Below, piece by piece: positions 1-64,000 of a stretch of 64,000 bases of DNA. The notes under the pieces are model-generated. The model had not been told where the DNA came from, did not search any database, and saw only the letters and a program-made list of their open reading frames with translations. The number at the start of each line of letters is the position of its first letter. Within the stretch, counting starts at the first letter, position 1. Source of the stretch: an uncultured virus (IMG/VR IMGVR_UViG_3300026522_000846) (lineage: Duplodnaviria; Heunggongvirae; Uroviricota; Caudoviricetes). The translations under genes were made by a program, and so were the position numbers. The stretch lies in the IMG/VR virus record IMGVR_UViG_3300026522_000846; one strand, given 5' to 3'.

Positions 1-162
1 GGCAAGATCGTAAAGTATCTGTTTAAGATCAGTATCTGTAGAACCGATGAGTACTTTATTACGATACTTTGTACACCAGACTATATGATACTGAAGGCAG
101 TATACATAGCCCCGACCATGCGTAACAAAAGATGGTATAGTAAATATATCTTCTTTATCCAT
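1..162 (-). CDS. tnpA: IS200/IS605 Y1 (HUH) transposase TnpA, N-terminal part; runs off the window edge
   Basis: Not in the ORF track. Minus strand from ATG at 162 reads MDKEDIFTIPSFVTHGRGYVYCLQYHIVWCTKYRNKVL..., containing the TnpA YHIVWCTKYR motif; a TATAAT lies just upstream. Confidence 0.9.
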   Translation of the reverse strand, partial: MDKEDIFTIPSFVTHGRGYVYCLQYHIVWCTKYRNKVLIGSTDTDLKQILYDLA

Positions 163-259
163 ATCTTTATTATACCATAGGTTACTCATCCCGTAAAGAC
201 TATGAGAGTTAAAGACCGCCTAACTCATAACTAAAGTCACGAGTGTGCGGCGGTTAATC
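1..259 (-). mobile_element. Left end of an IS200/IS605 element
   Basis: Subterminal hairpin CTCGTGACTTTAGTTATGAG (minus strand, about 224-243), preceded by TTGAT (260-264), the ISDra2-type target motif; tnpA follows. Confidence 0.75.
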
Positions 260-325
260 ATCAACTTTGTCATAAACGTAACAAGTGACTAAATTGAAAT
301 CATAAATGACTAAATTGAGCAAAAA

Positions 326-357
326 AAAAGAGAACCCGACACATCAGGTTCTCTTTT
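326..357. terminator. Bidirectional intrinsic terminator-like hairpin
   Basis: AAAAGAGAACC-loop-GGTTCTCTTTT with A and T tails. Confidence 0.6.
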
Positions 358-419
358 GGTGTTGTCCGAGGAGTTAAAGACCGAAGGTCGAACTTCCACC
401 ACAATTCACCCACGCCGCA

Positions 420-1834
420 GGGCAGGAAGCCCTGACTTCTGTAAGTCGTGGGAGGAATGCCCGTTTTAGTGGTGTATTTTCTTTATGCGACGTTGTTCTT
501 CACCAAAATATATGATATAATAATTTTGGTGAAGAATGTAGGTATAGTATATGGAGCAGACAATTACAGCAAAACTTCAGATTTTAGTAAATCCTTTTGA
601 TAAGCAGATACTCTGCGATACCATGAAGGCTTATTCTGATGCTTGTAATTATGTGTCTGAATACATATACAAAACACATAACCTTAGTCGTTATAGTGTA
701 CAGAAAGATACTTACTATCAAGTCCGTGAAATTTATGGTCTCCGTTCTCAGATGGCAGTTTCTTGTGTACGAACAGTTATTGCTAAATACAAGACCATTC
801 TCGAAAATCAGAAAGAGTGGATAAAGCCTGTATTTAGACTTCCTCAATTAGACCTTGTATGGAACAGGGATTATTCGCTTAATACAAAAAACGATATATT
901 TTCTGTTAATACATTGAATGGTCGTATCAAGGTTGCTTTCTATAAAAATGGCTTTGAACAATATTTTTCTGACAACTGTAAGTTTGGCACTGCGAAGCTT
1001 GTGAATAAACATAATAAGTTTTATTTGCATATACCTGTAACATACGAAATTACCGAACTTAAAAAATCAGAAGTTTCTAATGTTGTTGGTATAGACCGTG
1101 GAATCAGATTTCTTGCTGCAACATATGATAGTAATGGAAAATCTGTATTTTACGATGGTAATGTTGTTAAACAAAAACGTGCTCATTATAAGTCTTTGCG
1201 TAAGCAGTTACAGCAGGTCGGTACTCCATCATCCCGTAGACGAATTAAAGCTATCGGTCAGCGAGAAAACCGTTGGATGCAGGATGTAAACCATTGTGTA
1301 TCAAAGGCACTCGTTGAGAATAATCCCGTTGGTACTTTGTTTGTCATTGAAGATTTAAGTGGTATCCGTTCTGCTACTGAAAGAGTTAAGGTGAAAGACC
1401 GTTATGTTTCCGTATCATGGTCTTACTATGATTTAGAACAGAAACTATCTTACAAAGCCTTAAAGCATCATCAGCTTGTAGAAAAGGTTAATCCTGCTTA
1501 TACAAGCCAAACTTGTCCTAAATGTGGTCATACAGCAAAGACTAACCGCAACAAGAAAATGCATCTTTTCTGTTGTAAAAACTGTGGTTATAAATCTAAC
1601 GATGACCGCATTGGAGCTATGAATCTGTATCGTATGGGAATAGAACTATTAGTACCTGATGCAGTTGCTACGGAGTAAATCTCTGTAGTACAGGTATGTG
1701 TCAACGTGCCTACGATGTAACGCCACTTTTAGCAGTAATGTTAAACGACTAAATGTGGGAGGATTTATCCGCTATACCACAGGGCAGTTACAAGCTCCGA
1801 CATCAAAGCGATAGCTTAGGTCGGGGTAGTTGAC
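420..1834 (+). mobile_element. IS1341-type (tnpB-only) IS200/IS605 element
   Basis: Left end GGGCAGGAAGCCC...GGGAGGAATGCCC; right-end hairpin finishing GGGGTAGTTGAC at 1834; single tnpB. Left boundary approximate. Confidence 0.75.
551..1678 (+). CDS. tnpB: RNA-guided endonuclease TnpB
   Basis: RuvC motifs GIDRG, IEDL and NDDRIGA; zinc ribbon CPKCG...CKNCG. Confidence 0.93.
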   Translation: MEQTITAKLQILVNPFDKQILCDTMKAYSDACNYVSEYIYKTHNLSRYSVQKDTYYQVREIYGLRSQMAVSCVRTVIAKYKTILENQKEWIKPVFRLPQLDLVWNRDYSLNTKNDIFSVNTLNGRIKVAFYKNGFEQYFSDNCKFGTAKLVNKHNKFYLHIPVTYEITELKKSEVSNVVGIDRGIRFLAATYDSNGKSVFYDGNVVKQKRAHYKSLRKQLQQVGTPSSRRRIKAIGQRENRWMQDVNHCVSKALVENNPVGTLFVIEDLSGIRSATERVKVKDRYVSVSWSYYDLEQKLSYKALKHHQLVEKVNPAYTSQTCPKCGHTAKTNRNKKMHLFCCKNCGYKSNDDRIGAMNLYRMGIELLVPDAVATE

Positions 1835-1854
1835 GTTTGCTTTCCACAATCGCT
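1640..1854 (+). ncRNA. Predicted TnpB omegaRNA (reRNA); guide about 1835-1854
   Basis: Position between the tnpB 3' end and the transposon right end matches known TnpB reRNAs. 5' boundary inferred. Confidence 0.55.
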
Positions 1855-1926
1855 CGCCTGCTTAATGTAATGCAAACAGGAATAAAATACAAGTCACAGC
1901 CCCATTTACTCCCCTCTCTCTTTTCC

Positions 1927-2373
1927 TTAAAAGAATCTTTGATCCAGTTTCCCTGTTGCGTTTGTAATAGACGCTTCATGGAGTGGATAGAACAATTTTG
2001 CCAGTTCCTTTGCTGGGCATCGATAGCTCATGATTCTGGAAGACCGATTGTATTTCCATTGCCAATAAGTGTAAATGTCCGCCATCCAATGCAAGAGAAC
2101 ACCATCTGCTTTTTCGCCCGGATCACAAGCATCCAAAGGAACGCTATGGTAGACCTGTTTCCATCCCTTCATTAGAGCAGACCAGTTTCCCTCATCCATT
2201 TTTTGACGGATGTCGGAAAATCGAAGGAAAGCGTCGATTTGCTGATAGATATCCAAGTCGTTAATTTCATTCATTTGGATGAACACCAAACGAATCAGAT
2301 TCATGGTTCCTTCCAGATATTCTTTTGGATATGCCGGATGTTTTCCTCCGGTTTCACATAACGGTAGCCCCAT
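1927..2373 (-). CDS. Hypothetical protein
   Basis: 148-aa ORF directly downstream of the NADAR-like gene. Confidence 0.6.
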   Translation of the reverse strand: MGLPLCETGGKHPAYPKEYLEGTMNLIRLVFIQMNEINDLDIYQQIDAFLRFSDIRQKMDEGNWSALMKGWKQVYHSVPLDACDPGEKADGVLLHWMADIYTYWQWKYNRSSRIMSYRCPAKELAKLFYPLHEASITNATGKLDQRFF

Positions 2374-2374
2374 A

Positions 2375-2897
2375 TTATTGCTTCCTTTCTTGCTTAAGTT
2401 CCTGTTGTCGTTCTCTTTCTTCCATCAAAATCTGCCCCAGTAAGTTTTGTCCATGCCATGTTCCATCGCTCGTCTGCACCATACCCCATGTCTTATCATT
2501 CCATGTATTTCCCTCGATTAGAATGACGTTTCCCGTAGCACAGAGCCTGTCCGACAATTCCGGATGCTGACTGAATTTTTCATGAACCAAGTTTCGCATG
2601 ACAGATACTTTGACCTTTTCCCAATCATGTCGAAGAGGGATCGACCGTCCGAAACGTCTAGCATCTCCGGAAGATAGAGAGGAAAACTGCTTTTGCAGTT
2701 CACAGTCGGTCGTCTAATGGAACGATACTGAAGGTATCGTTCCTAGGGAAGGATCTACGATCCTTTCCAATTTGTGCCTGAAATGCCACTTCGTTGCTCG
2801 GATAGGTGATTCCATGATAAACAACAGGAGCAGGATAATAATTTGACAGAAACCAATATTGATCTTGAAAGGTCGTAATGTTAATAAGTTCCATCAA
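2375..2897 (-). pseudogene. NADAR (YbiA-like) family gene frameshifted by a family-A element
   Basis: N-terminal part FLSNYYPAPV...EVAFQAQ and C-terminal part KFSQHPEL...IEGNTWNDKTWG...GQNLLGQILM are in different frames; removing 2716-2770 restores one ORF. Confidence 0.88.
2717..2770. repeat. Family-A double-hairpin element
   Basis: ATGGAACGATACTGAAGGTATCGTTCC-TA-GGGAAGGATCTACGATCCTTTCCAA. Confidence 0.92.
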
Positions 2898-3112
2898 ACT
2901 TCATCTCCCGTCTCTTTGTCTACAAATGAAACTTTCAGATCACAGCCGAGGACTCCTGCGATCCGTTCCAGTTCGGACTGTTTGAAGTCACACCTTGTCA
3001 TCTTGTTGGATAAATTCTGCCGTGTCTGGTGTGTTCTTTCGGCAATGTTACCCATAGTCATGCCTTTTCGACCTGCCAGAAATCGGATCTTCTCTGATGT
3101 GCTCATTTCCAT
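2894..3112 (-). CDS. XRE-family HTH transcriptional regulator
   Basis: 72 aa with HTH-like MTMGNIAERTHQTRQNLSNKM; upstream TTGACA-17-TAGAAT on the minus strand (about 3160-3188). Confidence 0.8.
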   Translation of the reverse strand: MEMSTSEKIRFLAGRKGMTMGNIAERTHQTRQNLSNKMTRCDFKQSELERIAGVLGCDLKVSFVDKETGDEV

Positions 3113-3267
3113 TTCGATTCCCTCCTTTCCTTTGTACTTTGTACTTTCCTTTGTACGTTATTCTACATTATACACTCAAAAATGTCAAATCAAAGCGTTT
3201 CTTTTCGTTTTTCATCATTTTCTTTCCGTTTGTATCTGACCAATAATATCCAATTTTTTTGCATCTA

Positions 3268-3320
3268 ATGGAAAGGGACTAAAGCCCCTTTCCTAGGAGT
3301 GATGCAAAGCATCACTCCAT
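3268..3320. repeat. Family-A double-hairpin element (intergenic)
   Basis: ATGGAAAGGGACTAAAGCCCCTTTCC-TA-GGAGTGATGCAAAGCATCACTCCAT. Confidence 0.92.
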
Positions 3321-3407
3321 CTTTTAATAGATTTTACGCATAGAAATATTGTAAGGACAGGAGCAGAAACAAGCAAAAAAACAGGAAAACAGATAAGGAG
3401 CTACATC

Positions 3408-3614
3408 ATGAATACAATGAACACCTACGGCTATGCCGTGTTCTATAAGGCAGAGAAACCGCCCTTGCACGTTGTTGCAATCTATTCCGAGATCCATATT
3501 GCCTTCAACGTCTTCGACAATGCTCGGGATGCAAGCGATTACATTCGGGACAACTGCAACCATGTGACCTACAATCCGATTTCGATTTTGAGAGCGACTT
3601 TGGCGACCTGCTAA
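3408..3614 (+). CDS. Small hypothetical protein
   Basis: AAGGAG RBS; first of a co-oriented block of small ORFs. Confidence 0.6.
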   Translation: MNTMNTYGYAVFYKAEKPPLHVVAIYSEIHIAFNVFDNARDASDYIRDNCNHVTYNPISILRATLATC

Positions 3615-3746
3615 AGACTTATCAGAACGCAAGCGAAAGTCAGTTGTTCAAAGGCACAAACAACCAGTTGTACATCCATAACAGATCAACGGTAGACAAC
3701 AAGGAAGAAAAAGAACCAGAGTACGATAGATAAGGTCGGTCAGGAT

Positions 3747-3941
3747 ATGAAATACGGTATTTATCGGTTGGATGAAACAAACTATACAACATACTGGGAA
3801 TACCCGCTTGATCTCAATGAAAAGGTGGAAAAGAACGGGTTTGTGAAGATAGGGGAAACGGATACAAGGCTTGAAGCCATGAAAGTAGTACATCCGCTAT
3901 ACAAACGTGCAGTATGGTTAAACAGGCAAAGCAACGTCTGA
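3747..3941 (+). CDS. Small hypothetical protein, paralog of 58668..58910
   Basis: Shares the KYG(I/V)Y...GFVK(I/V)xET(D/E)T..EA pattern with the ORF at 58668. Confidence 0.65.
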   Translation: MKYGIYRLDETNYTTYWEYPLDLNEKVEKNGFVKIGETDTRLEAMKVVHPLYKRAVWLNRQSNV

Positions 3942-3942
3942 A

Positions 3943-4212
3943 TTGCATCAATGTGAGCTGATAGAAAAGGAAGAAAACAGTATGAAGTTAGTCATTGAAA
4001 TACCAAAAGAATTTGAATGTGACTGGAACGGCAATCAGTTTCAGGGCGGTCGGTTTCAGGATTGTTTCGAGCGTGTACTCGCAGATTTACGAGATTCGTC
4101 TTGTATCTCCGGTAACTATGAGAAAGAAACCCTTGAAATGCTCAAAACCGCCTTTCGTGATGCAAAGGAAGAGGATAAGGAACACAATCAAAACGAAGAA
4201 ATAGAGAGGTAA
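3943..4212 (+). CDS. Small phage-like hypothetical protein (true start probably MKLVIEIPKE)
   Basis: RBS upstream of the internal ATG; ends in EEIER. Confidence 0.65.
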   Translation: MHQCELIEKEENSMKLVIEIPKEFECDWNGNQFQGGRFQDCFERVLADLRDSSCISGNYEKETLEMLKTAFRDAKEEDKEHNQNEEIER

Positions 4213-4237
4213 TTCTTATGAATATTCAAATAATGAT

Positions 4238-4633
4238 ATGAACTCGGTACTGAACGACCTTGAATTGTTTACGGATCAGTCAGACTGGTCACTCGTGGAC
4301 TGGTTACTGGCAATTAAGAACAAGGCAGTTGCCTTTGATCCAAAGTATTGTGCCGTCAGGATCGATCACGAATGGCTCAATGTTGTGAACGGCGGGGTTT
4401 TATCCCCAGACATTGACACCGTGATCGACAAGGTGAAGAGCCTTCCTACCGAGTACCGTAACTTCCCGAATGATTACACGGAAATTAAAGCGGATGTGTT
4501 CGAGAGAGAGTTGTTTTTCAATACACATTATGTCGCAAAACGACAGTACAAAAGCATTGAGAATACACTTTTCCGTGTGTCACCAAAACAATTTCTTTCT
4601 ATTTTTACTGATTTTCTTTCCGTTTATGCTTGA
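4238..4633 (+). CDS. Hypothetical protein
   Basis: 131-aa ORF in the co-oriented block. Confidence 0.6.
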   Translation: MNSVLNDLELFTDQSDWSLVDWLLAIKNKAVAFDPKYCAVRIDHEWLNVVNGGVLSPDIDTVIDKVKSLPTEYRNFPNDYTEIKADVFERELFFNTHYVAKRQYKSIENTLFRVSPKQFLSIFTDFLSVYA

Positions 4634-4661
4634 CAAATTACACGATACAGTGTAATATAAT
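4630..4661 (+). promoter_or_regulatory. SigA-type promoter
   Basis: TTGACA, 17-nt spacer, TAATAT (overlapping a TATAAT). Confidence 0.55.
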
Positions 4662-4683
4662 GTCATAAGGTAAAGGGAAATGG

Positions 4684-4923
4684 TTGACAGACCGAAAGGA
4701 GAACAACATGGAGTACACACATTCTGAAAAGGAAGAACATTATCGTGATTTGCTGAATCAGATTATTGATCATGTATCGAACTGTGAAAACACTTCCACC
4801 ACGATAAAGACCTTACTGTACTGGGGTTTTACCGTAGAAGATTTGGAACAGGACTTCAACTTTGAAGAAACCGAAGTGAAAGACTGCTCGGAAGACATGG
4901 ATGATTTCGATCCGATCTATTGA
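4684..4923 (+). CDS. Small acidic hypothetical protein
   Basis: AAGGAG RBS before MEYTH. Confidence 0.6.
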   Translation: MTDRKENNMEYTHSEKEEHYRDLLNQIIDHVSNCENTSTTIKTLLYWGFTVEDLEQDFNFEETEVKDCSEDMDDFDPIY

Positions 4924-4947
4924 TTCCACAGAAAGGAAAGACGGCAT

Positions 4948-5199
4948 ATGACTTTGAAAGATTTTTTGGAAGTAGATTTGTATCCGGAAGATCCGGTGGT
5001 TTTACACATCTATATGGGAGACGGAAGGTATCAGACTTTTCATTCTTATGTTAAGGATTTTATAGATGATAATCGTTTTTACGATTGCGATGTTAATGAT
5101 TATGGAGATGACCATGATTACGGTTGCAGATACATTATGTGTGACGGATTGGGAACCGTTGATTATGGCGATATTTACGACAGCGAATGGCAATATTGA
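4948..5199 (+). CDS. Small acidic hypothetical protein
   Basis: AAGGA RBS; D/Y-rich. Confidence 0.6.
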   Translation: MTLKDFLEVDLYPEDPVVLHIYMGDGRYQTFHSYVKDFIDDNRFYDCDVNDYGDDHDYGCRYIMCDGLGTVDYGDIYDSEWQY

Positions 5200-5380
5200 G
5201 TAGACCTTAAATATCAAAGGGAAAGAGAATGGAGAGGACAGGCAAGATGAAAAATCAGTCCGTGTTGTTGGCAAAAGAAACTGAAGATGGCTATATTTCG
5301 CTAGGAACAATCACACTCATGTCGGACAGGTCGAATGACGCTGATAAACCAAAAAAGAAGAGCGATGGAAAGGCAGAGCA

Positions 5381-5635
5381 ATGAAAGAACAGTTCATTTG
5401 GTTTACCAAAGACCTAGACGGTTGGAATGATGGGTACACCGTGGTTGCCAGAGTGTACGGCAAGGAACTGACAGACGGAACCATCGACCAAGTCAAGGAT
5501 GCAATTTGGGATTACATGAACGAAACCGAAGGCGAGTGGAATGACAATGGACGCCTTGACGTTGCACAAAAGCAGTTGGAAAAAGAAGGCTACAAGGTCG
5601 ATTGGATCAAGGCAGATGCGGAAATCTTCATTTGA
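5381..5635 (+). CDS. Small hypothetical protein
   Basis: RBS; co-oriented block. Confidence 0.6.
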   Translation: MKEQFIWFTKDLDGWNDGYTVVARVYGKELTDGTIDQVKDAIWDYMNETEGEWNDNGRLDVAQKQLEKEGYKVDWIKADAEIFI

Positions 5636-5955
5636 TAGAAAGGGAAAATAACATGAAGTACAGAATCTTCAAAAGAGAATTTTATGAAAATGGTAAACGT
5701 AGATCCGGTTGGGAGGATGTCGGAGAAATCATGGAAGCAGAGAAGGACATGGTAGCCATATACGAGTGGGTGGTTGAACGCAGTCCTGCCGTAACGTGTC
5801 CGGAAAGCTATGGAATGGGTGGTGCAACTTTCTGCCGAAACCGTTGTTGGGTAGAAATGAGAGACCTTAATGCTCTTCCTCTGCATCCCGAACATGAACA
5901 TTTTACAATGGAACTGATGGCAAAAGAGCAGCCTGAATTGGAGAACGAATTATGA
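5602..5955 (+). CDS. Hypothetical protein (probable start MKYRIF)
   Basis: AAGGGA RBS before the internal ATG. Confidence 0.55.
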   Translation: MDQGRCGNLHLIERENNMKYRIFKREFYENGKRRSGWEDVGEIMEAEKDMVAIYEWVVERSPAVTCPESYGMGGATFCRNRCWVEMRDLNALPLHPEHEHFTMELMAKEQPELENEL

Positions 5956-6099
5956 AGATTCGTATTGACGAAGAATCCAAGGGGATCCTGACAGAGTATG
6001 TACAGAAGGTCAACGACTTCCTGAAGTGCTACACTTCCGAAGAGTGGGAAATCTCCAGATACTAAGACAGTCGCAAAAAAGAAATGAGAGGAAAACAAC

Positions 6100-6414
6100 A
6101 TGGGAATATACCAGTTAAGCAGACCAAGCATTGATACCATTATCAACTATTGCAATGACCTTGCCGCAAACGAAAAACTAGAAGTGTTTGAGTTTGGCAA
6201 GAACAACGATTTAGTCCTTACAATTTTCAAAGACGAGGACTTCGATGCGTCAAAAGACAAGGATGCTTGGAATTTAGTCATGATCAGCGTTGCAAAAGAT
6301 GGAAAGTATGTAGAGGACACAGGCGACATCTATGTGACCGATGATTCTTTGTACAAGGAGTTGGAAAGAATTTACGACCATGACTACGAAAAGGGAATAG
6401 AGAAAGAAAGATAA
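6100..6414 (+). CDS. Hypothetical protein
   Basis: GAGG RBS; ends in GIEKER. Confidence 0.65.
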   Translation: MGIYQLSRPSIDTIINYCNDLAANEKLEVFEFGKNNDLVLTIFKDEDFDASKDKDAWNLVMISVAKDGKYVEDTGDIYVTDDSLYKELERIYDHDYEKGIEKER

Positions 6415-6429
6415 GCAGGGGTATTGTGT

Positions 6430-6591
6430 ATGATTCAGACAATTTTTAACGTAATCATGGTCGCAATATTTATTTTTTTTGCACTCTATACCCTTCGCAA
6501 GTGGAAGATATTCAAAGAAGCAGGAGTCGCCGGTTGGAAGTCGCTCATTCCAATTTATAGCGACTGGATTCTTTTTGAGAATATCTTATGA
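6430..6591 (+). pseudogene. Truncated DUF5684-like membrane protein
   Basis: Not in the ORF track: MIQTIFNVIMVAIFIFFALYTLRKWKIFKEAGVAGWKSLIPIYSDW... then stop after 53 aa. Confidence 0.5.
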
Positions 6592-6670
6592 CGCAGTTTG
6601 ATCTTATGCGAAGATTGTACGAAGAAAAATACAATCTGTTCCCATATAAACTGATTAAATCCTGTAAATC

Positions 6671-6711
6671 AAAAGCACCCAATTCTCGATCCAAGAGAAA
6701 AGGGTGCTTTA
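6671..6711. terminator. Bidirectional terminator between convergent blocks
   Basis: AAAAGCACCC...GGGTGCTTT. Confidence 0.65.
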
Positions 6712-6902
6712 TTTTTTACTTCACATTCTTCAGTGCCTTGTTTATCTTATCCATATACTGTCTGATAGCTTGCTCTGTCGCACCGACCTTGCTCATTCCG
6801 TGAGCCTTGCAGAACGCTTCAAATTCTTCGTGCAGAGCCTTGTCCATACAGACATTCAGATATTTGATTTCTTTCTTATCATTGTTCTTCATATCCGCTA
6901 CC

Positions 6903-7253
6903 TCATCTCTGATTACCCTTCATCCATATTTCTTCACATACTCTGCATACAAGTCCTCGGTTGGGTAAATCCCACATTGGAATCAATTTTCCACTATGTC
7001 CATAACAGACAGAGCAATAATGTACTTTGGAATTCTCAGGTAATGTAAACGACATATTGTTGTCATCCCAAATACGCTTTTCTTGAATGTCAAGAGTCTT
7101 TTTCAGCTCCTGATTTTCCTTATCCAATTCATTGACCTGTTTCTCAATGACAATCAGTTTACTCACCAACTGTTCGTTCTTATTCTTTTCAGCTTCATCC
7201 ATCAAATCTTTGATTAAACTGTAAATATCCATTACTGCTGACATATCTATCAC
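6903..7253 (-). CDS. Hypothetical coiled-coil protein with a C-terminal zinc ribbon
   Basis: CSVC...CRVC; AAGGAG RBS. Confidence 0.65.
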   Translation of the reverse strand: MIDMSAVMDIYSLIKDLMDEAEKNKNEQLVSKLIVIEKQVNELDKENQELKKTLDIQEKRIWDDNNMSFTLPENSKVHYCSVCYGHSGKLIPMWDLPNRGLVCRVCEEIWMKGNQR

Positions 7254-7262
7254 TCTCCTTTA

Positions 7263-7870
7263 TTACGCAATCTTGTCTGAATACGGCAGACTGTCGATAT
7301 ATCTCTCCATGAAATCCCAGTCAGGAATATAGCCTTTATCGCTGTATTTCTTATCAGGGTCAATCACAGGATTGCCAAACACATCACGCTGAATAGGAAG
7401 CTTAATAATATTGTCAATAAATTTATTTTGGAAGGCTTTTCGACCAAACGCATATTTATATTTATTAGCCGACATTATTGTTGCAATAAATAATCCAGAT
7501 TTTTCAGTCATATTGGTATTATGAAGAATACTTATTTCATCGCTTGCCGTAAATTCACCTGATACATAATAGCAGTCGCCAAAAGTATCATATATTAAAG
7601 CATCTTTATCGACAAATAAAGGATTTGATATATAATCAGTACAGCCATTATTATCCTGAGAGGCTGAAAAATATGATAATTTTCCTTGCTCTCTGTCATC
7701 TGCAATCAAACGCTGTCCCCGTGTAATATCAAATAAATTCCGAACTCTAAATTCTTCCCACTTATCAACACCAAGCGAAAGTGATTCGGCAGCCCCCCTC
7801 GTAGTAGTGATAGGCTCACTATGAAGGCTCTTGATATAATCTTCCATGAACTGCCAATCAGGAATATATC
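7263..7870 (-). pseudogene. C-terminal half of a restriction-modification specificity (S) subunit
   Basis: Repeated conserved block YIPDWQFMEDYIKSL / YIPDWDFMERYIDSL flanking one TRD; the N-terminal half is replaced by the tnpB element. Confidence 0.8.
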
Positions 7871-9296
7871 GGGTATCCGCAATAAGTGGTTGAAACTCCG
7901 CTCTCACCGGATGGACGGCTTCCAACTCTCTAGTTGAAAATATCCCGTTTCATTACTTCGCGGTTCCTGATTCAATGATGGATAACTAGATACACAATGT
8001 TGCTATGTATCCCCGCCAGAGCCATCTCCACAGGCGTAAATTCCCGGCACCCTGTCGGTATTGTTAATAAGTATCTAAGCGGATTTAAGGATCCGTATTC
8101 CTTCGTTTCTGATATTGACTGCGGCATTTACGTCACGGTCGATTACTGTTCCGCAATCCGGGCAACGGTATGTCCGTACATTGAGCGGCATCTTCTGGCG
8201 GTGTCCGCAGCAACTGCACAGTTGTGAGGACGGATACCATTTATCGACCTGAACGAGCGGTTTCCCACGTTCCCGCAGTTTATAGGAAAGCATCGCCGTG
8301 AACATTCCGTATCCGTTATCGTTGGTCGCTTTGCCGTTTCCAAAGTCTTTGTTCGCCATCGCCCGGAGGTTCAGATCTTCGATACATACACCGTCATACC
8401 GATTGGCTATCTCAGTAGACCGCTTCTGCAAGAAGTCCTTCCTCTGGTTCGCTGTATGGCGGTACAGCTTTGCGACACGTTTCTGCGTTTTCAGAAAGCG
8501 GTTAGATTTCGGTTCGCCCTTACGAGAACCCTTCTTCTTTGCTAATTGCCTCTGTCGCCGTTTCAGAAGTTTCTGTGCTTTCCGATAGTAGTGTGGCATC
8601 TCGGCAGGATCACCGTTCGAATCCATGTACAGGCCATCAGATTTATAATCCAATCCGAGAAAACGGCTCGTATCTGGTACAAACGTTGAATCCGAGATCT
8701 CTGTCTTATACGTCACGCTGACATAATACTTTCCGTCCGGCTCACGGCTTATCGTGGCATAACAGACATGAAGGTTATCATTCCAATTCCGTTTGTCAGA
8801 GGATTTTATCCATCCGAGGCAGGGAAGTTTTACACGGCGCGATTCTACAGCGATTACCGTATTGTTTGTTGTCGTGTAGGACTGTCGTCCATGTTTGTTA
8901 TGGAACTTCGGATAACCGCCCTGTTTCTTGAAGAACCTGTCGTAAGAAGCACTTACCTGTCGGCAGGCATATTTTAATGCCTGGGAGTCCGCCTCTTTGA
9001 GCCACGGAAGATACTGCTTCATCTGTGGAAGTAGGTTCTGCATGGCATAATAGTTCAGATGTTCACCACGGCGTTTATAGACCTTCTGATTACGTTCAAG
9101 CATCTTGTTATAGACGTATCGACAATGGCCGAGCGTCTGGTTGATCGTCTGTTTTTGTGTATTGTTCGGATAAATACGCATCTTCCTGGCATGAACGATC
9201 TGCATAAAAACACCTCCTTTCAACCACTAATTGAGGAAACATGAGATAACAGCTTATTCGTGGTTTCTGTTTTTCAACCAGAAATTTCGGTTACCC
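7871..9296 (-). mobile_element. tnpB-carrying element bounded by imperfect 25-bp inverted repeats
   Basis: 7871-7895 GGGTATCCGCAATAAGTGGTTGAAA versus the reverse complement of 9272-9296 GGGTAACCGAAATTTCTGGTTGAAA (20/25); both flanks are broken genes. Confidence 0.65.
8075..9223 (-). CDS. tnpB: RNA-guided endonuclease TnpB (start probably MQIVH)
   Basis: N-terminal RIYPN...GHCRYVYN; RuvC GLDY, IEDL and DRDVNAA; zinc ribbon. Confidence 0.93.
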   Translation of the reverse strand: MKGGVFMQIVHARKMRIYPNNTQKQTINQTLGHCRYVYNKMLERNQKVYKRRGEHLNYYAMQNLLPQMKQYLPWLKEADSQALKYACRQVSASYDRFFKKQGGYPKFHNKHGRQSYTTTNNTVIAVESRRVKLPCLGWIKSSDKRNWNDNLHVCYATISREPDGKYYVSVTYKTEISDSTFVPDTSRFLGLDYKSDGLYMDSNGDPAEMPHYYRKAQKLLKRRQRQLAKKKGSRKGEPKSNRFLKTQKRVAKLYRHTANQRKDFLQKRSTEIANRYDGVCIEDLNLRAMANKDFGNGKATNDNGYGMFTAMLSYKLRERGKPLVQVDKWYPSSQLCSCCGHRQKMPLNVRTYRCPDCGTVIDRDVNAAVNIRNEGIRILKSA

Positions 9297-9409
9297 CATT
9301 TTTCTTTTGATCTGTTTTCGGAAGAGTAAACAACACTCTCATTAATATTGTTTAATCCGCAACGGAATCCGCCGACTCCTGCAAACAATTCACACACTGT
9401 TCTTTCCAA
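9296..9409 (-). pseudogene. N-terminal 38 codons of a DNA (cytosine-5) methyltransferase
   Basis: Not in the ORF track. TTG start with AAGGGGG RBS reads MERTVCELFAGVGGFRCGLNN...KEKW, containing motif I; cut at the inverted repeat. Confidence 0.8.
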
Positions 9410-9432
9410 TGATATTGACCCCCTTACTTTCA

Positions 9433-9538
9433 CAGTTCTTTTAGAGTCGTTCCCAGGAGTGGATTAAAAAATCCACTCCATTCAATGGAGCGAATCGCGG
9501 ATTCGCTCCTAGGAACGATTCCTTTAGAATCGTTCCAT
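9433..9538. repeat. Two tandem family-A elements (first one degenerate)
   Basis: 9485-9538 ATGGAGCGAATCGCGGATTCGCTCC-TA-GGAACGATTCCTTTAGAATCGTTCCAT, flanked by TCA on both sides. Confidence 0.88.
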
Positions 9539-9705
9539 TCAACGACATTAGTCGTGAGAGAACGTTTCTTTAATTCCGCTCAATACATACAGAGCACACG
9601 GAATGGCGATCGAGTTGCCCCACATCTTATACTCTGCACTATCGCTATGAGGACTTTTCAGCCATTTCTTGATCTGATTGTCGGTCTTGGGTTTGGTCGC
9701 ATGTA

Positions 9706-9759
9706 ATGGAAAGGATTTACGATCCTTTCCTAGGAACGGTTCTTTCAGAACCGTTCCAT
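9706..9759. repeat. Family-A element in-frame in the methyltransferase C-terminal part
   Basis: Encodes NGTVLKEPFLGKDRKSFPL. Confidence 0.92.
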
Positions 9760-10470
9760 TACTAACCAGACGGCGGTGTGTTTCAAAAACATCCCTCCAA
9801 AACGCCATCTCCTCATCGGTTGGCTCATCCGTTCCAAGGTTATCGCATCAATCGTCAGGGAATCCTTGCAGTCTGGCACACTCGGTCGGGGTGAGCCTAC
9901 GGACAATATATTTCGATTCTTTTTCTCCTGCTACAGTCGGGGGATCCTTATAATCGGTACTCACTAATGTATTTGCTATATTTTCTCCCACTGTTGTATG
10001 GCGTTTGCTTTTACTCGTACTGTAGACAAGGGTTTCAGAACCACCACCGTATATTCCGCCTCTGGCACGAAGAGAGCTACTAACACTGTTTTTCGTATAT
10101 TTATCATAGGCATCCTGCGAAAATGCTACCGCATGGCGGTCGATGGTATTGAGCGTAAAGCTGACATCTTCATTGATACCGCTCCCCTGCGGTCCGTTCT
10201 TATCCGCCCTCCCGATCATGGAACCCTGTACCGATACCACGGCGATACCACCCTGATTACAGGCCGGATTCCCACCACTTGTGTCAAGTGTCCGTGAGGT
10301 GGGAGCGACCTCAACGGGACCGGTATAATATCCGATGGAGCGGCTCTTGGCGGAGTGTTCGGTACAAAAGCCCGCCGCACCCATGACCACGGGAGGATGC
10401 CCATGATCCTGCGCACGGAGCGTTCCCGTTACATCCTCGGACACATCCATTCGGTCGCCACCCTGGTCGT

Positions 10471-10863
10471 TTAAGCAGATAGCGCCTGCCGCTCCAGAGC
10501 CTTCCGAAGGAGAACCGGCAGTTCCTTGCCACGAGCAGAAGCCCTGCGGAGTATACCCTGACATGCCTTCGGACTCAAAGAGAATCTTTCCGGCACTTCC
10601 GCCATCAAGATCTCCGACAAGGTAGATACGTTTTCTTCTCTGGGGGACTCCCCAGTATTGAGCGTCAAGGACTCGCCATGCGACTGAGTAACCATCTCCC
10701 ACGACAAGTCCTGCGTGGTTCCATTTTTCAGGTTTAGGAATTGATACGTCCTCTTCTTTGATTCGGCAGATGTTTTCGAGGACACATCGGAAGTCCTCTC
10801 CGTGGTTGGATGAAAATGCTCCGGGGACGTTTTCCCAGACGATATATTTTGGATATTCTCCAT
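10471..10863 (-). CDS. Out-of-frame nested ORF resembling the beta polypeptide of M.EcoHK31I-type methyltransferases
   Basis: Same strand, alternative frame inside dcm; GAGGGA RBS; motif STLSEIL...LSPKACQGILRRA..RGKELP. Confidence 0.7.
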   Translation of the reverse strand: MENIQNISSGKTSPEHFHPTTERTSDVSSKTSAESKKRTYQFLNLKNGTTQDLSWEMVTQSHGESLTLNTGESPREENVSTLSEILMAEVPERFSLSPKACQGILRRASARGKELPVLLRKALERQALSA

Positions 10864-11316
10864 TTGTTGCTTCCCTCATTTCTTTAACGATTCGTACTGC
10901 TTCAAAAAACAGGGACGACCTAGAACCGCTTAACCCTGCTCTTTTTCCACTAATAGATAAATCCTGACAAGGCGACCCGAATGTGATAATGTCCACGGGT
11001 TTTAGTTTTGCTCCGTCAAGGGCGGACACATCACCATAGTGCTTGACCTGTGGCATTCGTTTCGTTGTTACCCGAATGGGGAACGGTTCGATCTCGGAAG
11101 ACCACACCGTCCTGATCCCCGAAAAACTTCCCGCATAGGGAAATCCTCCTGCTCCGTCAAAAAGAGAACCGAGTGTCACTTCTTTCTCTGTTTCATTCAC
11201 CGCTTCTTACCTTTCTGTTTTTTTTCGTATTTGCAAAAGCCTTACAATTTTTCTATGCGTAATTTCTTATTAAACGTACAATTTTTTTTGAGCTGATTTC
11301 TGATACAGACGAACCA

Positions 11317-12252
11317 TTATCGCTCGATTTCTTCCTGTGTTTCTCTTTGTACCTGTTCTTTGAATGGTTCTGTTGTTACGACAAAGACTCTTGCTCCTGT
11401 TGTCCGTGTCTCTTTATACAGGTCGTAGGGAAGAGCAGATAGGTCATGTCCGTTCGTTCCACCATAGGTTCTGTCCATAGTGGCAAGGTCATCGCTATGC
11501 CAAAACCATGAAAGCTGCCACACAGCTTCGTTTCCCTTGGTATATGGTGAAAGAATCAGATAGTCATTACCATGGTCGAACTCCAAGGCGGTGAACCCCG
11601 GAGTGTCAAGGATCGATTTCCACATAGCAACACGTTCTGCTTCGATTTTGTCAGCTTCTTCGATTTCCTCCTCCGTACCATTAAAATAAACGGCCGGTTT
11701 GGAACGGTCAGACGGAATCATCACAATACGTTCTTGGGTATGGGGTTCCCGCTCCTTTGTGACTGCCTGTTCGATTTGTCGTACCAAAAGATTTGGTTGG
11801 GTATTGATGTCAATTCTCTCTCCGAACCATGTACCATGCCTCGCATTCACATCGTTTATGACCTTGATTCCGATGCCACCCCATTCATGTAGGTTGTGGG
11901 AATAGTCATCAAGCAGGACATCGTTTGGTCGAATGTCGTGGATATACCTGTCTTTCGGTACTCCGCAGGGGCAAAAGATACGATGTGCCTTGTCGATCTC
12001 CGGAAGGTCAATGTCCAGTCTCTGATTTTTCTCTGCAAGGGCATAAGGGTTTTCTTCATTTGACAGGACGGCAGACAGGATATAAACGTCATATCTGTCG
12101 TCTTTTACCAATTCCTTTACCGCTTTTACGATGTTCTTCTGCGGTTTCAGTGTCAGGTAGTAATACTGTTCGAAAATAGCTTCATAGGGAACGTCTTTCC
12201 GCCATTCATAAAGCGTTCCATCCATGTCGACAAAGATACGCTGCTTTTCCAT
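11317..12252 (-). CDS. HAD-superfamily 5'(3')-deoxyribonucleotidase-like protein with a C-terminal extension
   Basis: IFVDMDGTL and VLLDDYSHNL motifs. Confidence 0.75.
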   Translation of the reverse strand: MEKQRIFVDMDGTLYEWRKDVPYEAIFEQYYYLTLKPQKNIVKAVKELVKDDRYDVYILSAVLSNEENPYALAEKNQRLDIDLPEIDKAHRIFCPCGVPKDRYIHDIRPNDVLLDDYSHNLHEWGGIGIKVINDVNARHGTWFGERIDINTQPNLLVRQIEQAVTKEREPHTQERIVMIPSDRSKPAVYFNGTEEEIEEADKIEAERVAMWKSILDTPGFTALEFDHGNDYLILSPYTKGNEAVWQLSWFWHSDDLATMDRTYGGTNGHDLSALPYDLYKETRTTGARVFVVTTEPFKEQVQRETQEEIER

Positions 12253-12265
12253 GAAGAATTCCTTT

Positions 12266-12829
12266 CTACGATAAAAAGACTCTCGAACTCGGATAGAGCC
12301 TGAATACGATATGTCCCACGATGTCTTTCCCTTTGACTGGCCCTATTATCCTGCTGTCAACACTATTGTTCCTGTTGTCGCCAAGCACGAAATATTCGTC
12401 TTTTCCGAGTTTTACAGGATTTCCTGCAATACCGGGATCATTCATTTCAGCATTCCCATGAGTGTCGCTTAAAAGTTTGCCGTTTATGTATGTAGCACCC
12501 TTTTTGATGAGAATGGTTTCTCCGGGCAGTCCTATTACTCTCTTTATGAGGTAATACTTTGAACCTTCCTCTTTTGGTACGACTACGATGTCGAACCGTT
12601 TCGGTTTGCTTATTTTGTAGCTTAATTTCTCAAGCACAAGGTTGTCGCCTGACCTTAACGTGTTCTGCATGGAACTTCCCGACACCACTACACCTTGTAT
12701 TAAAAAGCGTACAATGAGTAGTACCAAAACAATTATTGCTATGTTTAATATCAGACCACGCAGGTTCTTCCTGTTTCGTTTTGGTGACTCTTCTATCTTG
12801 GTATTGTCGACATAAGCTTCTTCATTCAT
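12266..12829 (-). CDS. lepB: Signal peptidase I
   Basis: TM helix, SGSSM, IKRVIGLPGE and GDNRNNSVDSR. Confidence 0.93.
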   Translation of the reverse strand: MNEEAYVDNTKIEESPKRNRKNLRGLILNIAIIVLVLLIVRFLIQGVVVSGSSMQNTLRSGDNLVLEKLSYKISKPKRFDIVVVPKEEGSKYYLIKRVIGLPGETILIKKGATYINGKLLSDTHGNAEMNDPGIAGNPVKLGKDEYFVLGDNRNNSVDSRIIGPVKGKDIVGHIVFRLYPSSRVFLS

Positions 12830-14443
12830 AAGATGTAGCGTCAGACACCCACGACTTTAGTCGCGGGAGGAGACGCACCTCCTTTCTATGAGTAAATGTT
12901 TTGCAGGGTTAACAAATTTGAGTTTTTTATAACTGATACCTGCATTTATTTTTGTTCCATCAAGCGTACGCACATCCATGTATCCGGCAGAACGTCTTCC
13001 GAAGATAAAGCACTCCGTACTGTTACATTTGACTTTATCGAACAGTCTGAAGCCTTTAATCTCGTGTTCTGCCTGATTGCGTTTACGGATGCTGCCCTTT
13101 AGTGTCTTGACCTTATGTATTTGCCTGTTGTGGCATCGCACCTTCTTACAGAAGAACCATTCACCAGCGGGTTCTACGTCAGGGTGACCGCTTATACACC
13201 TTGCATCAATGCGGTGATCTTTCGGCAAATCACATTGCTTACGCTTTTCAGCCGTCTTATAACCGTACGTCATGTGGAGCGGGATACCGAGTGCTTTGAG
13301 CCTGTTCCAGACAGCCCATCTCATGATGCCCATGAACGAAGCATCCTGCATAGTCTTTATCTTTGTGTCAGGTCTCATGACCTCGGATTTTCTGCCAGTA
13401 AGAGTTCCTGCGTGGTATGCCTTGTGGCAGTCAGCACAGACGGTTATAAGATTTGCCGGCATATCCGTACCGCCATCCTTGCGTTGCTTTTTGTGGTGTA
13501 CCTGTAGTTGAACGTGTTCTGCACCGCATACGGCACACTTATAACCATCACGCCATTTAACATAAGCTTTGATATTATCAAAGCCTTCTGCTTCCCCATG
13601 CTGATAGTCAGTTCCCGAAGGAGTCTTCATACCAAGGATGTCTGCCTTCAGTTTCTGCGTATCAAAAGGTGCCATCTCAATCGTTATAGTTGTTACAGGG
13701 AGTATCCTACATACATCCTTTACGACTTTAACGTGTGTATCGCACTTTGCCTGAACAGATGGGGCAAGCCATCCTTTCTGCTTGCTATGGACACGGTTCT
13801 GAAAACGTGGCTTCCTGTAACGTGTCTTTCTGCTACGTCTGCTACGCCGTGTTTCTCTCCTAGCCATGAGCAACTTACTGATATCCTGTCTTAAATCTAC
13901 TTGTGCAGAAAGCAGCTCTTTCCTTTCAGTTGTAGCAGATAGACCGATATGCTTACTTCCTGCATCAACGCCAAGGCTTACGGGCTGTGTGTGTTTCCCG
14001 CTGTCGTATGTAAGCCGTATCGTAAACGGATCACGTCTGACAACAACTGCCTTGCCATCCTTTAGAAGATGTCTTACCTTCCCATACCGTTTGGTTGGCA
14101 TGAGAGGGTTTCCATCCTTATCTAATACATAAACCATAAGTTACCTTTCTACTGTACTTAAACAGTAAGCCTTACTACAGTCTTACATTCTGAATTTCAG
14201 ATGTAAAAACCATATCAGTTGTCACACCTTCGCCAATGTTAGAAATGCTTTCCGTACTCGGTCATCTTGGGTTGACTGCGGTTTACCCTCTCACCGCTGT
14301 TTACAGGGCCCGCACAGAGCCGTAGGTTAGGTGCTACGCCCACGGGTGTGATAACATATCTAACGTAGCCTTTATTTCAAGGCTTAGGCTAGTCAATGGA
14401 GCTTTTGATTACAAGCTCGTGACTTTAGTCATGGGTCATTGAC
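12830..14443 (-). mobile_element. IscB (IS200/IS605-superfamily) element
   Basis: Begins GTCAATGACCCATGACTAAAGTCACGAG; ends with the hairpin CCCGCGACTAAAGTCGTGGG just before the lepB ATG. Confidence 0.85.
12857..14137 (-). CDS. iscB: RNA-guided endonuclease IscB
   Basis: PLMP N-terminus, RuvC-I GVDAG, Arg-rich bridge helix, HNH VHH...NLITVCADCH, RuvC-III HRIDA. Confidence 0.95.
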   Translation of the reverse strand: MVYVLDKDGNPLMPTKRYGKVRHLLKDGKAVVVRRDPFTIRLTYDSGKHTQPVSLGVDAGSKHIGLSATTERKELLSAQVDLRQDISKLLMARRETRRSRRSRKTRYRKPRFQNRVHSKQKGWLAPSVQAKCDTHVKVVKDVCRILPVTTITIEMAPFDTQKLKADILGMKTPSGTDYQHGEAEGFDNIKAYVKWRDGYKCAVCGAEHVQLQVHHKKQRKDGGTDMPANLITVCADCHKAYHAGTLTGRKSEVMRPDTKIKTMQDASFMGIMRWAVWNRLKALGIPLHMTYGYKTAEKRKQCDLPKDHRIDARCISGHPDVEPAGEWFFCKKVRCHNRQIHKVKTLKGSIRKRNQAEHEIKGFRLFDKVKCNSTECFIFGRRSAGYMDVRTLDGTKINAGISYKKLKFVNPAKHLLIERRCVSSRD

Positions 14444-14460
14444 TAGAGCAAAGCACACTA
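14150..14460 (-). ncRNA. IscB omegaRNA (HEARO-like); guide about 14444-14460
   Basis: About 300 nt non-coding upstream of iscB with GTCAA...TTGACTAGCCTAAG...CTACGTT...AACATTGGCGAAG, typical of HEARO RNAs. Confidence 0.82.
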
Positions 14461-14702
14461 AAACCGATAGCTATTATCTGTAGTATTGTTAAGAAAGTCG
14501 TACCTATAAGCAGAGTCGACCATGAGAAACTCATGTGTCCAAACACAGTTACTGTCAGTAGAAACAAACCTATAAACATAAGGCTTACCAAAAAGTCTGC
14601 TGTCAGGAATAGAAAAATGACTGACCAGTTAATGGAGTGGATCTTTGATCCACTCCTAGGAACGATACTGAAAGTATCGTTCCAGTTAATTCGTTTACTC
14701 AT
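14436..14702 (-). CDS. Small membrane protein with an in-frame family-A insert
   Basis: Two hydrophobic helices; MSKRINW[19-aa insert]SVIFLF. Confidence 0.65.
   Translation of the reverse strand: MSKRINWNDTFSIVPRSGSKIHSINWSVIFLFLTADFLVSLMFIGLFLLTVTVFGHMSFSWSTLLIGTTFLTILQIIAIGFSVLCSSQ
14632..14685. repeat. Family-A element with a perfect 9-nt direct repeat CCAGTTAAT (period 57)
   Basis: CCAGTTAAT at 14625-14633 and 14682-14690. Confidence 0.92.
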
Positions 14703-14812
14703 ATCAATTTCCTTTCACTTTTGCTTCACTTGTTTTCCAAAATATTTATGAATAAAACGTTAATTTTGAAACAAATAAAAACGCCCAATTCTCAATCAAG
14801 AGAATGAGCGTT

Positions 14813-14841
14813 CCTAGGAACGAACCAAGGGTTCGTTCCAT
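14813..14841. repeat. Family-A single hairpin fused to a terminator-like stem
   Basis: CC-TA-GGAACGAACCAAGGGTTCGTTCCAT followed by a T-run. Confidence 0.8.
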
Positions 14842-14869
14842 TTTTTGTATTATCTTCAGGCGATATGTC

Positions 14870-15526
14870 TTACCTCATAAGGTCGTCATCTCTGGAGTCC
14901 TCTTTTGAGTGCTCTTCGGCGTACTTCTCTCTTGACTCCTTAACAGACTCTACGATCTGCTTTGCAGTCAGGTCGATGTTCTTATACTGTCCGTCATCTT
15001 CCTTTACGGAAACGTGCTTTACTGTGTCGGCACTTCCGACAAGAACATCCTTTGTCTTTCCGTCATTACTGTCATATATCTGTTTCGGTGACGCGGTGAA
15101 TGACGCGTGCTTGCCCTCGTACTCAAATCCTACGGAATAGAACGGACCGTTCTTTCCCTCATGCTCCCAGATAAGTTTGGGTGACACGCCATCGATCCAC
15201 AGAGGCTTCTCGTTTGAGTCCTTTCCCCTGTTCGACTTGAATGCCTCTCTGTTGGCATTGTATGCCTCGGCGATCTTTCCAACCGTCATTCTCTGACTGG
15301 TTTTTGTCTTGGAAAAATACACGCTCATCTCATAATTCGGATCATTGGAAAGCCAGATGTTCTTTCTGCCATCCCTGTCATGCACCGACTTCGGACTTAC
15401 TGTGATGTTTCCAAGCTCGCCGTCAATAAAGACACCGACGCTCACATACGGTCCTTTCTTCCCCTCACGCTCATGAATAAGCTTCGGGCTTACATTGTTA
15501 AGATAAATTCCATTGTTCTCTGCCAT
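14870..15526 (-). CDS. Hypothetical protein with an internally duplicated domain
   Basis: VSPKLIHEREGKKGPYVSVG and VSPKLIWEHEGKNGPFYSVG. Confidence 0.75.
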   Translation of the reverse strand: MAENNGIYLNNVSPKLIHEREGKKGPYVSVGVFIDGELGNITVSPKSVHDRDGRKNIWLSNDPNYEMSVYFSKTKTSQRMTVGKIAEAYNANREAFKSNRGKDSNEKPLWIDGVSPKLIWEHEGKNGPFYSVGFEYEGKHASFTASPKQIYDSNDGKTKDVLVGSADTVKHVSVKEDDGQYKNIDLTAKQIVESVKESREKYAEEHSKEDSRDDDLMR

Positions 15527-15683
15527 AATTTTGATCTCCTTTTTCTTGTAAAGCAGAATGTTTCATTAATGAGTTGTGGACTCATCTTTTATTTTTTTAT
15601 GAATAAAATTTAATTTCTGAAAAATAGCCATTTTAATTAAAAAAATAATAGACGAAAAGAGAGGGAAAATATCCCTCTCTCTC

Positions 15684-16073
15684 CTATTTGGAATATTTTC
15701 CGTTCAAAAAGGTAAATTTGTCCTCATTCCCATACGAACTACCGTATGCTTTCACCATGGCGATTATCCAATCGATCAATCCCCAAATGCCAAAGGTCAT
15801 CCAACCGAATAGTAGCTTGACGACTCCGAGTCCAATCTGTCCTCTGACAAATCGGTCTGCACCGAAACCACCAAGGAAAAAACAAAATACCCATGTGAAC
15901 AAGTTTTTATCAATTGTTTTAACATTTACGCCGACAGGATATGTACCGCCGTTAAATGGAGTGGATCGCAGATCCACTCCTAGGAACGGTTCTTTTGGAA
16001 CCGTTCCATTAAATACAGTTTCTGTCTGTGCATATGGAGTGGAATTTGTTGCCTGTTCTTTTGTTTCTGTCAT
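15684..16073 (-). CDS. TM2-domain membrane protein with an in-frame family-A insert
   Basis: FFLGGFGADRF.RGQIGLGVVKL; insert at 15956-16009. Confidence 0.8.
   Translation of the reverse strand: MTETKEQATNSTPYAQTETVFNGTVPKEPFLGVDLRSTPFNGGTYPVGVNVKTIDKNLFTWVFCFFLGGFGADRFVRGQIGLGVVKLLFGWMTFGIWGLIDWIIAMVKAYGSSYGNEDKFTFLNGKYSK
15956..16009. repeat. Family-A element
   Basis: Flanked by CCGTTAAAT / CCATTAAAT. Confidence 0.92.
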
Positions 16074-16143
16074 ATAAAATTATCCTTTCATAAAAGTGAA
16101 CGTTACTATTTTTTTTATGAATAAAATTTAATTTCTGAAAAAT

Positions 16144-16632
16144 TCATACAAATAAGCTATCCAAGTCATACCGCTTACGGACTCTTAACTTTCGTTCAGG
16201 AATCCGTCGCCCTATATCTCTGGCGTCATTTCGATTGATACTTTTCTTATGGCATAGCCGTGTGAATGTTAAAAACGTTGTTGGTCGAATGGCATAGGTT
16301 TCACCATATTTTCGGAAATGGATAATCAGATAAGACAGTGCATTCCCTTCCGTTTCTGCCTTTTGTAAGGCCTTGACCTGACGGAACTTGATGACGTTAT
16401 TATTCTTGTCACCAAAAGATGCTGATGTACCGCCAACAGACTTTAATTCAACGCAGCACATCTGTCCGTTTTTGCAGAGAATAGCATCGTAAGGACTTTT
16501 AATGCTAAACCGGATACCATCAGGATTATCGTTCTTCCGAAAGCCTGTTGCACTGTCATGCAGTCTCAAATAGTACATTCCATTAGCCGAATGCTTAAAA
16601 TCTTCTTCGAAAAATTTGCCTATATTTCTCAT
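16144..16632 (-). CDS. recU: RecU-like Holliday junction resolvase
   Basis: GKFFEEDF...SPYD...VELKS...RQVKAL PD-(D/E)XK pattern. Confidence 0.72.
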   Translation of the reverse strand: MRNIGKFFEEDFKHSANGMYYLRLHDSATGFRKNDNPDGIRFSIKSPYDAILCKNGQMCCVELKSVGGTSASFGDKNNNVIKFRQVKALQKAETEGNALSYLIIHFRKYGETYAIRPTTFLTFTRLCHKKSINRNDARDIGRRIPERKLRVRKRYDLDSLFV

Positions 16633-16639
16633 ATTTGAC

Positions 16640-17149
16640 CTATTCAGATGTTAACAGCCACACGCAGATGACGGGGTCTTGTGCATTGTCAAAGAATGAC
16701 CAATAGCCGTCACAATAAGTATCTGCATAGATATAATGCCCCTTGACACAGATAAAGGCGTCATCTTCCAAATTGGCAAGGTAGTCCTGAAGAGTCGGGC
16801 GTTCATTCCGCTTAAAATACAGCTTCTTTTTGACAGGGAAAAACTTCCTTACCATACGGTTGAACCCATCCAAGGACAGATAGCCATCATCTTTTAATTC
16901 ATCGGAATAATATTTGCCAACATCTGTGTACCGCTTTTCAATATGGTGGCGACTCTCTGCATCATAAGCATTGCGTGGAACGATTCTTCCGGAGCAGGCG
17001 ATAAATCGCCTGATTCTTTCAGAATCGTTCCTAGGAAAGGGACTAAAGTCCCTTTCCATAGCACACGCCATGGCAGTCACGCTACATGGCGTTCCAACCA
17101 AACAATTATCAGGGGTAATTCTCCAACAATGCACTTCCTTATCTGCCAC
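16640..17149 (-). CDS. Hypothetical protein with an in-frame A+C insert; start affected by the IS607 end
   Basis: CSVTAMACA...GHYIY; the GTG start is supplied by the IS end. Confidence 0.6.
   Translation of the reverse strand: MADKEVHCWRITPDNCLVGTPCSVTAMACAMERDFSPFPRNDSERIRRFIACSGRIVPRNAYDAESRHHIEKRYTDVGKYYSDELKDDGYLSLDGFNRMVRKFFPVKKKLYFKRNERPTLQDYLANLEDDAFICVKGHYIYADTYCDGYWSFFDNAQDPVICVWLLTSE
16975..17059. repeat. Family-A element with a nested 30-nt family-C module
   Basis: CAGGCGATAAATCGCCTG hairpin inside the first A hairpin. Confidence 0.88.
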
Positions 17150-17328
17150 TCAAAATATGTTTAAATATACTCAAACACATCGAGAATTGAAATCCTTGCG
17201 GATACTTCTTACTGCTTCAATGTGTATGTTTTGGCGATTATAAACAATACGCTACTCACAAGTTCGTGTACACTCCACAGTCGTAAATTCCTGCGATAGC
17301 CCGCAGTACATACTTACATTTGCGTTTA

Positions 17329-18489
17329 TTATGCAATTGTGTAAGTTAAAGCATCTCTTAGATTAAGAGCAGCATTGAAATCCCTATCCTCAACATAGCC
17401 ACAATCACAACGATATATTCTATCTGAAAGTTTCAAATCTTTCTTGATAGCACCACAGCAATGACATATTTTGGATGATGGATACCATCTGTCTACGACT
17501 CTTAATTCAATACCATTTTCATCACATTTTGCTTTAAGTTTGGTTCTAAATTCATAGAACTTCTGTGACGCAACAGCTTTTGAAAGATGTCTGTTCTTCA
17601 TCATTCCTGATACATTCAAATCTTCAATAATTATGTAAGATGGTTTGGTTTTTACTATCTCAGCTATTGTCTTATTTAAATAATCAGTACGAATATTATC
17701 CATTTTATGATAAAGTTTTTGTACTTTGAGCTTTTGCTTTTGTATATTCTTTTGAGTGGACTCTCCTTTCTTTAAATTTTCATATTTTCGTGAGAGACAT
17801 CTTTGCTCTCTACGCAGTTTCTTTTCTAATTTTTTAATTCTTGCTGACTTATTGATATTTTTATAAGTTTTACCATTGGAAACAATTGCAAAGTCTTTTA
17901 AACCCAAGTCAATTCCTATACCACCATTGCTATTATTAGCAATCTTAGTGTCTGGAATTTCTACAAGAACTGACACATAGTATCTGCCCGCTTTGATAGA
18001 TACTGTACCGCTTTTAATTTTCCATCCGTCTTTAGTTGTTGGTATATAACCTTTTTCTTTAATGCGTACCCAGCCTAAAGTTGGTATGTTCAGTCTGTGT
18101 CTTTCACATCGGCAATCCTTTGGATTATTCTTTACAAAATACATTTTCACATCAGATTTCCCTTTCTTTTTAAACTTTGGAAAAGCACTCTGATGTTTGA
18201 AAAATCTTGTAAATGCAACGCAACCATTTTCAATTGAGCGTTTTACAGATTTTGAGCTGACTTCCTTAATCCATAATTTATCTGGATTTCTTGGAAGGTA
18301 TTCGTTGTTCAGCCAGACACTAAAGCTTTTACCACTCATAAACTTTTCACCATCATCGTGTAAAGTTTTGTTGTGGTCGAGATAAAAGTTATAGACGTAC
18401 CTACAGGTGCCAATAGTCTTGTTAATTTTGATTTTTTGCTCGGCTGTCGGATTTATTTCCGTCTTGAAGCTCTTTAGCAATTTCTGCAT
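17329..18489 (-). CDS. tnpB: RNA-guided endonuclease TnpB (IS607 type)
   Basis: RuvC GIDLG, IEDL and DRDFNAA; zinc ribbon; more AT-rich than its flanks. Confidence 0.93.
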   Translation of the reverse strand: MQKLLKSFKTEINPTAEQKIKINKTIGTCRYVYNFYLDHNKTLHDDGEKFMSGKSFSVWLNNEYLPRNPDKLWIKEVSSKSVKRSIENGCVAFTRFFKHQSAFPKFKKKGKSDVKMYFVKNNPKDCRCERHRLNIPTLGWVRIKEKGYIPTTKDGWKIKSGTVSIKAGRYYVSVLVEIPDTKIANNSNGGIGIDLGLKDFAIVSNGKTYKNINKSARIKKLEKKLRREQRCLSRKYENLKKGESTQKNIQKQKLKVQKLYHKMDNIRTDYLNKTIAEIVKTKPSYIIIEDLNVSGMMKNRHLSKAVASQKFYEFRTKLKAKCDENGIELRVVDRWYPSSKICHCCGAIKKDLKLSDRIYRCDCGYVEDRDFNAALNLRDALTYTIA

Positions 18490-18541
18490 CTCTTTCTATT
18501 TGCTTTTTATACTTGCGAAGGTCGTACAATCTACAAGAAAA
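18423..18541 (-). pseudogene. tnpA: IS607 serine-recombinase TnpA C-terminal remnant
   Basis: FSCRLYDLRKYKKQIERDAEIAKELQDG, matching the FSxRLYGxR motif. Confidence 0.75.
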
Positions 18542-18587
18542 ACCTGCGGTATAGATACGTTTTGTTACTTAATTTTTCCTTCCTTTC

Positions 18588-19520
18588 TTAAGAGCGAACC
18601 TTGTTCCACACAACTACAAAAATAAATACCAGTACCCCAAACAGAGCGATGACTTTGGTCATCGTTGAAACCTTTCTGACGGGTTCGGACTGTACCGTAA
18701 CGTCAGGCTTTTTCTCCTTATCCTTTATGACTGTCTTTTTAGGAGCTGCCGTTTTCCGTTTATAATTCTCCGCTCTGACATCGCCATCAGTCTCCAATGT
18801 GCTGTCTGTCGCATTATGCTGTCTTAACAGCTTCTCGCCGTCACCCTTCAGCCAGTCAAGACTTCCTGCACAGGCTGTCAGTCCGTAAGTCCCGCCCGCC
18901 ACAGGCTCTATTCTTTCCTGATAACAGAGATTACCGCCATTGAATCCATTCGAGACCGTATATACCGTAATGTCATAATCGTTGAAATAACTGTCGGCAG
19001 GTATCTGTATCGTTCCCTTACATACATTATTCTCCCTGTCGTAGTCGCCAAGGTGTGAGAACGTATATGTGAATTTAACGCCTGACTTCCGATGAGTAAA
19101 CGAAACAAGGGTATCGCTTGAATCAAACAGGTCAGAGTCGGGATCTAAAAACATGGTAAATCCGATATTAGCTCTGTCATCGTTCAATATCGGAAGCTGT
19201 TTTAAGTCAACGTCCATATCCTCATGGAAATTTGTCGAGTTGAGACCGTACTTTGAAAACTCATTCTGGTCTACCCCAACACCTTCCGCTAATGGAACGA
19301 ACCCTTGGTTCATTCCTAGCGCAGTAATGGTTTTTGAAGAGAACGATATAGAGAGCGTTGTAAGAACGGCAACTGCACAAAGGATAATTTCTGACCCTTT
19401 GCGCAGCAAAGGGTCAGCATTAAAGTTCGTAGAACGAATTTCTGAGCCTTTGCGAAGCAAAGACGAAGAGTTAAAGTTCGTAGAACGAACGTTGGGAACG
19501 ATATGCTTAAACTTTCTCAT
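18588..19520 (-). CDS. Secreted, C-terminally anchored protein with repeat-derived N-terminal inserts
   Basis: Signal-like hydrophobic stretch and C-terminal TM helix; two B units and one half-A unit in frame. Confidence 0.75.
   Translation of the reverse strand: MRKFKHIVPNVRSTNFNSSSLLRKGSEIRSTNFNADPLLRKGSEIILCAVAVLTTLSISFSSKTITALGMNQGFVPLAEGVGVDQNEFSKYGLNSTNFHEDMDVDLKQLPILNDDRANIGFTMFLDPDSDLFDSSDTLVSFTHRKSGVKFTYTFSHLGDYDRENNVCKGTIQIPADSYFNDYDITVYTVSNGFNGGNLCYQERIEPVAGGTYGLTACAGSLDWLKGDGEKLLRQHNATDSTLETDGDVRAENYKRKTAAPKKTVIKDKEKKPDVTVQSEPVRKVSTMTKVIALFGVLVFIFVVVWNKVRS
19292..19318. repeat. Family-A single hairpin (27-nt in-frame insert)
   Basis: ATGGAACGAACCCTTGGTTCATTCCTA. Confidence 0.8.
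19390..19491. repeat. Two tandem 51-nt family-B units
   Basis: TCTGA..CTTTGC...GCAAAG......TTAAAGTTCGTAGAACGAA twice; encodes RSTNFN...LLRKGSEI twice. Confidence 0.9.
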
Positions 19521-19525
19521 AAATT

Positions 19526-20197
19526 TTACTCCATAGCCTTCAATATTTCTATTTCGGCATCGCCTGTTTCAGGAAGACGGTACTTGATATAGTCAAGGAA
19601 ATTTGCTTTCTGTATCGCTTTCGGATATGAGAAAAAAACCATATCGAGTATGCCGTCATCCATGAGTCCATATACGCTGTCATAAAACGTGGAAAGACGC
19701 ATTGTTCTCATAAGGCTTATTAGTTCCGCAGGATGTTCCTCGGCAAATTTCATTACCGCCTTGCATGACGAGTCATTGAATAAGACCTGCAATACCCACT
19801 GCACTGCCAGATTGGCTTCCGCAAGGTCTTTATCGTTTTCCCATATCTCTTTCGCCTTCATGTGTTTCAGCGTAAAAAGATATCGATCTAACGGATCATC
19901 GGGAACTTTGAGTTTGTACAATTCGGGGAACATCAAAGACAGAAGATACTTCGTCTTTGCCTTTTTCCCTACGACCGGATAGTCGACCATGCGGGCAAAG
20001 CGGATAAGGTTATACGTTTCCAGAAACCGCTTATCGAGAAAGCACTCTACCTGTTCCGGCTTAAATCCGAGTATGTTTATCAGTGCGTATTTTAAGCTCC
20101 ACGCAGCTTCAGCCGAGGTGAGCGTGACGGTGCGAATCTTTTCGCCCGTCAACGTCTTCTCGACATTTATTATGAGATTTCGCTCATTGTCAGTCAT
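19526..20197 (-). CDS. Hypothetical protein
   Basis: 223-aa ORF with GAGG RBS, in an operon. Confidence 0.7.
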   Translation of the reverse strand: MTDNERNLIINVEKTLTGEKIRTVTLTSAEAAWSLKYALINILGFKPEQVECFLDKRFLETYNLIRFARMVDYPVVGKKAKTKYLLSLMFPELYKLKVPDDPLDRYLFTLKHMKAKEIWENDKDLAEANLAVQWVLQVLFNDSSCKAVMKFAEEHPAELISLMRTMRLSTFYDSVYGLMDDGILDMVFFSYPKAIQKANFLDYIKYRLPETGDAEIEILKAME

Positions 20198-20200
20198 AAA

Positions 20201-21604
20201 TCAAACCTCACTATTGTTAAAGAATTCATCAGGCAGGTCTACATCGCCGTCATCAGCCTCATCCTCATCATCAGCACCAAAGTCGTCTTCATCATCATTG
20301 TCATCTTCGGTTTCTGCTGATTCTTCATGCTCCGGTGACGACGTCTCCTGCTTTGGAGCGTCAGGGAATGGTGCTTCAGGACTATGCACAGGATTAATAG
20401 GTGCAGATTCAGGCTCGTTATTTGGCTCTTCTGAAGCAGTCGATTCATCGCTTGATTCTTTTGAATCAGGCGATTCATTCTCTGCCCCTGTCTCTGTCTC
20501 CGTCTCTGTCTTGGCTGACTCGGCAGGTTCAGATGTTTCGCTGACCGACTCTTCAGGAGCTGTTTCAGGAACTGTTTCGGGAGTTGTTTCAACTGGAACG
20601 ATTCTTTCAGAATCGTTCCCGGGAATGGATCGCGGATCCATTCCATTAGATGCTGTTTCTGCCTTTTCTGTATTCTCTGCATTTTCTGCATTTTCTTCTG
20701 GTTTTACAGTTTCTGTCGGCTCGACAGTTTCTGTTATTGCCTTAAAGTCAGCCGTTCCGTTTAAGATAGCTCCGGGGTGTACCTCGACTGTTCCAAGAGC
20801 ATTTATTCTTCCTGAAATATTAGCGGTCTTATATATCACAAGCTTTTCGTCAGATGTAAGGTCGCCCTCAAACTTACCGTAGATATATATGCGTTTTCCG
20901 TGAATGTTTCCCTTTGCACACGCATCCTCGGAAAGGATTATCGACTTATCAGAAACAATGTTTCCTTCGATCAGTGCCTTTCCGATATAGAGATTGTGGC
21001 AGGAAATCGTTCCGTTTATCTCGGAGTCGATCCTTGCGTTCTTCTCTGTGATCTCTACATTTACGTTTTCACCCTTTATGACAAATCCGCTTGTCATGAT
21101 GGTCTTTATCTTGTCAATGGCAGTAGTGTGTGTCTTTACCGGTGTTAATGTTGCACTTGGTGTTACTGTCATATCTTTCTCTTTTCTATTGGGAATGACT
21201 GTTCCAATTGTTCCATTAGGAGCGACATTCTGTACGCTTTCAGGCATCTTTGCCATCTTCGCTCTTTCCGCCCTCTCTCTTAACATCTTCTCTCGTGCTA
21301 CGCGAATGGCATTTCGTCTTTCGTCCTCTGACATCCGGTTCATTCCATTTTCAAGGCAAGAGCTTTTATCAATTCCACCATTACCATAATCAGTTGAGCC
21401 ATTGTTTCCTTCGGTCTCAAACGGATTCTTACTCATGTTTAATTCAGGTCTTAATTCTGCTGAATTGTCAGTATCATTTGGTACATTGTTCAGGTTTACA
21501 TCCATCTCTGTAATGGGTGTCGAACCCTCTGACCTTGCAGCATTACTGAAGTCCATCATGCCGTTGTTATTGATGTTGTTTACAAACGCCTTCATACCAC
21601 TCAT
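20201..21604 (-). CDS. Bactofilin (polymer-forming cytoskeletal) domain protein with disordered tails
   Basis: Beta-helix repeats IEGNIVS / AKGNIHG / FEGDLTS / ISGRINA / ILNGT; acidic tail. Confidence 0.75.
   Translation of the reverse strand: MSGMKAFVNNINNNGMMDFSNAARSEGSTPITEMDVNLNNVPNDTDNSAELRPELNMSKNPFETEGNNGSTDYGNGGIDKSSCLENGMNRMSEDERRNAIRVAREKMLRERAERAKMAKMPESVQNVAPNGTIGTVIPNRKEKDMTVTPSATLTPVKTHTTAIDKIKTIMTSGFVIKGENVNVEITEKNARIDSEINGTISCHNLYIGKALIEGNIVSDKSIILSEDACAKGNIHGKRIYIYGKFEGDLTSDEKLVIYKTANISGRINALGTVEVHPGAILNGTADFKAITETVEPTETVKPEENAENAENTEKAETASNGMDPRSIPGNDSERIVPVETTPETVPETAPEESVSETSEPAESAKTETETETGAENESPDSKESSDESTASEEPNNEPESAPINPVHSPEAPFPDAPKQETSSPEHEESAETEDDNDDEDDFGADDEDEADDGDVDLPDEFFNNSEV
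20593..20646. repeat. Family-A element with a CCCGGG junction, in frame
   Basis: Encodes NGMDPRSIPGNDSERIVP. Confidence 0.88.
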
Positions 21605-21628
21605 AAAATTTTTGTCCTTTCAATTACC

Positions 21629-21654
21629 GGAAAGGTTCGTAGAACCTTTCCTAG
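21629..21654. repeat. Family-A single hairpin in a 5' UTR
   Basis: GGAAAGGTTCGTAGAACCTTTCC-TAG. Confidence 0.75.
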
Positions 21655-21685
21655 ATATAGTGCTAAATTTTCTATGATTAAAACG

Positions 21686-23914
21686 TTAATCATCATTTTT
21701 TTCTTCTTCTTCGAGAAGTCCATTCTCTCCCAGAAGAAATCTCGCTTCTGTTTTCTTGTCTATGATTGCCGAAGATACATTCCTCTTATAAAACAGAAGT
21801 TCATGTATTCTCTCGTCTATCGTATCTTTCGCCATCAATGTGTAGATGGTTACATGAGACTTGGTTCCGATACGGTAGCACCGATCGACCGCCTGCTCTT
21901 TGGCTGCGTCTGTCCACGGTTCGTCAAGGAAGATAACGGTCGTTGCCTTTGTGAGCGTTATTCCCGTTCCCATAGCACCGGTCGTTCCAATCATGACTTC
22001 GGGTTCGGGGTTATTCTGAAACGCTTCTACAAGTTCCATTCTTTCGCAGTCATTCGTGTCGCCTGTAATCATCTTGCAGTCAATACCGCCCTTTGACAGG
22101 AATTCTTTGAAGTCGTAAAGCGGTTGTTTCCACGAGCAGAACACGACTACGGATTCGTTACCCGAAAAGGCGTTCTGGATAAGGTCAAGGGCACGTTCAA
22201 ACTTCTCGGAATATCCTGCATCCTCATCAATCAGGCAGGGATCCAATGTGCATTGTCTTAAGTGCAGAAGTCTTGTAAGCGGATTATCGTTCTCATCCAT
22301 ATCATCAATTTCTTCCGCTACATCCGAGCGTATTCCCTTATACATGGCCTGATGTTCATCTGACAGTTCAACGATCTGATCCTCGTATGTCTTGGGTGGC
22401 AGATCGAGCACATCCTCTTTCGTTCTACGGAGCATGATCTTATCTATGTTCCTATCAAGGATGGACAGATTTCTCAAACGCCCCTTGCCGTCAATGAAGA
22501 AGTTTCGGAACATGGAGTATGTGTGCTTTTCATAGCCAAGCCATCTCAAATACGAGTAAACGTCTGTCGGATTATTCATGATCGGCGTACCCGTCATGGC
22601 GATCTTGCATTCAGGCTGTAGCTTGAACAATCCCTTTGTCTGCGAAGCCTGTGGGTTCTTGCACTTATGTATCTCGTCAGCAATCACCATGTTGATCTTT
22701 TTATCATTTATAAGTGACACGAGCTTATCTACCGCAGTCTTGTCTCTTAAGAATTCGATATTCGTTATGATGAAGTAGGGCAGTTCGTCTATGCTTTCAA
22801 GGTCAGATATTCGCTTCTTTGTGTCGTACCCAATAGAACCGTCCTTTTTTACAAAAGAGCCCAGTACATGGGCACTCTCGAACGTATGTGTCTTTATCTC
22901 ATTCACCCAGTTCCATTTCAATGTATTCACACAGCATACAATAAGGCAGTGTTCGTAATGGAGCTGCTGTTTTCTGACGCTTGCTATGGTGGCGGATTCC
23001 AGTGTCTTTCCAAGTCCCTGACTGTCGCAAAGCAGAAATCTGTCGTGAGACAGACTGAACTCTATCGCTTCTTCCTGATAAGAAAACGGCACTGTTTTCC
23101 AGTCGAAGTCATAGTCAAACTCCCTCTCCTCCGTTTCGGGATAGGTCATTATGGATTCAAGAGAAAAGTCTTTCGGTACATCCCATGAGAACGATATGTT
23201 GTAAATGCAATCATTCCATCTCTTTGACAGATCATCATCATAATCAGCTCTGACCGATTCATAGTCACCAACAGACTTGAATGTAGCACCCTCTCCGTCA
23301 CGCCACGGATATATGTCATACTGGTCGGAAAGAACATCAAGAAAATGTGACACGAATTCGTCATCATTACACTTGATGCTGACCGAAAAATCAAAGTCTA
23401 TTCCTCTTGATTTCGGTCTTATCGTAAAGGCGATGTCGCAGTCTTCCTTGGGCAGTTCCTGACTTGAATACCCTCTGCCTGTCTCGACTTCAAGATCGAG
23501 ATGGTCTCTCAATATCGGAAATGGCGGTTCGACTCTTTCGGCTATGGTCTCCATATTTTCCTGAAATTCTTCCGTCACATCCTCATGGCTTGAAAAGGCT
23601 GAAAGCGGGATAAGTCCCGCCCAACACTTCTCGGTCTCGAATATCTTTCCGTTATAATGGGTATGGAACGAAGCATTCAGTCCGTATGGTGTCCTTATCG
23701 CCCACCGATACAGCTTCCTTGTTGTTTCGTGCGTAAATGTAATGACACCAAAAAGGCACTTCCTTGTCCGCCTTATCGGAAGGAAATACATGGACTGATA
23801 CTGATACTGTATCGGTACAGGACAGTCTCCGTTCATTTCCATCAATTTGAAGTTTTCTGTTGCGTGCTTGAACATCCAGAATTTCAGCCGTATCTTAAAT
23901 ATCCGAACGATCAT
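21686..23914 (-). CDS. SNF2-family helicase/ATPase
   Basis: QGLGKT, DEIH, TGTP, LRRTK and QAVDRCYRIG. Confidence 0.92.
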   Translation of the reverse strand: MIVRIFKIRLKFWMFKHATENFKLMEMNGDCPVPIQYQYQSMYFLPIRRTRKCLFGVITFTHETTRKLYRWAIRTPYGLNASFHTHYNGKIFETEKCWAGLIPLSAFSSHEDVTEEFQENMETIAERVEPPFPILRDHLDLEVETGRGYSSQELPKEDCDIAFTIRPKSRGIDFDFSVSIKCNDDEFVSHFLDVLSDQYDIYPWRDGEGATFKSVGDYESVRADYDDDLSKRWNDCIYNISFSWDVPKDFSLESIMTYPETEEREFDYDFDWKTVPFSYQEEAIEFSLSHDRFLLCDSQGLGKTLESATIASVRKQQLHYEHCLIVCCVNTLKWNWVNEIKTHTFESAHVLGSFVKKDGSIGYDTKKRISDLESIDELPYFIITNIEFLRDKTAVDKLVSLINDKKINMVIADEIHKCKNPQASQTKGLFKLQPECKIAMTGTPIMNNPTDVYSYLRWLGYEKHTYSMFRNFFIDGKGRLRNLSILDRNIDKIMLRRTKEDVLDLPPKTYEDQIVELSDEHQAMYKGIRSDVAEEIDDMDENDNPLTRLLHLRQCTLDPCLIDEDAGYSEKFERALDLIQNAFSGNESVVVFCSWKQPLYDFKEFLSKGGIDCKMITGDTNDCERMELVEAFQNNPEPEVMIGTTGAMGTGITLTKATTVIFLDEPWTDAAKEQAVDRCYRIGTKSHVTIYTLMAKDTIDERIHELLFYKRNVSSAIIDKKTEARFLLGENGLLEEEEKNDD

Positions 23915-24185
23915 AAATCTTTCTTTCGCTTTCTCTGTCTATCTCTTCTTCGGTCGGTTCTCTACGCCAAATAGCGTCTCCGACACGCTCATCGTATTCA
24001 TCTAATGGAATGGATCGCAGATCCATTCCTAGGAACGGTTCTTTTAGAACCGTTCCATCAAGTGCTACTACCTTGAACGGATTGGTTTTCTTTGCATATT
24101 GGAGGGCATCATCCTTGTTGAGGAATCGTTTTGTGACACCCACCCCATAGCTTTCATACACCATGTATGAATCAATCATTCGCAT
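23895..24185 (-). CDS. Small hypothetical protein with an in-frame family-A insert (24005-24058)
   Basis: VVALD[GTVLKEPFLGMDLRSIPLD]EYDER. Confidence 0.65.
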   Translation of the reverse strand: MRMIDSYMVYESYGVGVTKRFLNKDDALQYAKKTNPFKVVALDGTVLKEPFLGMDLRSIPLDEYDERVGDAIWRREPTEEEIDRESERKIYDRSDI

Positions 24186-24808
24186 TCCTCCGCGTCATCG
24201 TAAGTGCAGCCCTTTGATCTCTTCAGTCTTTCATTCGATTGCTCAATAATTCTTTCAATATCTTCTTCAGACTCCATATTCGCTTCCGAATAGAGACGAT
24301 CGTAGTCAATGGGAAGATCATCCAAATAGTAGAATTTGTTATATTTTATTCCCTTGAACTGCGGTCCGAATTTCGTAATAGGAATACTGCAAGAATACGG
24401 TATGGTATCTGTCATGAGATTTCCAGTCATGATAAAGTCAAGATAAGAAGCACCGTTTTTATGAATGGTTTTTTCAAAAGCGAAAATGTCACTGCCGTAA
24501 ACCTTATTCAATGTAAGTAACAGTTCGCATTCACGTTCAGTCAGGCAGTCACGAAGCGTCTTTCTGAACCTGATATATTTTCCTTCTGTTAATCCTTCAA
24601 ATACCTTGTCATCATCATATCCGTTGAATGGAACGACTGTTCCAAAGGACTTAACAGAAGGATGATGGTCGGACAGGTACAGATTCCCTTCACGATCACG
24701 GTACAGATATCCGTACTTCCTGTTCACATGGGAAAGAATTTCCCGATCTTCTGCTGTCAATATTTCCTCATTCTCGATCTTTGTGTTCCCCGACTTTGTG
24801 TTTTCCAT
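24176..24808 (-). CDS. Hypothetical phage-like protein
   Basis: AAGGAG RBS; YGYLYRDREGNLYL. Confidence 0.7.
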   Translation of the reverse strand: MENTKSGNTKIENEEILTAEDREILSHVNRKYGYLYRDREGNLYLSDHHPSVKSFGTVVPFNGYDDDKVFEGLTEGKYIRFRKTLRDCLTERECELLLTLNKVYGSDIFAFEKTIHKNGASYLDFIMTGNLMTDTIPYSCSIPITKFGPQFKGIKYNKFYYLDDLPIDYDRLYSEANMESEEDIERIIEQSNERLKRSKGCTYDDAEECE

Positions 24809-24829
24809 AGATTTTTCTCCTTTTCATTC

Positions 24830-24911
24830 AGAACAAATGCTTGCATTCGTTCCATTTAATGGAAAGGGACTTTAGTCCCTTTCCTAGGAGTGATGTTTCA
24901 CATCACTCCAT
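24830..24911. repeat. Degenerate half unit plus a full family-A element
   Basis: ...CATTCGTTCCAT-TTA-ATGGAAAGGGACTTTAGTCCCTTTCC-TA-GGAGTGATGTTTCACATCACTCCAT. Confidence 0.88.
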
Positions 24912-25063
24912 TTTCCGTTGCTATTTTTTCTATGGTTAAAAAACTAAATTATTCGCAAATGTATTCGAAAAAATACAATCTTTTCTGTTTTTTGCAAAAA
25001 AAAGAGACTTCGATGGTCTCGAAGTCTCCAAATTCTATTTCACTCCCGAACTTCTTCTCCTTC

Positions 25064-25168
25064 ATGGAATGGATTGCGAACGTTCAGCTTATAGTCTTTA
25101 ACTCTTCGTCATCGCTACGCGATGACTCAAATCCATTCCTAGGAACGGTTCTTTTAGAACCGTTCCAT
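25064..25168. repeat. Family-A element with a 51-nt family-B unit nested in its loop
   Basis: 105 nt = 54 + 51. Confidence 0.88.
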
Positions 25169-25987
25169 TTCATAATAATGTTCATATTCTTTCTGCACTT
25201 CGTTCAGTGTGTCCTCCAGACAGGACTCAACATTGTCGGCATCCTCCCGAATATATTCCTTGGTTTTATCAGGAACTTCCGGTTCCAGTTTGTATGCTGA
25301 AAGATAGTCTGACTCACACTTTTTGATATATGCCTGTTTATCAAAGCTCTCAACACACTTTTGCAGATTATCCAGAAAACTTCTATCAGGATCATCTTTA
25401 TCAAAAGGAACGTCTATCTTATATCCGTCAGTAGTCCAATCGTAATATCCTCTGGGCAAAGCGTGGCAGACCAGTTCTATATGGTCGTCATAAACGCGGG
25501 ATATGTTATCAAGATTTTCAGTTACACTTAATCCGACATCGGATGCCAGACAACTGTAAAAATCGGATATACCCTCATTAAGCAGTTCGATATCCTGTTC
25601 GCATTTTATCGTCAGAAATTCATCATCATTACAAGATCGATAACCGACACGAAGGCATTTATATTCCGCATCATAATCAAAGTCGTCATCCTCCGGTTCA
25701 ACAGTAAAATAAGTATTCAGAACGAACGTATCTTTATTATTCTTGTGCTGTTTATAATCACAGCAATACAATTTTCCATTTTCGTCAATGTGCCAATAGT
25801 CATCATTACTGCTGACACTCTCCCAACAATCATCTTCATGGAGACCGTCATTGCTAGACAAAAAATCGTCAAGAACACCCTCTTTTGCTATTTGTTTCAT
25901 TATCTGATCGAACATTTCGTCTCTCGACATCGAGATATGCGGATATTTCTTCATGATGCTTTTCTCTCTTTCCATTAAAAAATCCAC
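25154..25987 (-). CDS. Acidic hypothetical protein; stop codon supplied by the repeat element
   Basis: 277-aa ORF ending MERF* inside the element. Confidence 0.7.
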   Translation of the reverse strand: MDFLMEREKSIMKKYPHISMSRDEMFDQIMKQIAKEGVLDDFLSSNDGLHEDDCWESVSSNDDYWHIDENGKLYCCDYKQHKNNKDTFVLNTYFTVEPEDDDFDYDAEYKCLRVGYRSCNDDEFLTIKCEQDIELLNEGISDFYSCLASDVGLSVTENLDNISRVYDDHIELVCHALPRGYYDWTTDGYKIDVPFDKDDPDRSFLDNLQKCVESFDKQAYIKKCESDYLSAYKLEPEVPDKTKEYIREDADNVESCLEDTLNEVQKEYEHYYEMERF

Positions 25988-26030
25988 AAGTTAACTTCTT
26001 AATTTTTATGAATAAAATCTAATGAAAAAA

Positions 26031-26083
26031 GTGGAGTGATGTTTCACATCACTCCTAGAAAAGGAACTAAAGTTCCTTTCCAT
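26031..26083. repeat. Family-A element
   Basis: GTGGAGTGATGTTTCACATCACTCC-TA-GAAAAGGAACTAAAGTTCCTTTCCAT. Confidence 0.88.
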
Positions 26084-26205
26084 TAAAAAGAAGGGGGTGT
26101 TTGCTCACGCAAACGCCCCGGGGGAGGATTAACTTTGAGATATAATTATAATACTTCAAATGTAGCATATTGTCAATACCTGTAATCAAAAACATATTAC
26201 AAATA

Positions 26206-26337
26206 CTGGCATGGATCGTAGATCCATGCCTAGGAACGTCGCTTTGTGTCGTTCCTAGGAGTGAACTCTTGGTTCACTCCAAATAATGGCGTGGATCGTA
26301 GATCCATGCCTAGGAGTGAACCTTTGGTTCGCTCCAG
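26206..26337. repeat. Family-A cluster: a triple-hairpin unit plus a double-hairpin unit
   Basis: Five hairpins and three CCTAGG junctions. Confidence 0.9.
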
Positions 26338-26340
26338 TGT

Positions 26341-28020
26341 TCAGGCTATCTGTTCCGTTTCGGAAAAAGATTTGAGGAAGGTCTGTCTCCGTCTTGGATT
26401 CTTCGCTATTATCTTTTTCAGATCCTCTATCGAACCTATGATAACGACTTCGTTCCTTGCCCTTGTCACTGCCGTATAAAGAAGATTTCTCGAAAACAGT
26501 CTGCCTGTTCCCTTTGGTATGCAGAGAACTACCTTGTCGTATTCTGAACCCTGTGACTTATGTATGGTCAGGGCGTAGCCAAGTTCCACATCGTCAAACA
26601 TTTTTCCTCTGACTGACACGGTGCTGTCAGCATTGTGCGACTCTTCAGAGTCGACTTCTACATGCATTCCATCTGCCAATATCGTCTCCACAGTTCCCGT
26701 ATCACCATTGACATAGCCCTTTTTTCTGTTGTTTCTTGTAAACAGCACTCTGTCACCGCAGGTATAATATCGTGGATCGGAATCGGGGTAAAGAAACGAC
26801 TTTATCCTTTGATTCATCTGACGTGTCATCTCCCTTGTCGGGCAAAGCACCATTGTCGTATCTCTGTCATACTCCGACAGCACAAGGTCTCCTATTTCGT
26901 CATCAGACGCTTCGTATATCTTAAAACTCTCACTTGTATGGAGGTTTAAGAACCCCATCTTTATCTTTCTTGCATTCTCTACGATGGCATCTCCCGAACG
27001 ATGGTTTTCAAGCAGTCTTTTTGTAGGCACATGCAGGTCTATAAGGTCATGCAGAATGTCTCCGCACGAGACCGATTCAAGCTGATCTATGTCACCGACA
27101 ATGAGCAGCTTTTTGATCCTTACATACCGCATGAGTTCATAGAAAATATCCAGAGGTATCATAGAACCCTCATCGATCACACAGAAGTCTATGATGTCGG
27201 GATTTTCATTGTCATGGTTAAAGTGTTCCTTTAATGCCAGATAATGTATGGTCGTCGGCATATATTCTCCGCCAGTACATACATCCATACGCTTTGCAGC
27301 CTTTCCTGTCGGTGCAAGCAGAACGATCTCTTTTCTCTCGTATTGTTTTCTATACTCGCTCAATATATAGTTTATCGTAGTCGTTTTTCCTGTACCCGGT
27401 CCTCCGGTCAGGATAGAGAAGTCCGTTTTCATAACGGCATCTATGGCCTCATTCTGTTCATCGCAGAGATGGTCTGACGGTTCGTACTGAAAGTCAGATG
27501 TCGAGCATGACGGCTCTTTCAACAGCCCTGTGACCTTGTTTGCAATAAAGAGTTCCATATTGTGGTTCTTCTGCAATCCTATTTTTTCGCCATCGTAAAA
27601 GAACTTATGGTCGGCATCCTTCGTCTGATTTACATAGTCGATGACGGATTCCATAAAATCAATGGTCATGTCAGGAAACAGTTTTAAAAGCCTTACTGTA
27701 AAGTAATGTACATTCATCCATGTGTCACCGCTGTTCTCGGCACCTTCCAGAATGCTATACATTCCCGCATACACAAGCTCCAGATACTCATCAAATGTTT
27801 CCGTCTGAAACGTCTGTATACCGTGAGAATAGAAGTATCTGAACGGAAAATGATAGTCAGTCACGAGTATGTAGGGATCGCCAAGGATAAGTCCCATGGT
27901 ATCTGATACATCTTCCATAAAGTCCTTTACAAGCTGTCCGAACTTTACGTTTTCGCTATAATCTCCGCCGTAGAGGGCGGTGAAGAAAGAAATCTCGCTC
28001 TTTGTCATAAAACAAAACAC
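26341..28020 (-). CDS. recD2: RecD2/TraA-like SF1B helicase
   Basis: GGPGTGKT, APTGKAA, IDEGSM, GDIDQL, TIHKSQGSE and YTAVTRA. Confidence 0.9.
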   Translation of the reverse strand: MFCFMTKSEISFFTALYGGDYSENVKFGQLVKDFMEDVSDTMGLILGDPYILVTDYHFPFRYFYSHGIQTFQTETFDEYLELVYAGMYSILEGAENSGDTWMNVHYFTVRLLKLFPDMTIDFMESVIDYVNQTKDADHKFFYDGEKIGLQKNHNMELFIANKVTGLLKEPSCSTSDFQYEPSDHLCDEQNEAIDAVMKTDFSILTGGPGTGKTTTINYILSEYRKQYERKEIVLLAPTGKAAKRMDVCTGGEYMPTTIHYLALKEHFNHDNENPDIIDFCVIDEGSMIPLDIFYELMRYVRIKKLLIVGDIDQLESVSCGDILHDLIDLHVPTKRLLENHRSGDAIVENARKIKMGFLNLHTSESFKIYEASDDEIGDLVLSEYDRDTTMVLCPTREMTRQMNQRIKSFLYPDSDPRYYTCGDRVLFTRNNRKKGYVNGDTGTVETILADGMHVEVDSEESHNADSTVSVRGKMFDDVELGYALTIHKSQGSEYDKVVLCIPKGTGRLFSRNLLYTAVTRARNEVVIIGSIEDLKKIIAKNPRRRQTFLKSFSETEQIA

Positions 28021-28028
28021 CCCGACTC

Positions 28029-28166
28029 TTGAAACGATTCTAACGAATCAAGCGATTTATCGCTTGATATGGCAGAATCGCCCCTAGAAATAATCACAAA
28101 ACAACCCATCTCATGGAGTGAACCTTTTGTTCACTCCTAGGAACGGTTCCTTCAGAACCGTTCCAT
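28029..28166. repeat. Degenerate A+C element followed by a full family-A element (28113-28166)
   Basis: Perfect 9-nt direct repeat CCATCTCAT at 28106-28114 and 28163-28171. Confidence 0.88.
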
Positions 28167-28190
28167 CTCATAATTTATGCGTAATTTTAA

Positions 28191-28406
28191 TTAATCCTTG
28201 TAATTGTCGAAGTCGAACCCTGTCAGTACACGGATAAATTCAGGATATTTGTCATCAGGGATCGTCATGTTGAGTTCCGTGGGCGTTACGGTTCGATTCC
28301 AGTATGCTTTCTTCTTGTCATCGTATGCACTGATAAATATCGGAATATTCTTACCTTTGCAGTACGCTATCAGGTCATTCACTTTCGATTTAAGTTCGTC
28401 TTCCAT
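28191..28406 (-). CDS. Small hypothetical protein in the parM operon
   Basis: Coupled to the upstream gene (TAATG). Confidence 0.65.
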   Translation of the reverse strand: MEDELKSKVNDLIAYCKGKNIPIFISAYDDKKKAYWNRTVTPTELNMTIPDDKYPEFIRVLTGFDFDNYKD

Positions 28407-28999
28407 TATTCTTCTTCTCCTATTATGCTGTTAAACAGGTCTAATGCATTTACTGGCGTGGACGATAGTTCACGCCTAGGAACGGGAACCGTTCCACTCA
28501 CTGGCTTGGATCCGTGATCCGAGACATTTGGCGTGGACTCCTGTTCACGCTTTGTTTCATGACACAACGGTTTATCCTCTTCGTTTTCGCGTAGCGATGA
28601 CGAAGAGTTAAAGTTCGTAGAACAAACATCTGTCTTTTTGGTGTGGTGTTTGACTTCACCTTCAGGGACAGTCGTTTCAACCGTTCCTAAAAGTTTCAGG
28701 CAGTATTCCCACAATCCCTTTCGAAGCAAAAGACGCACAACTGATGAACGCCGTCTTGCGTCAAAAGAGGACAGGAATTCGGTCTGCTCATCAGTAAGAG
28801 TTATCCAATAAATCTTCTTTGCATCTTTCGGCACTCTTGCCTCAAGGTCAACGACCGGCATCTGCACAGACTGTCCTGACAAATATGCGTCCAAAACATT
28901 ACGGCACAAGGCTGTCGGCGTGGGACTTCTCAAATTATGGAACAGGCATATCAGATCCCAGTCCTCCGTTATGTTTAAGCTCAAACGAAAGCTAGCCAT
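28406..28999 (-). CDS. Putative ParR-like adaptor with a repeat-derived C-terminal tail
   Basis: Immediately downstream of parM; two possible RHH-like segments. Confidence 0.55.
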   Translation of the reverse strand: MASFRLSLNITEDWDLICLFHNLRSPTPTALCRNVLDAYLSGQSVQMPVVDLEARVPKDAKKIYWITLTDEQTEFLSSFDARRRSSVVRLLLRKGLWEYCLKLLGTVETTVPEGEVKHHTKKTDVCSTNFNSSSSLRENEEDKPLCHETKREQESTPNVSDHGSKPVSGTVPVPRRELSSTPVNALDLFNSIIGEEE

Positions 29000-30159
29000 T
29001 ACTTACCTCTTTTTATCATCTGATAGCGGTACATATAGTACCCTCTGCAATTGGAAAAGCTGAACGGAAGGCTCGTATCGTTCTCATTCCCGGCGAGGAC
29101 TGTAAGTCCGTGTATTCCCGAAAGCATATCTTTGATCTGTGCAAACCTTGACTCACCTGTACCGCCTGTTACGATAAGATACCTGTAGTTCAAAAGGTCA
29201 TCGAACTCCGTCATGAGTCTCTCAACGGATTTATTACATATCAGCTCATTGTTCTTCCGCAGTTCTTTCTCAAACGGTATCTCTTTGGTGGAATGAGTCT
29301 TTCTGTCAAAGTAACGGACTGAACCCTTTTCAAGGAACTTCTGAAATTCAAAAACTTTGAAGTCCGTGCCGTATTCCCTGTTCAGGTTGTCGATCGTTTT
29401 CTGAAATACAGTTTTCATACCTGTATCAAGATAAGTTTTGTGAACGGAATTTACGCCGTTTCGGATGACAAACTCATCTTCCGTATTGAAGCCGATGTCA
29501 TAAACGATAGCAGAACTCGACAGTATCTTCACCCTGTTATTTATCTGCTCTCCATCTTTATCGAATACGGTCGAGAACAGTGTTCCCTGCGGCTGTTCAA
29601 TTACGGAAATATGTTCTTTCGGTACGTTTAGTTCAATGTGCCGATAAACTGAATTTCCGACCTTAATGTCAAAGTTGTATTCGCCTGACAGGGAGCAGAG
29701 CAGCTCATCTTTGTCTGCCCTCGCATACGCTGACGGCAGTCCCGTCTGCACATAGACTTCGTTCTCGGGGTCTGTTCCCTCAAGGCAGATGCCAAGTCCT
29801 GCGGATATGATCGTACGGAAAAGTTCGGTCTGATAACGATATCTCTGGTAGAGATATTCATCAGTCGTCTCATCAAGATCTTTCCTGTCGATCATCTCCT
29901 CGGCAAGAGAGCCTACCGCCCAGAGCTTATGGGTAATGTTGTCTCTCAAAAGAATAGCGTCATGTGCGAGATTGCCAACGATCTTTGACGTTTCAGGTAT
30001 CTCTTTTGCGTAGGATGGAAAAATGCACCCCTTGCGTTCTCCGATAGCCTTTACCGCACTGTACCCGCCGTCTATCGCTATTACTGTCTTGTTCTCCCCG
30101 GCAGAGGGGAACGTCACATCAAATACTCCTGATTGTGTCTTAAATGCCTGTGTTCCCAT
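28999..30159 (-). CDS. parM: ParM/StbA-family actin-like partition ATPase
   Basis: AIDGGYSAVK, QTGLP, EQPQG, YDIGFNT and VTGGTG. Confidence 0.9.
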   Translation of the reverse strand: MGTQAFKTQSGVFDVTFPSAGENKTVIAIDGGYSAVKAIGERKGCIFPSYAKEIPETSKIVGNLAHDAILLRDNITHKLWAVGSLAEEMIDRKDLDETTDEYLYQRYRYQTELFRTIISAGLGICLEGTDPENEVYVQTGLPSAYARADKDELLCSLSGEYNFDIKVGNSVYRHIELNVPKEHISVIEQPQGTLFSTVFDKDGEQINNRVKILSSSAIVYDIGFNTEDEFVIRNGVNSVHKTYLDTGMKTVFQKTIDNLNREYGTDFKVFEFQKFLEKGSVRYFDRKTHSTKEIPFEKELRKNNELICNKSVERLMTEFDDLLNYRYLIVTGGTGESRFAQIKDMLSGIHGLTVLAGNENDTSLPFSFSNCRGYYMYRYQMIKRGK

Positions 30160-30549
30160 TTACATTCCTTTCCTGTGGTTCTAAATTTAGCTCTTCGCAA
30201 TTTTTATGGTTAAAAAGCTAATGCACTTACAAACTTTTTGAAAAAAAATGAAAATTTTTTGCGTAACGAAAAAGAGACGTTCGATTTGAACGTCTCTCAT
30301 TCGTACTAGCTATTCATCAACATATTGAGAAGGATTGGTGCAACACCCGCGGGGTATAGGTGTTGCTCGTAAACTATTGATACTGCAAACTTCTGAAAAA
30401 TGCAATACCAAACTGAACAAATTTTCCCTGTATGAAAAAACGCTCCCTGTGAGTTCTAGCAGAGAGCGTTTCTGACGGAGTGTCAAGTCAAACTCCAATA
30501 ACCAAAGCAAAGGAATTTGTGACGCATTGAATATACCACGTTTTTGTGA

Positions 30550-30690
30550 AATTACAAGAGTTTGTTACAAGAGTTTGCTACAGGGTTTGTTACAAAGTTT
30601 GAAACAAGGTTTAAGTAGAACTTGAAACAAAGTTTGAAATAGAGTTTGAGACAAAGTTTAAGGATAGGTTGAAGGACAGGTTAGAGGACT
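30550..30690. repeat. Degenerate 12-13-nt tandem repeats (candidate centromere or iterons)
   Basis: TTACAAGAGTTTG, GAAACAAAGTTT and related units, about 11 copies. Confidence 0.7.
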
Positions 30691-30785
30691 CTTTGGTAGC
30701 TGTTCCCTTGGTTAGGGTTAAAACGAGCTTGTAGAGTGGATGGGGAAACATGGTGTAGGCACAGGTGTAGAAACGAGTCTGAAAA

Positions 30786-30843
30786 AATGCGGTTTTGAAT
30801 TGGTACATATAGAAAACTCACTTTTTGCACAAGATTTCCGAAA
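30786..30843 (+). repeat. 58-bp inverted repeat, left copy
   Basis: 56/58 identical to the reverse complement of 33012-33069. Confidence 0.93.
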
Positions 30844-30870
30844 ACATTTCGTTAGTTCGTTAAAGTGCCG

Positions 30871-31491
30871 TCAATCCTTATTATCAGACTCGAAGTATGC
30901 TATTTTATCCCATTCCCCATCATATTTCGCCCTATACATATTCAGGAGCTTATCGACATAGCGGATAAGTTTCAGTCCCTTTTTCTTTGCCCCATCCTTT
31001 ATCGCATTTATTTCTGCTTCCGTCAGATAGATCGTGAGCTGTTTACCGCCATGAAGCGGTTTATAGTCATCTATGGTGAGCATTGTTTTCTCGCTGTTCA
31101 GCACGGGTGTCATTTCGTGTATCACATCCTGAACCACCTGATAGACCGTCTTATCGTTCCTGACCGCATAGGTGTTTAACCAAAATCTGTTCTTCTCGGA
31201 TATTCGAAGCTGATAAACATACTGCGTCTCTCCGTCTTTCGTCTTTCCGTTAGACCGCCTTTCATGCGGAAGAGATTTGTCTTCAGTCTCTGACTTTTTG
31301 CTTTCGTTGTGCAACGACATATTGTTGGTTTTTTGCAACGACATGTCGTTGCTTTTCTGCAACGATATGTCGTTGGTCTTGTGGAAGATGTCAGAAGCGG
31401 GAGTGTCATCCGCTTCGAGTTCTATTTTCGCCCTGCTTGCGTTGTTTTTGACCTTGGCAGCAAGTGTATCTTTCGGATTACCTTTCATCAT
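30871..31491 (-). CDS. Putative ParA partner (DNA-binding) protein
   Basis: Overlaps the parA stop; three 8-aa (24-nt) repeats TNDISLQK / SNDMSLQK / TNNMSLHN. Confidence 0.6.
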   Translation of the reverse strand: MMKGNPKDTLAAKVKNNASRAKIELEADDTPASDIFHKTNDISLQKSNDMSLQKTNNMSLHNESKKSETEDKSLPHERRSNGKTKDGETQYVYQLRISEKNRFWLNTYAVRNDKTVYQVVQDVIHEMTPVLNSEKTMLTIDDYKPLHGGKQLTIYLTEAEINAIKDGAKKKGLKLIRYVDKLLNMYRAKYDGEWDKIAYFESDNKD

Positions 31492-32252
31492 TCCCCTATC
31501 CTTTCCAGTATCTCTCCCGCTACGTTTCCGTAAAACTTTGTTATCGGATCCTTTTCGGGAAGATATTCCTCAACAAATGTCGCCATCGCCTTTATCTCAC
31601 CAAACCTGTTCGTGTTCGTGATTATCTGTTTGAATGGTCGGCAGTCGAGGTCTTTCGACAGGTCATTCAACTGCTCATACATTACCTTGGTAAGATTAGT
31701 ATTGGGTTTTGCTATGGTAAGAAGCGATCCCAAGAACTTTATCCCGCAGTCCTTATAGTGCCTTTGGAACACCCTCACATCCTTGTTCATTTCCACTATG
31801 CCGTTTATTCCATCCTGATCAGGGTTCGTTACGGCAAGGATATAGTCGGATGCCAGATATTCCATGTAGTAGATGACTGACCTTTGAGCAGGACTGTCAA
31901 TGAGCGTAAAGTCATAATCGTCTGTTTCATTCAGTGCGTCTGACAGTCTGAAGTAATCGTTCGGGTCTGTATAGATCTTCGCAGCGTCACTCATTTTCGC
32001 ATCGCCCGGCAGTATGTCAAAGAAGTCACCGTGACGCACGGCATCTCCTATCGGCGTGTCCTCATCCAGAACATTCTTTACGGTCGGCATTCCCTTTTCG
32101 TAATCGTTGGCATAATTCGTAATGTTCATGGACGGATCGAAATCAACGACAAGCACACGATACCCACGCTTATTCAGATTGTACGCAAGCTCGATGGTCG
32201 TTGTCGTCTTTGCAACTCCGCCCTTTTGGTTGGCTATCATTATTTTTATCAT
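31488..32252 (-). CDS. parA: ParA/Soj-family partition ATPase
   Basis: NQKGGVAKTTT, VDFDP and LIDSP. Confidence 0.93.
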   Translation of the reverse strand: MIKIMIANQKGGVAKTTTTIELAYNLNKRGYRVLVVDFDPSMNITNYANDYEKGMPTVKNVLDEDTPIGDAVRHGDFFDILPGDAKMSDAAKIYTDPNDYFRLSDALNETDDYDFTLIDSPAQRSVIYYMEYLASDYILAVTNPDQDGINGIVEMNKDVRVFQRHYKDCGIKFLGSLLTIAKPNTNLTKVMYEQLNDLSKDLDCRPFKQIITNTNRFGEIKAMATFVEEYLPEKDPITKFYGNVAGEILERIGE

Positions 32253-32474
32253 TCATGTCACCCCGCTTTCTCAATTCTTGTGTGTTCTATCTTATCATAG
32301 TGACTAATTTATTTTTCACCAAAAATACAGTTTGTTTTGTCATTACTTTTGTCAGGATTTATCAAATACGCATTTTTTGCACAAGCTATCCTGAACGTAT
32401 AGGTCACTTTGACTCCGCGTTCTGCCATTACCGTATCACATGTATGCGGTAGATTTGTAATGCAGGTAATCATA

Positions 32475-32573
32475 TTCATCATGTTCACGTTGCTCATGTT
32501 ATTCATCTTATTCGTACTTTTCATCTCGTTCGCATTGTTTATCTCATTCGTATTGTTTATCACGTTTGTGACG
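32475..32573. repeat. About 11 degenerate 9-nt tandem repeats upstream of parA
   Basis: TTCATCATG TTCACGTTG CTCATGTTA TTCATCTTA TTCGTACTT TTCATCTCG ... Confidence 0.65.
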
Positions 32574-33011
32574 AACAGGTTGAAAGTGCAAACAATGTTG
32601 CCAAGGTATTAAACCTAGGTTGAATGTGCTATGTGATATGAGTAAAGCAGAATGCAAAGAGGGAATGGGTATGCAATAGGAGAAGAGTGTACCACATAGA
32701 GAATGTAGAATGGAGATAACGCAAGTCGTAAGAGAAACATATATTACTAGCTTGTTAGGTAATTTAGGTGTTTAAGGAATTTTGGGGGATTTGGGATAAT
32801 CAGGTAAAGTGAGCAGTTCAGATAGTTTGCATTATGCTAATAGGACATCTCAATTTGATAGGAAGTGAGATAAGTAAAGCAAGAAATACAAATGCAGAAA
32901 GTCGGTAACAAACGTAATAAATGGTAAATCACTAACAAGCTTTATAGGTAAGCCATACTTCGCATACTGTCTGAATTATTCACAAGTTGTTCATACGATT
33001 TACGAAAAAAG

Positions 33012-33069
33012 TTTCGGAAATTTTGTGCAAAAAGTGAGTTTTCTATATGTACCAATTCAAACCCGCATT
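33012..33069 (-). repeat. 58-bp inverted repeat, right copy
   Basis: See 30786-30843. Confidence 0.93.
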
Positions 33070-33310
33070 CTCTCATGCTTTTCATACCCATACTTCCACT
33101 CTCCCTATACACCCCATCTTCAATCCACCCAATCCATTCAAGCACACTATCTTCCATCTACCCTATCCTCTAAACCCTGTCAAACACTTTCCTACCCCTT
33201 TCCCATACATCCTATCCATCAGGTAATTATGTCATTCAGCCTGTTAAGTCAGAATTTTTATCTTTTACGTTTTATTCATAAAACTGTCAGAAACAAATTT
33301 CAGGTGAAAG

Positions 33311-36300
33311 GTGTTTAACATGGCAGACAAGGATAAAAGTTTATTAGATGGTCAGATGGTAAGTAATGGTGCATCCATGTTAGGAGAGTCCTACATGGAT
33401 CGTAACCTTGGAGATCTGGGAGAGAAACATGAGGAAATAGATCCTGATGGTAACCGTCAGTTAAAGGGTTCAAACGATGGTTCTCTTGTAGGATCAGGAT
33501 TTCAGGAAATATTTAATCTTACTACGTTTGGTAATCAGTTCACTTTTAACAGTGATGTATATAACCGTGGTGAGGATGAGAGACAGTATGCTACAGACTT
33601 CATCAAAGAGCAGGAATCTTTAGGGAACAACGTCTATGACGAGATGAAGAAGATGTACCACCCTGAAGCAAAGGATATGGAGGACACCTGCGGATTCAAC
33701 AGTGCGTCATTCCGCTCCTTTGCAAACGGGCAAGCTCCTGCAAGTGAAGCCAACATGATGACGAGCGAACAGGCGGACATCGCATTCCGACACAGACAGG
33801 AGATACAGCAGAACAACGGCATTCTTGACGTCAGTAGTCTCACAAAGGCAGAACAGGCAACGATGTCATCTGCGGTCGTGATGTCTCAATGGGCAACGAA
33901 CGACAGGTCATCAGGCGTAGGTTATCTTACGGACAAGAGAAATCTGTCGTCTTCTGACGGGTACAAGGCAGCCGTTGATTATACCAAAAACAACGGCATT
34001 ACCACGATAAAGTTTTCCGACCGTCAGATGGACATTATGAATCAGCACGGTCGTGACATTCAGCGGTTCAATGACCAGAGGACACAGGGTGCAAGGATCT
34101 GGGAGCGGATCGAAGCGGAGACAAAGGCATATCAGAAAAGAACTCACCCTGAATTAAATGACAGCGACTTATCAGATTCCTTTGACGGCAACAAACTGCT
34201 TCGTGATATGGTTCGTCCGGCGATCACCAAGAAAGAAGCGTATGAGCGTGCCGAGACCGAGTATATGTCACAAAATGGCATAGTTGACAAGGCACTTCTT
34301 GCTGACTCCGATGTCGAGATAATAAAGGGGAATGCAAAATCTATCCTGAATACTGAAAACAGGGGAGTGTGTAATGACGCATATGCTCTGAACCCCGTGT
34401 TGCAGGGAATTTCCGACCTTGGACGACAGTATGCAAAGGAAAAGGGAGAGGAGACAAGTCTTTCAAGCACTCACAGAGTCAAAAACAGAAGTGGCAGGAG
34501 ATATGAAGCCAGACGTGCCGTGATTGAGCGGACACAGGACGGGGGCGATAACTTTGTCGGACAGGAGATGGTCGACCGCCGTCGGAAGATAAGTTCCGCA
34601 AGGCGAAAGCTTGAAACGGCACAATCGGCACACGACCTTATGCGTTCTGCGGTCGCCGATCAGCGTCTTAAGAACTTTGACAAGAGGGAAGAAAAGAGAA
34701 GCGACCTCCGGGAGAGCATTCAGGGAAAGAAAGACGAACTGGACAAACTTCGCAGTAAAGGTGTCCTTACCGACAAAGAAAAAAGACAGCTTGACTCTCT
34801 TGAAAAGGGGATAGCAAAAGACAAGCAGAGCATAAAGAACATCAATAAAAAGAACCATACCGCACTCCTTGATGAAAAGGGCAAGGGGAATTACAGGGAA
34901 GTTCTTGAACGCAATAAGAAGAACGCCGAACAGCTTGCGAAGATACATCACGAACATCACGCTGCCTTACGAAACAGACAATTTGCCGACATGGCAGGTG
35001 CAAAGGGATTACAGAGCGTTCATGCCGAAGAGCGAATACTTAATAACAAGCGTAACGACATCAAAGAGTCCATGCGGGATGCAAGGATTTCTACCACCCG
35101 AAAGTCCCTGACGGAAAAAGCCAAGACGAACACCAAGGAAGCCGAAAAGGCAAAGAAAAAGCTTGATGGGCTTAATGTGCGGGAAGAGAAAAGAAAGAAG
35201 AAAAAGGAGTCCTCGTCAAGGATAAGTTCGAGAAAAGGAAGGAACTCTGACAAAGATAACAGATTTGAGGGATATCTTGCCGGATTACAGAACAAGATGC
35301 ATAACAACAGGCTTGCCCGGTTCTACAGGAAGTACAGTCCCAGATACAGGCTCAGACAGTTAGGGAGAAGGATAAGGGCAAATGTTGCCAAAAAACTCAA
35401 ATTGGATGTTGCGAAAAAGGCAATAGGAGAACTCCTGAAGAAATTACTCATAGCTTTACTGCCTCTCTTTATCATTCTTTTTCTGGTCGTCATAATCGCA
35501 GTAGTGATATGTCTTATCTGCATCATGGTGGGCGGATCCGATGCTACAAAGGGCAATCCCAAGAACGAAGACGAACTCGCTCCGAACTACTATCAGGCGA
35601 CCGTTACGGCATTACAGGACTATCAGAAAAGCTACCTTGACTATTACTCTGACTCCGCAAAGAAAGCTGCGGAGGGGCAGGCTGACAGTATAGCACAGAA
35701 ATATTCGGGCTATCTCGGTACAGGTACGGTCACGGTGGATAAAGCAAATGTACGTTCCATAACGAATGAGTACGGTGAGAGTTCATCCGATATATCAGAC
35801 ACCTTGCAGGCACTTACGATGGCAAGAGTCAGGTTCATGGGAACATCGCTTGCAAAAGATGACGAAACGACAAGCGACACCATCACGAACATGGCTCTCT
35901 ATATGACGGCTCTCTGGGTTGGAGATGAGAAGAACGACTATATCAAAGGTCTTGCAAAAAATCATGGCGGTACGACAGGTCTGAACCATCAGATAGTTGT
36001 CAATCCCGCATACAACAATGATTCGGGAGACAGTATATATTCGCATAACTCTCAAGGCGGTCTCAAAGATGACGAGGGTAATCAGTACAGCTATATCTAC
36101 ACGAACTATGGTGAACTTGATGACAGCACAAGGGAAGCGTGCGACAACATTTGGTACAAGGATGCAAGCGGAAATGTGCAGAGAAACCCTGCGAACATCA
36201 CATGGTCGAAGAATAACTACGGCAACAATGGTGACGGCACGTCTCCGAGTTCAATAAGCGTTGGTAATCCCAAGATATTGAATGCGGTAGTAACAACGGA

Positions 36301-37894
36301 AAAACAAAATCAGGTGGAAAAAACCGAGACTGTATCTGCACAGTTAAAGAGCAGTGCTCATAGCGTATCTTTGTCATCTATACAGTCAGAAGACAATAAA
36401 AACGGAGACCATTTCTTCCGTGTTCCTATGAACGAAACATCATGGAGCGGAATAAAGTCGGGAGATATAGTCGTAATTCAGGACGGCAGTAACTACATCC
36501 CTGTAAAGATAGGACTTGTTGCCCAGAAGAAGGCAAGCAAAAACTTTGACGCTCATACCAACTACCACTATACAAGTGCGAACGCAAGTGATGTGGCAAG
36601 CGGGAAAACAGACTCTGCCTCAATGTCAGGTGATGCGAAAAACATCATAAAAGCCGACGGATGCGGTGCCTTCTCATTGGGTAGTACAACAAACAAAAGT
36701 CTTGAGTGGACTGACACATGGTCTGATGAGAAATCGATCGCCATATCGGGATCCGACCTTAAATGGGATAAGAACTCGAACACTTTCACGATGGCTGACG
36801 GAAGTCCCATTAGTCTGCCAAACGAAGCACATAAGAGAGGCAGAGTGACCGTCACATGGCAGGACGGTGGAAGAGACGGCGGTCGTATCATTCCGCAGAT
36901 GGACATCTTTTATGTGCAGGACATTCAGAACCTTATAAAGTCAGACAACTGGAAAACAGGTGACACACTTCCCGAAAGCAAGTCGGGCGGTATATTCAAG
37001 AAGCACAAGAAACAGCTTGAAGCCGTGTTTGGTAAAGGGTTCAATCCGGGAAATGACAACAAGTCTTATAAGCTCTCTTTCCCTGCCGTTGATGAAGAGG
37101 ATAAAGACCCCGATAAGGATGTGTCTTACGAAGGCGGATGCGTGTTCTGGAACAAAGAGGCATATTCCCTCGACTCACCGTGGTACGACCAGTCCGACAG
37201 AAAGTCATGGCTTGATGCAAATCACCCCGAAATGGATGAGGACACCAAAACGAGAAAATCAGATGTCAATACTTTTGTCAGTATGGCGTGCGACATCGCA
37301 GGCGACAGATCTAAAGGCTACAAAGATGGTACTGACTACTGGAAAGAATTCGATGTCAAGATAAGTCAGGGCAACGTGAATGGCGGATTTTCAGACGCAC
37401 AGATAAACAAAATGATGGCAGGTATGTCACAGGCTGATATATCGGGCATAAACTCACAGCTTGGAGGACAGATACCGCCGGGTGTTCAGTCGATGACAGC
37501 ATACGCTCTCGGCCGTGTAGGACAGCCTTATGTCTGGGGAGCGTCCAATGAAAGTGCAGCGGATTGTTCCGGTTTCATATCGTGTATCTGGCGACATCAG
37601 GGATATATGGGTTCAGGAAGATATGATACAAGGTCTCTCGCAGGTCTTGGTCAGACATGGGGAGAAAACGACAGACTACCCGCAGGTTCGGTACTTGTCA
37701 ATCCCGGTGTGCATACAGTCTATGTTGCGGGTTGGAACGAAGCTACGCAGAAATATGTCGTGATCGAAGCCATGTGCGATAAGTACGGCATAGTGGTGTC
37801 GGACGGTACGGCAGGAAGAAAACTTCGTAATACATCACAGGAAGCACTGCATAAAGAATTTCCGATCGTCATCACAAAATACTGCACCCAGTGA
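33311..37894 (+). CDS. Large membrane protein with a C-terminal NlpC/P60 cell-wall hydrolase (conjugation-associated)
   Basis: Coiled/basic N-terminus, central TM helix, GQPYVWGA...DCSGF...HTVY. Confidence 0.85.
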   Translation: MFNMADKDKSLLDGQMVSNGASMLGESYMDRNLGDLGEKHEEIDPDGNRQLKGSNDGSLVGSGFQEIFNLTTFGNQFTFNSDVYNRGEDERQYATDFIKEQESLGNNVYDEMKKMYHPEAKDMEDTCGFNSASFRSFANGQAPASEANMMTSEQADIAFRHRQEIQQNNGILDVSSLTKAEQATMSSAVVMSQWATNDRSSGVGYLTDKRNLSSSDGYKAAVDYTKNNGITTIKFSDRQMDIMNQHGRDIQRFNDQRTQGARIWERIEAETKAYQKRTHPELNDSDLSDSFDGNKLLRDMVRPAITKKEAYERAETEYMSQNGIVDKALLADSDVEIIKGNAKSILNTENRGVCNDAYALNPVLQGISDLGRQYAKEKGEETSLSSTHRVKNRSGRRYEARRAVIERTQDGGDNFVGQEMVDRRRKISSARRKLETAQSAHDLMRSAVADQRLKNFDKREEKRSDLRESIQGKKDELDKLRSKGVLTDKEKRQLDSLEKGIAKDKQSIKNINKKNHTALLDEKGKGNYREVLERNKKNAEQLAKIHHEHHAALRNRQFADMAGAKGLQSVHAEERILNNKRNDIKESMRDARISTTRKSLTEKAKTNTKEAEKAKKKLDGLNVREEKRKKKKESSSRISSRKGRNSDKDNRFEGYLAGLQNKMHNNRLARFYRKYSPRYRLRQLGRRIRANVAKKLKLDVAKKAIGELLKKLLIALLPLFIILFLVVIIAVVICLICIMVGGSDATKGNPKNEDELAPNYYQATVTALQDYQKSYLDYYSDSAKKAAEGQADSIAQKYSGYLGTGTVTVDKANVRSITNEYGESSSDISDTLQALTMARVRFMGTSLAKDDETTSDTITNMALYMTALWVGDEKNDYIKGLAKNHGGTTGLNHQIVVNPAYNNDSGDSIYSHNSQGGLKDDEGNQYSYIYTNYGELDDSTREACDNIWYKDASGNVQRNPANITWSKNNYGNNGDGTSPSSISVGNPKILNAVVTTEKQNQVEKTETVSAQLKSSAHSVSLSSIQSEDNKNGDHFFRVPMNETSWSGIKSGDIVVIQDGSNYIPVKIGLVAQKKASKNFDAHTNYHYTSANASDVASGKTDSASMSGDAKNIIKADGCGAFSLGSTTNKSLEWTDTWSDEKSIAISGSDLKWDKNSNTFTMADGSPISLPNEAHKRGRVTVTWQDGGRDGGRIIPQMDIFYVQDIQNLIKSDNWKTGDTLPESKSGGIFKKHKKQLEAVFGKGFNPGNDNKSYKLSFPAVDEEDKDPDKDVSYEGGCVFWNKEAYSLDSPWYDQSDRKSWLDANHPEMDEDTKTRKSDVNTFVSMACDIAGDRSKGYKDGTDYWKEFDVKISQGNVNGGFSDAQINKMMAGMSQADISGINSQLGGQIPPGVQSMTAYALGRVGQPYVWGASNESAADCSGFISCIWRHQGYMGSGRYDTRSLAGLGQTWGENDRLPAGSVLVNPGVHTVYVAGWNEATQKYVVIEAMCDKYGIVVSDGTAGRKLRNTSQEALHKEFPIVITKYCTQ

Positions 37895-37906
37895 TGAGAT
37901 GAAAAA

Positions 37907-37957
37907 CGTTCGCTCTACGAGCTTTAACTCTGAATCTTTGCAAGGCAAAGATTCAGA
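37907..37957. repeat. Family-B unit, intergenic, possibly acting as a terminator
   Basis: GTTCGCTCTACGAGCTTTAACTCTGAATCTTTGCAAGGCAAAGATTCAGA. Confidence 0.85.
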
Positions 37958-38071
37958 AAATAAAAAAATATTAAAAAATCCTGCTGTCTGAAATTAATTT
38001 TAACCATAAAAACAATGTAATGAGATTTTGGGAGATAGAAGAAGTCTCCCCGCAAATGAAAGGAAAAAAGT

Positions 38072-39058
38072 ATGAACTATTGTATGACAGGACTCAACGA
38101 GTATGGACTTATGGCTGTTGCAGGAACAGTCAAGGAGGTAAAGGATAACGTCGTTACCCTTACCGTAACTGAAAACATGAAGCAGGCTGATGGCAAATGG
38201 GCTGACGTACAGCGCACCATAGAGTGCGATGTTACAAAGGCAGGCGGAGCAGACGGCGTTGAAAAGGGCATGGACTTCTGTGCTCTCGGACACGGCATTC
38301 CCACAGAGGGTGGAAACATGGAGATGACCGCAAAGGCTTTCGGTACAGGCAATTGCAGAATTGAGGTAACAGAGCAGGGAACAGGACGTTCCAAGACTCC
38401 CGATGGCAAATGGGAAGAGAAGAAAGCACCGTATGTTTTCGGAATGGTAATGGGTGACGCACTCTATCAGACAGGCTCTACAAAGAACGGAGCGGATATG
38501 CTTACCGCCCAGTTCCATATTGAAGAACCTTATGAGCATGACGGTGAGACAGAGAATGTTCTTGTTTCCGATAAGGTAAAGTTCATGGCAAGAAGCGATG
38601 AAGCATCCAAGGCACAGTTCAACAGATATGTAAACTGCCTTGAAAAGGCTTGCGATAAGGCAGGTCTTGAGATGGCAACAGGAGCACAGCATAAGTTCGA
38701 ACGTCATCCGTTCAAGTCTGTATTCGTGTTCCGTGAGGATGCTGAAAAGTATAAGGCAAATAGGTTTGCACAGATACAGTCCTTTACCGCAGAAGAGGGC
38801 GTTAATCAGGGAAATACATATTATTACCGTTCCGAGTTCATGTATAGACCTGACTTTGCAAACTTTGGACGCCCGGACATAGAAGCGATAAAAGCGAGAG
38901 AAGAGAGCGTCAAGGCTTATAACGACGATAAGACTATCGAGGAAACACCTGTAGAGAGCAAGGACGGTTTCGTTCCCGCTACCCACGAGGTAGAAGACCT
39001 CTTCGATCCGAGCATTAATCCATTTGAGGTTCCCGGCATGGACTATAGCGATAAATAA
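38072..39058 (+). CDS. Hypothetical protein, possibly an OB-fold ssDNA-binding protein
   Basis: Beta-rich with an acidic tail EDLFDPSINPF; function inferred only. Confidence 0.6.
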   Translation: MNYCMTGLNEYGLMAVAGTVKEVKDNVVTLTVTENMKQADGKWADVQRTIECDVTKAGGADGVEKGMDFCALGHGIPTEGGNMEMTAKAFGTGNCRIEVTEQGTGRSKTPDGKWEEKKAPYVFGMVMGDALYQTGSTKNGADMLTAQFHIEEPYEHDGETENVLVSDKVKFMARSDEASKAQFNRYVNCLEKACDKAGLEMATGAQHKFERHPFKSVFVFREDAEKYKANRFAQIQSFTAEEGVNQGNTYYYRSEFMYRPDFANFGRPDIEAIKAREESVKAYNDDKTIEETPVESKDGFVPATHEVEDLFDPSINPFEVPGMDYSDK

Positions 39059-39282
39059 TGGAAAGGGGCTAAAGCCCCTTTCCTAGGAACGAATGTTTTA
39101 CATTCGTTCCATTTAATGGAACGAACCAAGGGTTCGTTCCTAGGAACGGTTCTTTTAGAACCGTTCCATTTAATGGCGTGGATCGTAGATCCATGCCTAG
39201 GAGTGATGCTTTGCATCACTCCATTTAATGGAAAGGGGCTTTAGCCCCTTTCCTAGGAACGAATGTTTTACATTCGTTCCAT
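39058..39282. repeat. Tandem array of four family-A elements (eight hairpins)
   Basis: Units 39058-39112, 39116-39169, 39173-39224 and 39228-39282, each separated by TTA. Confidence 0.96.
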
Positions 39283-39415
39283 AATATTCCAAATTTTTGA
39301 CAAAGGTTGGGGGACTGAAAAATGTTCGTTAGGGTTCGTAGAACGAATTCTACTTAATACAGCGAATGAGAGTATCGGTTCCCTGATTTTTATTTACTGA
39401 AAGGTCAGCAAGGCT

Positions 39416-41020
39416 ATGCTTGATGAAGATAAATATTACATGAATTGGGAGGAATTCAAGAACAGTGCTGATGACGTTCAGAAGCTTTTTCCAATAAGAG
39501 ATGTACTGTCGGTGCATTTTGGTTTAACACCACAGCATAATGGGCGTTGTTCGTGTCCTATCCATCAGGGAAATGACGCTAATCTTGCCATTTATCCCGA
39601 ATCCAATACCGTTCACTGTTTCAGCCATTGTAACAAATCATGGAACGCTATCACACTTGTTCAGGAAGACTTCAAGAATAACGGCTGTTCCGAGGGTTCG
39701 TACAAAAAGGCTCTTTTTACATTGTGTGACGAGTTCGGTGTCGATCCGCTCACTCTTCCGGGAATAAGCGAAAAGAAATACTCTCACGTCGTTGAACCCA
39801 AACCAAAACCGAAAGAACCCGAAAAAACGGAACTTGAAAAGGCGTTTACTCATAAAACGATCGTTCGTCATAACCAATGGTTCTTCAATGAAAAAAGCCT
39901 TGAAATGGATCATGCGAATGTGAAAGAGATAGTTCCCCTGTGGCAGAAACTTCTCAATTTCTCCAGAAACCCTTTTGAACCCATAATAACAGGATGTGAA
40001 AAGGACGAGCGAGGACAGAAAAGAATAGCGAAAAAGCCTCCGCTTCCCATACAGAAAACGGCAGCGTTTATCTGCTATCAGCTTCAGGTAAAAGCAAAAG
40101 AGTTACAGAGAGCAAAAAATATTCTTGAATGGCTCGCCAATGAATCGTTCGGCTACGAGTTCGAAAACTTATACAAGCCGTATCAAAAACTTTATTCATT
40201 AGCTCTTGCACAGCATCCTGCAAAACTTTCGGAAGAAGATGTACGGTTTATGAAGTTGAATTTCCTGATGTCCGATCGGGAAATTGAAAAAGAGGACCGT
40301 CTGCTCACGCTTTTTCAGATTTATGACGAGTTTCAGGACTATCTTGAACGTGTACCCTATACATACAAGATGAAAGACGTTCCAAAAGACTTTCCGTCAT
40401 ATTTTACCCCGGAATTCAAAGACCTGATAAACACTATCAAATCAAGTGAGTATTTGGAAAAGATAATTCCCATTTATGTGCCTGATGAGGGCGATTTAGC
40501 AGAAGATCCGAGACCGGGAAGTGATAAAAAAGTAATCGCTGACGTAACAAAATGGATAGATGAACTTTGTACGATAAGCGACTATGTCTTTGATTTGGGT
40601 ATCAAGTTGAAAGATTCGTTGCGAGAATATTTTGATTATCGAGATTATGCAAAAAAGAAAAAACTCGGCATCAAAGATGTAGATATAAATGTAGAGTCGA
40701 ATTGTTTTGATATTATGGGATTTCCCGAAGTTAAAGATATGGCTGAAGACGTACAAGAATTTATATATCAGTTTATGACGGCAAAGGACGGTCCTCTGAA
40801 TATATTTCAGGATAAATTAGTGAAAGCCATGAAAGCCGAAGAAAAGAAGTTGCAGGAATATTATAGCAAGGTTCAGTCAGCGGAACAAAGCAAAGATACA
40901 GAGTTAACGACCGAAAGTCGAACGTCTGAACCTTTGCAGGGCAAAGGTTCAGCATTAAAGACTGCAAGTCGAATTTCTGAACCTTCGCATAGTGATGACT
41001 CACTCGAAGAAGAAAGGTGA
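39416..41020 (+). CDS. CHC2 zinc-finger (primase N-terminal-like) domain protein
   Basis: CPIH...HCFSHC; no TOPRIM domain recognised. Confidence 0.75.
   Translation: MLDEDKYYMNWEEFKNSADDVQKLFPIRDVLSVHFGLTPQHNGRCSCPIHQGNDANLAIYPESNTVHCFSHCNKSWNAITLVQEDFKNNGCSEGSYKKALFTLCDEFGVDPLTLPGISEKKYSHVVEPKPKPKEPEKTELEKAFTHKTIVRHNQWFFNEKSLEMDHANVKEIVPLWQKLLNFSRNPFEPIITGCEKDERGQKRIAKKPPLPIQKTAAFICYQLQVKAKELQRAKNILEWLANESFGYEFENLYKPYQKLYSLALAQHPAKLSEEDVRFMKLNFLMSDREIEKEDRLLTLFQIYDEFQDYLERVPYTYKMKDVPKDFPSYFTPEFKDLINTIKSSEYLEKIIPIYVPDEGDLAEDPRPGSDKKVIADVTKWIDELCTISDYVFDLGIKLKDSLREYFDYRDYAKKKKLGIKDVDINVESNCFDIMGFPEVKDMAEDVQEFIYQFMTAKDGPLNIFQDKLVKAMKAEEKKLQEYYSKVQSAEQSKDTELTTESRTSEPLQGKGSALKTASRISEPSHSDDSLEEER
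40890..41002. repeat. About two tandem family-B units in frame at the C-terminus
   Basis: TCTGAACCTTTGCAGGGCAAAGGTTCAGCATTAAAGACTGCAAGTCGAATT. Confidence 0.82.
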
Positions 41021-42201
41021 ATTTTATGAGTATATACGAAAAGAAAATCAACGAGACCGTGGTAGAACTTAATCGAAGAGTGGACAAAATAATGGCACTT
41101 AAGAGCGAGTATAACTATTCCGAACTTATTTCGGGTATGAACCCGCTCCTTATTCAGCAGCAGACACAGTTACTTGACAGGCTAAAACTTGCAAAAGAGA
41201 CCGACAGTAACGGTGTGGGATATTTCCTTAATTACGGAGATTTTTCAGCATTTCTTCAGCGGTTCGACCTTTTTGACAGACTGTCAACAGGACTCAAAGA
41301 GGCAGCGACAAGAATAATCGAGATAGAGAATATGGTTCAGGACACGAACAAATTCATTCTTTCGAGCAGAGCCTTTCTGCCAACGGCAAATCAGAAACTT
41401 CTTCCTGAACATACAGAGCTTTATAATATGTCTGTTGACTACTTAAGGAAAGCACCGTGCATTCAGTCCTATAAACGTGCGAATATGAGGCAGAACATCA
41501 TAGAAGAAGCACTCATGGACTTGGATCACGATGATATAGATAAGGCCATAAAGAAGAAACTGATACACCCTGACGAGATCAGGGATATGAGCCATGTAAT
41601 AGACGTTACAGGCAAGAGAGCAAAGAATTTTGAAGAAAATCTGCGATATGCAAGGGAGCTGCTCGGACTTGTAAAAAAGGATGTTCCGTATAAGGAAGTC
41701 CATACAAAACTAAAGGGAACAACATTTACAAACGATGAGACCGGCATAGAGCGTCAGGAACTTCTGAAAGAACTCGAAGAGTATGCAAACTCGAACAAGC
41801 CTGTTTATCTGAACCTTGAGATGACGACCTTTAATAACAAGCCTGCTTGCAAAGTATTCTGGGGATATATAAACCCTGACCGTACAACGACTATCAATCA
41901 GATAGGTTGGCTTGACGCAACACTTGCAGGAGAAATAAGCACAGCGTATGGTGATAAAAAGATACCTGTCATATTTGACGGTGTAACAGGTGGCGGTGTT
42001 GACAGGAACGGACAGACGATAAACAGGGGTTGTAACATCACACTCCGTCTGCCAAGCACTCCATCGAAAGAGAAAGCCACTGACAAGCCGGTGTCAGAGT
42101 TAAAAGACGAGGTTCAACCTGCAGTTTCAAAAGAAGTTTCTAATACTCCGACTGTAGAAAATGCAAAAGAAAATGTGACTGAAGAAAGAGGGAAAGTATG
42201 A
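41017..42201 (+). CDS. Hypothetical protein with a HIRAN-like C-terminal domain
   Basis: TKLKGTTFTN...RQELL...QIGWL pattern. Confidence 0.6.
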   Translation: MNFMSIYEKKINETVVELNRRVDKIMALKSEYNYSELISGMNPLLIQQQTQLLDRLKLAKETDSNGVGYFLNYGDFSAFLQRFDLFDRLSTGLKEAATRIIEIENMVQDTNKFILSSRAFLPTANQKLLPEHTELYNMSVDYLRKAPCIQSYKRANMRQNIIEEALMDLDHDDIDKAIKKKLIHPDEIRDMSHVIDVTGKRAKNFEENLRYARELLGLVKKDVPYKEVHTKLKGTTFTNDETGIERQELLKELEEYANSNKPVYLNLEMTTFNNKPACKVFWGYINPDRTTTINQIGWLDATLAGEISTAYGDKKIPVIFDGVTGGGVDRNGQTINRGCNITLRLPSTPSKEKATDKPVSELKDEVQPAVSKEVSNTPTVENAKENVTEERGKV

Positions 42202-42890
42202 TCTATGCGATCGTTGGAAAAACATCTTCGGGAAAGGACACCATCGCCAAGCACCTGTCTTGGCGGTGGAACATCCCAATAGTCTGTTCTGCCACCACAC
42301 GTCCTATGCGGAAGTATGAAACCAATGGAAAAGAGCATTGGTTCGTGACAAAAGAGAAAATGGCAGAACTGAAAAACAGTCCTCATGTTATCGCTTATAC
42401 CAAAATGCCTTATACGGGAATCGAGTATGCTGCAACGACAGACATGGTGAATGGAATGGTTCTGAAAGAATCAGGCGATTTATCGCCTGCTTCGAGAGAA
42501 TCAGGCGATTTATCGTTTGATTCGGAAGAACCATTCCTAGGAGTGAACCAAAGGTTCACTCCATTAAAAAATAAAGACATGATATATATCATCAATCCCG
42601 AAGGCATTCGATGGTTCAAAGAGAATGGTACAAAGGATATGCCGATGGTTTCTATTTTCGTTGACCTGCCAGAGACTCTGATCGTTGACCGTGCCATTAA
42701 GCGTGGCGATAATTTCTCCGACATTATGGACAGGTTGGCTTCGGAAAGCAAAGAGATGAACCGATTTCGGGATGAAAAGGAATACGACTATCTGATCGAT
42801 AATTCAGGAACATTGTCTGACAGTCTGCGTCATGCAGATGAAATCGTGGAAACGCTTCATCAGAAAAAAGAATTAGATTTGGAAAGATAA
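42198..42890 (+). CDS. Guanylate kinase-like protein with a 39-aa repeat-derived insert
   Basis: GKTSSGKDT and TTRPMRKYETNGKEHWF. Confidence 0.82.
   Translation: MIYAIVGKTSSGKDTIAKHLSWRWNIPIVCSATTRPMRKYETNGKEHWFVTKEKMAELKNSPHVIAYTKMPYTGIEYAATTDMVNGMVLKESGDLSPASRESGDLSFDSEEPFLGVNQRFTPLKNKDMIYIINPEGIRWFKENGTKDMPMVSIFVDLPETLIVDRAIKRGDNFSDIMDRLASESKEMNRFRDEKEYDYLIDNSGTLSDSLRHADEIVETLHQKKELDLER
42451..42564. repeat. Family-A element with two nested 30-nt family-C modules
   Basis: 114 nt = 54 + 30 + 30. Confidence 0.9.
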
Positions 42891-42896
42891 AAACAT

Positions 42897-43793
42897 ATGA
42901 GAAGAAAAACATCAAAAAGAACAAAAATCAACATTGTCACCACTCTCCTTGTAGCACTTGTACTTGTTGGAGTGCGTGGAACGAAGTGGAATAGTGTTAG
43001 AAGTGGTAAGAGTCCTCATTCTTACGGAGTAGTACGAGATGTTAATCAAACATCAGAGACAAAGCAGAGTTCTACCGAGGTTAATCCCGCGAACTCTAAT
43101 GCCGAATTTTCGCTTGACGATATACCAAAGTACACATCCACTCCATCTGATGGAACGGTTCCAAAAGAACCGTTCCTAGGAGTGGATCGCAGATCCACTC
43201 CATCCGTTTCCGTAAATTCCAATGAACCTTATTTCACCAAGGAAGATATCGAAAAGGCAAAAACATCTTACGAATCGTATGGTGAGCATGACAGTCTCGG
43301 CAGATGTACGACCTGTATTGCTTCGATAGGGAAAGACCTTATGCCGACAGGTCCTCGTGGTGAGATAGGTATGATAAGGCCGACAGGTTGGCATACCGTG
43401 AAATACAAAAATGTAGAAGGGAACGATTGTTCCAATCGTTCCAATGGGCATTATCTTTATAACCGCTGTCATCTTATCGGCTATCAGTTGACAGGGGAGA
43501 ATGCAAACAATAAGAACCTTATCACGGGAACAAGATATATGAACGTAGAAGGTATGGAACCTTATGAAAACAATACGGCATCTTATGTGAGACAGACGGG
43601 TAATCATGTTCTCTACCGTGTGACGCCTGTTTTCTCGGGGAACGATCTTCTTGCACAAGGCGTACTCATGGAAGCGGAATCTGTTGAGGATAATGGTGCA
43701 GGATTAAAGTTCTGTGTGTTCTGCTACAATGTTCAGCCAAGCATAGAGATAAACTATACTGATGGAAGCAGTAAGGGAGAAGTCTATGAATAA
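42897..43793 (+). CDS. Membrane-anchored DNA/RNA non-specific endonuclease (EndA-like)
   Basis: DSLGRC, RPTGW, YNRCHLIG, NLITGT..MN and YRVTP; two repeat inserts. Confidence 0.88.
   Translation: MRRKTSKRTKINIVTTLLVALVLVGVRGTKWNSVRSGKSPHSYGVVRDVNQTSETKQSSTEVNPANSNAEFSLDDIPKYTSTPSDGTVPKEPFLGVDRRSTPSVSVNSNEPYFTKEDIEKAKTSYESYGEHDSLGRCTTCIASIGKDLMPTGPRGEIGMIRPTGWHTVKYKNVEGNDCSNRSNGHYLYNRCHLIGYQLTGENANNKNLITGTRYMNVEGMEPYENNTASYVRQTGNHVLYRVTPVFSGNDLLAQGVLMEAESVEDNGAGLKFCVFCYNVQPSIEINYTDGSSKGEVYE
43150..43203. repeat. Family-A element in frame
   Basis: 12-nt direct repeat ATCCACTCCATC at the junctions. Confidence 0.92.
43420..43442. repeat. Family-A single hairpin (27-nt in-frame insert)
   Basis: GGAACGATTGTTCCAATCGTTCC. 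Confidence 0.8.
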
Positions 43794-43844
43794 GCAACAA
43801 CAGAATTATGTTGTATTGTTTTAGGCAGGTCTAAACCTTGAAAA

Positions 43845-44132
43845 TAAAGGGGAAGAATAGGTCAGTGGTGTAAAATATGGTACGGTTTCGAATATAAATA
43901 CCGTAAAAAGTGGAAAGATTGGATAGTAAAAGGGGAATGAATGGCTGAATGGTGTAGTCAAAAGACGATTTATTAATATTGGCAGTGGAAGAAATGGCTG
44001 AAATTCAAAAGGAATATGCCTTTTCTTCCACTTTTTTGATTGCTTCTGTGAACGAACCAAGAGGTTTATTCCATTAAATGAAACAAAGTTTGACTTACAA
44101 TCATCTTCACAAGAGCCAATTTTTCCCCTATA
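43845..44132. promoter_or_regulatory. Iteron-like repeats upstream of rep
   Basis: AG(G/T)GGAA...(A/T)GG-type repeats near 43847, 43907, 43928 and 43984, with inverted copies near 44019 and 44116. Confidence 0.55.
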
Positions 44133-44159
44133 ATACTCCTTAATGAAAGGAGTACGAAT

Positions 44160-45527
44160 TTGCGAAACGACACCACGCCACTCAACGAACTGTCCGTCAG
44201 AAAGTCAAACGAGATGGTCTCTGCAAAGTACAAAAGCACTTTGCTTGAAAATCAGATCATGACTATCGCCCTGACACGGATAGAAGAAAGTGCAAGAGAT
44301 AAAAACGCACCGTTAACGGCAACATTATATCCGGGCGAACTGAAGCGTATTATCGGAGATCCCACACATATTTACCGTACCCTGAAGTCGGTCTCAAAGA
44401 CTATGGTAGGGCATACCATGTTTCTGGAGGACAGACAGGGGAATTTCCATGCTTATGCTATCGTAACGGATGCTGAATATCAGGACGGTGTGTTCCGTGT
44501 CAAATTCAATGAAAGTTTGAGAGATCATATCCTCGGACTGGAAAAGAACTATACGACTTATGAACTGTCCGTGCTGACCGATTTCAAAAGCAATTCCTCG
44601 TTCCGACTGTATGAACTTCTGAAAAAAGAGATATACAAAAGCAGAAAGAGCGTAAACAATGGCAGGGTAGATGTAGAATATCGTATCTCTGAACTTCGAT
44701 TTATGATAGGACTTGCAAATTCGGATGATGCCGGTGTAAAGAACGCCATGGGGCGTATGGGTGAGAACATTGACTGGGATAAGCTTTACAGTCTCCTTGA
44801 CAAGAAAGACAAGAAGTATGAAGCGTGGAAAGACATGAGGAGATATGTAATCGAGCCTGCCCAAATAGAGCTTGAAGAAAAGTCAAACGTAAGGTTTGAT
44901 TTTGACACATACAGAAGCGGTCGGAAGATAGACAGGATAGTTTTTCATGTCTATCCGAACGTACCGAAGAACCCTGAAATAATAAGCAGAAAACAGCGAA
45001 TAATCGAGAAACAGGCGAGACAGCTTGAAATACCAAGAGACCTGCCTGAATATCGCTCTCTGTATGCGGAATATACAGGGCATAATGGATTAACGGAAGA
45101 AGATATAAACCTGCTTATAGAGAGAGCGGAGGGTTGTGCTGATAACGAAACGACACGAAGTATAGTCCTGACGGTAAAGAATGCGATAGAACTTTGTGAC
45201 AAACAGGGTTCGATACAGAATTATATGGGTTGGATCATTCGTTGTATAGAGCGTGGCGGGTACAAAACGACCGAAACGATATATGGCTCAAAGGAGCGTG
45301 CCGAGGTCGTGAATACCGCAGAACAGGACTTGAAAACCAAAGACCTTGCGTCAGTATTCTGGAACAGAACAAAGGCAAGAAACGGACAGAAATTTCAGGA
45401 ATTCACGCAAATGCTTGCTGATAACGGTCTGACGCTTGAACTCTTTGAGGGAGCATGCGAAAGCGATGCCGAATGCGGAGAGCGTTATGTGGCATGGATC
45501 AAAGGCGAGTTGAGGTCGATACTGTGA
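44160..45527 (+). CDS. repB: Rep_3-family plasmid replication initiator
   Basis: VRKSNEMVSAKY.STLLENQI, SSFRLYELLK, RRYVIEPAQIEL and GRKIDRIVF. Confidence 0.88.
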   Translation: MRNDTTPLNELSVRKSNEMVSAKYKSTLLENQIMTIALTRIEESARDKNAPLTATLYPGELKRIIGDPTHIYRTLKSVSKTMVGHTMFLEDRQGNFHAYAIVTDAEYQDGVFRVKFNESLRDHILGLEKNYTTYELSVLTDFKSNSSFRLYELLKKEIYKSRKSVNNGRVDVEYRISELRFMIGLANSDDAGVKNAMGRMGENIDWDKLYSLLDKKDKKYEAWKDMRRYVIEPAQIELEEKSNVRFDFDTYRSGRKIDRIVFHVYPNVPKNPEIISRKQRIIEKQARQLEIPRDLPEYRSLYAEYTGHNGLTEEDINLLIERAEGCADNETTRSIVLTVKNAIELCDKQGSIQNYMGWIIRCIERGGYKTTETIYGSKERAEVVNTAEQDLKTKDLASVFWNRTKARNGQKFQEFTQMLADNGLTLELFEGACESDAECGERYVAWIKGELRSIL

Positions 45528-45897
45528 ACTTGAACTTTTTCGTTCTTACCGTTCCGTCTGAATTTATAGGATAACCGTCCTTATTAACGAGAAAATCCAA
45601 GTCGTTGTCCGTCTTGACCTCATACCATTCACGGTCTTTTTCTTCGGAAAACGGAGTGATCGTATAGTCCTCTGCATACTTCATCTTCTCGATATCGGTT
45701 ATCGGAGTAGTAGCCAGTTGATACAGAAGTGGTGTCAGGAAAAGAAGGCCTGAAAGCACTGCCATACCGATAGACAGTGCTCTCATGCTTATCTTTTTGA
45801 GCCTTTTTCTGTTTTGCTCTATCATTCCGATCGCAACGGAATTGACAAGAGCTGCAGCACTTAAGGCAAAGCAGATGATGGTGACTAGCCTGTTCAT
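45499..45897 (-). CDS. Membrane protein
   Basis: Two TM helices. Confidence 0.6.
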   Translation of the reverse strand: MNRLVTIICFALSAAALVNSVAIGMIEQNRKRLKKISMRALSIGMAVLSGLLFLTPLLYQLATTPITDIEKMKYAEDYTITPFSEEKDREWYEVKTDNDLDFLVNKDGYPINSDGTVRTKKFKFTVSTSTRL

Positions 45898-46613
45898 TCA
45901 ACCTCACCCACCTTCTCTGTTTTTTCTCTGATGAGATATGTTGAGGAGTCGGAGGATATCTGATTTACAGACATGCAGGTGTCCTTACTGAAGGTAGCTA
46001 TCCAGAGAGTAGAGTCTTTAGAACCGTAGAGGACAACACGCTGACTGTCTAATCCGGGGATCTCGGAACAGCTAACGACAACACCTTTACCGCATTTCTT
46101 TACCATGTCTTCATAAGTAATGCTTTCGCCACAGGTCTGAATGTCGGCAGACTCCACTTTCTTGTTCGGAGCAAACAGGGCGGTCTGACCTTTGCCTACG
46201 ACCTTACCGCCATTGACCAGAACGGAAAATCCATAAGTCTTTCCTGACGTTAAGAAATCATACTGGGTGCATTCCACGCTGTCGGCAACCTTCTGTTTTG
46301 CCTTAGACTGAAAATCCATGCCGACTACTTTTAGCATTTCGCTTTCATCCATACCGATCCTGACCTTTGGAAAGGCTTCCTGCATAGCCTTGATCTGTTT
46401 CTTGTCTTTCGAAGTGACTTTATCTTCGGTCACGGCAGAGGTTTTCTGACTGACTTCTGTTGCCTTGTTTGCCTCGTTAAGTCTGACTGCAAGTGCCATC
46501 GAAGTCAGCCCGAAAAGGCAGGTCGTTATGAGAAGTATCACCGTCATTACTATAACTTTTCGATTTGTTTTCTTCGAATCATTGTTTGTGTCGTCATCGA
46601 TAAATCGCATCAT
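45894..46613 (-). CDS. Membrane-anchored hypothetical protein
   Basis: N-terminal TM helix; AAGGAG RBS. Confidence 0.7.
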   Translation of the reverse strand: MMRFIDDDTNNDSKKTNRKVIVMTVILLITTCLFGLTSMALAVRLNEANKATEVSQKTSAVTEDKVTSKDKKQIKAMQEAFPKVRIGMDESEMLKVVGMDFQSKAKQKVADSVECTQYDFLTSGKTYGFSVLVNGGKVVGKGQTALFAPNKKVESADIQTCGESITYEDMVKKCGKGVVVSCSEIPGLDSQRVVLYGSKDSTLWIATFSKDTCMSVNQISSDSSTYLIREKTEKVGEVE

Positions 46614-46626
46614 AATAAATTCTCCT

Positions 46627-49041
46627 TTAGTTCATAAATATTGAATGAAACGCATCAGTCGTCACTTGGTGGTCATCCTGCTTTGCAGCTTCCTGCATTC
46701 GAAGGAACTTCTGTTCTTCTTCGTAGTTGTATTTGTAAACCAGTTCGTAGTTGTAATCATGCTTTTGGTCGTTATATCCATGGATTTCCAAGATGGTTCG
46801 CACCTTGTAGCCTTCCATGTAAACGACTGTATCCATGGACGCAAGCATCCGTCTTGCATCTTCGAAACTGTAGTCAGAGCCGTACTTTACGAGGTCGGCA
46901 AGCTTGTTCATGGTCTCATAGGCATTGGTAGAGTGAACGGTGAGTGCTGCATAACCTCCTGCATTGAGGAGCGTCATAACGGAACGCATCTCACCACCCT
47001 TGACCTCACCGATGATAAACTCATTACAGCCTTCAACGAGTGCCATCTGACCTAGATCCTGCAAGGTGTAGGGGCGATTGCCGTCATATCCGTGGGTAAC
47101 GTGCTTGAACATGAATCCCGGCTGATTGGTAAACAGCTCATCGTTTTCCTGAATGACCAACGTCTCACGAGTCTTTGGAATATGCTCGATAAAGGCGTTC
47201 AGGATAGTACTCTTTCCGCTATTTTTTGTGATAAAGATTTTCCCGTTTCGCCGAAGTACCAGAGCGTGTGTCGGAACTGTGAAGCAATATTTCATGCCGT
47301 CTTTGGGTTGGATCACTTTTGGAATGAGGGATCGATTATATGAATCATCTCCGTTTCCCCATCTCCATTGCATACCGACTAACGTATGATGAGAAACAAG
47401 CACGTTATATTCTTTCGAAATACGGTGATATATTTTCCCATTTGTCATGTGTGGCATATTCGTCCGGTCATACGTTCGAATGATGGCACGATACCCACAG
47501 GCAGAAAAGGCGAACTGAACGAAGTCTGCGGTTTCCTTTATGGACGTATAAAACACACCTCCGCTTTTTGTAACACTTCCGTCCCATTGCAAGATGTTGT
47601 CACAAATTAATTGGAGCTGATGATTTGTGCATTGATACCAGTCACCACAAAATTTCTTTTCTCTCCGCGGAGCGTGGAAACGAAAGACAGTAGCGCCGTC
47701 TTTCCTTTTATGTTCCGAAAATGTTAACTGGCAATCTCTTAAAATGGAACGTAACTCATTGATTTTTCGTTCCTTTTTGAGATCAATGGTACAGGCATTT
47801 CCCTTTCGATCCTTATTGAAAGTTCCATCACAAATGACTGCGAGCATGAGTCGGATTTCGTCATCTGACAAATCTATTCCCCTACCGTCATATCGAAAAT
47901 CCGTCCGAATTTTCCCATAGAACTTACCTACCCGCTGTTTTTGATAGAGTTCTTCTGCTTGCATTACTTTAGCCTGCCGATTCCGATCGTAATAAAGGAC
48001 GTTATGTTCGGGAGATAACATCATGTCAAAGCATTTCGTCTCAAAGTGGTACATTCTGTCACACGGAGCTTTGATATAGCGTAATGGCTTTACCAAAGAC
48101 GCTTCTCCTGTTTCTGTATCAAACTGAAGTACCTGTTCACCGTCACGATAGTCCGCGATCGACTTCCACTCATATCCGTTGAAAAATTCAGTATCTCGGT
48201 CAACACATCCCGGAGGTCCGGCAAACACGATACCTCTGGAATACTTTGCACGATTGATAAGGTACGATGCTATCTGCGGAGACACCATGTGGTTCTGATC
48301 TGCCGTACAAAGATCTTCGAAAGACGGTTTCGTTTTCGGTATCTTCCTGATATGAAGATACGGATAGTCAACAGCGTTCACCATGGGATCTGAAATAACG
48401 AATCTCAGGATATAGTTCTTGTCATGTGCGTCAGCAAAAGTAATGACAGGCGTTTTTCCGAACCGCATCTTGTTTCTGACACAAATTCCCTTTACAAACA
48501 TATAAAGGTCTCTTACACCGCTGAAACATTCCGAACTGCTGTATGCTTTTCCCTTGATACGAACACGAATGTCTTTGGGTCCGCACACCTTGATGTCGGT
48601 CGTCTTCGGATTATCGATCAGGGGCTGCAGGACATAGTACCCGAATACTGCTGTATAAAGCCTTTGTATCATCATTCGCTCATCGGATTCGTACTTGCAC
48701 ACTTCGGGATGCATTCTTGAAAGATCCCTTTTTACACGTTCGACAAATTCAGCATTTGTTACCTCACCGTTCTGACAACGGTCGAAGTATATGGATTCGG
48801 TAGTTTCGTAATAATCAAGCATCTTGTGAAAAATGGAATTGAATTTAGCCTGTTCCATGTGTATTCGGGTCTGTATGTTCGCATTACGAAATTCAGCCAT
48901 GCTTGTATCAAACAATACAGGCTGATCATCTTCCCTTGTACGTTCCTTCCCCTTGTCGGGAACATACGGAAGGTTTTTTGCCTCCAGAGCGTTGATGAAC
49001 GGCTCGCTTTGACCTGACTTTTCATATTCTTCTTTCGTCAT
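46627..49041 (-). CDS. VirB11/CpaF-family secretion ATPase containing an intein
   Basis: LQPLIDNPKTTDI, split Walker A GPPG/SGKST, IIGEVKG and TVHS. Confidence 0.9.
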   Translation of the reverse strand: MTKEEYEKSGQSEPFINALEAKNLPYVPDKGKERTREDDQPVLFDTSMAEFRNANIQTRIHMEQAKFNSIFHKMLDYYETTESIYFDRCQNGEVTNAEFVERVKRDLSRMHPEVCKYESDERMMIQRLYTAVFGYYVLQPLIDNPKTTDIKVCGPKDIRVRIKGKAYSSSECFSGVRDLYMFVKGICVRNKMRFGKTPVITFADAHDKNYILRFVISDPMVNAVDYPYLHIRKIPKTKPSFEDLCTADQNHMVSPQIASYLINRAKYSRGIVFAGPPGCVDRDTEFFNGYEWKSIADYRDGEQVLQFDTETGEASLVKPLRYIKAPCDRMYHFETKCFDMMLSPEHNVLYYDRNRQAKVMQAEELYQKQRVGKFYGKIRTDFRYDGRGIDLSDDEIRLMLAVICDGTFNKDRKGNACTIDLKKERKINELRSILRDCQLTFSEHKRKDGATVFRFHAPRREKKFCGDWYQCTNHQLQLICDNILQWDGSVTKSGGVFYTSIKETADFVQFAFSACGYRAIIRTYDRTNMPHMTNGKIYHRISKEYNVLVSHHTLVGMQWRWGNGDDSYNRSLIPKVIQPKDGMKYCFTVPTHALVLRRNGKIFITKNSGKSTILNAFIEHIPKTRETLVIQENDELFTNQPGFMFKHVTHGYDGNRPYTLQDLGQMALVEGCNEFIIGEVKGGEMRSVMTLLNAGGYAALTVHSTNAYETMNKLADLVKYGSDYSFEDARRMLASMDTVVYMEGYKVRTILEIHGYNDQKHDYNYELVYKYNYEEEQKFLRMQEAAKQDDHQVTTDAFHSIFMN
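47221..48207 (-). mobile_element. 329-aa intein with a LAGLIDADG-type homing endonuclease
   Basis: Starts CVDRDTEFF, block B SPEH, LAVICDG and ILQWDG motifs, ends YCFTVP...ITKN followed by Ser. Confidence 0.92.
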
Positions 49042-49214
49042 ATATTTTTGGCGGGAAACCCACAGGCTTGCCTGCGGAAGGAACCGCCTTTAACCTACCT
49101 TTCTTTGTTCTAGGTAACTATGTATTCTCTCTTAACGTAGTGCCCGAAGCACTTAGGCTACTCACCAAGGGTTGTTAGACAACCTCACAGGCAAGCCTGT
49201 GGGTATTAGTGAGC
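49042..49214 (-). mobile_element. Non-autonomous IscB/HEARO-derived MITE
   Basis: Terminal hairpins CCCACAGGCTTGCCTG(T/C)G at both ends; GAGTAGCCTAAG...CTACGTTAAG as in the omegaRNA 5' part; no ORF. Confidence 0.75.
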
Positions 49215-49306
49215 ACGAGAGTCCTCTCTTTCGTTTATCTTGCAAGCTCCCAAAAAGAGCATTCCATCAAATACAACAAGCAGAGCAAAAACTATAAGCC
49301 ATCCGA

Positions 49307-49564
49307 TCATTGACGTTCTCTCCTTTTCAAGAAACTTTGTTTTCTCATTCGCTCAAATGGGTTGGACTGCCAGTTCCCTGATATTTTTTCAGGCAACAGT
49401 TCCCGATACGCTTTTTCAAATTCATCGTTTGACATATAAAGCCGTACCAAGCTCCATAGTTCCGATTTCGTCCGACCGCAACCCAAGAAGGTGCTGCTTT
49501 CATCATGTTTTCCTGAATAATTCAGCCGGACACCGGAGTCCGTCTTAAAAACAAATACGATCAT
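49307..49564 (-). CDS. Small hypothetical protein
   Basis: AAGGA RBS and the upstream CATA motif. Confidence 0.5.
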   Translation of the reverse strand: MIVFVFKTDSGVRLNYSGKHDESSTFLGCGRTKSELWSLVRLYMSNDEFEKAYRELLPEKISGNWQSNPFERMRKQSFLKRRERQ

Positions 49565-49679
49565 TTTTTCTCATTCCTTTCGTCATTTTTTTTATGCGTA
49601 AAAAACTAATGACGTTTACAAAGTTTTGTTTTTATTCATAAAAGAATAAGAAAGAACAAGTTCTTGAAAGGAGATTTAA

Positions 49680-52600
49680 ATGAGAAGTTCAGGCGAACTC
49701 ACACCGCAGTCTTTCTGCGGAAAGAATCAGAACGCACACCTTAGTTCACGCAGAGACTTTATTGTCAGGGCGTCTGCAATAAAGGAAGTCTGGAATATGG
49801 TACTTGCAGGCGACCTTCCGAACGATGAGCAGGAAATCAGAGACGAACTGGCATCGACCTTTGATATGCGTGGCATTACATGGGAACAGCAGTATCAGAA
49901 ACAGGGCATTATCAATATGTACGCTCATCACATCAAGGAATATTGTGATTGGGAACAGAGGGAACTTATCTTCCCCGAAATAGCAGACCCTACTGATACG
50001 TCCTCTCCAATGCTTTTTCCGAATAAAAACGGCGACATGACAGACAATGTTGTGACATGGCTTGACGGAAAGCCAATGCGTGCTGTCTGCGACTACATCA
50101 CAAAAAACGGTAACGAGGTCACGATCGTCAGAGAGCATACGGGAAGAACAAAGTCGCAGAAGGAGGCTTCCGCTATGGATGAGGTTTACCCGTTGATCCT
50201 TCTGGGAAAGAAACTTTGCCCTGATTCCAAAATAATCGTAGAAGAGAATTTTCTTCGGAATCGTGATTCCAAAGAAGATAAGTTTTCAAAAGAACATATG
50301 CTATCCTACGAACCTTCCGACGAGGAACTTCGAAGCATGCACAGGCAGGCAAAGACCTATCCGCAGAGACATCATATTATTACTGACACCCCGGAATTGG
50401 AAGAAGAACTCAGTTCGCATTACAACGAAAACGCACAGAACGAAGTTCTGAAAGAAGAAAACTGCGGTGACTGTCCGAAGTACAACATCTGCCACTATAC
50501 CGAACCGCCCATTCCAAGAACAACAAATGTCAACATCAGACCATTCTCCGAAATTCAGATGAATGACAGTCAGCAGGCGGTCGTTAACAATAATTCAGGC
50601 GTAAGCCGTGTCAATGCAGGTGCAGGTTCGGGAAAGACAATGACGGTAGCTATGCGTAACGTCAAACTTTTGCAGGATGGTGTTCAGCCTGAAAACATTC
50701 TGAACATCACCTTCACTAATGCCGGTGCTGACGAGATGAAAGAGCGTATCAAGCGGTATGCTACCTTTTCCGGCATAGATGTTGATTTCGATAAATTACG
50801 GGTGCAGACATTCAATTCCTATTGTCAGGATTTGGTAAACGCTTACTATGACGAGTTAGGATATACCGCACCGCCGAGAGTGTTACAGCCCGATCACGAG
50901 ATCCGTGCTGCCATCATCAATGACATCTTGGGAAAATATCCGAAGATCACCTGTTGGGCGGGAACTTATGAACGATTCCAGAGTTCCGTATCTTTCTTTA
51001 ACGCATCCGCCTTGGACAAATGCAAGGATATTTTTACGCAGATAAAAGAAGGCGATAAGGACGGCTCTTTCACGAGAGACCGAAATCCATGGCTGAATCC
51101 GACAATATCTCCCATCAAGTTTACCCGTGGTGACTTGGACAACATCTTCCTTATGTATGAGGAATACAATAATACCCTGAAAGCAAACAACTATATCGAG
51201 TTTGCCGACCAGATCAAGGAAGTACAGAAACTGGTACAGTTGCATCCGACTCTTTTTGACAGAATTGGTTTTGAGCATATCATGGTCGATGAGTTTCAGG
51301 ACACAGACCTTCCGCAGGTACAGCTCTTACAGCAGTTAAAGGAGTCGGCAAAGTTCAAGTCCCTCATGTGTATCGGTGATGACAGTCAGGCGATCTTTGG
51401 ATTCCGTCATACCAGTCCTGAATACATGGTAAATTTCGGAAAGTATTTAGGTGATGGTAACGAAGCAGTAGGATATTCCTTCAACGACTTCAATATCCTT
51501 GAAAATTACCGAAGTACGGGAAACATCATCAAAGGTGCAAACAATGTCATTGAGTTGTCTGATAACAGGATCGATAAGACACTGATCCCGACCAGAGAAA
51601 ACGGCGATCCGGTTCGTGTCAACGGATATTACACAGAAAAGCAGGAATACGAGGCGTTAGCGGAAAAGATAAAAGCCGAGGTAGACCGTGGAACAGATCC
51701 CGCCGATATTTCTTTCCTTGCATCTACGGGAATGCAGCTTCAGAAAATGGCAGACGCTTTGACAAAGGTCGGTATTCCATCAATACTTATGAATCCGATA
51801 CCCTATACGCAGAACAGTCGTTGTGCTGCTATCGAGTCGTTCTTTGACTCCTATATGTATCGAATGACACAGGGTATTGCTGACTATATCAATGCAAAAC
51901 TGCATGGGGCATTGATGAATGCCAGTAACGAGCAGATAGAAGATCATATCGCTCGGTTCACACGGGAACACCTTGACGGAGAACCGAGCGTAGAGTCTTT
52001 TATCGCCATGTGCGAAGAATTAGATCCCGATCAGACAGATGAGTGCTTTCAGGACTTTATGGACACCAAAGTCCGTCCCTGCAAGTCGATGGACGAACTC
52101 ATAGACCTTTTCGACGCTATTCGGAAGTATGGTCAGTCATCCAAATTCAAGCGTGAAAAGCAGTATGACGGTGTTGCTCTTTCAACGATCCATTCCGCAA
52201 AAGGAAGAGAGTGGAATCACGTTTACTATACTCTGGATAATTTCGACGCTCCTTCCTATAAGCATACTCATGGTATGCACACCGCAGCACAGGAAGAAAA
52301 ATACCGTTTGTGGTTCGTTGCTGCGTCGAGAGCCAGAGACACCTGCGAGTGTGTCGGAACATATACCTCAAAGGCTACTCCGTCAAAGGGCGAATATACA
52401 CTCAATAACTTTCTGAAAGAAGCCTACGAAATCACAGGCAGACCTTACGGATTCAATGAGGAAAGCCTTTGGGCAGAGATCGCAAGAGAGAAACAGGAAG
52501 CAAAAGAAGAAGCAGAACGTCTTACAAATTCAGAGAATAGGCAGAACCATACTAACAGCGTTCGCTCTACGAATACTCATTCTACAAATGTTCGTTCTGC

Positions 52601-52706
52601 AAACTCTAACAATACTCGTTCTGACAGACCGTTAGAGATTCCGAACGACCTGACACTAGACAGGCAGATGGACATACTTGACTTTCTTCCCGATCCAAAC
52701 CCCTGA
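49680..52706 (+). CDS. UvrD/PcrA-family helicase with an N-terminal Cys-cluster domain
   Basis: AGAGSGKT, ITFTN, VDEFQD, GDDSQAIF, ENYRS and TIHSAKGRE; CGDCPKYNIC before the helicase core. Confidence 0.9.
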   Translation: MRSSGELTPQSFCGKNQNAHLSSRRDFIVRASAIKEVWNMVLAGDLPNDEQEIRDELASTFDMRGITWEQQYQKQGIINMYAHHIKEYCDWEQRELIFPEIADPTDTSSPMLFPNKNGDMTDNVVTWLDGKPMRAVCDYITKNGNEVTIVREHTGRTKSQKEASAMDEVYPLILLGKKLCPDSKIIVEENFLRNRDSKEDKFSKEHMLSYEPSDEELRSMHRQAKTYPQRHHIITDTPELEEELSSHYNENAQNEVLKEENCGDCPKYNICHYTEPPIPRTTNVNIRPFSEIQMNDSQQAVVNNNSGVSRVNAGAGSGKTMTVAMRNVKLLQDGVQPENILNITFTNAGADEMKERIKRYATFSGIDVDFDKLRVQTFNSYCQDLVNAYYDELGYTAPPRVLQPDHEIRAAIINDILGKYPKITCWAGTYERFQSSVSFFNASALDKCKDIFTQIKEGDKDGSFTRDRNPWLNPTISPIKFTRGDLDNIFLMYEEYNNTLKANNYIEFADQIKEVQKLVQLHPTLFDRIGFEHIMVDEFQDTDLPQVQLLQQLKESAKFKSLMCIGDDSQAIFGFRHTSPEYMVNFGKYLGDGNEAVGYSFNDFNILENYRSTGNIIKGANNVIELSDNRIDKTLIPTRENGDPVRVNGYYTEKQEYEALAEKIKAEVDRGTDPADISFLASTGMQLQKMADALTKVGIPSILMNPIPYTQNSRCAAIESFFDSYMYRMTQGIADYINAKLHGALMNASNEQIEDHIARFTREHLDGEPSVESFIAMCEELDPDQTDECFQDFMDTKVRPCKSMDELIDLFDAIRKYGQSSKFKREKQYDGVALSTIHSAKGREWNHVYYTLDNFDAPSYKHTHGMHTAAQEEKYRLWFVAASRARDTCECVGTYTSKATPSKGEYTLNNFLKEAYEITGRPYGFNEESLWAEIAREKQEAKEEAERLTNSENRQNHTNSVRSTNTHSTNVRSANSNNTRSDRPLEIPNDLTLDRQMDILDFLPDPNP

Positions 52707-52710
52707 TGAA

Positions 52711-52763
52711 ATGGAATGAACCTTTGGTTCGTTCCTAGGAAAGGGACATTAGTCCCTTTCCAT
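52711..52763. repeat. Family-A element (intergenic)
   Basis: ATGGAATGAACCTTTGGTTCGTTCC-TA-GGAAAGGGACATTAGTCCCTTTCCAT. Confidence 0.92.
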
Positions 52764-52787
52764 TATTAAAAAAGAAAGGACAAAACC

Positions 52788-55694
52788 TTGATTATTTATA
52801 ATGGTGAAGCACAAAAATACACTCCGAAACATATGAAGTCGGACAATATCATAATCGACATCACGTCAGATAAACCGCTGACTGATGTTCTTACCATGAT
52901 CGAACAGGACAGACCTTATCCTGACGGTACAACGGTAAAAACATTTCACCCGTCAGGCAGAGAACCGCATTATGAATTGGATAACCCCGCTGTTGGAAAT
53001 GGAACGACTCTTTCAGAGCCGTTCCTAGGAGTGGATCAAAGATCCACTCCATTAAATGGAGTGCCTTATGATAATGAATATCTGACCGAAGAGGACATCA
53101 TCGAAATGGATGATGATTTCTACGAAGAGCCAAGGCTTTTGACAGACTACCGTCCGTTCCGAAATGGTGTTTTATCAAAACAGAACAGCTTTACTGCCTT
53201 TACGCCGTCAAAAAAGACTCTGACGGATGAAATACAGGACGCTCTCGGTATTCTTCCAACCGTCATGGATTTGGATGAGCCGGTGCAGGAGCGAGTCCGC
53301 TTATCGCAGGTCGGAAATGACCTGTTCTGGCATTTCAATGATGACGAAGGACGTATCTCTTCCAAGAACCGTTATCCCGATATTGATACCATTCGATATT
53401 ATGATAAATTCACACCGTATGAAAAACGTGTGGTGACGGAAGGACATATCCATCCGAGAAAGTTCGTCGAATTAAAACGAATGATCGAAGAAAAGCGTCC
53501 GGGATATATCCTGACGAAACAGGCGTTCGAACTCATGAAAGATGATGAGGACGATTACTATATCAGCGGAACGACACCGATCCGTACTTCGGGTTCAAGA
53601 ACGCCTTTGAAAGAGATAATGATATCTCTTATATATCCCTCCATGGAACTTCAGCATCCGACTGAAATGACGGAATGTATTCAAAAATCAGATGCAGAAT
53701 TCAAACGTGTCATCGGGCGTTCGCCAAGGGTACTTAATGAATATGTCGTTGCTCATTGCATGAGAGAAGGACACATCTTGTCGGATGACGAGATTCGGAA
53801 AATGGTCGCCGACTTCTCTCTGCCGAATCTGAGTAAGGTGGCACGGATGCACAACTTCGCCCTGTATGCCCTTGCCGACAAGATACGTTTTCAGGAAACG
53901 CCGAAAGAACATATCGAAGCCTTTGCAACATTCCTTGATCCGAATAAGATAAATCTGTATGAAAAACGAGGGTTCTTTGCATGGTACAATGCTCATAAGA
54001 ATATTAAAACGGCAGAACTGATGACGGTCATGGAATCTATTGACGACATCAAGGAGTTCGGTGAAAACAAGTCTGTTACGGAACTGATATATGACATCAG
54101 GCAGAACCGTGGTAAACAGGATGCAAAGCTTTTCAAGCAGGACTTCAACATTGATTTTGCAGACACTGACCTTTCGATCCGTGGAAGAAATATCGAGGTG
54201 ACCGATGGGAAATACACCATTCTGATGTTGGATGCGAATGACTATCGAAATCTTCTGGTCGGCTACGATACCCATTGTTGTCAGCGTTATGGAAATGCGG
54301 GAGAGACTTGTGTCCGTGACATCATCACCAGTCCGACATCAGGAATAACCGCCATTGTCCGAAACCGTGACATGAAAGACGGTAAATGGATCTCGGGCAA
54401 ATGTCTGGCACAGGCTTACACATGGGTAAATGAAGCAAGCAGTACAATAGTATTCGACAATATGGAATTTGCTGACGACAGAAAGGTATCAGAGTTTTCC
54501 GACCTTATCGCTGCATGGGCAGAACATATGCCATATCGGAATATGCACGTTGGTTCAGGCTATAATCAGGGTATGACCGGTTGGGGGATCAGAGTGCCAA
54601 GCACAGTACCGATCCCGACCATGGTGAATGGAAGGCATCCGTACAGCGACTACCATGAGAACGCAAGAGCCTTGAAACAGAATGGCAATCTGATGTTACA
54701 GATCAAGAACCCTGAAAAGATCCATGTAATGGAACGGGAACTTATCCCATCCAAGTACGACATTCTGATGAGACCGGAACTGTCATGGCTTTCCAATGTT
54801 CGACCTACGGTCTTTAACTCTTCGTTATCGCTCTGCGATAACTCAGATACCGCCATGTCCATGCGTGACCGGTTGAGATGGGGGCAGGCGTTCTTGAACG
54901 AGCCTGACAATGCAGACATACAAATGCGGGCGGTTCACATCAATCCGGAGGCTATCAGGTATATCGAACATCCCGATTTATCGGTACAGGAATATATCGT
55001 TCAAACAGAGCCGTCTCTGATACCATCGATACAGAACCCCGATCCGTCCATCTACAATGTGCTTTTGGAAACGGATCCGAGAGCGATACTGACACTGAAC
55101 CACCCGGACAAAGAGGCATGGCAAATTGCTCTTCATGGAAACGGACTGCTTTTGAAAGACTGCCCGTATCACGACAGGGAACTGGTACTCACTGCCGTAG
55201 AACAGAATGGTATTGCAATTCAGTTTGCGGGGAATTTGCAAAATGATCCCGAGGTGCAGATGAAAGCTGTAGAACAAGACCCCCTGGCATTCAAGCATAT
55301 TCAGAACCCGACAGAGGAGGTGACGATCGCTGCGGCAGAGCGTGACATCGACAGCATCACCAAAAAGACTGACCTTCCCCTGTCCACACAGCGGGAATTA
55401 GTCTTGGAGAATCCGACCAATATCCTGAATTTTAAGGAGAAGGCAGATCCGAGTATTGTAAACCTTGCTTTAAGCAGAAACGGACTACTGCTACGGAACT
55501 TCCGTAATGCGGATGAGGAAATGCAGATGACTGCCGTAAGAAACAACGGTCTTGCCATTCGATATATCCGCACACCAAGTATGGACTTACTTAAGGCTGC
55601 ATATGAAAATAATCCTCGTTCCCTTCGGTATATGCGGATCACACCGGAGCAAAAGGCAGAACTGCTTCAGGCGGTCGAAGAGCAGAGTCGTTAA
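52788..55694 (+). CDS. Large hypothetical protein with C-terminal DUF4116-like helical repeats
   Basis: AVEQNGIAIQF / AVRNNGLAIRYI repeats; one A insert and one B insert in frame. Confidence 0.75.
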   Translation: MIIYNGEAQKYTPKHMKSDNIIIDITSDKPLTDVLTMIEQDRPYPDGTTVKTFHPSGREPHYELDNPAVGNGTTLSEPFLGVDQRSTPLNGVPYDNEYLTEEDIIEMDDDFYEEPRLLTDYRPFRNGVLSKQNSFTAFTPSKKTLTDEIQDALGILPTVMDLDEPVQERVRLSQVGNDLFWHFNDDEGRISSKNRYPDIDTIRYYDKFTPYEKRVVTEGHIHPRKFVELKRMIEEKRPGYILTKQAFELMKDDEDDYYISGTTPIRTSGSRTPLKEIMISLIYPSMELQHPTEMTECIQKSDAEFKRVIGRSPRVLNEYVVAHCMREGHILSDDEIRKMVADFSLPNLSKVARMHNFALYALADKIRFQETPKEHIEAFATFLDPNKINLYEKRGFFAWYNAHKNIKTAELMTVMESIDDIKEFGENKSVTELIYDIRQNRGKQDAKLFKQDFNIDFADTDLSIRGRNIEVTDGKYTILMLDANDYRNLLVGYDTHCCQRYGNAGETCVRDIITSPTSGITAIVRNRDMKDGKWISGKCLAQAYTWVNEASSTIVFDNMEFADDRKVSEFSDLIAAWAEHMPYRNMHVGSGYNQGMTGWGIRVPSTVPIPTMVNGRHPYSDYHENARALKQNGNLMLQIKNPEKIHVMERELIPSKYDILMRPELSWLSNVRPTVFNSSLSLCDNSDTAMSMRDRLRWGQAFLNEPDNADIQMRAVHINPEAIRYIEHPDLSVQEYIVQTEPSLIPSIQNPDPSIYNVLLETDPRAILTLNHPDKEAWQIALHGNGLLLKDCPYHDRELVLTAVEQNGIAIQFAGNLQNDPEVQMKAVEQDPLAFKHIQNPTEEVTIAAAERDIDSITKKTDLPLSTQRELVLENPTNILNFKEKADPSIVNLALSRNGLLLRNFRNADEEMQMTAVRNNGLAIRYIRTPSMDLLKAAYENNPRSLRYMRITPEQKAELLQAVEEQSR
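52999..53052. repeat. Family-A element in frame
   Basis: VGNG[TTLSEPFLGVDQRSTPLNG]VP; AAATGGA direct repeat. Confidence 0.92.
54798..54848. repeat. Family-B unit in frame
   Basis: Encodes VRPTVFNSSLSLCDNSD. Confidence 0.85.
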
Positions 55695-55712
55695 CAAACA
55701 TAGGTTATTAAA

Positions 55713-55750
55713 GAAAAGGCGGACAGATAAAAAACTGTCCGTCTCTTTTT
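55713..55750 (+). terminator. Intrinsic terminator
   Basis: GGCGGACAG-loop-CTGTCCGTC-TCTTTTT. Confidence 0.7.
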
Positions 55751-55812
55751 GTATCCGAAAAAGTGCAAAACTCCCAATAGTAATCTGCGATAATGTAATC
55801 ATCTGAAATGAT

Positions 55813-56601
55813 GTGGGAGGTAGTTTTGTGGATACTTTGATATTAGTCGAATTATGGGGATATATGATTGATGGGATCGTGTGTCTGTTTGGGATAAAAC
55901 AGCTGCGAGTAGTCACACTTTCTATTCTTATTCCTGTTGTGTTTTATGGGTTCTTCACGATGAATCATGTAGGAAATGTGATAATGGCAATAGCCGTCAT
56001 TTTTGGTTTGCTTTTGTATTACAGTATTGAGTTCAGGTTCTTTTTGTGGACGGCGGTATTTGTGTGCGGTATGCTTGCCATATTCATTACAAGCTTTGTC
56101 ATTCTTGCACGGAGTTGGACTGCGAACGAGAAAATCACTACTGATAGTAATGTCTATTATGTTGTCAGTCAGATAATCGACAAGTCGCAGACAGAAAAGG
56201 AATCCGGTCTTATCAACAGAATCAAGAAATTTACAGTCGTTGGTTTGACGGCAGACGCATATCACAATGACGAATTTTCCGAAGCCGAGAACCCCGGAAT
56301 CCTGACCTCTCCCGTATATACTAATCCAAAATATGCCAAGGAACTGGCGTTACTGGAAAAGTACAAAGCTATGGAGAATCAGAAGTTTGCGGAGCTGACT
56401 ACTTTGCGGGAAAACCCAAGGTCTAGTTGGTTGAAGACGTATGTGAACAAGCCAATCGCCTATAGTATCAGAGAGCTCGGCTTTTGTTTCCGCTTTGCGT
56501 GGATGGAGTTTAAATCACTCTTTTTGCTCTTTGGCGGGATCACGATCGGTCTGGATGTTCTGCGTGCTCTACTTCGGATATTCAGAAAGAAAGCAATCTG
56601 A
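55813..56601 (+). CDS. Multi-pass membrane protein
   Basis: Several hydrophobic helices. Confidence 0.65.
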   Translation: MGGSFVDTLILVELWGYMIDGIVCLFGIKQLRVVTLSILIPVVFYGFFTMNHVGNVIMAIAVIFGLLLYYSIEFRFFLWTAVFVCGMLAIFITSFVILARSWTANEKITTDSNVYYVVSQIIDKSQTEKESGLINRIKKFTVVGLTADAYHNDEFSEAENPGILTSPVYTNPKYAKELALLEKYKAMENQKFAELTTLRENPRSSWLKTYVNKPIAYSIRELGFCFRFAWMEFKSLFLLFGGITIGLDVLRALLRIFRKKAI

Positions 56602-56701
56602 TAAATATATAACACAAGAGAGCCGGATCGCTCCGACTCTCTTAAGTATGCTGAAAAATGCAAGTTTTCATGCGACTTACCGAACAGATTATCTCTTGGG
56701 T

Positions 56702-57305
56702 TTATCGTTCTTCTTCATGTTCCTCTTTGCTTTTCGGTTCGTATTTTCTTAAATCACATATATTATCAAAAACCTCTTCGGGTAACTGACTTATCAAGTT
56801 TTCGTCTCTTGGAAGTTCTAGATCTGTATTTTTATCAATACAATTTGCTATAGTTTCGTTCAGTTCGTAAAGGTCAAACTTTATACCAAAAAATTTTTCC
56901 CATTCTCGCAGTTGATCGTATATTTTAACCCAATAATTCACTCCGTCTTTTACATGACAAACATCGTCAGGATAGATTTCACTCCAAAAACTCTCTTTCC
57001 AATCATCTGCATCAGCCCACTCTATTGCATCTTTGATATTATTTTTTGCTTGTTTCTTCAGTTCGGGATATTGCTTTGCAACTTCGACATGAACACCGTA
57101 TCCACAAAGGCCGAAATCGTTACCCCATTTTTTTTGTGAAACTGTCACAAAATTTTTCATCGAATCCTCCGGCAAGATTACCATCATCCTCCACAAGATC
57201 CATCCAGTCTGCCAAGTCTTCCTGAAATTCATGTAATTTTTCAGGATGGTTTTTCTTTATATTATTTTTAAGAATATCAATTACCGCTTCATTGTATCTA
57301 TCCAT
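56702..57305 (-). pseudogene. Hypothetical gene frameshifted at an A8 tract
   Basis: MDRYNEAV...DSFTKK joins WGNDFGL... if one A is removed at 57128-57135. Confidence 0.65.
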
Positions 57306-57464
57306 AAGTCCTTTTCCTCTAAAACCAAGTTGGTTTTTCCCATTTCTATAATTTTTTATGCATAAAAATAAAAAAATGTAGAGAGCGAATATTGCAGAAC
57401 AGCGAATTATTTTTTACTCATAAATTAAATAGAGTAGCGTGAAACATCAAGCAACTTGTTGCTT

Positions 57465-57546
57465 ACTTCGGAGTCTTTGCTCTGCAAAGACTCCGCGTTA
57501 AAGTTCGTAGAACGAACTTCGGTAGCATCATCCCTAGGAAAGGATT
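57465..57546. repeat. Family-B unit plus a family-A remnant in a 5' UTR
   Basis: ACTTCGG direct repeat at 57465 and 57516 (period 51); CCTAGGAAAGGA supplies an RBS-like sequence. Confidence 0.85.
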
Positions 57547-57552
57547 TAATTT

Positions 57553-57840
57553 ATGAACGATAAACTATTGATCACGATCGTTGTGATCTCTGCTGCTATC
57601 GCTATATACCGTGTAATAAGCACTATCCTCATTCAGCACGGTGTGGAACATGGCATGACAGAACATGAAGCACAAAAGCGGTATGACAGTCTCTTCTCCC
57701 TGTTTTTGGCGAGACATCGGGAGAAAAAGGAGAAGCAGACAACGGACGCACTGAACCTGCCAAAGAACGAACCGAAGACAACACAGCGGGTGCAGACCAG
57801 ATGGACGACCATCGGAACTAATGTTCGGAAAGAACGGTAA
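57553..57840 (+). CDS. Small membrane protein
   Basis: N-terminal TM helix. Confidence 0.6.
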   Translation: MNDKLLITIVVISAAIAIYRVISTILIQHGVEHGMTEHEAQKRYDSLFSLFLARHREKKEKQTTDALNLPKNEPKTTQRVQTRWTTIGTNVRKER

Positions 57841-57869
57841 GATATTTTTATCTTTTCTTCTTCTATGGC

Positions 57870-57898
57870 TTGACTTTTATATAATGTAATGCTATTAT
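57870..57898 (+). promoter_or_regulatory. SigA-type promoter for the right-hand small-ORF block
   Basis: TTGACT-17-TATTAT with an extended TG. Confidence 0.55.
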
Positions 57899-58236
57899 AT
57901 AACTATCAAGAGGGAAGAAAAAGAGAAAGGAGAAACAGCATGAAGTCTATAAACAGAAGAGAGATAGAAAGGACAAAAAATATGATGGAATTTGAAATTC
58001 ATACAGAAGAGAACGGAAAAGCGGTTGATTTAGGAATTTACGGAATGGACGAAGAGCATGACGGTTGCACCGATGAGTGCGAAGCGGCGAACAAGGCGGC
58101 AGAAGAACTAGAATCTGATTTTCAATCTGAAGGATATTTCACAGAAATTCAAAGGGTTTTTGAGTTTAATGACCTTCATGTTTGGAATGCTGATGAAAAA
58201 CGTGTAATTACTATCTGGGCGAGCAGAATCGAATAA
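57889..58236 (+). CDS. Small acidic hypothetical protein (internal start likely)
   Basis: AAGGA(G) RBS sequences before internal ATGs. Confidence 0.55.
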   Translation: MLLYNYQEGRKRERRNSMKSINRREIERTKNMMEFEIHTEENGKAVDLGIYGMDEEHDGCTDECEAANKAAEELESDFQSEGYFTEIQRVFEFNDLHVWNADEKRVITIWASRIE

Positions 58237-58285
58237 AATAAAGTTAGCTGACCTATCGGCAAGACGGGGAGAAAAGGATTTATTT

Positions 58286-58594
58286 ATGAATAAAGCAAAG
58301 TTTATCCGCAAGTATTATGGCAAAGGGTATGATAGAGATTTTGTTTATCTCGTATATGAATACAGAGATTATGAGTACACCGTAGAGGAAAATCGTGCAA
58401 AGGGTAATGAGCCTTTGGCTTGGCAGCACAAACGGGAACAGGATCGAATTGACAGGTTGATTGAGGAACAGGACAGACCGAAAAAACCGTACAAATATGA
58501 AGACTCCGCAGAATATAGTTTTGATTTATTTATGAGATATATAAATGGAGACGAAACAGCTTTTAATAAGTCGGACAAGGAGAATGAGAAATGA
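58286..58594 (+). CDS. Phage-like hypothetical protein
   Basis: AAGGA RBS; YEYRDYEYTV. Confidence 0.65.
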   Translation: MNKAKFIRKYYGKGYDRDFVYLVYEYRDYEYTVEENRAKGNEPLAWQHKREQDRIDRLIEEQDRPKKPYKYEDSAEYSFDLFMRYINGDETAFNKSDKENEK

Positions 58595-58667
58595 TAACAG
58601 AAGAACAGACAGACGAGAACTGCGATGTAATTAAAGAGTAAAGACAAGGCAGAATCGGAGAGAGAAA

Positions 58668-58910
58668 ATGTTTAAGTATGGTGTCTATTGTGAAAAAACG
58701 AACCGTACAATCTACCGGGTGTTCTCGTCGGATGTTTTCGAAGAAGCAGAAAGAAAAGGGTTCGTGAAGGTAAGAGAGACAGAAACAGAAATGGAAGCTA
58801 TTCAGGAAGCAAGACGGTTCAATCTGAGCTTTCGTTATACGAAGTGGAACGATACTTTGTATCGTTCCACTTTGCCTTGCAAAAGGCTTCAGAACCGTTC
58901 CATTAGATAA
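58668..58910 (+). CDS. Small protein, paralog of 3747..3941, with a repeat-derived C-terminus
   Basis: C-terminus WNDTLYRSTLPCKRLQNRSIR is encoded by A/B modules at 58844-58903. Confidence 0.65.
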   Translation: MFKYGVYCEKTNRTIYRVFSSDVFEEAERKGFVKVRETETEMEAIQEARRFNLSFRYTKWNDTLYRSTLPCKRLQNRSIR

Positions 58911-59132
58911 ACAAGAAAGTATTAAGTCGGAGTAGTTCACAAATCGGAAGGGGAAATCAATGAAAGATAAGAAGTTTACTTGTGAAGATTGTATGTTTTC
59001 TGTTTTCCTTGTTGATGAGGAAACTTTCTGGTGTCCAAAGCACAACATGAATTGCAATAGTGTGGAAAGAGAGATCGGTTCTCCTTTTCCTTGTGAGCTA
59101 TTCCAGAAGATGGAAGAGTGAGGTAGAGAAGA

Positions 59133-59579
59133 ATGACGAAAGAAGAAGCGGTAAATAAAATCAAAGGTTATCTCACCGATTATCTTCCAATCGAAGATTA
59201 TGGAAAATTGGAAGAAATCGTCAAAGCACTAGAACAAGAGCCTTGCAAGGATACGGTGAGCAGGCAAGCAGTACTTGATACGTTAAATAAAATGGATTCG
59301 GTACTGGACGAGGATAGGACAGTAGAAACGTATAAGGAATTACTTATTGCTTGTTATAACAATTTGCCATCCGTAACACCTGCACCGAAAAAATGCCACA
59401 ATGTCAACACGAACTATGGAGAATGTGACCAGTTTGTTTGTTCTAACTGCGGTATTGAACTTCAGGATTGGAGCAGAATAGAACGTAACGAAGACGGTGA
59501 TGACATTATATATCACGAATATGAGTTTAAGTATTGCCCGAATTGCGGGGCAAAAATCGATGAGAGGGGAAAAGAATGA
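59133..59579 (+). CDS. Phage-like zinc-ribbon protein
   Basis: VSRQAVLD...CSNCG...YCPNCGAKI. Confidence 0.7.
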   Translation: MTKEEAVNKIKGYLTDYLPIEDYGKLEEIVKALEQEPCKDTVSRQAVLDTLNKMDSVLDEDRTVETYKELLIACYNNLPSVTPAPKKCHNVNTNYGECDQFVCSNCGIELQDWSRIERNEDGDDIIYHEYEFKYCPNCGAKIDERGKE

Positions 59580-59836
59580 CGGTACAAGAAGCAATCACAC
59601 ATGGCAAAGAACAATTAGAGATATTTGGTGGCGAACACGCAGAGTTTATTGGGATAGCCATCCGTGCATTAGAAATGCAGAAGGAATTAGCAGAGTATAG
59701 CGGAATGGATATTTGCAGGTGGATCGAGGACTACGATTTTGAAGAAGACAACATCTCGGAATACGAATATGAAGCGAGCGTTGACGACTTCTTGATAGAT
59801 GAAACAAGAGAAGAGGTAAAGAAGAATGACAAGTGA
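59576..59836 (+). CDS. Phage-like hypothetical protein
   Basis: Coupled ORF with AIRALE. Confidence 0.6.
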   Translation: MTVQEAITHGKEQLEIFGGEHAEFIGIAIRALEMQKELAEYSGMDICRWIEDYDFEEDNISEYEYEASVDDFLIDETREEVKKNDK

Positions 59837-59905
59837 AGAATCAAACGCAAGGCGGATATGCTGTCCTATGTGTGACAAGAAGAAGTGTGACAGAGAAGCG
59901 GATGA

Positions 59906-60307
59906 TTGCGATGTAAAGAAATATTTGAAAAACAGAAAAGGTGGAGAAGAATGACAACGAAAGAGAAAGCAATCGAGCAGCTTGAACGGATCAGTAGTCG
60001 CTTAGCTTCCATCGGAGAAAAAGAAGACTACACCGATGTAGCCATCCAAGCCTTAGAGCAGACAAGATGGATTCCTTGCAGCGAACGACTGCCGAAAGAA
60101 AACGAGTATGTAGATAGTGTTTCGAAGTATTATCTTGTACAAAATGAGTATGGAGATATGTTAGTTGCCAGATACAAGAGGGACTACTGGGAAGAGATCT
60201 ATCACATAGAACCTGTTACCGATAAGATCGTGGCGTGGATGCCATTACCGGAGAGATACAAGGAGAGAGCGAAGGATGAAGAGATCGACAGGCGAATTCC
60301 CCTCTAA
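59906..60307 (+). CDS. DUF551-like phage protein
   Basis: WIPCSERLP...VAWMPLPE. Confidence 0.78.
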   Translation: MRCKEIFEKQKRWRRMTTKEKAIEQLERISSRLASIGEKEDYTDVAIQALEQTRWIPCSERLPKENEYVDSVSKYYLVQNEYGDMLVARYKRDYWEEIYHIEPVTDKIVAWMPLPERYKERAKDEEIDRRIPL

Positions 60308-60473
60308 CACACTTACGATCACAAAACCGTACAAGTGCCAGAAGAAAGCGATTCGTTTTCACACCCATTCCATCGTAAGAATGGAAGGACAGAGTGGAAT
60401 CGAACTGACCGAACGGTGTAAGAATTTCTTGGACGAACTAGAAAAGGATGGAAACAAAATATGGCAAATATAG
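60276..60473 (+). CDS. Small hypothetical protein
   Basis: Overlapping, co-oriented ORF. Confidence 0.45.
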   Translation: MKRSTGEFPSNTLTITKPYKCQKKAIRFHTHSIVRMEGQSGIELTERCKNFLDELEKDGNKIWQI

Positions 60474-60633
60474 ACGAGAGATACATAATCAACATCTTAA
60501 CCACATTGGATGATCTCAAGGATGAGTATGGCGATTCGTTTTCCTCTGCGTATCCGGAAGAAACCGAGCTTATCGAAAAGGCTCTTTACCTGTATTATGA
60601 CAAGGTAAAAGAGGAAAGAGGGGAAGAAGTACG

Positions 60634-61278
60634 ATGAATCAGATAAAAGAAAGTGCTACATATAAAGCCGCAATGAAACGGTGCTATGAAACACCACAGA
60701 ACACCCCACATCACATCTACGATGTGGGGCACCATATCGAGGTCGTTGTAAGCCATATTCCGAAGGAATACGCTGATGATATTACAATTACCGCAGCGAT
60801 GTTGCATGACATCGGAAAGCCCGATGTCAGAGAGACAAAGCCTGACGGTACAGACCGGTTCATCGGTCATGCCAAAAGGAGTGCCGAAATCGCCGAGGAG
60901 ATCCTTGACGAAACAGGCATTTGTAGAGATAAAAAAACGATTCTTTGGATCATTAAGCATCATGAAATCGGGGATGTCATGCGTCCGAAAACGATCCGAA
61001 GGATGCTGAATGAAATGGGTCTTTCAAATATACTTCGCCTATTTGTTGTTCGCTATGCGGACATCATGGGGCAGAGCGATTACGAAAGATCCGAAAAACT
61101 CAATACCATCATAGCAAATCTCGATATACTGTCGATGGTATTAAAGGAAGAGGATAAGTCTGATATGACAGTTCTTGTGCTAAAGACTTATATCAAGAAG
61201 GAAGAGGAGAAGGAAAGGCATGAGCGACTTACTCAAAGAAACGGTCTTTTACAAAAAGGTCACGAGCAGGATTTATGA
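60634..61278 (+). CDS. HD-domain protein
   Basis: QNTPHH.YDVGHH, LHDIGKP, FIGHAKRS and IKHH. Confidence 0.82.
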   Translation: MNQIKESATYKAAMKRCYETPQNTPHHIYDVGHHIEVVVSHIPKEYADDITITAAMLHDIGKPDVRETKPDGTDRFIGHAKRSAEIAEEILDETGICRDKKTILWIIKHHEIGDVMRPKTIRRMLNEMGLSNILRLFVVRYADIMGQSDYERSEKLNTIIANLDILSMVLKEEDKSDMTVLVLKTYIKKEEEKERHERLTQRNGLLQKGHEQDL

Positions 61279-61447
61279 CGATGGCGAACCATTCTGTCGT
61301 CACGAAGTGACAGAAGAGGAAGTCAATACGATCGAAATCCCAAAGGACGCAACCTATGGTGACGTGATAATGCAGATTCTCAAATCTGCAGGAAACTATG
61401 CAAAGAAAGAATGGAATGACACCATTTATAATGTTCAATCAATCTGA
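61220..61447 (+). CDS. Small hypothetical protein
   Basis: AAGGA RBS. Confidence 0.5.
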   Translation: MSDLLKETVFYKKVTSRIYDDGEPFCRHEVTEEEVNTIEIPKDATYGDVIMQILKSAGNYAKKEWNDTIYNVQSI

Positions 61448-61597
61448 AAGATATTGATTTTGATGAAACCAAAAGACCAAACTGCACAAACTGGTGCAGA
61501 AGAATCCGAAAGAGTGGAAAAAGATTGATGAGGGCAGGCTCGATGGTGCGGTTATCAGCGAGACGTTTGAGTGTCCACGAAAGGAAGGAAATAAAGT

Positions 61598-61786
61598 ATG
61601 AAGTATGTGGCAATAATTGATACTCTTGATGAACTGTCAGAAGAAGCAATCGAGCAGATGAAGAACGTAGTTTTTTCCGGTGGCGGTGAACAAGCCCCGT
61701 GGTGCTTTGACATTACAAGTATTGAGAAGGTCAAAGAGGAAGTCAAAGAGGAAAGAATAGAGGATAAAGGAGAAGAGAGGATATGA
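61598..61786 (+). CDS. Small hypothetical protein
   Basis: AAGGAAGG RBS. Confidence 0.55.
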   Translation: MKYVAIIDTLDELSEEAIEQMKNVVFSGGGEQAPWCFDITSIEKVKEEVKEERIEDKGEERI

Positions 61787-62130
61787 GTAAGCAGGAATAT
61801 GAACGGAAATATAGAGTCAAGGAAGATTGGATCTTCAATCTGGAATCCATGCACGGTACACTGTACTGTATTAAAGACGACTTGGAAGATGAAAAGATAG
61901 ATTTTCCCATTACAATTGCAGAAACCAAGATTACAGATTTTGATGACCTGTATCACCTGATCGAGGAGTGTGAGACGCTTGAATGGACTGCAAAAAACAG
62001 GAAAGTGACAGGAACGGAATATGGTAGAATCAAAGAGATCGTAAATTGGAGAGTTGAGCAAAGATATTTCCGGTGTCTTGCAAGCGGAATGAGCGAAAGG
62101 GATGCCGGAGAGTGCTTTCGTGATTTATAA
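61783..62130 (+). CDS. Hypothetical protein
   Basis: Coupled by ATGA overlap. Confidence 0.6.
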   Translation: MSKQEYERKYRVKEDWIFNLESMHGTLYCIKDDLEDEKIDFPITIAETKITDFDDLYHLIEECETLEWTAKNRKVTGTEYGRIKEIVNWRVEQRYFRCLASGMSERDAGECFRDL

Positions 62131-62151
62131 TAAATTTATAATAATGGAGCA

Positions 62152-62619
62152 ATGAACGTTACATCGGCAAAAAAGGAAGGAACAACAATGCAGAAAATTA
62201 TTAGGGGAAAACGATATAATACAGAAACGGCACACCTTTGCGGGGATCGTGAATACGGTGACACCGCAGAGGAACGTGCCTACGAAGCCTTATTTCAGAA
62301 GCGTACAGGGGAATTCTTTCTGTACGGAAAAGGCGGTGTAAAATCAAAATACAGGAAAGAAGTCAGCCTGAACAATTGGGCGTATGGAGAGGAGATCATT
62401 CCCTTGACCGACACACAGGCTAAAGAGTGGGCAGAAACCTATCTGTACCCGGAGGACTATCAGCAGTTCTTTACTGTCGAAGAACCGGAGGAAACAGGGA
62501 AGAAGATACAGTCTTTCTCTCTTTCAGGAGACGTGATAGCAAAGCTCACGAAGTTATCAAGGAAACACAAGATGTCCCGGTCCAAAATCATCGAGGATTT
62601 GGTTCGGAAGGCAGACTGA
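62152..62619 (+). CDS. Hypothetical protein with a C-terminal RHH-like segment
   Basis: IRGKRYNTETA...SFSLS...MSRSKIIEDL. Confidence 0.7.
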   Translation: MNVTSAKKEGTTMQKIIRGKRYNTETAHLCGDREYGDTAEERAYEALFQKRTGEFFLYGKGGVKSKYRKEVSLNNWAYGEEIIPLTDTQAKEWAETYLYPEDYQQFFTVEEPEETGKKIQSFSLSGDVIAKLTKLSRKHKMSRSKIIEDLVRKAD

Positions 62620-62626
62620 TTCCTTC

Positions 62627-62721
62627 TAAACTTGAAACCAACTTGGAACTAACTTTGGACTAAGTTGGGACTAACTTGGAACGAATTGTGACCAGATTGT
62701 GACTAGATTGCGACTAGATTG
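62627..62721. repeat. About 8 degenerate 11-nt tandem repeats
   Basis: CCAACTTGGAA CTAACTTTGGA CTAAGTTGGGA CTAACTTGGAA ... CTAGATTGCGA. Confidence 0.7.
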
Positions 62722-62750
62722 ATTCGGTCGCAAAGGTCAGGAGAAAACCT

Positions 62751-62978
62751 ATGGCAGAGAAGAAGAAAATAGACTTTTGTACAAAGTGCAGGAAAGAGAC
62801 CGAATACTCTCTCACGAAGAAGGGCATTGTACAGACGATCGAAGGCAGGGACTACTGCTTTTTCGTCACCGCAACCATCTGCAAAGAGTGTGGTGCGTTG
62901 ATGAGTCCTCCGGGTCTGATCGACCAGAACGTTCGGGAAGTCGAGGAACAGTACCAAGTAATGCAGGAACGTATTTGA
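62751..62978 (+). CDS. YgiT/MqsA-type zinc-finger protein (possibly a truncated antitoxin)
   Basis: CTKC...CKECG; no HTH follows. Confidence 0.65.
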   Translation: MAEKKKIDFCTKCRKETEYSLTKKGIVQTIEGRDYCFFVTATICKECGALMSPPGLIDQNVREVEEQYQVMQERI

Positions 62979-63124
62979 CTTCCACCTGTTTGATGTTAGA
63001 ATAATGATGATTGAAGAGGTCAAGGAATACGATATTTTACACGATGTAGAGAAAGACTTGGAAGAGTCGAAAAGCTGATACTAGACAATGCTAAACTTTA
63101 AGAACTATTGAGAGGAAACCAAAA

Positions 63125-63556
63125 ATGGCAAATGTTTTTGATACGGCGAAATACATTTTGGAGCAGTCCGGCCCGATGTCAGCAATGAAACTCCAGAAAC
63201 TGTGTTATTACGCACAGGCATGGTCGTTTGTTTGGGACGACACTCCCTTGTTTCCGGAGGACTTTCAGGCGTGGGCAAATGGTCCGGTCTGCCCCGAACT
63301 GTTTGAAAAGACAAAGGGAAAATACACCATAAGTGCCAAGGACGAGACCGGCGGGGAAGGCAATCTCACAAACGACCAGAAGTACACCATCGATCAGGTG
63401 CTTTTGTCCTATGGATGCCAAAGTGCAGAGCGACTGAGCCAACTGACGCAGATGGAAGATCCGTGGAGACTGGCAAAGAAAGGTCTTCCCGAAGGGACGG
63501 GATGTGACCATGTGATTACGAAAGAAAGCATGGCAATGTATTACGGTGGACTGTAA
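63125..63556 (+). CDS. Panacea (DUF4065/SocA-like) antitoxin-domain protein
   Basis: MKLQKLCYYAQAW, FQAWANGPV and EDPW. Confidence 0.88.
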   Translation: MANVFDTAKYILEQSGPMSAMKLQKLCYYAQAWSFVWDDTPLFPEDFQAWANGPVCPELFEKTKGKYTISAKDETGGEGNLTNDQKYTIDQVLLSYGCQSAERLSQLTQMEDPWRLAKKGLPEGTGCDHVITKESMAMYYGGL

Positions 63557-63732
63557 TTAACGTTTTCTATCCTTGGTTGACTTTTCTCTCTTTTATTTCC
63601 CATTAGATTTGTTCTGATGGGAATTTTTTTGTTTTTTTCTGTATGGCTTTCAAGATTTTACGCATAGAAAGAAAAGGAAGCAGAAAAGGAAGCAGAAAAA
63701 AATTAACAATGTTAAATTTAAGGAGAAAAATT

Positions 63733-64000
63733 ATGCCAGATAACATAATATATAATAAATATATTTATATTTCGATTGCCCTTGCAGTAATTGGTGTTCT
63801 TTTGATTATTTATAAGCATTATTTTATTACTAATTTTATAAAGACGAATGCTGTTCTTTCTGGAATTAAAGTAGAAAGCTCTTTTACTAGAGGAATTGAT
63901 AATTTTTATTATGATTTATATTTATATCATGGTGTATATCAATTTGAATATAAAGGCATGACATTAACAAAAGAGGAAAGTAGAGGAACTCTACTTAAAA
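63733..64000 (+). CDS. Membrane protein, partial (runs off the window)
   Basis: AAGGAG RBS; MPDNIIYINIFIFRFALAVIGVLLIIY...; AT-rich. Confidence 0.55.
   Translation, partial: MPDNIIYNKYIYISIALAVIGVLLIIYKHYFITNFIKTNAVLSGIKVESSFTRGIDNFYYDLYLYHGVYQFEYKGMTLTKEESRGTLLK

Follow-up and report, generated by a model that had tools for sequence, protein, structure and literature searches.

A probably mobile family of double-hairpin mini-elements in a plasmid-like replicon of cattle rumen bacteria

REP, BIME and REPIN sequences are mobilised by RAYT (HUH Y1) transposases; REPs lie outside genes on chromosomes, in hundreds of copies, and are imperfectly palindromic with a 5' motif of the GTAG type, whereas in a REPIN pair two inverted copies fold up with each other. 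PATEs are miniature elements derived from IS200/IS605, and the 'peel and paste' pathway is that of IS608 and ISDra2. Double-hairpin elements were reportedly described in Allomyces mitochondria by Paquin et al. in 2000. Merger, shuffling and short flanking repeats characterise yeast mitochondrial GC clusters (PMC4478555), and Rickettsia palindromic elements (RPEs) are put at about 150 bp in a review (PMC10969869). Here we describe family A, a set of paired hairpins found in the window (the whole stretch of DNA analysed, 64,000 nucleotides) and in its relatives; about 78 kb of sequence was examined, out of an estimated 150 kb or more for the whole replicon, which may be a plasmid or a phage-plasmid.

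Architecture and abundance of the units

The window contains 48 GG…CC hairpin modules of 23-25 nt whose 10-bp stem has one mismatch at most, and in 37 of these the stem is perfect. The modules make up 20 double units as well as half, nested and tandem forms, and together these occupy about 25 loci; shuffled sequences gave none. A double unit reads AATGG-hairpin-CCTAGG-hairpin-CCATT and folds as DNA into a two-hairpin structure (z -7 to -9). The window has 26 CCTAGG sites where 6.6 would be expected (maximum of 100 shuffles, 13), the half-unit pattern TCCTAGGANNGN{11,13}CNNTCCA matches 33 times and the full pattern AATGG…CCTAGG…CCATT exactly 8 times, each against 0 expected, and perfect hairpins with stems of at least 8 bp fill 95 rows versus 0-6 in 20 shuffles. 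The loci, and the transposase gene at the left edge, are as follows (window coordinates).

1..189, minus strand: codons 1-63 of an intact IS200/IS605 TnpA gene (HUH Y1 transposase), which continues past the left window edge
2716..2771: double unit, hairpins of 25 and 23 nt, in a small ORF without support as a gene
3267..3321: double unit (24 and 23 nt), CATC before it, intergenic with convergent ORFs on either side
9453..9539: decayed unit (one intact hairpin, 9456-9479; other-strand centre CCTGGG) beside an intact double unit (9484-9539)
9705..9760: double unit in a small ORF without support as a gene
14631..14686: double unit in a small ORF without gene support, about 190 nt from an IscB/HEARO element
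14812..14842: half unit, one hairpin after a CCTAGG remnant
15955..16010, minus: double unit in frame in the TM2-domain gene (NGTVPKEPFLGVDLRSTPF)
16975..17060, minus: double unit in frame in orf169, left loop with a nested hairpin from another family
19291..19319, minus: half unit in frame in orf310
20592..20648, minus: 57-nt double unit within the bactofilin gene, in frame and with CCCGGG as its centre
21626..21654: intergenic half unit
24003..24059, minus: 57-nt double unit in frame in orf96
24858..24912: double unit, right hairpin identical to the hairpin at 26033
25064..25169: double unit, left loop with an insertion of about 50 nt containing another hairpin
26030..26058: half unit; in relative X9, 10 nt stand in place of 26031-26084
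26205..26338: five-hairpin cluster; X9 has two hairpins at the corresponding place
28112..28167: double unit, CATC before it
28452..28498, minus: double unit that is either decayed or shortened, in frame close to the end of orf197
39057..39283: four tandem double units with joints CCATTTAATGG, between orf328 and a primase-like gene
42451..42565, plus: double unit, two hairpins nested in the left loop, lengthening the guanylate kinase in frame by 39 aa midway through its fold
43149..43204, plus: double unit in frame in the Endonuclease_NS_2 gene
43417..43445, plus: half unit in frame, the second element in the Endonuclease_NS_2 gene
52710..52764: intergenic double unit
52998..53053, plus: double unit in frame in a 968-aa DUF4116 protein
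58843..58871: half unit, a single hairpin with a longer stem, in a small ORF without gene support

Each hairpin has a perfect stem of 10-11 bp, a fixed GGAnnG foot and a loop of 3-4 nt, and whole units measure 55-58 nt. There are 30 different perfect stems among 88 modules, which were picked for pairing, and covariation counts rest on that choice; one stem carries loops in both orientations. Defined by structure and not by sequence, the unit is TAATGG-hairpin-CC-TA-GG-hairpin-CCATY. The units at 15956 and 43150 have in common an imperfect TTTTGG apex (a derived stem mismatch), which suggests that they are dispersed copies of common descent.

A first-pass annotation had proposed a family of double-hairpin elements with at least ten stems in many combinations. 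Module counts, pattern matches and shuffles bear it out, with an element at every position that it listed, 19 different 9-nt arms among the 48 modules and 17 different pairings among the 20 double units. The double-hairpin architecture likewise stands at the named loci, but the centre at 20593 is CCCGGG, the left hairpins at 16975, 25064 and 42451 have other hairpins nested in the loop, and the element at 26206, taken for a double unit, is the five-hairpin cluster.

Copies within genes, empty alleles and distribution

About ten in-frame copies had been counted at first; the in-frame reading holds, with seven copies in well-supported genes of the window, those for TM2 (15956), bactofilin (20593), orf96 (24005), guanylate kinase (42451), the nuclease (43150 and the half unit at 43420) and DUF4116 (52999), but those at 2717, 9706, 14632 and 58844 fall in the unsupported small ORFs. 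Another in-frame copy lies in DnaE, just beyond the window, and the TnpB and IscB ORFs of the window are free of family A, as the first-pass annotation had said of the IS genes. Double units in well-supported genes are 57 nt long (3n) in 6/6 cases versus 3/12 between genes (Fisher P 0.0045). The 3n length points to selection on in-gene units, though the excess could in part reflect one active 23+25 subfamily. In the AF2 model of the guanylate kinase, pLDDT falls below 50 solely at residues 86-124, which are the insert, predicted to be a disordered loop. The elements are retained in RNA-library contigs of X3 (depths 45-945), which span in-gene copies with no difference, one record corresponding to 18124-24049. 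Inside genes, family A would add a harmless 19-amino-acid loop to the host protein.

Empty alleles were found in several relatives. Metagenome contig L029, with 99.8-100% identity over 3.5 kb, lacks exactly the 57 nt at 24003-24059 (orf96); because the more distant X7 (about 97%; gap-free over 20651-24829) keeps this element, loss is probably the likelier event than gain. In X9 (a relative of about 95%), the table of joints connects 20591 to 20676 with GATGCTGTT between them, and the bactofilin allele reconstructed from it appears to lack 20592-20648 (57 nt) together with 18 nt of nearby repeat. A 56-nt tandem unit carried by L023 is missing from L022 (97% identical) and from L021. When 16 guanylate-kinase homologues were aligned, the five closest (90-99% in the alignment) had inserts of 29, 38 or 39 aa, and the remaining 11 (48-76% identity, including those at 63-76%) had none. 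Judged by these comparisons, units are present or absent between near-identical replicons and absent from more distant homologues of a host protein. From this polymorphism we infer mobility, in support of the earlier reading of a mobile micro-element, and we regard family A as likely a mobile selfish element.

Both in-gene empty sites end in CATC, precisely where TAATGG… starts. CATC stands at -8..-5 in 7/64 flanks (background 0.0053, P 6e-8) and CATT in 14/64, chiefly at tandem joints; inserts seem to sit directly 3' of CATC, with no true target duplication. Since the 3' end of family A is itself CATY, each copy would recreate the target, giving tandem arrays. The three gain or loss events found have junction repeats of 4, 1 and 2 nt.

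A generic double-unit pattern found three real loci in 185,579 species genomes (the family being present in two of those genomes), and Rfam, PLSDB and INPHARED gave no matches, which sets family A apart from an abundant chromosomal REP or MITE. Density is 1-3 loci per 1.6-2.1 Mb MAG versus 40 half-sites in a 51.6-kb sister contig. Across the databases searched, family A occurs solely in a few bovine-gut assemblies, and it appears confined to one lineage of plasmid-like replicon in cattle rumen bacteria.

How the units may move

Our best explanation, offered tentatively, is that family A consists of selfish non-autonomous mini insertion elements with HUH-type movement in trans; the HUH step itself is, if anything, slightly more tentative. 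The element would travel as single-stranded, hairpin-folded DNA and be placed directly 3' of a CATY tetranucleotide without true target duplication, a pattern that would mark 'peel and paste' transposition by a HUH (Y1) enzyme, and the preferred candidate catalyst is the intact IS200/IS605 TnpA of the same replicon. A HUH or RAYT gene had been suggested as a possible companion; the TnpA at the left edge answers to the former, but its profile scores (147.9 bits with NF033573; 34.5 bits with the RAYT model, under its cut-off of 80) point to IS200/IS605 and not RAYT. TnpB-only elements and an IscB-only element accompany tnpA on the replicon. The IS ends of the resident TnpA and the ends of the IscB element are YGYGAC-TTTA-GT hairpins unlike family A, overlapping in a 10-nt apex (GAC-TAAA-GTC) of only one family-A module type, and because they differ we infer the mobiliser. 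IS200/IS605 TnpA normally recognises one specific, imperfect hairpin, and the 30 stem types count against such recognition. Modules would be shuffled and loops flipped when recombination or template switching takes place at the palindromic junctions that units have in common (TCCTAGGA, CCATTTAATGG), and perfect stems could persist through hairpin-templated correction instead of selection. Recombination between dispersed copies may also remove gene cassettes or exchange them.

Rather less likely, the units are selfish but have no dedicated enzyme, spreading and shuffling through hairpin-stalled replication and template switching or through short-homology recombination. On this route, a nascent strand ending in CATY would mis-anneal at the CATY|TAATGG joint of a donor, either a single copy or an array, copy one unit and return via the CATY end of that unit. 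This predicts the exact insert observed (TAATGG…CCATY after CATY) and the junction microhomologies, which fit microhomology-mediated deletion or template switching too, and makes arrays donors as well as products. It would also account for the free re-pairing of hairpins, both loop orientations on a stem, hairpins nested within loops, and the loss in X9 of the orf277 cassette, which is bracketed by identical hairpins at 24887 (the right hairpin of its unit) and 26033; it agrees with the unlikeness to resident IS ends, and GC clusters and double-hairpin elements of mitochondria have been proposed to behave in a similar way. However, ectopic template switches rarely occur with just 4 nt of homology, which is hard to square with insertion at many independent sites in unrelated genes. 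In addition, the strict GGAnnG foot (positions 1, 2 and 6 invariant in 88/88 modules) resembles a protein recognition mark, and the replicon does encode a HUH enzyme.

It is improbable that another enzyme, from the rest of the replicon or among its family-less proteins, moves family A, whether a structure-specific nuclease, an enzyme of the homing type or a DDE transposase that takes the AATGG/CCATT ends as its substrate. Room for one exists, as 26/58 larger and 19/22 smaller ORF products could be assigned to no Pfam family under the cut-offs applied and the sister contig is rated 32% complete by CheckV; the window encodes a RecU-like protein (below the Pfam cut-off), an NS-type nuclease and three helicases, and one of the three events (L023 versus L022) has a TA repeat at the joint, like TA-targeting MITEs. 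Yet the 78 kb of sequence examined yielded no DDE transposase, no tyrosine or serine recombinase and no reverse transcriptase, and the junction repeats vary in length from event to event, whereas a target duplication would have a fixed length.

It is very improbable that the hairpins are immobile signals, selected for a function where they stand (sites at which the replicon's own primase would prime the lagging strand or initiate on single strands, partition or nucleoid protein binding, transcript-stabilising or terminating hairpins), for although the roughly even spacing (about one locus per 2.5 kb), the four-unit array directly upstream of the primase-like gene with its order kept in L020 (an 88% relative), the conserved stem foot and the position of most intergenic copies between co-directional genes would suit such roles, copies lie within unrelated coding regions, are dispensable in near-identical relatives and missing from homologues, include decayed ones (e.g. 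9453..9539, 28452..28498), are filtered for 3n in genes and have no T-run after their stems.

Comparison with known systems

By analogy, family A, read as a selfish element, would belong with the small palindromic insertion elements (RPE, REP/BIME and mitochondrial double-hairpin elements). As with PATEs and IS200/IS605, each end of a unit is a hairpin, insertion takes place just 3' of a particular tetranucleotide without duplicating the target, and loss is seamless; unlike PATEs, family A is such that its hairpins differ from the resident IS ends, its stems are highly variable and its target resembles its own 3' end. To our knowledge, the unit is far smaller than any described IS200/IS605 derivative. 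With REP/BIME it shares short palindromes that are single, paired or clustered in several combinations, a conserved motif at the hairpin foot and a link (for family A a candidate one) to IS200-type HUH enzymes and single-strand DNA chemistry. Unlike REPs and REPINs, it has perfect stems, two dissimilar hairpins and copies within genes, and the TnpA of its replicon is not a RAYT.

RPEs are likewise palindromic repeats in frame in many unrelated proteins, tolerated as extra peptide and with no transposase gene of their own; they are chromosomal, found in Rickettsia, and form one long fold encoding a conserved peptide, whereas family A has 55-58 nt, two independent hairpins, interchangeable stems and a plasmid-like replicon. 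Close in behaviour are the mitochondrial double-hairpin elements and the palindromic GC clusters of yeast mitochondria (PMC4478555): tens of nucleotides long, built of hairpin modules in spacers and coding regions, they merge, shuffle and nest, have joints with short direct repeats, act as recombination hotspots creating indels and occupy one small replicon, and a mobiliser is known for neither them nor family A. The mitochondrial elements belong to fungal organelles and are GC-rich islands in AT-rich DNA, whereas family A, unrelated in sequence, sits in a bacterial plasmid-like replicon with a composition near the average and is set apart by its fixed GGAnnG foot and CCTAGG centre.

Abundance and architecture of the double-hairpin elements

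The double-hairpin mini-elements that the first-pass annotation had reported from the sequence alone (family A) are real and lie where it had placed them, with pattern counts far above those of shuffled sequence. The CCTAGG centre occurs 26 times in the window against 6.6 expected, and the half-unit pattern TCCTAGGANNGN{11,13}CNNTCCA and a strict whole-unit pattern occur 33 and 8 times, respectively, against none in the shuffles. With a script anchored on both stem ends and allowing at most one mismatch in the 10-bp stem, we found 48 modules (single hairpins) in the window, 37 of them perfect, with 19 different 9-nt arms; the 20 double units of the window represent 17 different pairings. Perfect hairpins of any sequence with stems of at least 8 bp gave 95 rows in the window versus 0–6 in 20 shuffles, and six units folded as single-stranded DNA all adopted the two-hairpin form (−18 to −23 kcal/mol, z −7 to −9). 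When half units, nested forms and arrays are included, the window holds about 25 loci and 31 units, and the density is approximately one locus per 2.5 kb of replicon. No Rfam family reached threshold on the family-A elements, the best E-value being 0.36 on the tandem array, far under gathering scores.

Each module has the layout GG-stem-loop-stem-CC and a length of 23, 24 or 25 nt. Two modules joined by TA create the CCTAGG centre (rarely CCCGGG, CCCAGG or CCTGGG), and the pair is bracketed by (T/A)AAT at the left and by ATT or ATC at the right, giving whole units of 55–58 nt with terminal symmetry limited to 5 nt (AATGG/CCATT). Because MAFFT puts the inner stems of 23- and 25-nt hairpins out of register, pairs were counted from both ends by script, for 88 modules pooled from the window, its 51.6-kb sister contig G001 and relatives. 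G is fixed at stem positions 1, 2 and 6, and A occupies position 3 in 84 of the 88 modules. At positions 4, 5 and 7–10, between two and four Watson-Crick pairs occur and mismatches are few, and the modules include 30 different 10-nt arms; given that the pairs were counted on modules selected for pairing, they describe the family and are no proof of selection for structure. The same stem was seen with a loop and with the complement of that loop (TAAA/TTTA, AAA/TTT and AAG/CTT), so a module can face either way regardless of its partner. Three units have other hairpins nested inside the loop of one module, and units in tandem arrays, such as the four at 39057–39283, are joined by the palindrome CCATTTAATGG. 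An informal check by eye of CATC-flanked copies revealed no orientation bias relative to GC skew.

The replicon also carries two other kinds of small hairpin. One has 11–13 bp stems around …CTTTGC-NNN-GCAAAG… with variable outer stems. The other (CAGGCGAT-AAA-TCGCCTG type and relatives) is mainly nested in family-A loops, with two in tandem within the guanylate-kinase insert.

19391–19417, 37929–37957, 40926–40952, 57469–57495 (and 26094–26119): copies of the second hairpin family
16995–17012, 42470–42530, 28047–28068, 25108–25126: hairpins of the third kind

An indel in sequencing run X9 adjoins the second-family copy at 19391. Just downstream of the array, window 39324–39362 has about 27 nt extra compared to G001, a stretch that resembles a decayed fragment of a GGAACGAACC-type hairpin.

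Empty sites, insertion words and in-frame copies

Alleles without the element, whose absence was to count against mobility in the first-pass annotation, were found at several loci. The contig L029 matches window 27410–24056 and 24002–23877 at 99.8–100% identity and is missing exactly the 57 nt of the unit in orf96, with the other family-A loci that it carries intact. Run X7, from a more distant relative (~97%), retains this unit and is gap-free over 20651–24829, which makes the empty allele of L029 more likely a loss than an ancestral empty site. In the ~95% relative in run X9, positions 20591 and 20676 are joined on one contig through nine intervening letters, which we reconstruct as loss of the 57-nt bactofilin unit (20592–20648) plus 18 nt of a nearby low-complexity repeat. 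A second 56-nt unit in contig L023 is missing from L022 (97% identical over 2.8 kb) and L021. Among 16 aligned homologues of the guanylate-kinase-like protein, the five closest (90–99% identity in the alignment) have inserts of 39, 29, 29, 29 and 38 aa, and the other eleven (48–76% identity) have no insert and flanks that align cleanly.

Run X9 differs at further elements: the five-hairpin cluster at 26205–26338 is reduced to a two-hairpin unit, 10 nt stand in place of 26031–26084, and a 29-nt hairpin-like stretch replaces orf277 with its flanking elements (24854–25995). In the window, orf277 lies between two identical 23-nt hairpins (at 24887 and 26033), so such repeats may bring about the loss of cassettes. 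Logan contigs covering window 12000–31999 in four runs (X3, X5, X7 and X9) stop or misjoin at elements (14253, 14813, 17022, 24049, 24886, 25141 and 26290), thus family A fragments and scrambles short-read assemblies of the replicon. Joints linking distant elements or opposite strands (e.g. 14684 to 28156, or 24001 with 28114) were taken as assembler chimeras through repeats and were not used, and X7 was interpreted only where its contigs cover the window. By disrupting short-read assembly and lying at the boundaries of gene-cassette differences, the elements bear on how rumen plasmid and phage metagenomes are read.

On one strand, both in-gene events read …CATC/TAATGG…CCATY/… with the empty allele …CATC/…, and the third event (L023 versus L022) reads …CAGT/AAATGG…CCATT/…. 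The insert directly follows CATC in two of three events and CAGT in the third; three events are few, and microhomology models fit them equally. The insert starts behind a CATY-like word, and its own end is another such word; the apparent flanking repeats (4, 1 and 2 nt) are not necessarily target duplications. CATC occupies −8 to −5 in seven of 64 flanks (32 double units), compared to a background frequency of 0.0053 (P = 6e-8), and CATT does so in 14, mostly where another unit or remnant ends. By its own end, a unit would recreate the target and could so build tandem arrays like those seen. The units at 15956 (TM2) and 43150 (nuclease) have one hairpin with a common derived, imperfect apex, and the loop of the other hairpin is inverted between them, so whole units have been copied between unrelated genes and modules flip.

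At least seven family-A copies lie within well-supported genes. There CCTAGG is read as Leu-Gly (TM2, orf96, kinase, nuclease and DUF4116) or as Pro-Arg (DnaE), bearing out the reading of the first-pass annotation, and the CCCGGG centre of the bactofilin unit is read as Pro-Gly. The Pro-Arg case is an in-frame unit near the C-terminus (about residues 1254–1274) of the 1327-aa DnaE-type polymerase on G001 (L017 4938–8921). All six double units in supported genes pair a 23-nt with a 25-nt hairpin, so that each in-gene unit is 57 nt or 19 codons, counting 7 flanking nt defined by empty sites. Only 3 of 12 intergenic double units have 57 nt, the others having 55, 56 or 58 nt (Fisher one-sided P = 0.0045, four units in small unsupported ORFs being set aside). 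Such a length filter would be expected from purifying selection acting on random insertions; one active subfamily could add to it. Confidence in the AlphaFold2 model of the kinase (17 sequences, mean pLDDT 79) is good throughout except at residues 86–124, which correspond to the insert and have pLDDT below 50 and no secondary structure. Contigs from X3, an RNA library, are identical to the window across in-gene copies at contig depths of 45 to 945, so those molecules retain the elements; contigs are no proof of transcription, and DNA carry-over is possible.

Replicon, range and resident transposase

The window encodes a Rep3 initiator, ParA, an actin-like partition protein, a primase-like protein, SNF2, RecD-like and UvrD-like helicases, three TnpB genes and one IscB with a HEARO RNA. 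G001, from IMG/VR, is 99.8% identical to window 1–39524 and extends 13.7 kb past the left end, adding the DnaE-type polymerase, RecJ and a glycosyltransferase; CheckV puts its completeness at 32%. In PLSDB, the closest Rep belongs to a 243-kb Roseburia plasmid (39% identity), and no virion genes were seen in the 78 kb of window plus extension, on which basis we class the replicon as a large plasmid or phage-plasmid of Lachnospiraceae type.

In 185,579 species genomes (one genome per species), a generic double-unit pattern matched at only four loci. Two of these, in a single rumen Lachnospiraceae MAG, and another from a rumen Clostridiales MAG are genuine; the remaining one, in Paenibacillus, is a chance match without hairpins. 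The pattern matched only G001 in IMG/VR and 13 loci in a handful of samples in JGI metagenomes. G001 itself has 40 half-sites per 51.6 kb, versus 0 for a control pattern. The first-pass annotation had allowed that this might be an abundant chromosomal REP or MITE family; gauged via the species genomes and two MAGs (3 loci in 2.1 Mb and 1 locus in 1.6 Mb), host chromosomes hold only 1–3 loci per MAG of 1.6–2.1 Mb, and Rfam, PLSDB and INPHARED hold nothing, the array having no BLAST match in the latter two. There were likewise no matches to a one-specific-stem pattern over genome contigs, no family-A unit on the Roseburia plasmid and no relatives among viral contigs when these were searched with the nuclease and Rep proteins. 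In word-index protein searches, the nuclease insert region matched only the nuclease itself, and the open frame of the array matched a single 95-aa protein, which has two tandem units. A HMMER search of the array peptide against 1.84 billion representatives gave 9 matches, and the four examined are unrelated low-complexity repeat proteins. Of 24 runs listed as holding the stretch, 14 are labelled bovine gut metagenome and the remainder wastewater, metagenome, skin metagenome or a coded organism.

An HUH gene, which the first-pass annotation had proposed to look for, is present on the replicon: Pfam Y1_Tnp matches G001 with an E-value of 6e-44. The ORF of 163 aa is intact, with an HVH motif and the catalytic-Tyr region, and scores 147.9 bits with the NCBIfam IS200/IS605 model versus 34.5 bits with the RAYT model (cut-off 80). 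It is followed by a 444-aa TnpB, forming an apparently autonomous IS200/IS605 element that straddles the left edge (L032 1417–3260), head to head with a TnpB-only element at 551–1678.

189–1, minus strand: first 63 codons of TnpA, the remainder being on G001 beyond the left edge

No family-A copy in the 78 kb comes within 2 kb of the TnpA gene. The flanks of this IS and the ends of the IscB element have common hairpins (YGYGAC-TTTA-GT) that are unlike family A, with the exception of one module type (GGAAAGGGAC…) with an identical 10-nt apex. Targeting of family A by IscB or TnpB guide RNAs was considered and dropped, the HEARO and RAGATH-18 RNAs sitting at IS elements and not at family A.

The IscB gene with its HEARO RNA (12830–14444) is a 1.6-kb insertion where G001 (99.8%) and X9 have 20 nt, which on the other strand read as a ribosome-binding region ahead of the signal-peptidase gene; the IscB element thus replaces a short stretch and is not a simple interruption. 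The third TnpB element (17134–18587, with RAGATH-18 RNA at 17209–17281) is absent in X9, where 18 other letters resemble a ribosome-binding region on the other strand. L027, a near-identical contig, has an 80-bp deletion (1349–1428) in the first TnpB gene and is without a 1.9-kb stretch of small ORFs (3493–5412), neither edge lying at a family-A element.

Mechanism and comparison with known systems

Family A is probably a mobile, selfish element family, in agreement with the mobile micro-element system first proposed. HUH transposition of the IS608/ISDra2 type is single-strand, hairpin-dependent, target-word-specific and duplication-free, and by analogy the family-A pattern is that of such transposition. 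HUH catalysis is accordingly our tentative reading, short of probable, and we infer that the resident TnpA may be the enzyme acting on the elements. Enzyme-free template switching, in our judgement only slightly less likely than HUH catalysis, would have a nascent strand ending in CATY copy one unit from a donor itself flanked by CATY, and it fits the observed junctions, module shuffling and nesting. That some other enzyme moves the units is improbable; no DDE transposase, recombinase or reverse transcriptase was seen in the window ORFs and nine ORFs beyond. We consider a selected functional signal hardly credible. Hairpin-templated correction of quasi-palindromes would keep the stems perfect without selection.

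A rather unlikely reading that goes beyond HUH catalysis as such would make family A the smallest transposon so far observed to move by the HUH single-strand route, a 57-nt element of two hairpins only, placed 3′ of CATY by a Y1 transposase. If true, free module recombination would point to an enzyme reading structure and a 4-nt foot and not sequence, and the element, ending in CATY, would seed its own tandem arrays. Such an element would naturally give rise to protein loops of 19 residues, and would be a bacterial counterpart and workable experimental model of mitochondrial double-hairpin elements, whose way of moving has, to our knowledge, been open for decades. Natural filled and empty alleles, the CATY signature, the in-gene length filter and an HUH gene on the replicon make the mechanism directly testable. 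Family A shows how proteins can gain new surface loops.

No such element in bacterial plasmids or phages was described in the literature searched, which is weak evidence of absence since subscription journals were mostly outside the search scope. Classical DDE MITEs have terminal inverted repeats, a fixed-length duplication and ends matching a DDE IS; family A has 5-nt symmetry and junction repeats of 4, 1 and 2 nt, with no DDE transposase in the 78 kb. The closest systems by possible chemistry are REP/BIME with RAYT and IS200/IS605-derived miniature elements, and most of their testable defining features are not those of family A. REP/BIME sequences are imperfect 20–40 nt palindromes with a GTAG-type 5′ foot, extragenic and of high chromosomal copy number, with a typically REP-flanked RAYT gene, whereas family A has largely perfect modules (37/48 in the window) with a GGAnnG foot after (T/A)AAT, at least seven copies in genes, few loci per MAG and, in the 78 kb, only a Y1 gene of IS200/IS605 type followed by tnpB. 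PATE-like miniatures share the Y1 HUH TnpA in the same cell, here intact on the replicon, but their end hairpins are homologous to the parent LE/RE, while family A is unlike the ends of the resident IS and IscB elements; their insertion 3′ of a fixed tetra- or pentanucleotide, with no duplication and seamless excision, compares with two of only three events after CATC.

Small palindromic repeats inserted in frame into genes have been described in Rickettsia and in fungal mitochondria, and how they move is unsettled; family A displays comparable behaviour in compact, very dense form on a bacterial plasmid-like replicon. Mitochondrial double-hairpin elements are reportedly the subject of a study in Allomyces. 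Rickettsia palindromic elements, about 150 bp and often in frame (PMC10969869), likewise insert in many unrelated proteins and are tolerated as an extra segment, but they form RPE sequence families of 100–150 bp, in contrast to 55–58 nt units without sequence relation on a Lachnospiraceae-like replicon. For yeast mitochondrial GC clusters, PMC4478555 describes unit merger and shuffling, short flanking repeats and recombination hotspots. By behaviour, then, the closest analogues are the mitochondrial double-hairpin elements and GC clusters, together with the Rickettsia elements: like the former, family A consists of two adjacent short hairpins, dispersed, polymorphic and entering coding regions, although its replicon is bacterial (Rep3, ParA, TnpB and IscB) and the likeness to the fungal elements is drawn from behaviour.

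Follow-up and report, generated by a model that had tools for sequence, protein, structure and literature searches.

A palindromic mini-element with nested 30-nt units lies in frame within a guanylate-kinase-like gene of a rumen plasmid

How a gene for a guanylate-kinase-like protein comes to carry, within its open reading frame, a DNA hairpin in which further hairpins are nested is the question raised by a locus in a 64,000-nt (64-kb) stretch of DNA from an uncultured virus (IMG/VR IMGVR_UViG_3300026522_000846), the whole of which is referred to here as the window. Two kinds of repeat meet at the locus, a family of palindromic elements (A), present in many copies, and a 30-nt palindromic unit (C), present in few. 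An initial annotation, made from the sequence alone, had read the arrangement as a hierarchy in which existing hairpin loops are targeted, insertions that preserve the reading frame are retained and protein loops grow stepwise. The layout of the locus, the distribution of the two repeats and their presence or absence among relatives were examined, and the explanations that these observations allow are weighed below.

The window belongs to a plasmid. Among its predicted products are a Rep_3 initiator, ParA, an actin-like partition protein, a CHC2 primase-like protein, several helicases and a C-5 methyltransferase; three TnpB-like ORFs and one IscB-like ORF are also present (Pfam and PHROGs scans), and ORFs cover about 91% of its length. 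The Pfam scan was performed on 74 window ORFs, 45 of which were also compared with PHROGs. Together with a 13.7-kb sister contig, the replicon examined amounts to 77.7 kb. Runs that hold window sequence are mostly labelled as bovine gut metagenome, and four sequencing runs (X2, X4, X7 and X12) were compared in the form of assembled contigs, those of X7 covering the region incompletely. The phage and plasmid record collections contain no near match to the window; one IMG/VR contig is 99.8-99.9% identical to window positions 1-39524 and ends before the kinase gene. Pattern-based searches of the species genomes and the viral contigs gave no relatives of the kinase gene, and the Prevotella/Segatella genomes contain neither the region of the kinase and the adjoining endonuclease gene nor the A elements of that region.

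The kinase-like gene and its insert comprise the following features.

42198-42890, + strand: guanylate-kinase-like gene, 230 aa, which hosts the insert (PF00625, phrog_1815, AlphaFold model)
42450-42566, + strand: composite insert of 117 nt, or 39 codons (residues 85-123), consisting of an A element with two C units in its hairpin 1 (sequence, homologue alignment, folding)
42453-42462, + strand: left arm of A hairpin 1, GGAATGGTTC, pairing with 42528-42537 in the predicted fold
42468-42497, + strand: C unit 1, a 26-nt hairpin followed by GAGA (sequence, motif scan, gaps in X12 and in homologues)
42498-42527, + strand: C unit 2, a 26-nt hairpin followed by GGAA, with 2 mismatches to the 26-nt motif
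42528-42537, + strand: right arm of A hairpin 1, GAACCATTCC (sequence, predicted fold)
42540-42562, + strand: A hairpin 2, 23 nt, with a perfect 10-bp stem, joined to hairpin 1 via CCTAGG (hairpin scan)

Read from left to right, the insert thus consists of AAT, GGAATGGTTC, the loop TGAAA, C unit 1, C unit 2, GAACCATTCC, TA, the 23-nt hairpin and ATTA, the 117 nt including the flanks AAT on the left and ATTA on the right. The object is the one that the initial annotation had described at 42451-42564 (114 nt) as two tandem 30-nt C units in the first hairpin of an A element, and the estimate of about 39 added residues is borne out by the 39 codons. Each C unit is bounded on both sides by TTC-N4/5-GAA, and the two units differ from each other at about 5 of 30 positions. 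The predicted fold is a single 85-nt hairpin, in which the two tandem palindromes are cross-paired, followed by the 23-nt hairpin; its energy is -39.1 kcal/mol as DNA (z -10.7) and -70.4 kcal/mol as RNA (z -12.9), values as low being reached by 0 of 200 shuffles in both cases. Only one of the three + strand frames through the composite is open, and this is the frame in use. Contigs from the RNA library of X2 agree with the window letter for letter from 42462 to 43179, with both C units kept and the block unspliced; they are compatible with a minor spliced form and may partly reflect carry-over of DNA. Since such contigs may come from contaminating DNA, translation of the block within the kinase-like gene is a probable reading of the open frame. 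Profile searches matched the block to no intein or intron family.

The match of the protein to PF00625 (E 6.2e-13; 49.3 bits against a cut-off of 25.2) extends over residues 4-85 only and stops at residue 85, where the insert starts; the match to the guanylate kinase family phrog_1815 (E 5e-35) falls into two stretches, and the sequence search of solved structures likewise gives a match split in two, one stretch on each side of the insert. The AlphaFold model, computed from a 20-sequence alignment (mean pLDDT 80, pTM 0.76), is matched by solved guanylate kinases (6wct, 7luy and others) with E values of about 1e-10 and TM scores of 0.58-0.75 among the matches listed. On the evidence of the model, the protein has a predicted guanylate kinase fold. 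Most of the model lies at a pLDDT of about 85-97, and residues 86-124, placed between the strands 76-80 and 128-131, form a coil without secondary structure at a pLDDT below 50 (about 31-33). The insert is best explained, in terms of this model, as a disordered loop that follows the nucleotide-monophosphate-binding part and precedes the core strand after it, in keeping with the loop position that had been expected of it, a low-confidence coil between confident core elements.

The host hairpin belongs to a family that is abundant in the window. An A module is a hairpin of 23-25 nt with the pattern GGAnnGnnnn-loop-nnnnCnnTCC and a foot of TAGG or ATGG; modules are joined in pairs via CCTAGG and flanked by (A)AT and AT(T), the net size of an A element being 57 nt. 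The 64 kb contain 48 such modules in 22 arrays, with 35 perfect 10-bp stems and 24 distinct stems, and of the 26 CCTAGG sites that the window contains, 23 join two modules. The stems covary: among the 26 modules of 23 nt, 98.6% of the cells pair, changes on both sides are seen in 7 of the 10 pairs, and the covariation score is 0.576 as against 0.204 in shuffles, 0 of 500 shuffles reaching it. The commonest loop of the 25-nt hairpins is TGAAA/TTTCA. The elements may also follow one another in tandem, as in the array below.

39056-39282, no strand assigned: four A elements in tandem, with 8 hairpin modules and periods of 57, 57 and 55, between genes (hairpin scan)

Outside the window, A hairpins with a TAGG junction turned up in the pattern searches in one IMG/VR contig only, the one that is nearly identical to window positions 1-39524. 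The A-hairpin pattern with the junction matched 0 stretches in the species genomes; without it, nine stretches were matched in the species genomes, none with the TAGG junction, and seven viral stretches, all in one contig. The nine junction-free matches in species genomes are taken as probable chance matches or ordinary hairpins.

Since nine of the 22 arrays lie between genes and a further two run across the end of an ORF, despite an ORF cover of about 91%, family A is not specialised for genes. Six arrays lie within ORFs of at least 169 aa, all of them in open frames, and copies occur in both orientations and in differing frames. The 13 two-module arrays measure 50 nt in nine cases (57 nt with a 7-nt flank) and 49 nt in four. 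All four 49-nt arrays are intergenic, whereas the three two-module arrays in long genes are all of 50 nt; the remaining six 50-nt arrays include five in ORFs of 65-129 aa, the status of which is uncertain, and one that is intergenic. A signal of a frame filter is therefore observed, the in-gene copies being those that preserve the frame, as the initial annotation had supposed. Its related statement that the unit sizes are multiples of three is correct for the 57-nt and 30-nt steps and does not extend to the 4 of 13 two-module arrays that have 49 nt instead of 50.

Comparison with relatives reveals the same site in several states. A search of 5.8 billion proteins returned 64 homologues of the kinase, and the query was aligned with 19. 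An insert-free site, TTDMV.G-.DMIY, is present in 14 of the 19 aligned homologues, all of them at most 64% identical; the form seen in the alignment, TTDMV.G.DMIYII, corresponds to the empty form TTDMV/KNKDMIYII predicted from the window alone. A metagenome scan for the kinase yielded relatives of at most 65% identity only, every one with an empty site. Two C units are found in a protein that is 99% identical (P0001), and exactly one C unit, with 10 residues fewer (…KESGDLSPASEELFLG…), in three proteins that are 91-92% identical (P0002-P0004). A further protein, 86% identical (P0005), has NGTVLKEPFPGKGLSPFPLNGTVLKEPFPGANQGFTPL at the insert site, which, as judged from the protein sequence, is the peptide expected of two tandem A elements; four further A insertions of the window likewise give peptides of the NGTVLKEPFLG type. 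Together these states form a live series at one protein loop (empty, A with one unit, A with two units and, on the above reading, two A elements), in which the insert-bearing alleles are proteins of 86-99% identity.

The corresponding steps are also seen in DNA. A contig from X12, an independent DNA run, is about 96% identical to the window, with 38 differences over 41500-42563, and lacks exactly 30 nt at 42467. Another X12 contig jumps from 43148 to 43206 and lacks exactly 57 nt, which adds to the series an exact presence/absence in the neighbouring gene.

43149-43205, + strand: plain 57-nt A element in frame in a gene for a DNA/RNA non-specific endonuclease (Pfam; X12 skip; 12-nt direct repeat at offset 57)

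Given these exact absences of 30 and 57 nt in X12 DNA, A and C act as discrete units between close relatives. A plasmid contig with a Rep that is 48% identical and a kinase that is 65% identical (L017) has no A module in its 18 kb. An allele with A alone was found neither at the kinase site (19 aligned homologues) nor at the second nested site, in a 169-aa ORF (10 homologues), and hence an order with A first and C later is not established. Two old questions, the insertion of selfish DNA within genes in the manner known from Rickettsia and the extent to which enzyme loops tolerate insertions, become testable on a small plasmid.

The distribution of the C unit was examined with a scan for its 26-nt hairpin, allowing at most 7 mismatches, in the window and the 13.7-kb sister contig. 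Six positions at four loci were found (16991; 20433 and 20463; 28045; 42468 and 42498), with 0 matches in each of 20 shuffles. Apart from the kinase gene, the loci are as follows.

16977-17057, - strand: nested composite in the 169-aa ORF, made up of a 55-nt hairpin with one C unit (16977-17031) and a 24-nt hairpin (17034-17057) (scan, alignment)
20403-20488, - strand: array of 2-3 decayed C-like 30-nt units, encoding part of the acidic tail of a bactofilin-domain protein, A arms not intact (family D10; homologue comparison)
28031-28084, no strand assigned: degenerate nested hairpin with one C unit and decayed A arms, upstream of a helicase gene (scan, alignment)

The single nested copy and the degenerate one had been described correctly (at 16975-17059 and 28029-28087). 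The statement that C occurs only inside A elements holds for three of the four window loci, which lie inside loops of A hairpins, although such loops make up 0.28% of the window; it does not hold for 20403-20488, which is outside any intact A hairpin. A fourth nested hairpin, of 25 + 30 nt, occurs in the sister contig (G002:40401-40455) and has an inner palindrome that differs from C by compensatory changes. All four nested hairpins, three in the window and one in the sister contig, have arms of the GGAAyGrTTC class. Those at 42453 and 16977 agree at about 90% of their 55 nt, arms and both loops included; they face the CCTAGG junction in opposite orientation, and the asymmetric C loop, compared between 42468 and 16991, points in opposite directions relative to the partner hairpin.

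The composite of the 169-aa ORF, which amounts to 29 aa (87 nt), is missing from 8 of its 10 homologues, including P0067-P0069, and three insert-free homologues are 83-89% identical over the aligned columns; for the bactofilin-domain protein, homologues were limited to two matches. In the kinase gene C encodes ESGDLSPASR, and in the 169-aa ORF it encodes RIRRFIACSG. As it yields unrelated peptides in the two genes, the conserved entity is the DNA palindrome and not the peptide.

The strict C pattern has two chance-like matches in the genomes and none in the viral contigs. The 18-mer at the core of C (42473-42490) occurs exactly in 90 stretches of the species-genome collection, as against the 17 or so roughly expected of a random 18-mer. 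Many loci among the 80 of 90 matches listed come from three MAGs (Verrucomicrobiota, Deferribacteres and delta-proteobacterial), where the 18-mer forms hairpin 1 of repeats that score 29.6-46.3 bits against Rfam Acido-Lenti-1, the gathering score of 37 being reached by the two best only; the kinase-gene block has no match to the Acido-Lenti-1 RNA (RF01687) at E values up to 10. In Prevotella/Segatella the 18-mer caps a long, unrelated hairpin repeat; 18 copies from 3 genomes differ in this apex, and a hairpin lacking it was not seen among them. The match in Chloroflexota is flanked by GTAG…CTAC. At least six paired flanking bases accompany 13 of 82 matches to the 18-mer, compared with 2 of 322 control positions. 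A Lacrimispora terminator, considered as a possible insertion of the 18-mer, was ruled out as such, being a native hairpin with point variants that is kept in 8 of 8 orthologous loci; as this hairpin proved native genus-wide, single matches to the 18-mer can be due to chance. It is conceivable, although rather unlikely, that the 18-20-nt heart of C is a promiscuous mini-palindrome that crosses unrelated bacteria and settles in the tops of pre-existing hairpins by structure-directed insertion with no known enzyme, and that here a repeat system with unit sizes divisible by three builds protein loops in steps of ten and nineteen codons. Its hosts may then include the A hairpins, the long Prevotella repeat and hairpin 1 of the Acido-Lenti-1-like repeats. 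Loop targeting of this kind, if real, would point to a structure-specific insertion activity of a new kind.

On balance, it seems somewhat probable that A is a selfish palindromic mini-element that is translated in the kinase loop, and that a long-hairpin variant of it has spread as a module, the number of its C units changing by slippage. Family A would have multiplied in a lineage of rumen plasmids, entering intergenic DNA and also genes wherever the frame and stop codons permitted it, and repeat DNA of a non-coding type would have come to lie inside a gene and to be simply translated. The long hairpin may have arisen once or a few times, when a small palindrome entered the top of a TTC-loop-GAA hairpin, and may then have propagated like any A module. 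Replication slippage or unequal exchange between TTC-N4-GAA junctions would shift the number of C units and give rise to the one-unit and two-unit alleles; the one-unit allele could instead be a deletion, the direction of change being possible either way. A recent slippage duplication is not evident in the kinase gene, since about 5 of 30 positions distinguish its two C units. It is possible, if doubtful, that C moves independently, as a mini-palindrome that lands specifically in the TTC-loop-GAA tops of hairpins already present, each 30-nt insertion recreating the target, with hierarchical growth of loops as the outcome. The concentration of three of the four window loci in A loops would agree with this, as would the diverged 30-nt palindrome at the same place in the sister-contig hairpin, the TTC-N4/5-GAA bounds on both sides of each unit, the opposite orientation of the C loop at 42468 and 16991 relative to the partner hairpin, and the recurrence of the 18-mer (90 stretches against about 17) in unrelated hairpin repeats of other phyla. 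However, the whole 55-nt nested hairpins at two loci are about 90% alike, and this means that descent from one long-hairpin module explains the association of C with A equally well, a single origin and spread of the module being sufficient; the shared loops are weaker evidence of common descent than they look, since TGAAA/TTTCA is the commonest loop of 25-nt A hairpins. The single arm class of all nested cases argues in the same direction against separate landings of C, and copies of the loop flanks match at 2-3 of 4-5 positions beyond TTC/GAA, which leaves a target duplication not demonstrable. The apex of the Prevotella repeat varies over its 18 copies as a decaying stretch within a single long repeat would, the Lacrimispora terminator is a native hairpin, and the C array at 20403-20488 stands without intact host arms. 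Of the stepwise growth by hierarchical targeting put forward in the initial annotation, therefore, the nesting, the in-frame growth and the steps of 30 and 57 nt stand, and independent mobility of C into A loops is a serious but less likely rival.

Selection could instead have acted on the hairpins as functional structures (transcript stabilisers, terminators, pause, protein-binding, replication or partition sites), the in-gene copies being by-products. Stem complementarity survives many compensatory changes, about half of the arrays are intergenic and the fold as RNA is very stable at -70.4 kcal/mol, all of which would suit such a role; it is nevertheless improbable, as single copies are missing in relatives without other change and L017 has none, copies lie in either orientation and in different frames, and the single mismatches comprise 8 G:T/T:G, 4 A:C/C:A and 2 others over both gene orientations. 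A wobble-type test for selection at the RNA level gave no strand pattern among 13 mismatched modules, and the kinase-gene block matched no Rfam family, its best E of 0.075 being far below the gathering scores. Selection at the protein level, with the 39 residues as a peptide module of adaptive value (linker or interaction loop), is very unlikely: the ORF is open and the insert is kept in several alleles of 86-99% identity, but the same DNA units encode unrelated peptides elsewhere, the alleles differ by whole DNA units, one having a different repeat at the site, and the region is predicted to be an unstructured coil (pLDDT about 31-33). It is hardly credible that the assembly of a repeat-rich metagenome produced the nested arrangement as an artefact. 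Contigs of all four runs do break at repeats, where depth spikes occur; yet both C units are spanned by contigs of X2 (0 differences) and X4 (5 differences), which overlap left-flank contigs, an X12 contig with one unit runs from the left flank through hairpin 2, and the proteins P0001-P0005, which contain inserts, come from other assemblies.

The selfish mini-element favoured here has several counterparts among known systems. Rickettsia palindromic elements (RPEs; Ogata et al. 2000, as presented in the review PMC10969869) are of about 150 bp and lie in frame in unrelated genes of Rickettsia chromosomes; in the passages concerned of PMC10969869, their positions are judged compatible with the protein fold and no transposase is known for them. 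They are, as far as these descriptions go, the closest functional analogue, both systems consisting of hairpin repeats without coding capacity that lie in frame in unrelated genes and are read through. The differences, on a comparison by description, are the 57-nt unit of 23-25-nt modules, the rumen plasmid, the nested 30-nt units and the live alleles of the present case. By analogy, the system may be regarded as RPE-like selfish DNA, which its 57-nt size, modular build, plasmid setting and nesting set apart, and its particular value lies in the natural allelic series at one protein loop. Neither family A nor the C 18-mer was found described in the full-text literature searched, subscription journals and supplements aside.

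REP, BIME and REPIN sequences, which are associated with RAYT (Y1) transposases, are hairpins tagged with GTAG or CGTC (PMC3733652; PMC3333891; PMC3116915). In the accounts available, they resemble family A in being small hairpins in mosaics and doublets, mostly intergenic with some in ORFs, and with covarying stems (PMC3733652). Unlike them, A has a foot of TAGG or ATGG instead of GTAG/CGTC, no Y1 was found in the window ORFs, the density of 48 modules per 64 kb is far higher, and the setting is a plasmid. REP hairpins are in turn targeted by the insertion sequences IS1397, ISKpn1, IS621 and ISPpu9/10 (PMC1525189). These appear to offer a precedent for a mobile element that lands in the palindrome of another repeat; they are, however, full insertion sequences with a transposase of their own, whereas the nested object here is a 30-nt palindrome without a gene. 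Double-hairpin elements have reportedly been described from Allomyces mitochondria by Paquin et al. in 2000. The GC clusters of yeast mitochondria, such as GC42, are mobile hairpin elements (PMC4478555). The mitochondrial elements are, to judge by these descriptions, like family A in their size of tens of nt, constrained stems, short target motifs, tandem arrays and double-hairpin unit; they differ in belonging to organelle genomes and in being GC-rich in AT-rich DNA, and the passages covered mention no nested 30-nt units or loop allelic series. BOX elements have the modular structure boxA-boxB(n)-boxC. The likeness lies in a modular repeat with a middle module that varies in copy number; BOX elements are, however, intergenic, larger and not a hairpin nested in a hairpin. 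As pneumococcal elements, they are among those named in the part of PMC10969869 concerned.

Most two-module A arrays end in (A)ATGGA ... TCCAT(T), that is, in terminal inverted repeats, which is a likeness to MITEs; because the whole A element is palindromic, these repeats are weak evidence for a MITE. A parent insertion sequence or a transposase with matching ends was, in contrast to MITEs, not found in the window. Selfish spread would presuppose a mobilising enzyme, and the Pfam and PHROGs scans gave no Y1/HUH transposase or other candidate mover among the 74 window ORFs, nor were the TnpB-like and IscB-like ORFs of the window seen flanked by A ends. Direct repeats of 9, 9 and 12 nt (CCAGTTAAT, CCATCTCAT and ATCCACTCCATC) occur at an offset of exactly 57 in 3 of the 13 two-module arrays, those of the others being 3-7 nt long; direct repeats of at least 9 nt at this offset were found at 21 of 2000 random positions. 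The three repeats combine the final bases of the element with about 7 flanking bases, and would fit a 7-bp target duplication at sites resembling the end of A itself. Such a duplication would also account for the tandem arrays with a period of 57 nt, for example that at 39056-39282.

The C unit, a 30-nt palindrome nested in hairpins of the A element (the 57-nt double-hairpin repeat), also occurs beyond the kinase gene. On the sister contig, which extends past the left end of the window, another A hairpin about 2.5 kb beyond that end (G002:C1:40401-40455; L076:401-455) is exactly 30 nt longer; the palindrome inside it departs from C at paired positions, through compensatory changes. In other genomes (loci L084-L160) the 18-nt C core (window 42473-42490) is found identically in three settings: Acido-Lenti-1-like repeats of Chthoniobacteraceae, Deferribacteres and delta-proteobacterial MAGs; a repeat in Prevotella/Segatella that forms a long hairpin; and Chloroflexota hairpins with GTAG…CTAC flanks.

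In the endonuclease gene, at 43136-43204, the 12 nt directly preceding the 57-nt A element are the same as its own last 12 nt (ATCCACTCCATC), and a relative from the independent DNA run X12 that lacks this element retains one copy of ATCCACTCCATC. The 12-nt repeat represents either a target similar to the element end or a footprint left behind. The bactofilin-domain protein was compared with P0076, a homologue from a relative (80% identical), in which the A element is missing together with some 16 further residues. In P0076 an A-type hairpin peptide (VPGNDSERIVPV) adjoins the C-like array, a decayed tandem (20403-20488 in the window), with none at that place in the window. A third repeat family, B, has a 51-nt period and consists of a CTGAnCCTTTGC…GCAAAGGnTCAG hairpin joined with a TTCGTAGAACGAA motif; it lies in-frame within the C-terminal tail of a primase-like protein, among other places.

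20201-21604, minus strand: bactofilin-domain protein
19379-19515, 28586-28627, 37905-37956, 40882-40999 and 57457-57542: family B repeats

Three TnpB-like ORFs, each with OrfB_IS605 and Cas12f1-like TNB domains, are present in the 64-kb window, in which no Y1 transposase was found. A 1615-nt block (12830-14444), encompassing an IscB-type ORF and a HEARO RNA, is missing from an IMG/VR contig otherwise 99.9% identical to the window, and looks like an IscB/omega-RNA element gained or lost recently.

551-1678: TnpB-like ORF 1
8075-9223: TnpB-like ORF 2
17329-18489: TnpB-like ORF 3
17209-17281: RAGATH-18 RNA (72 bits), directly 3' of TnpB-like ORF 3
12857-14137, minus strand: IscB-type ORF (RRXRR and HNH), inside the block
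14218-14443, minus strand: HEARO RNA (109.8 bits), inside the block

Near the right end of the window, short tandem units that look like iterons adjoin a ribbon-helix-helix ORF and are distant from the Rep_3 gene (44160).

62629-62690: tandem array of five AACTTGGAACT-like units, each 11 nt long
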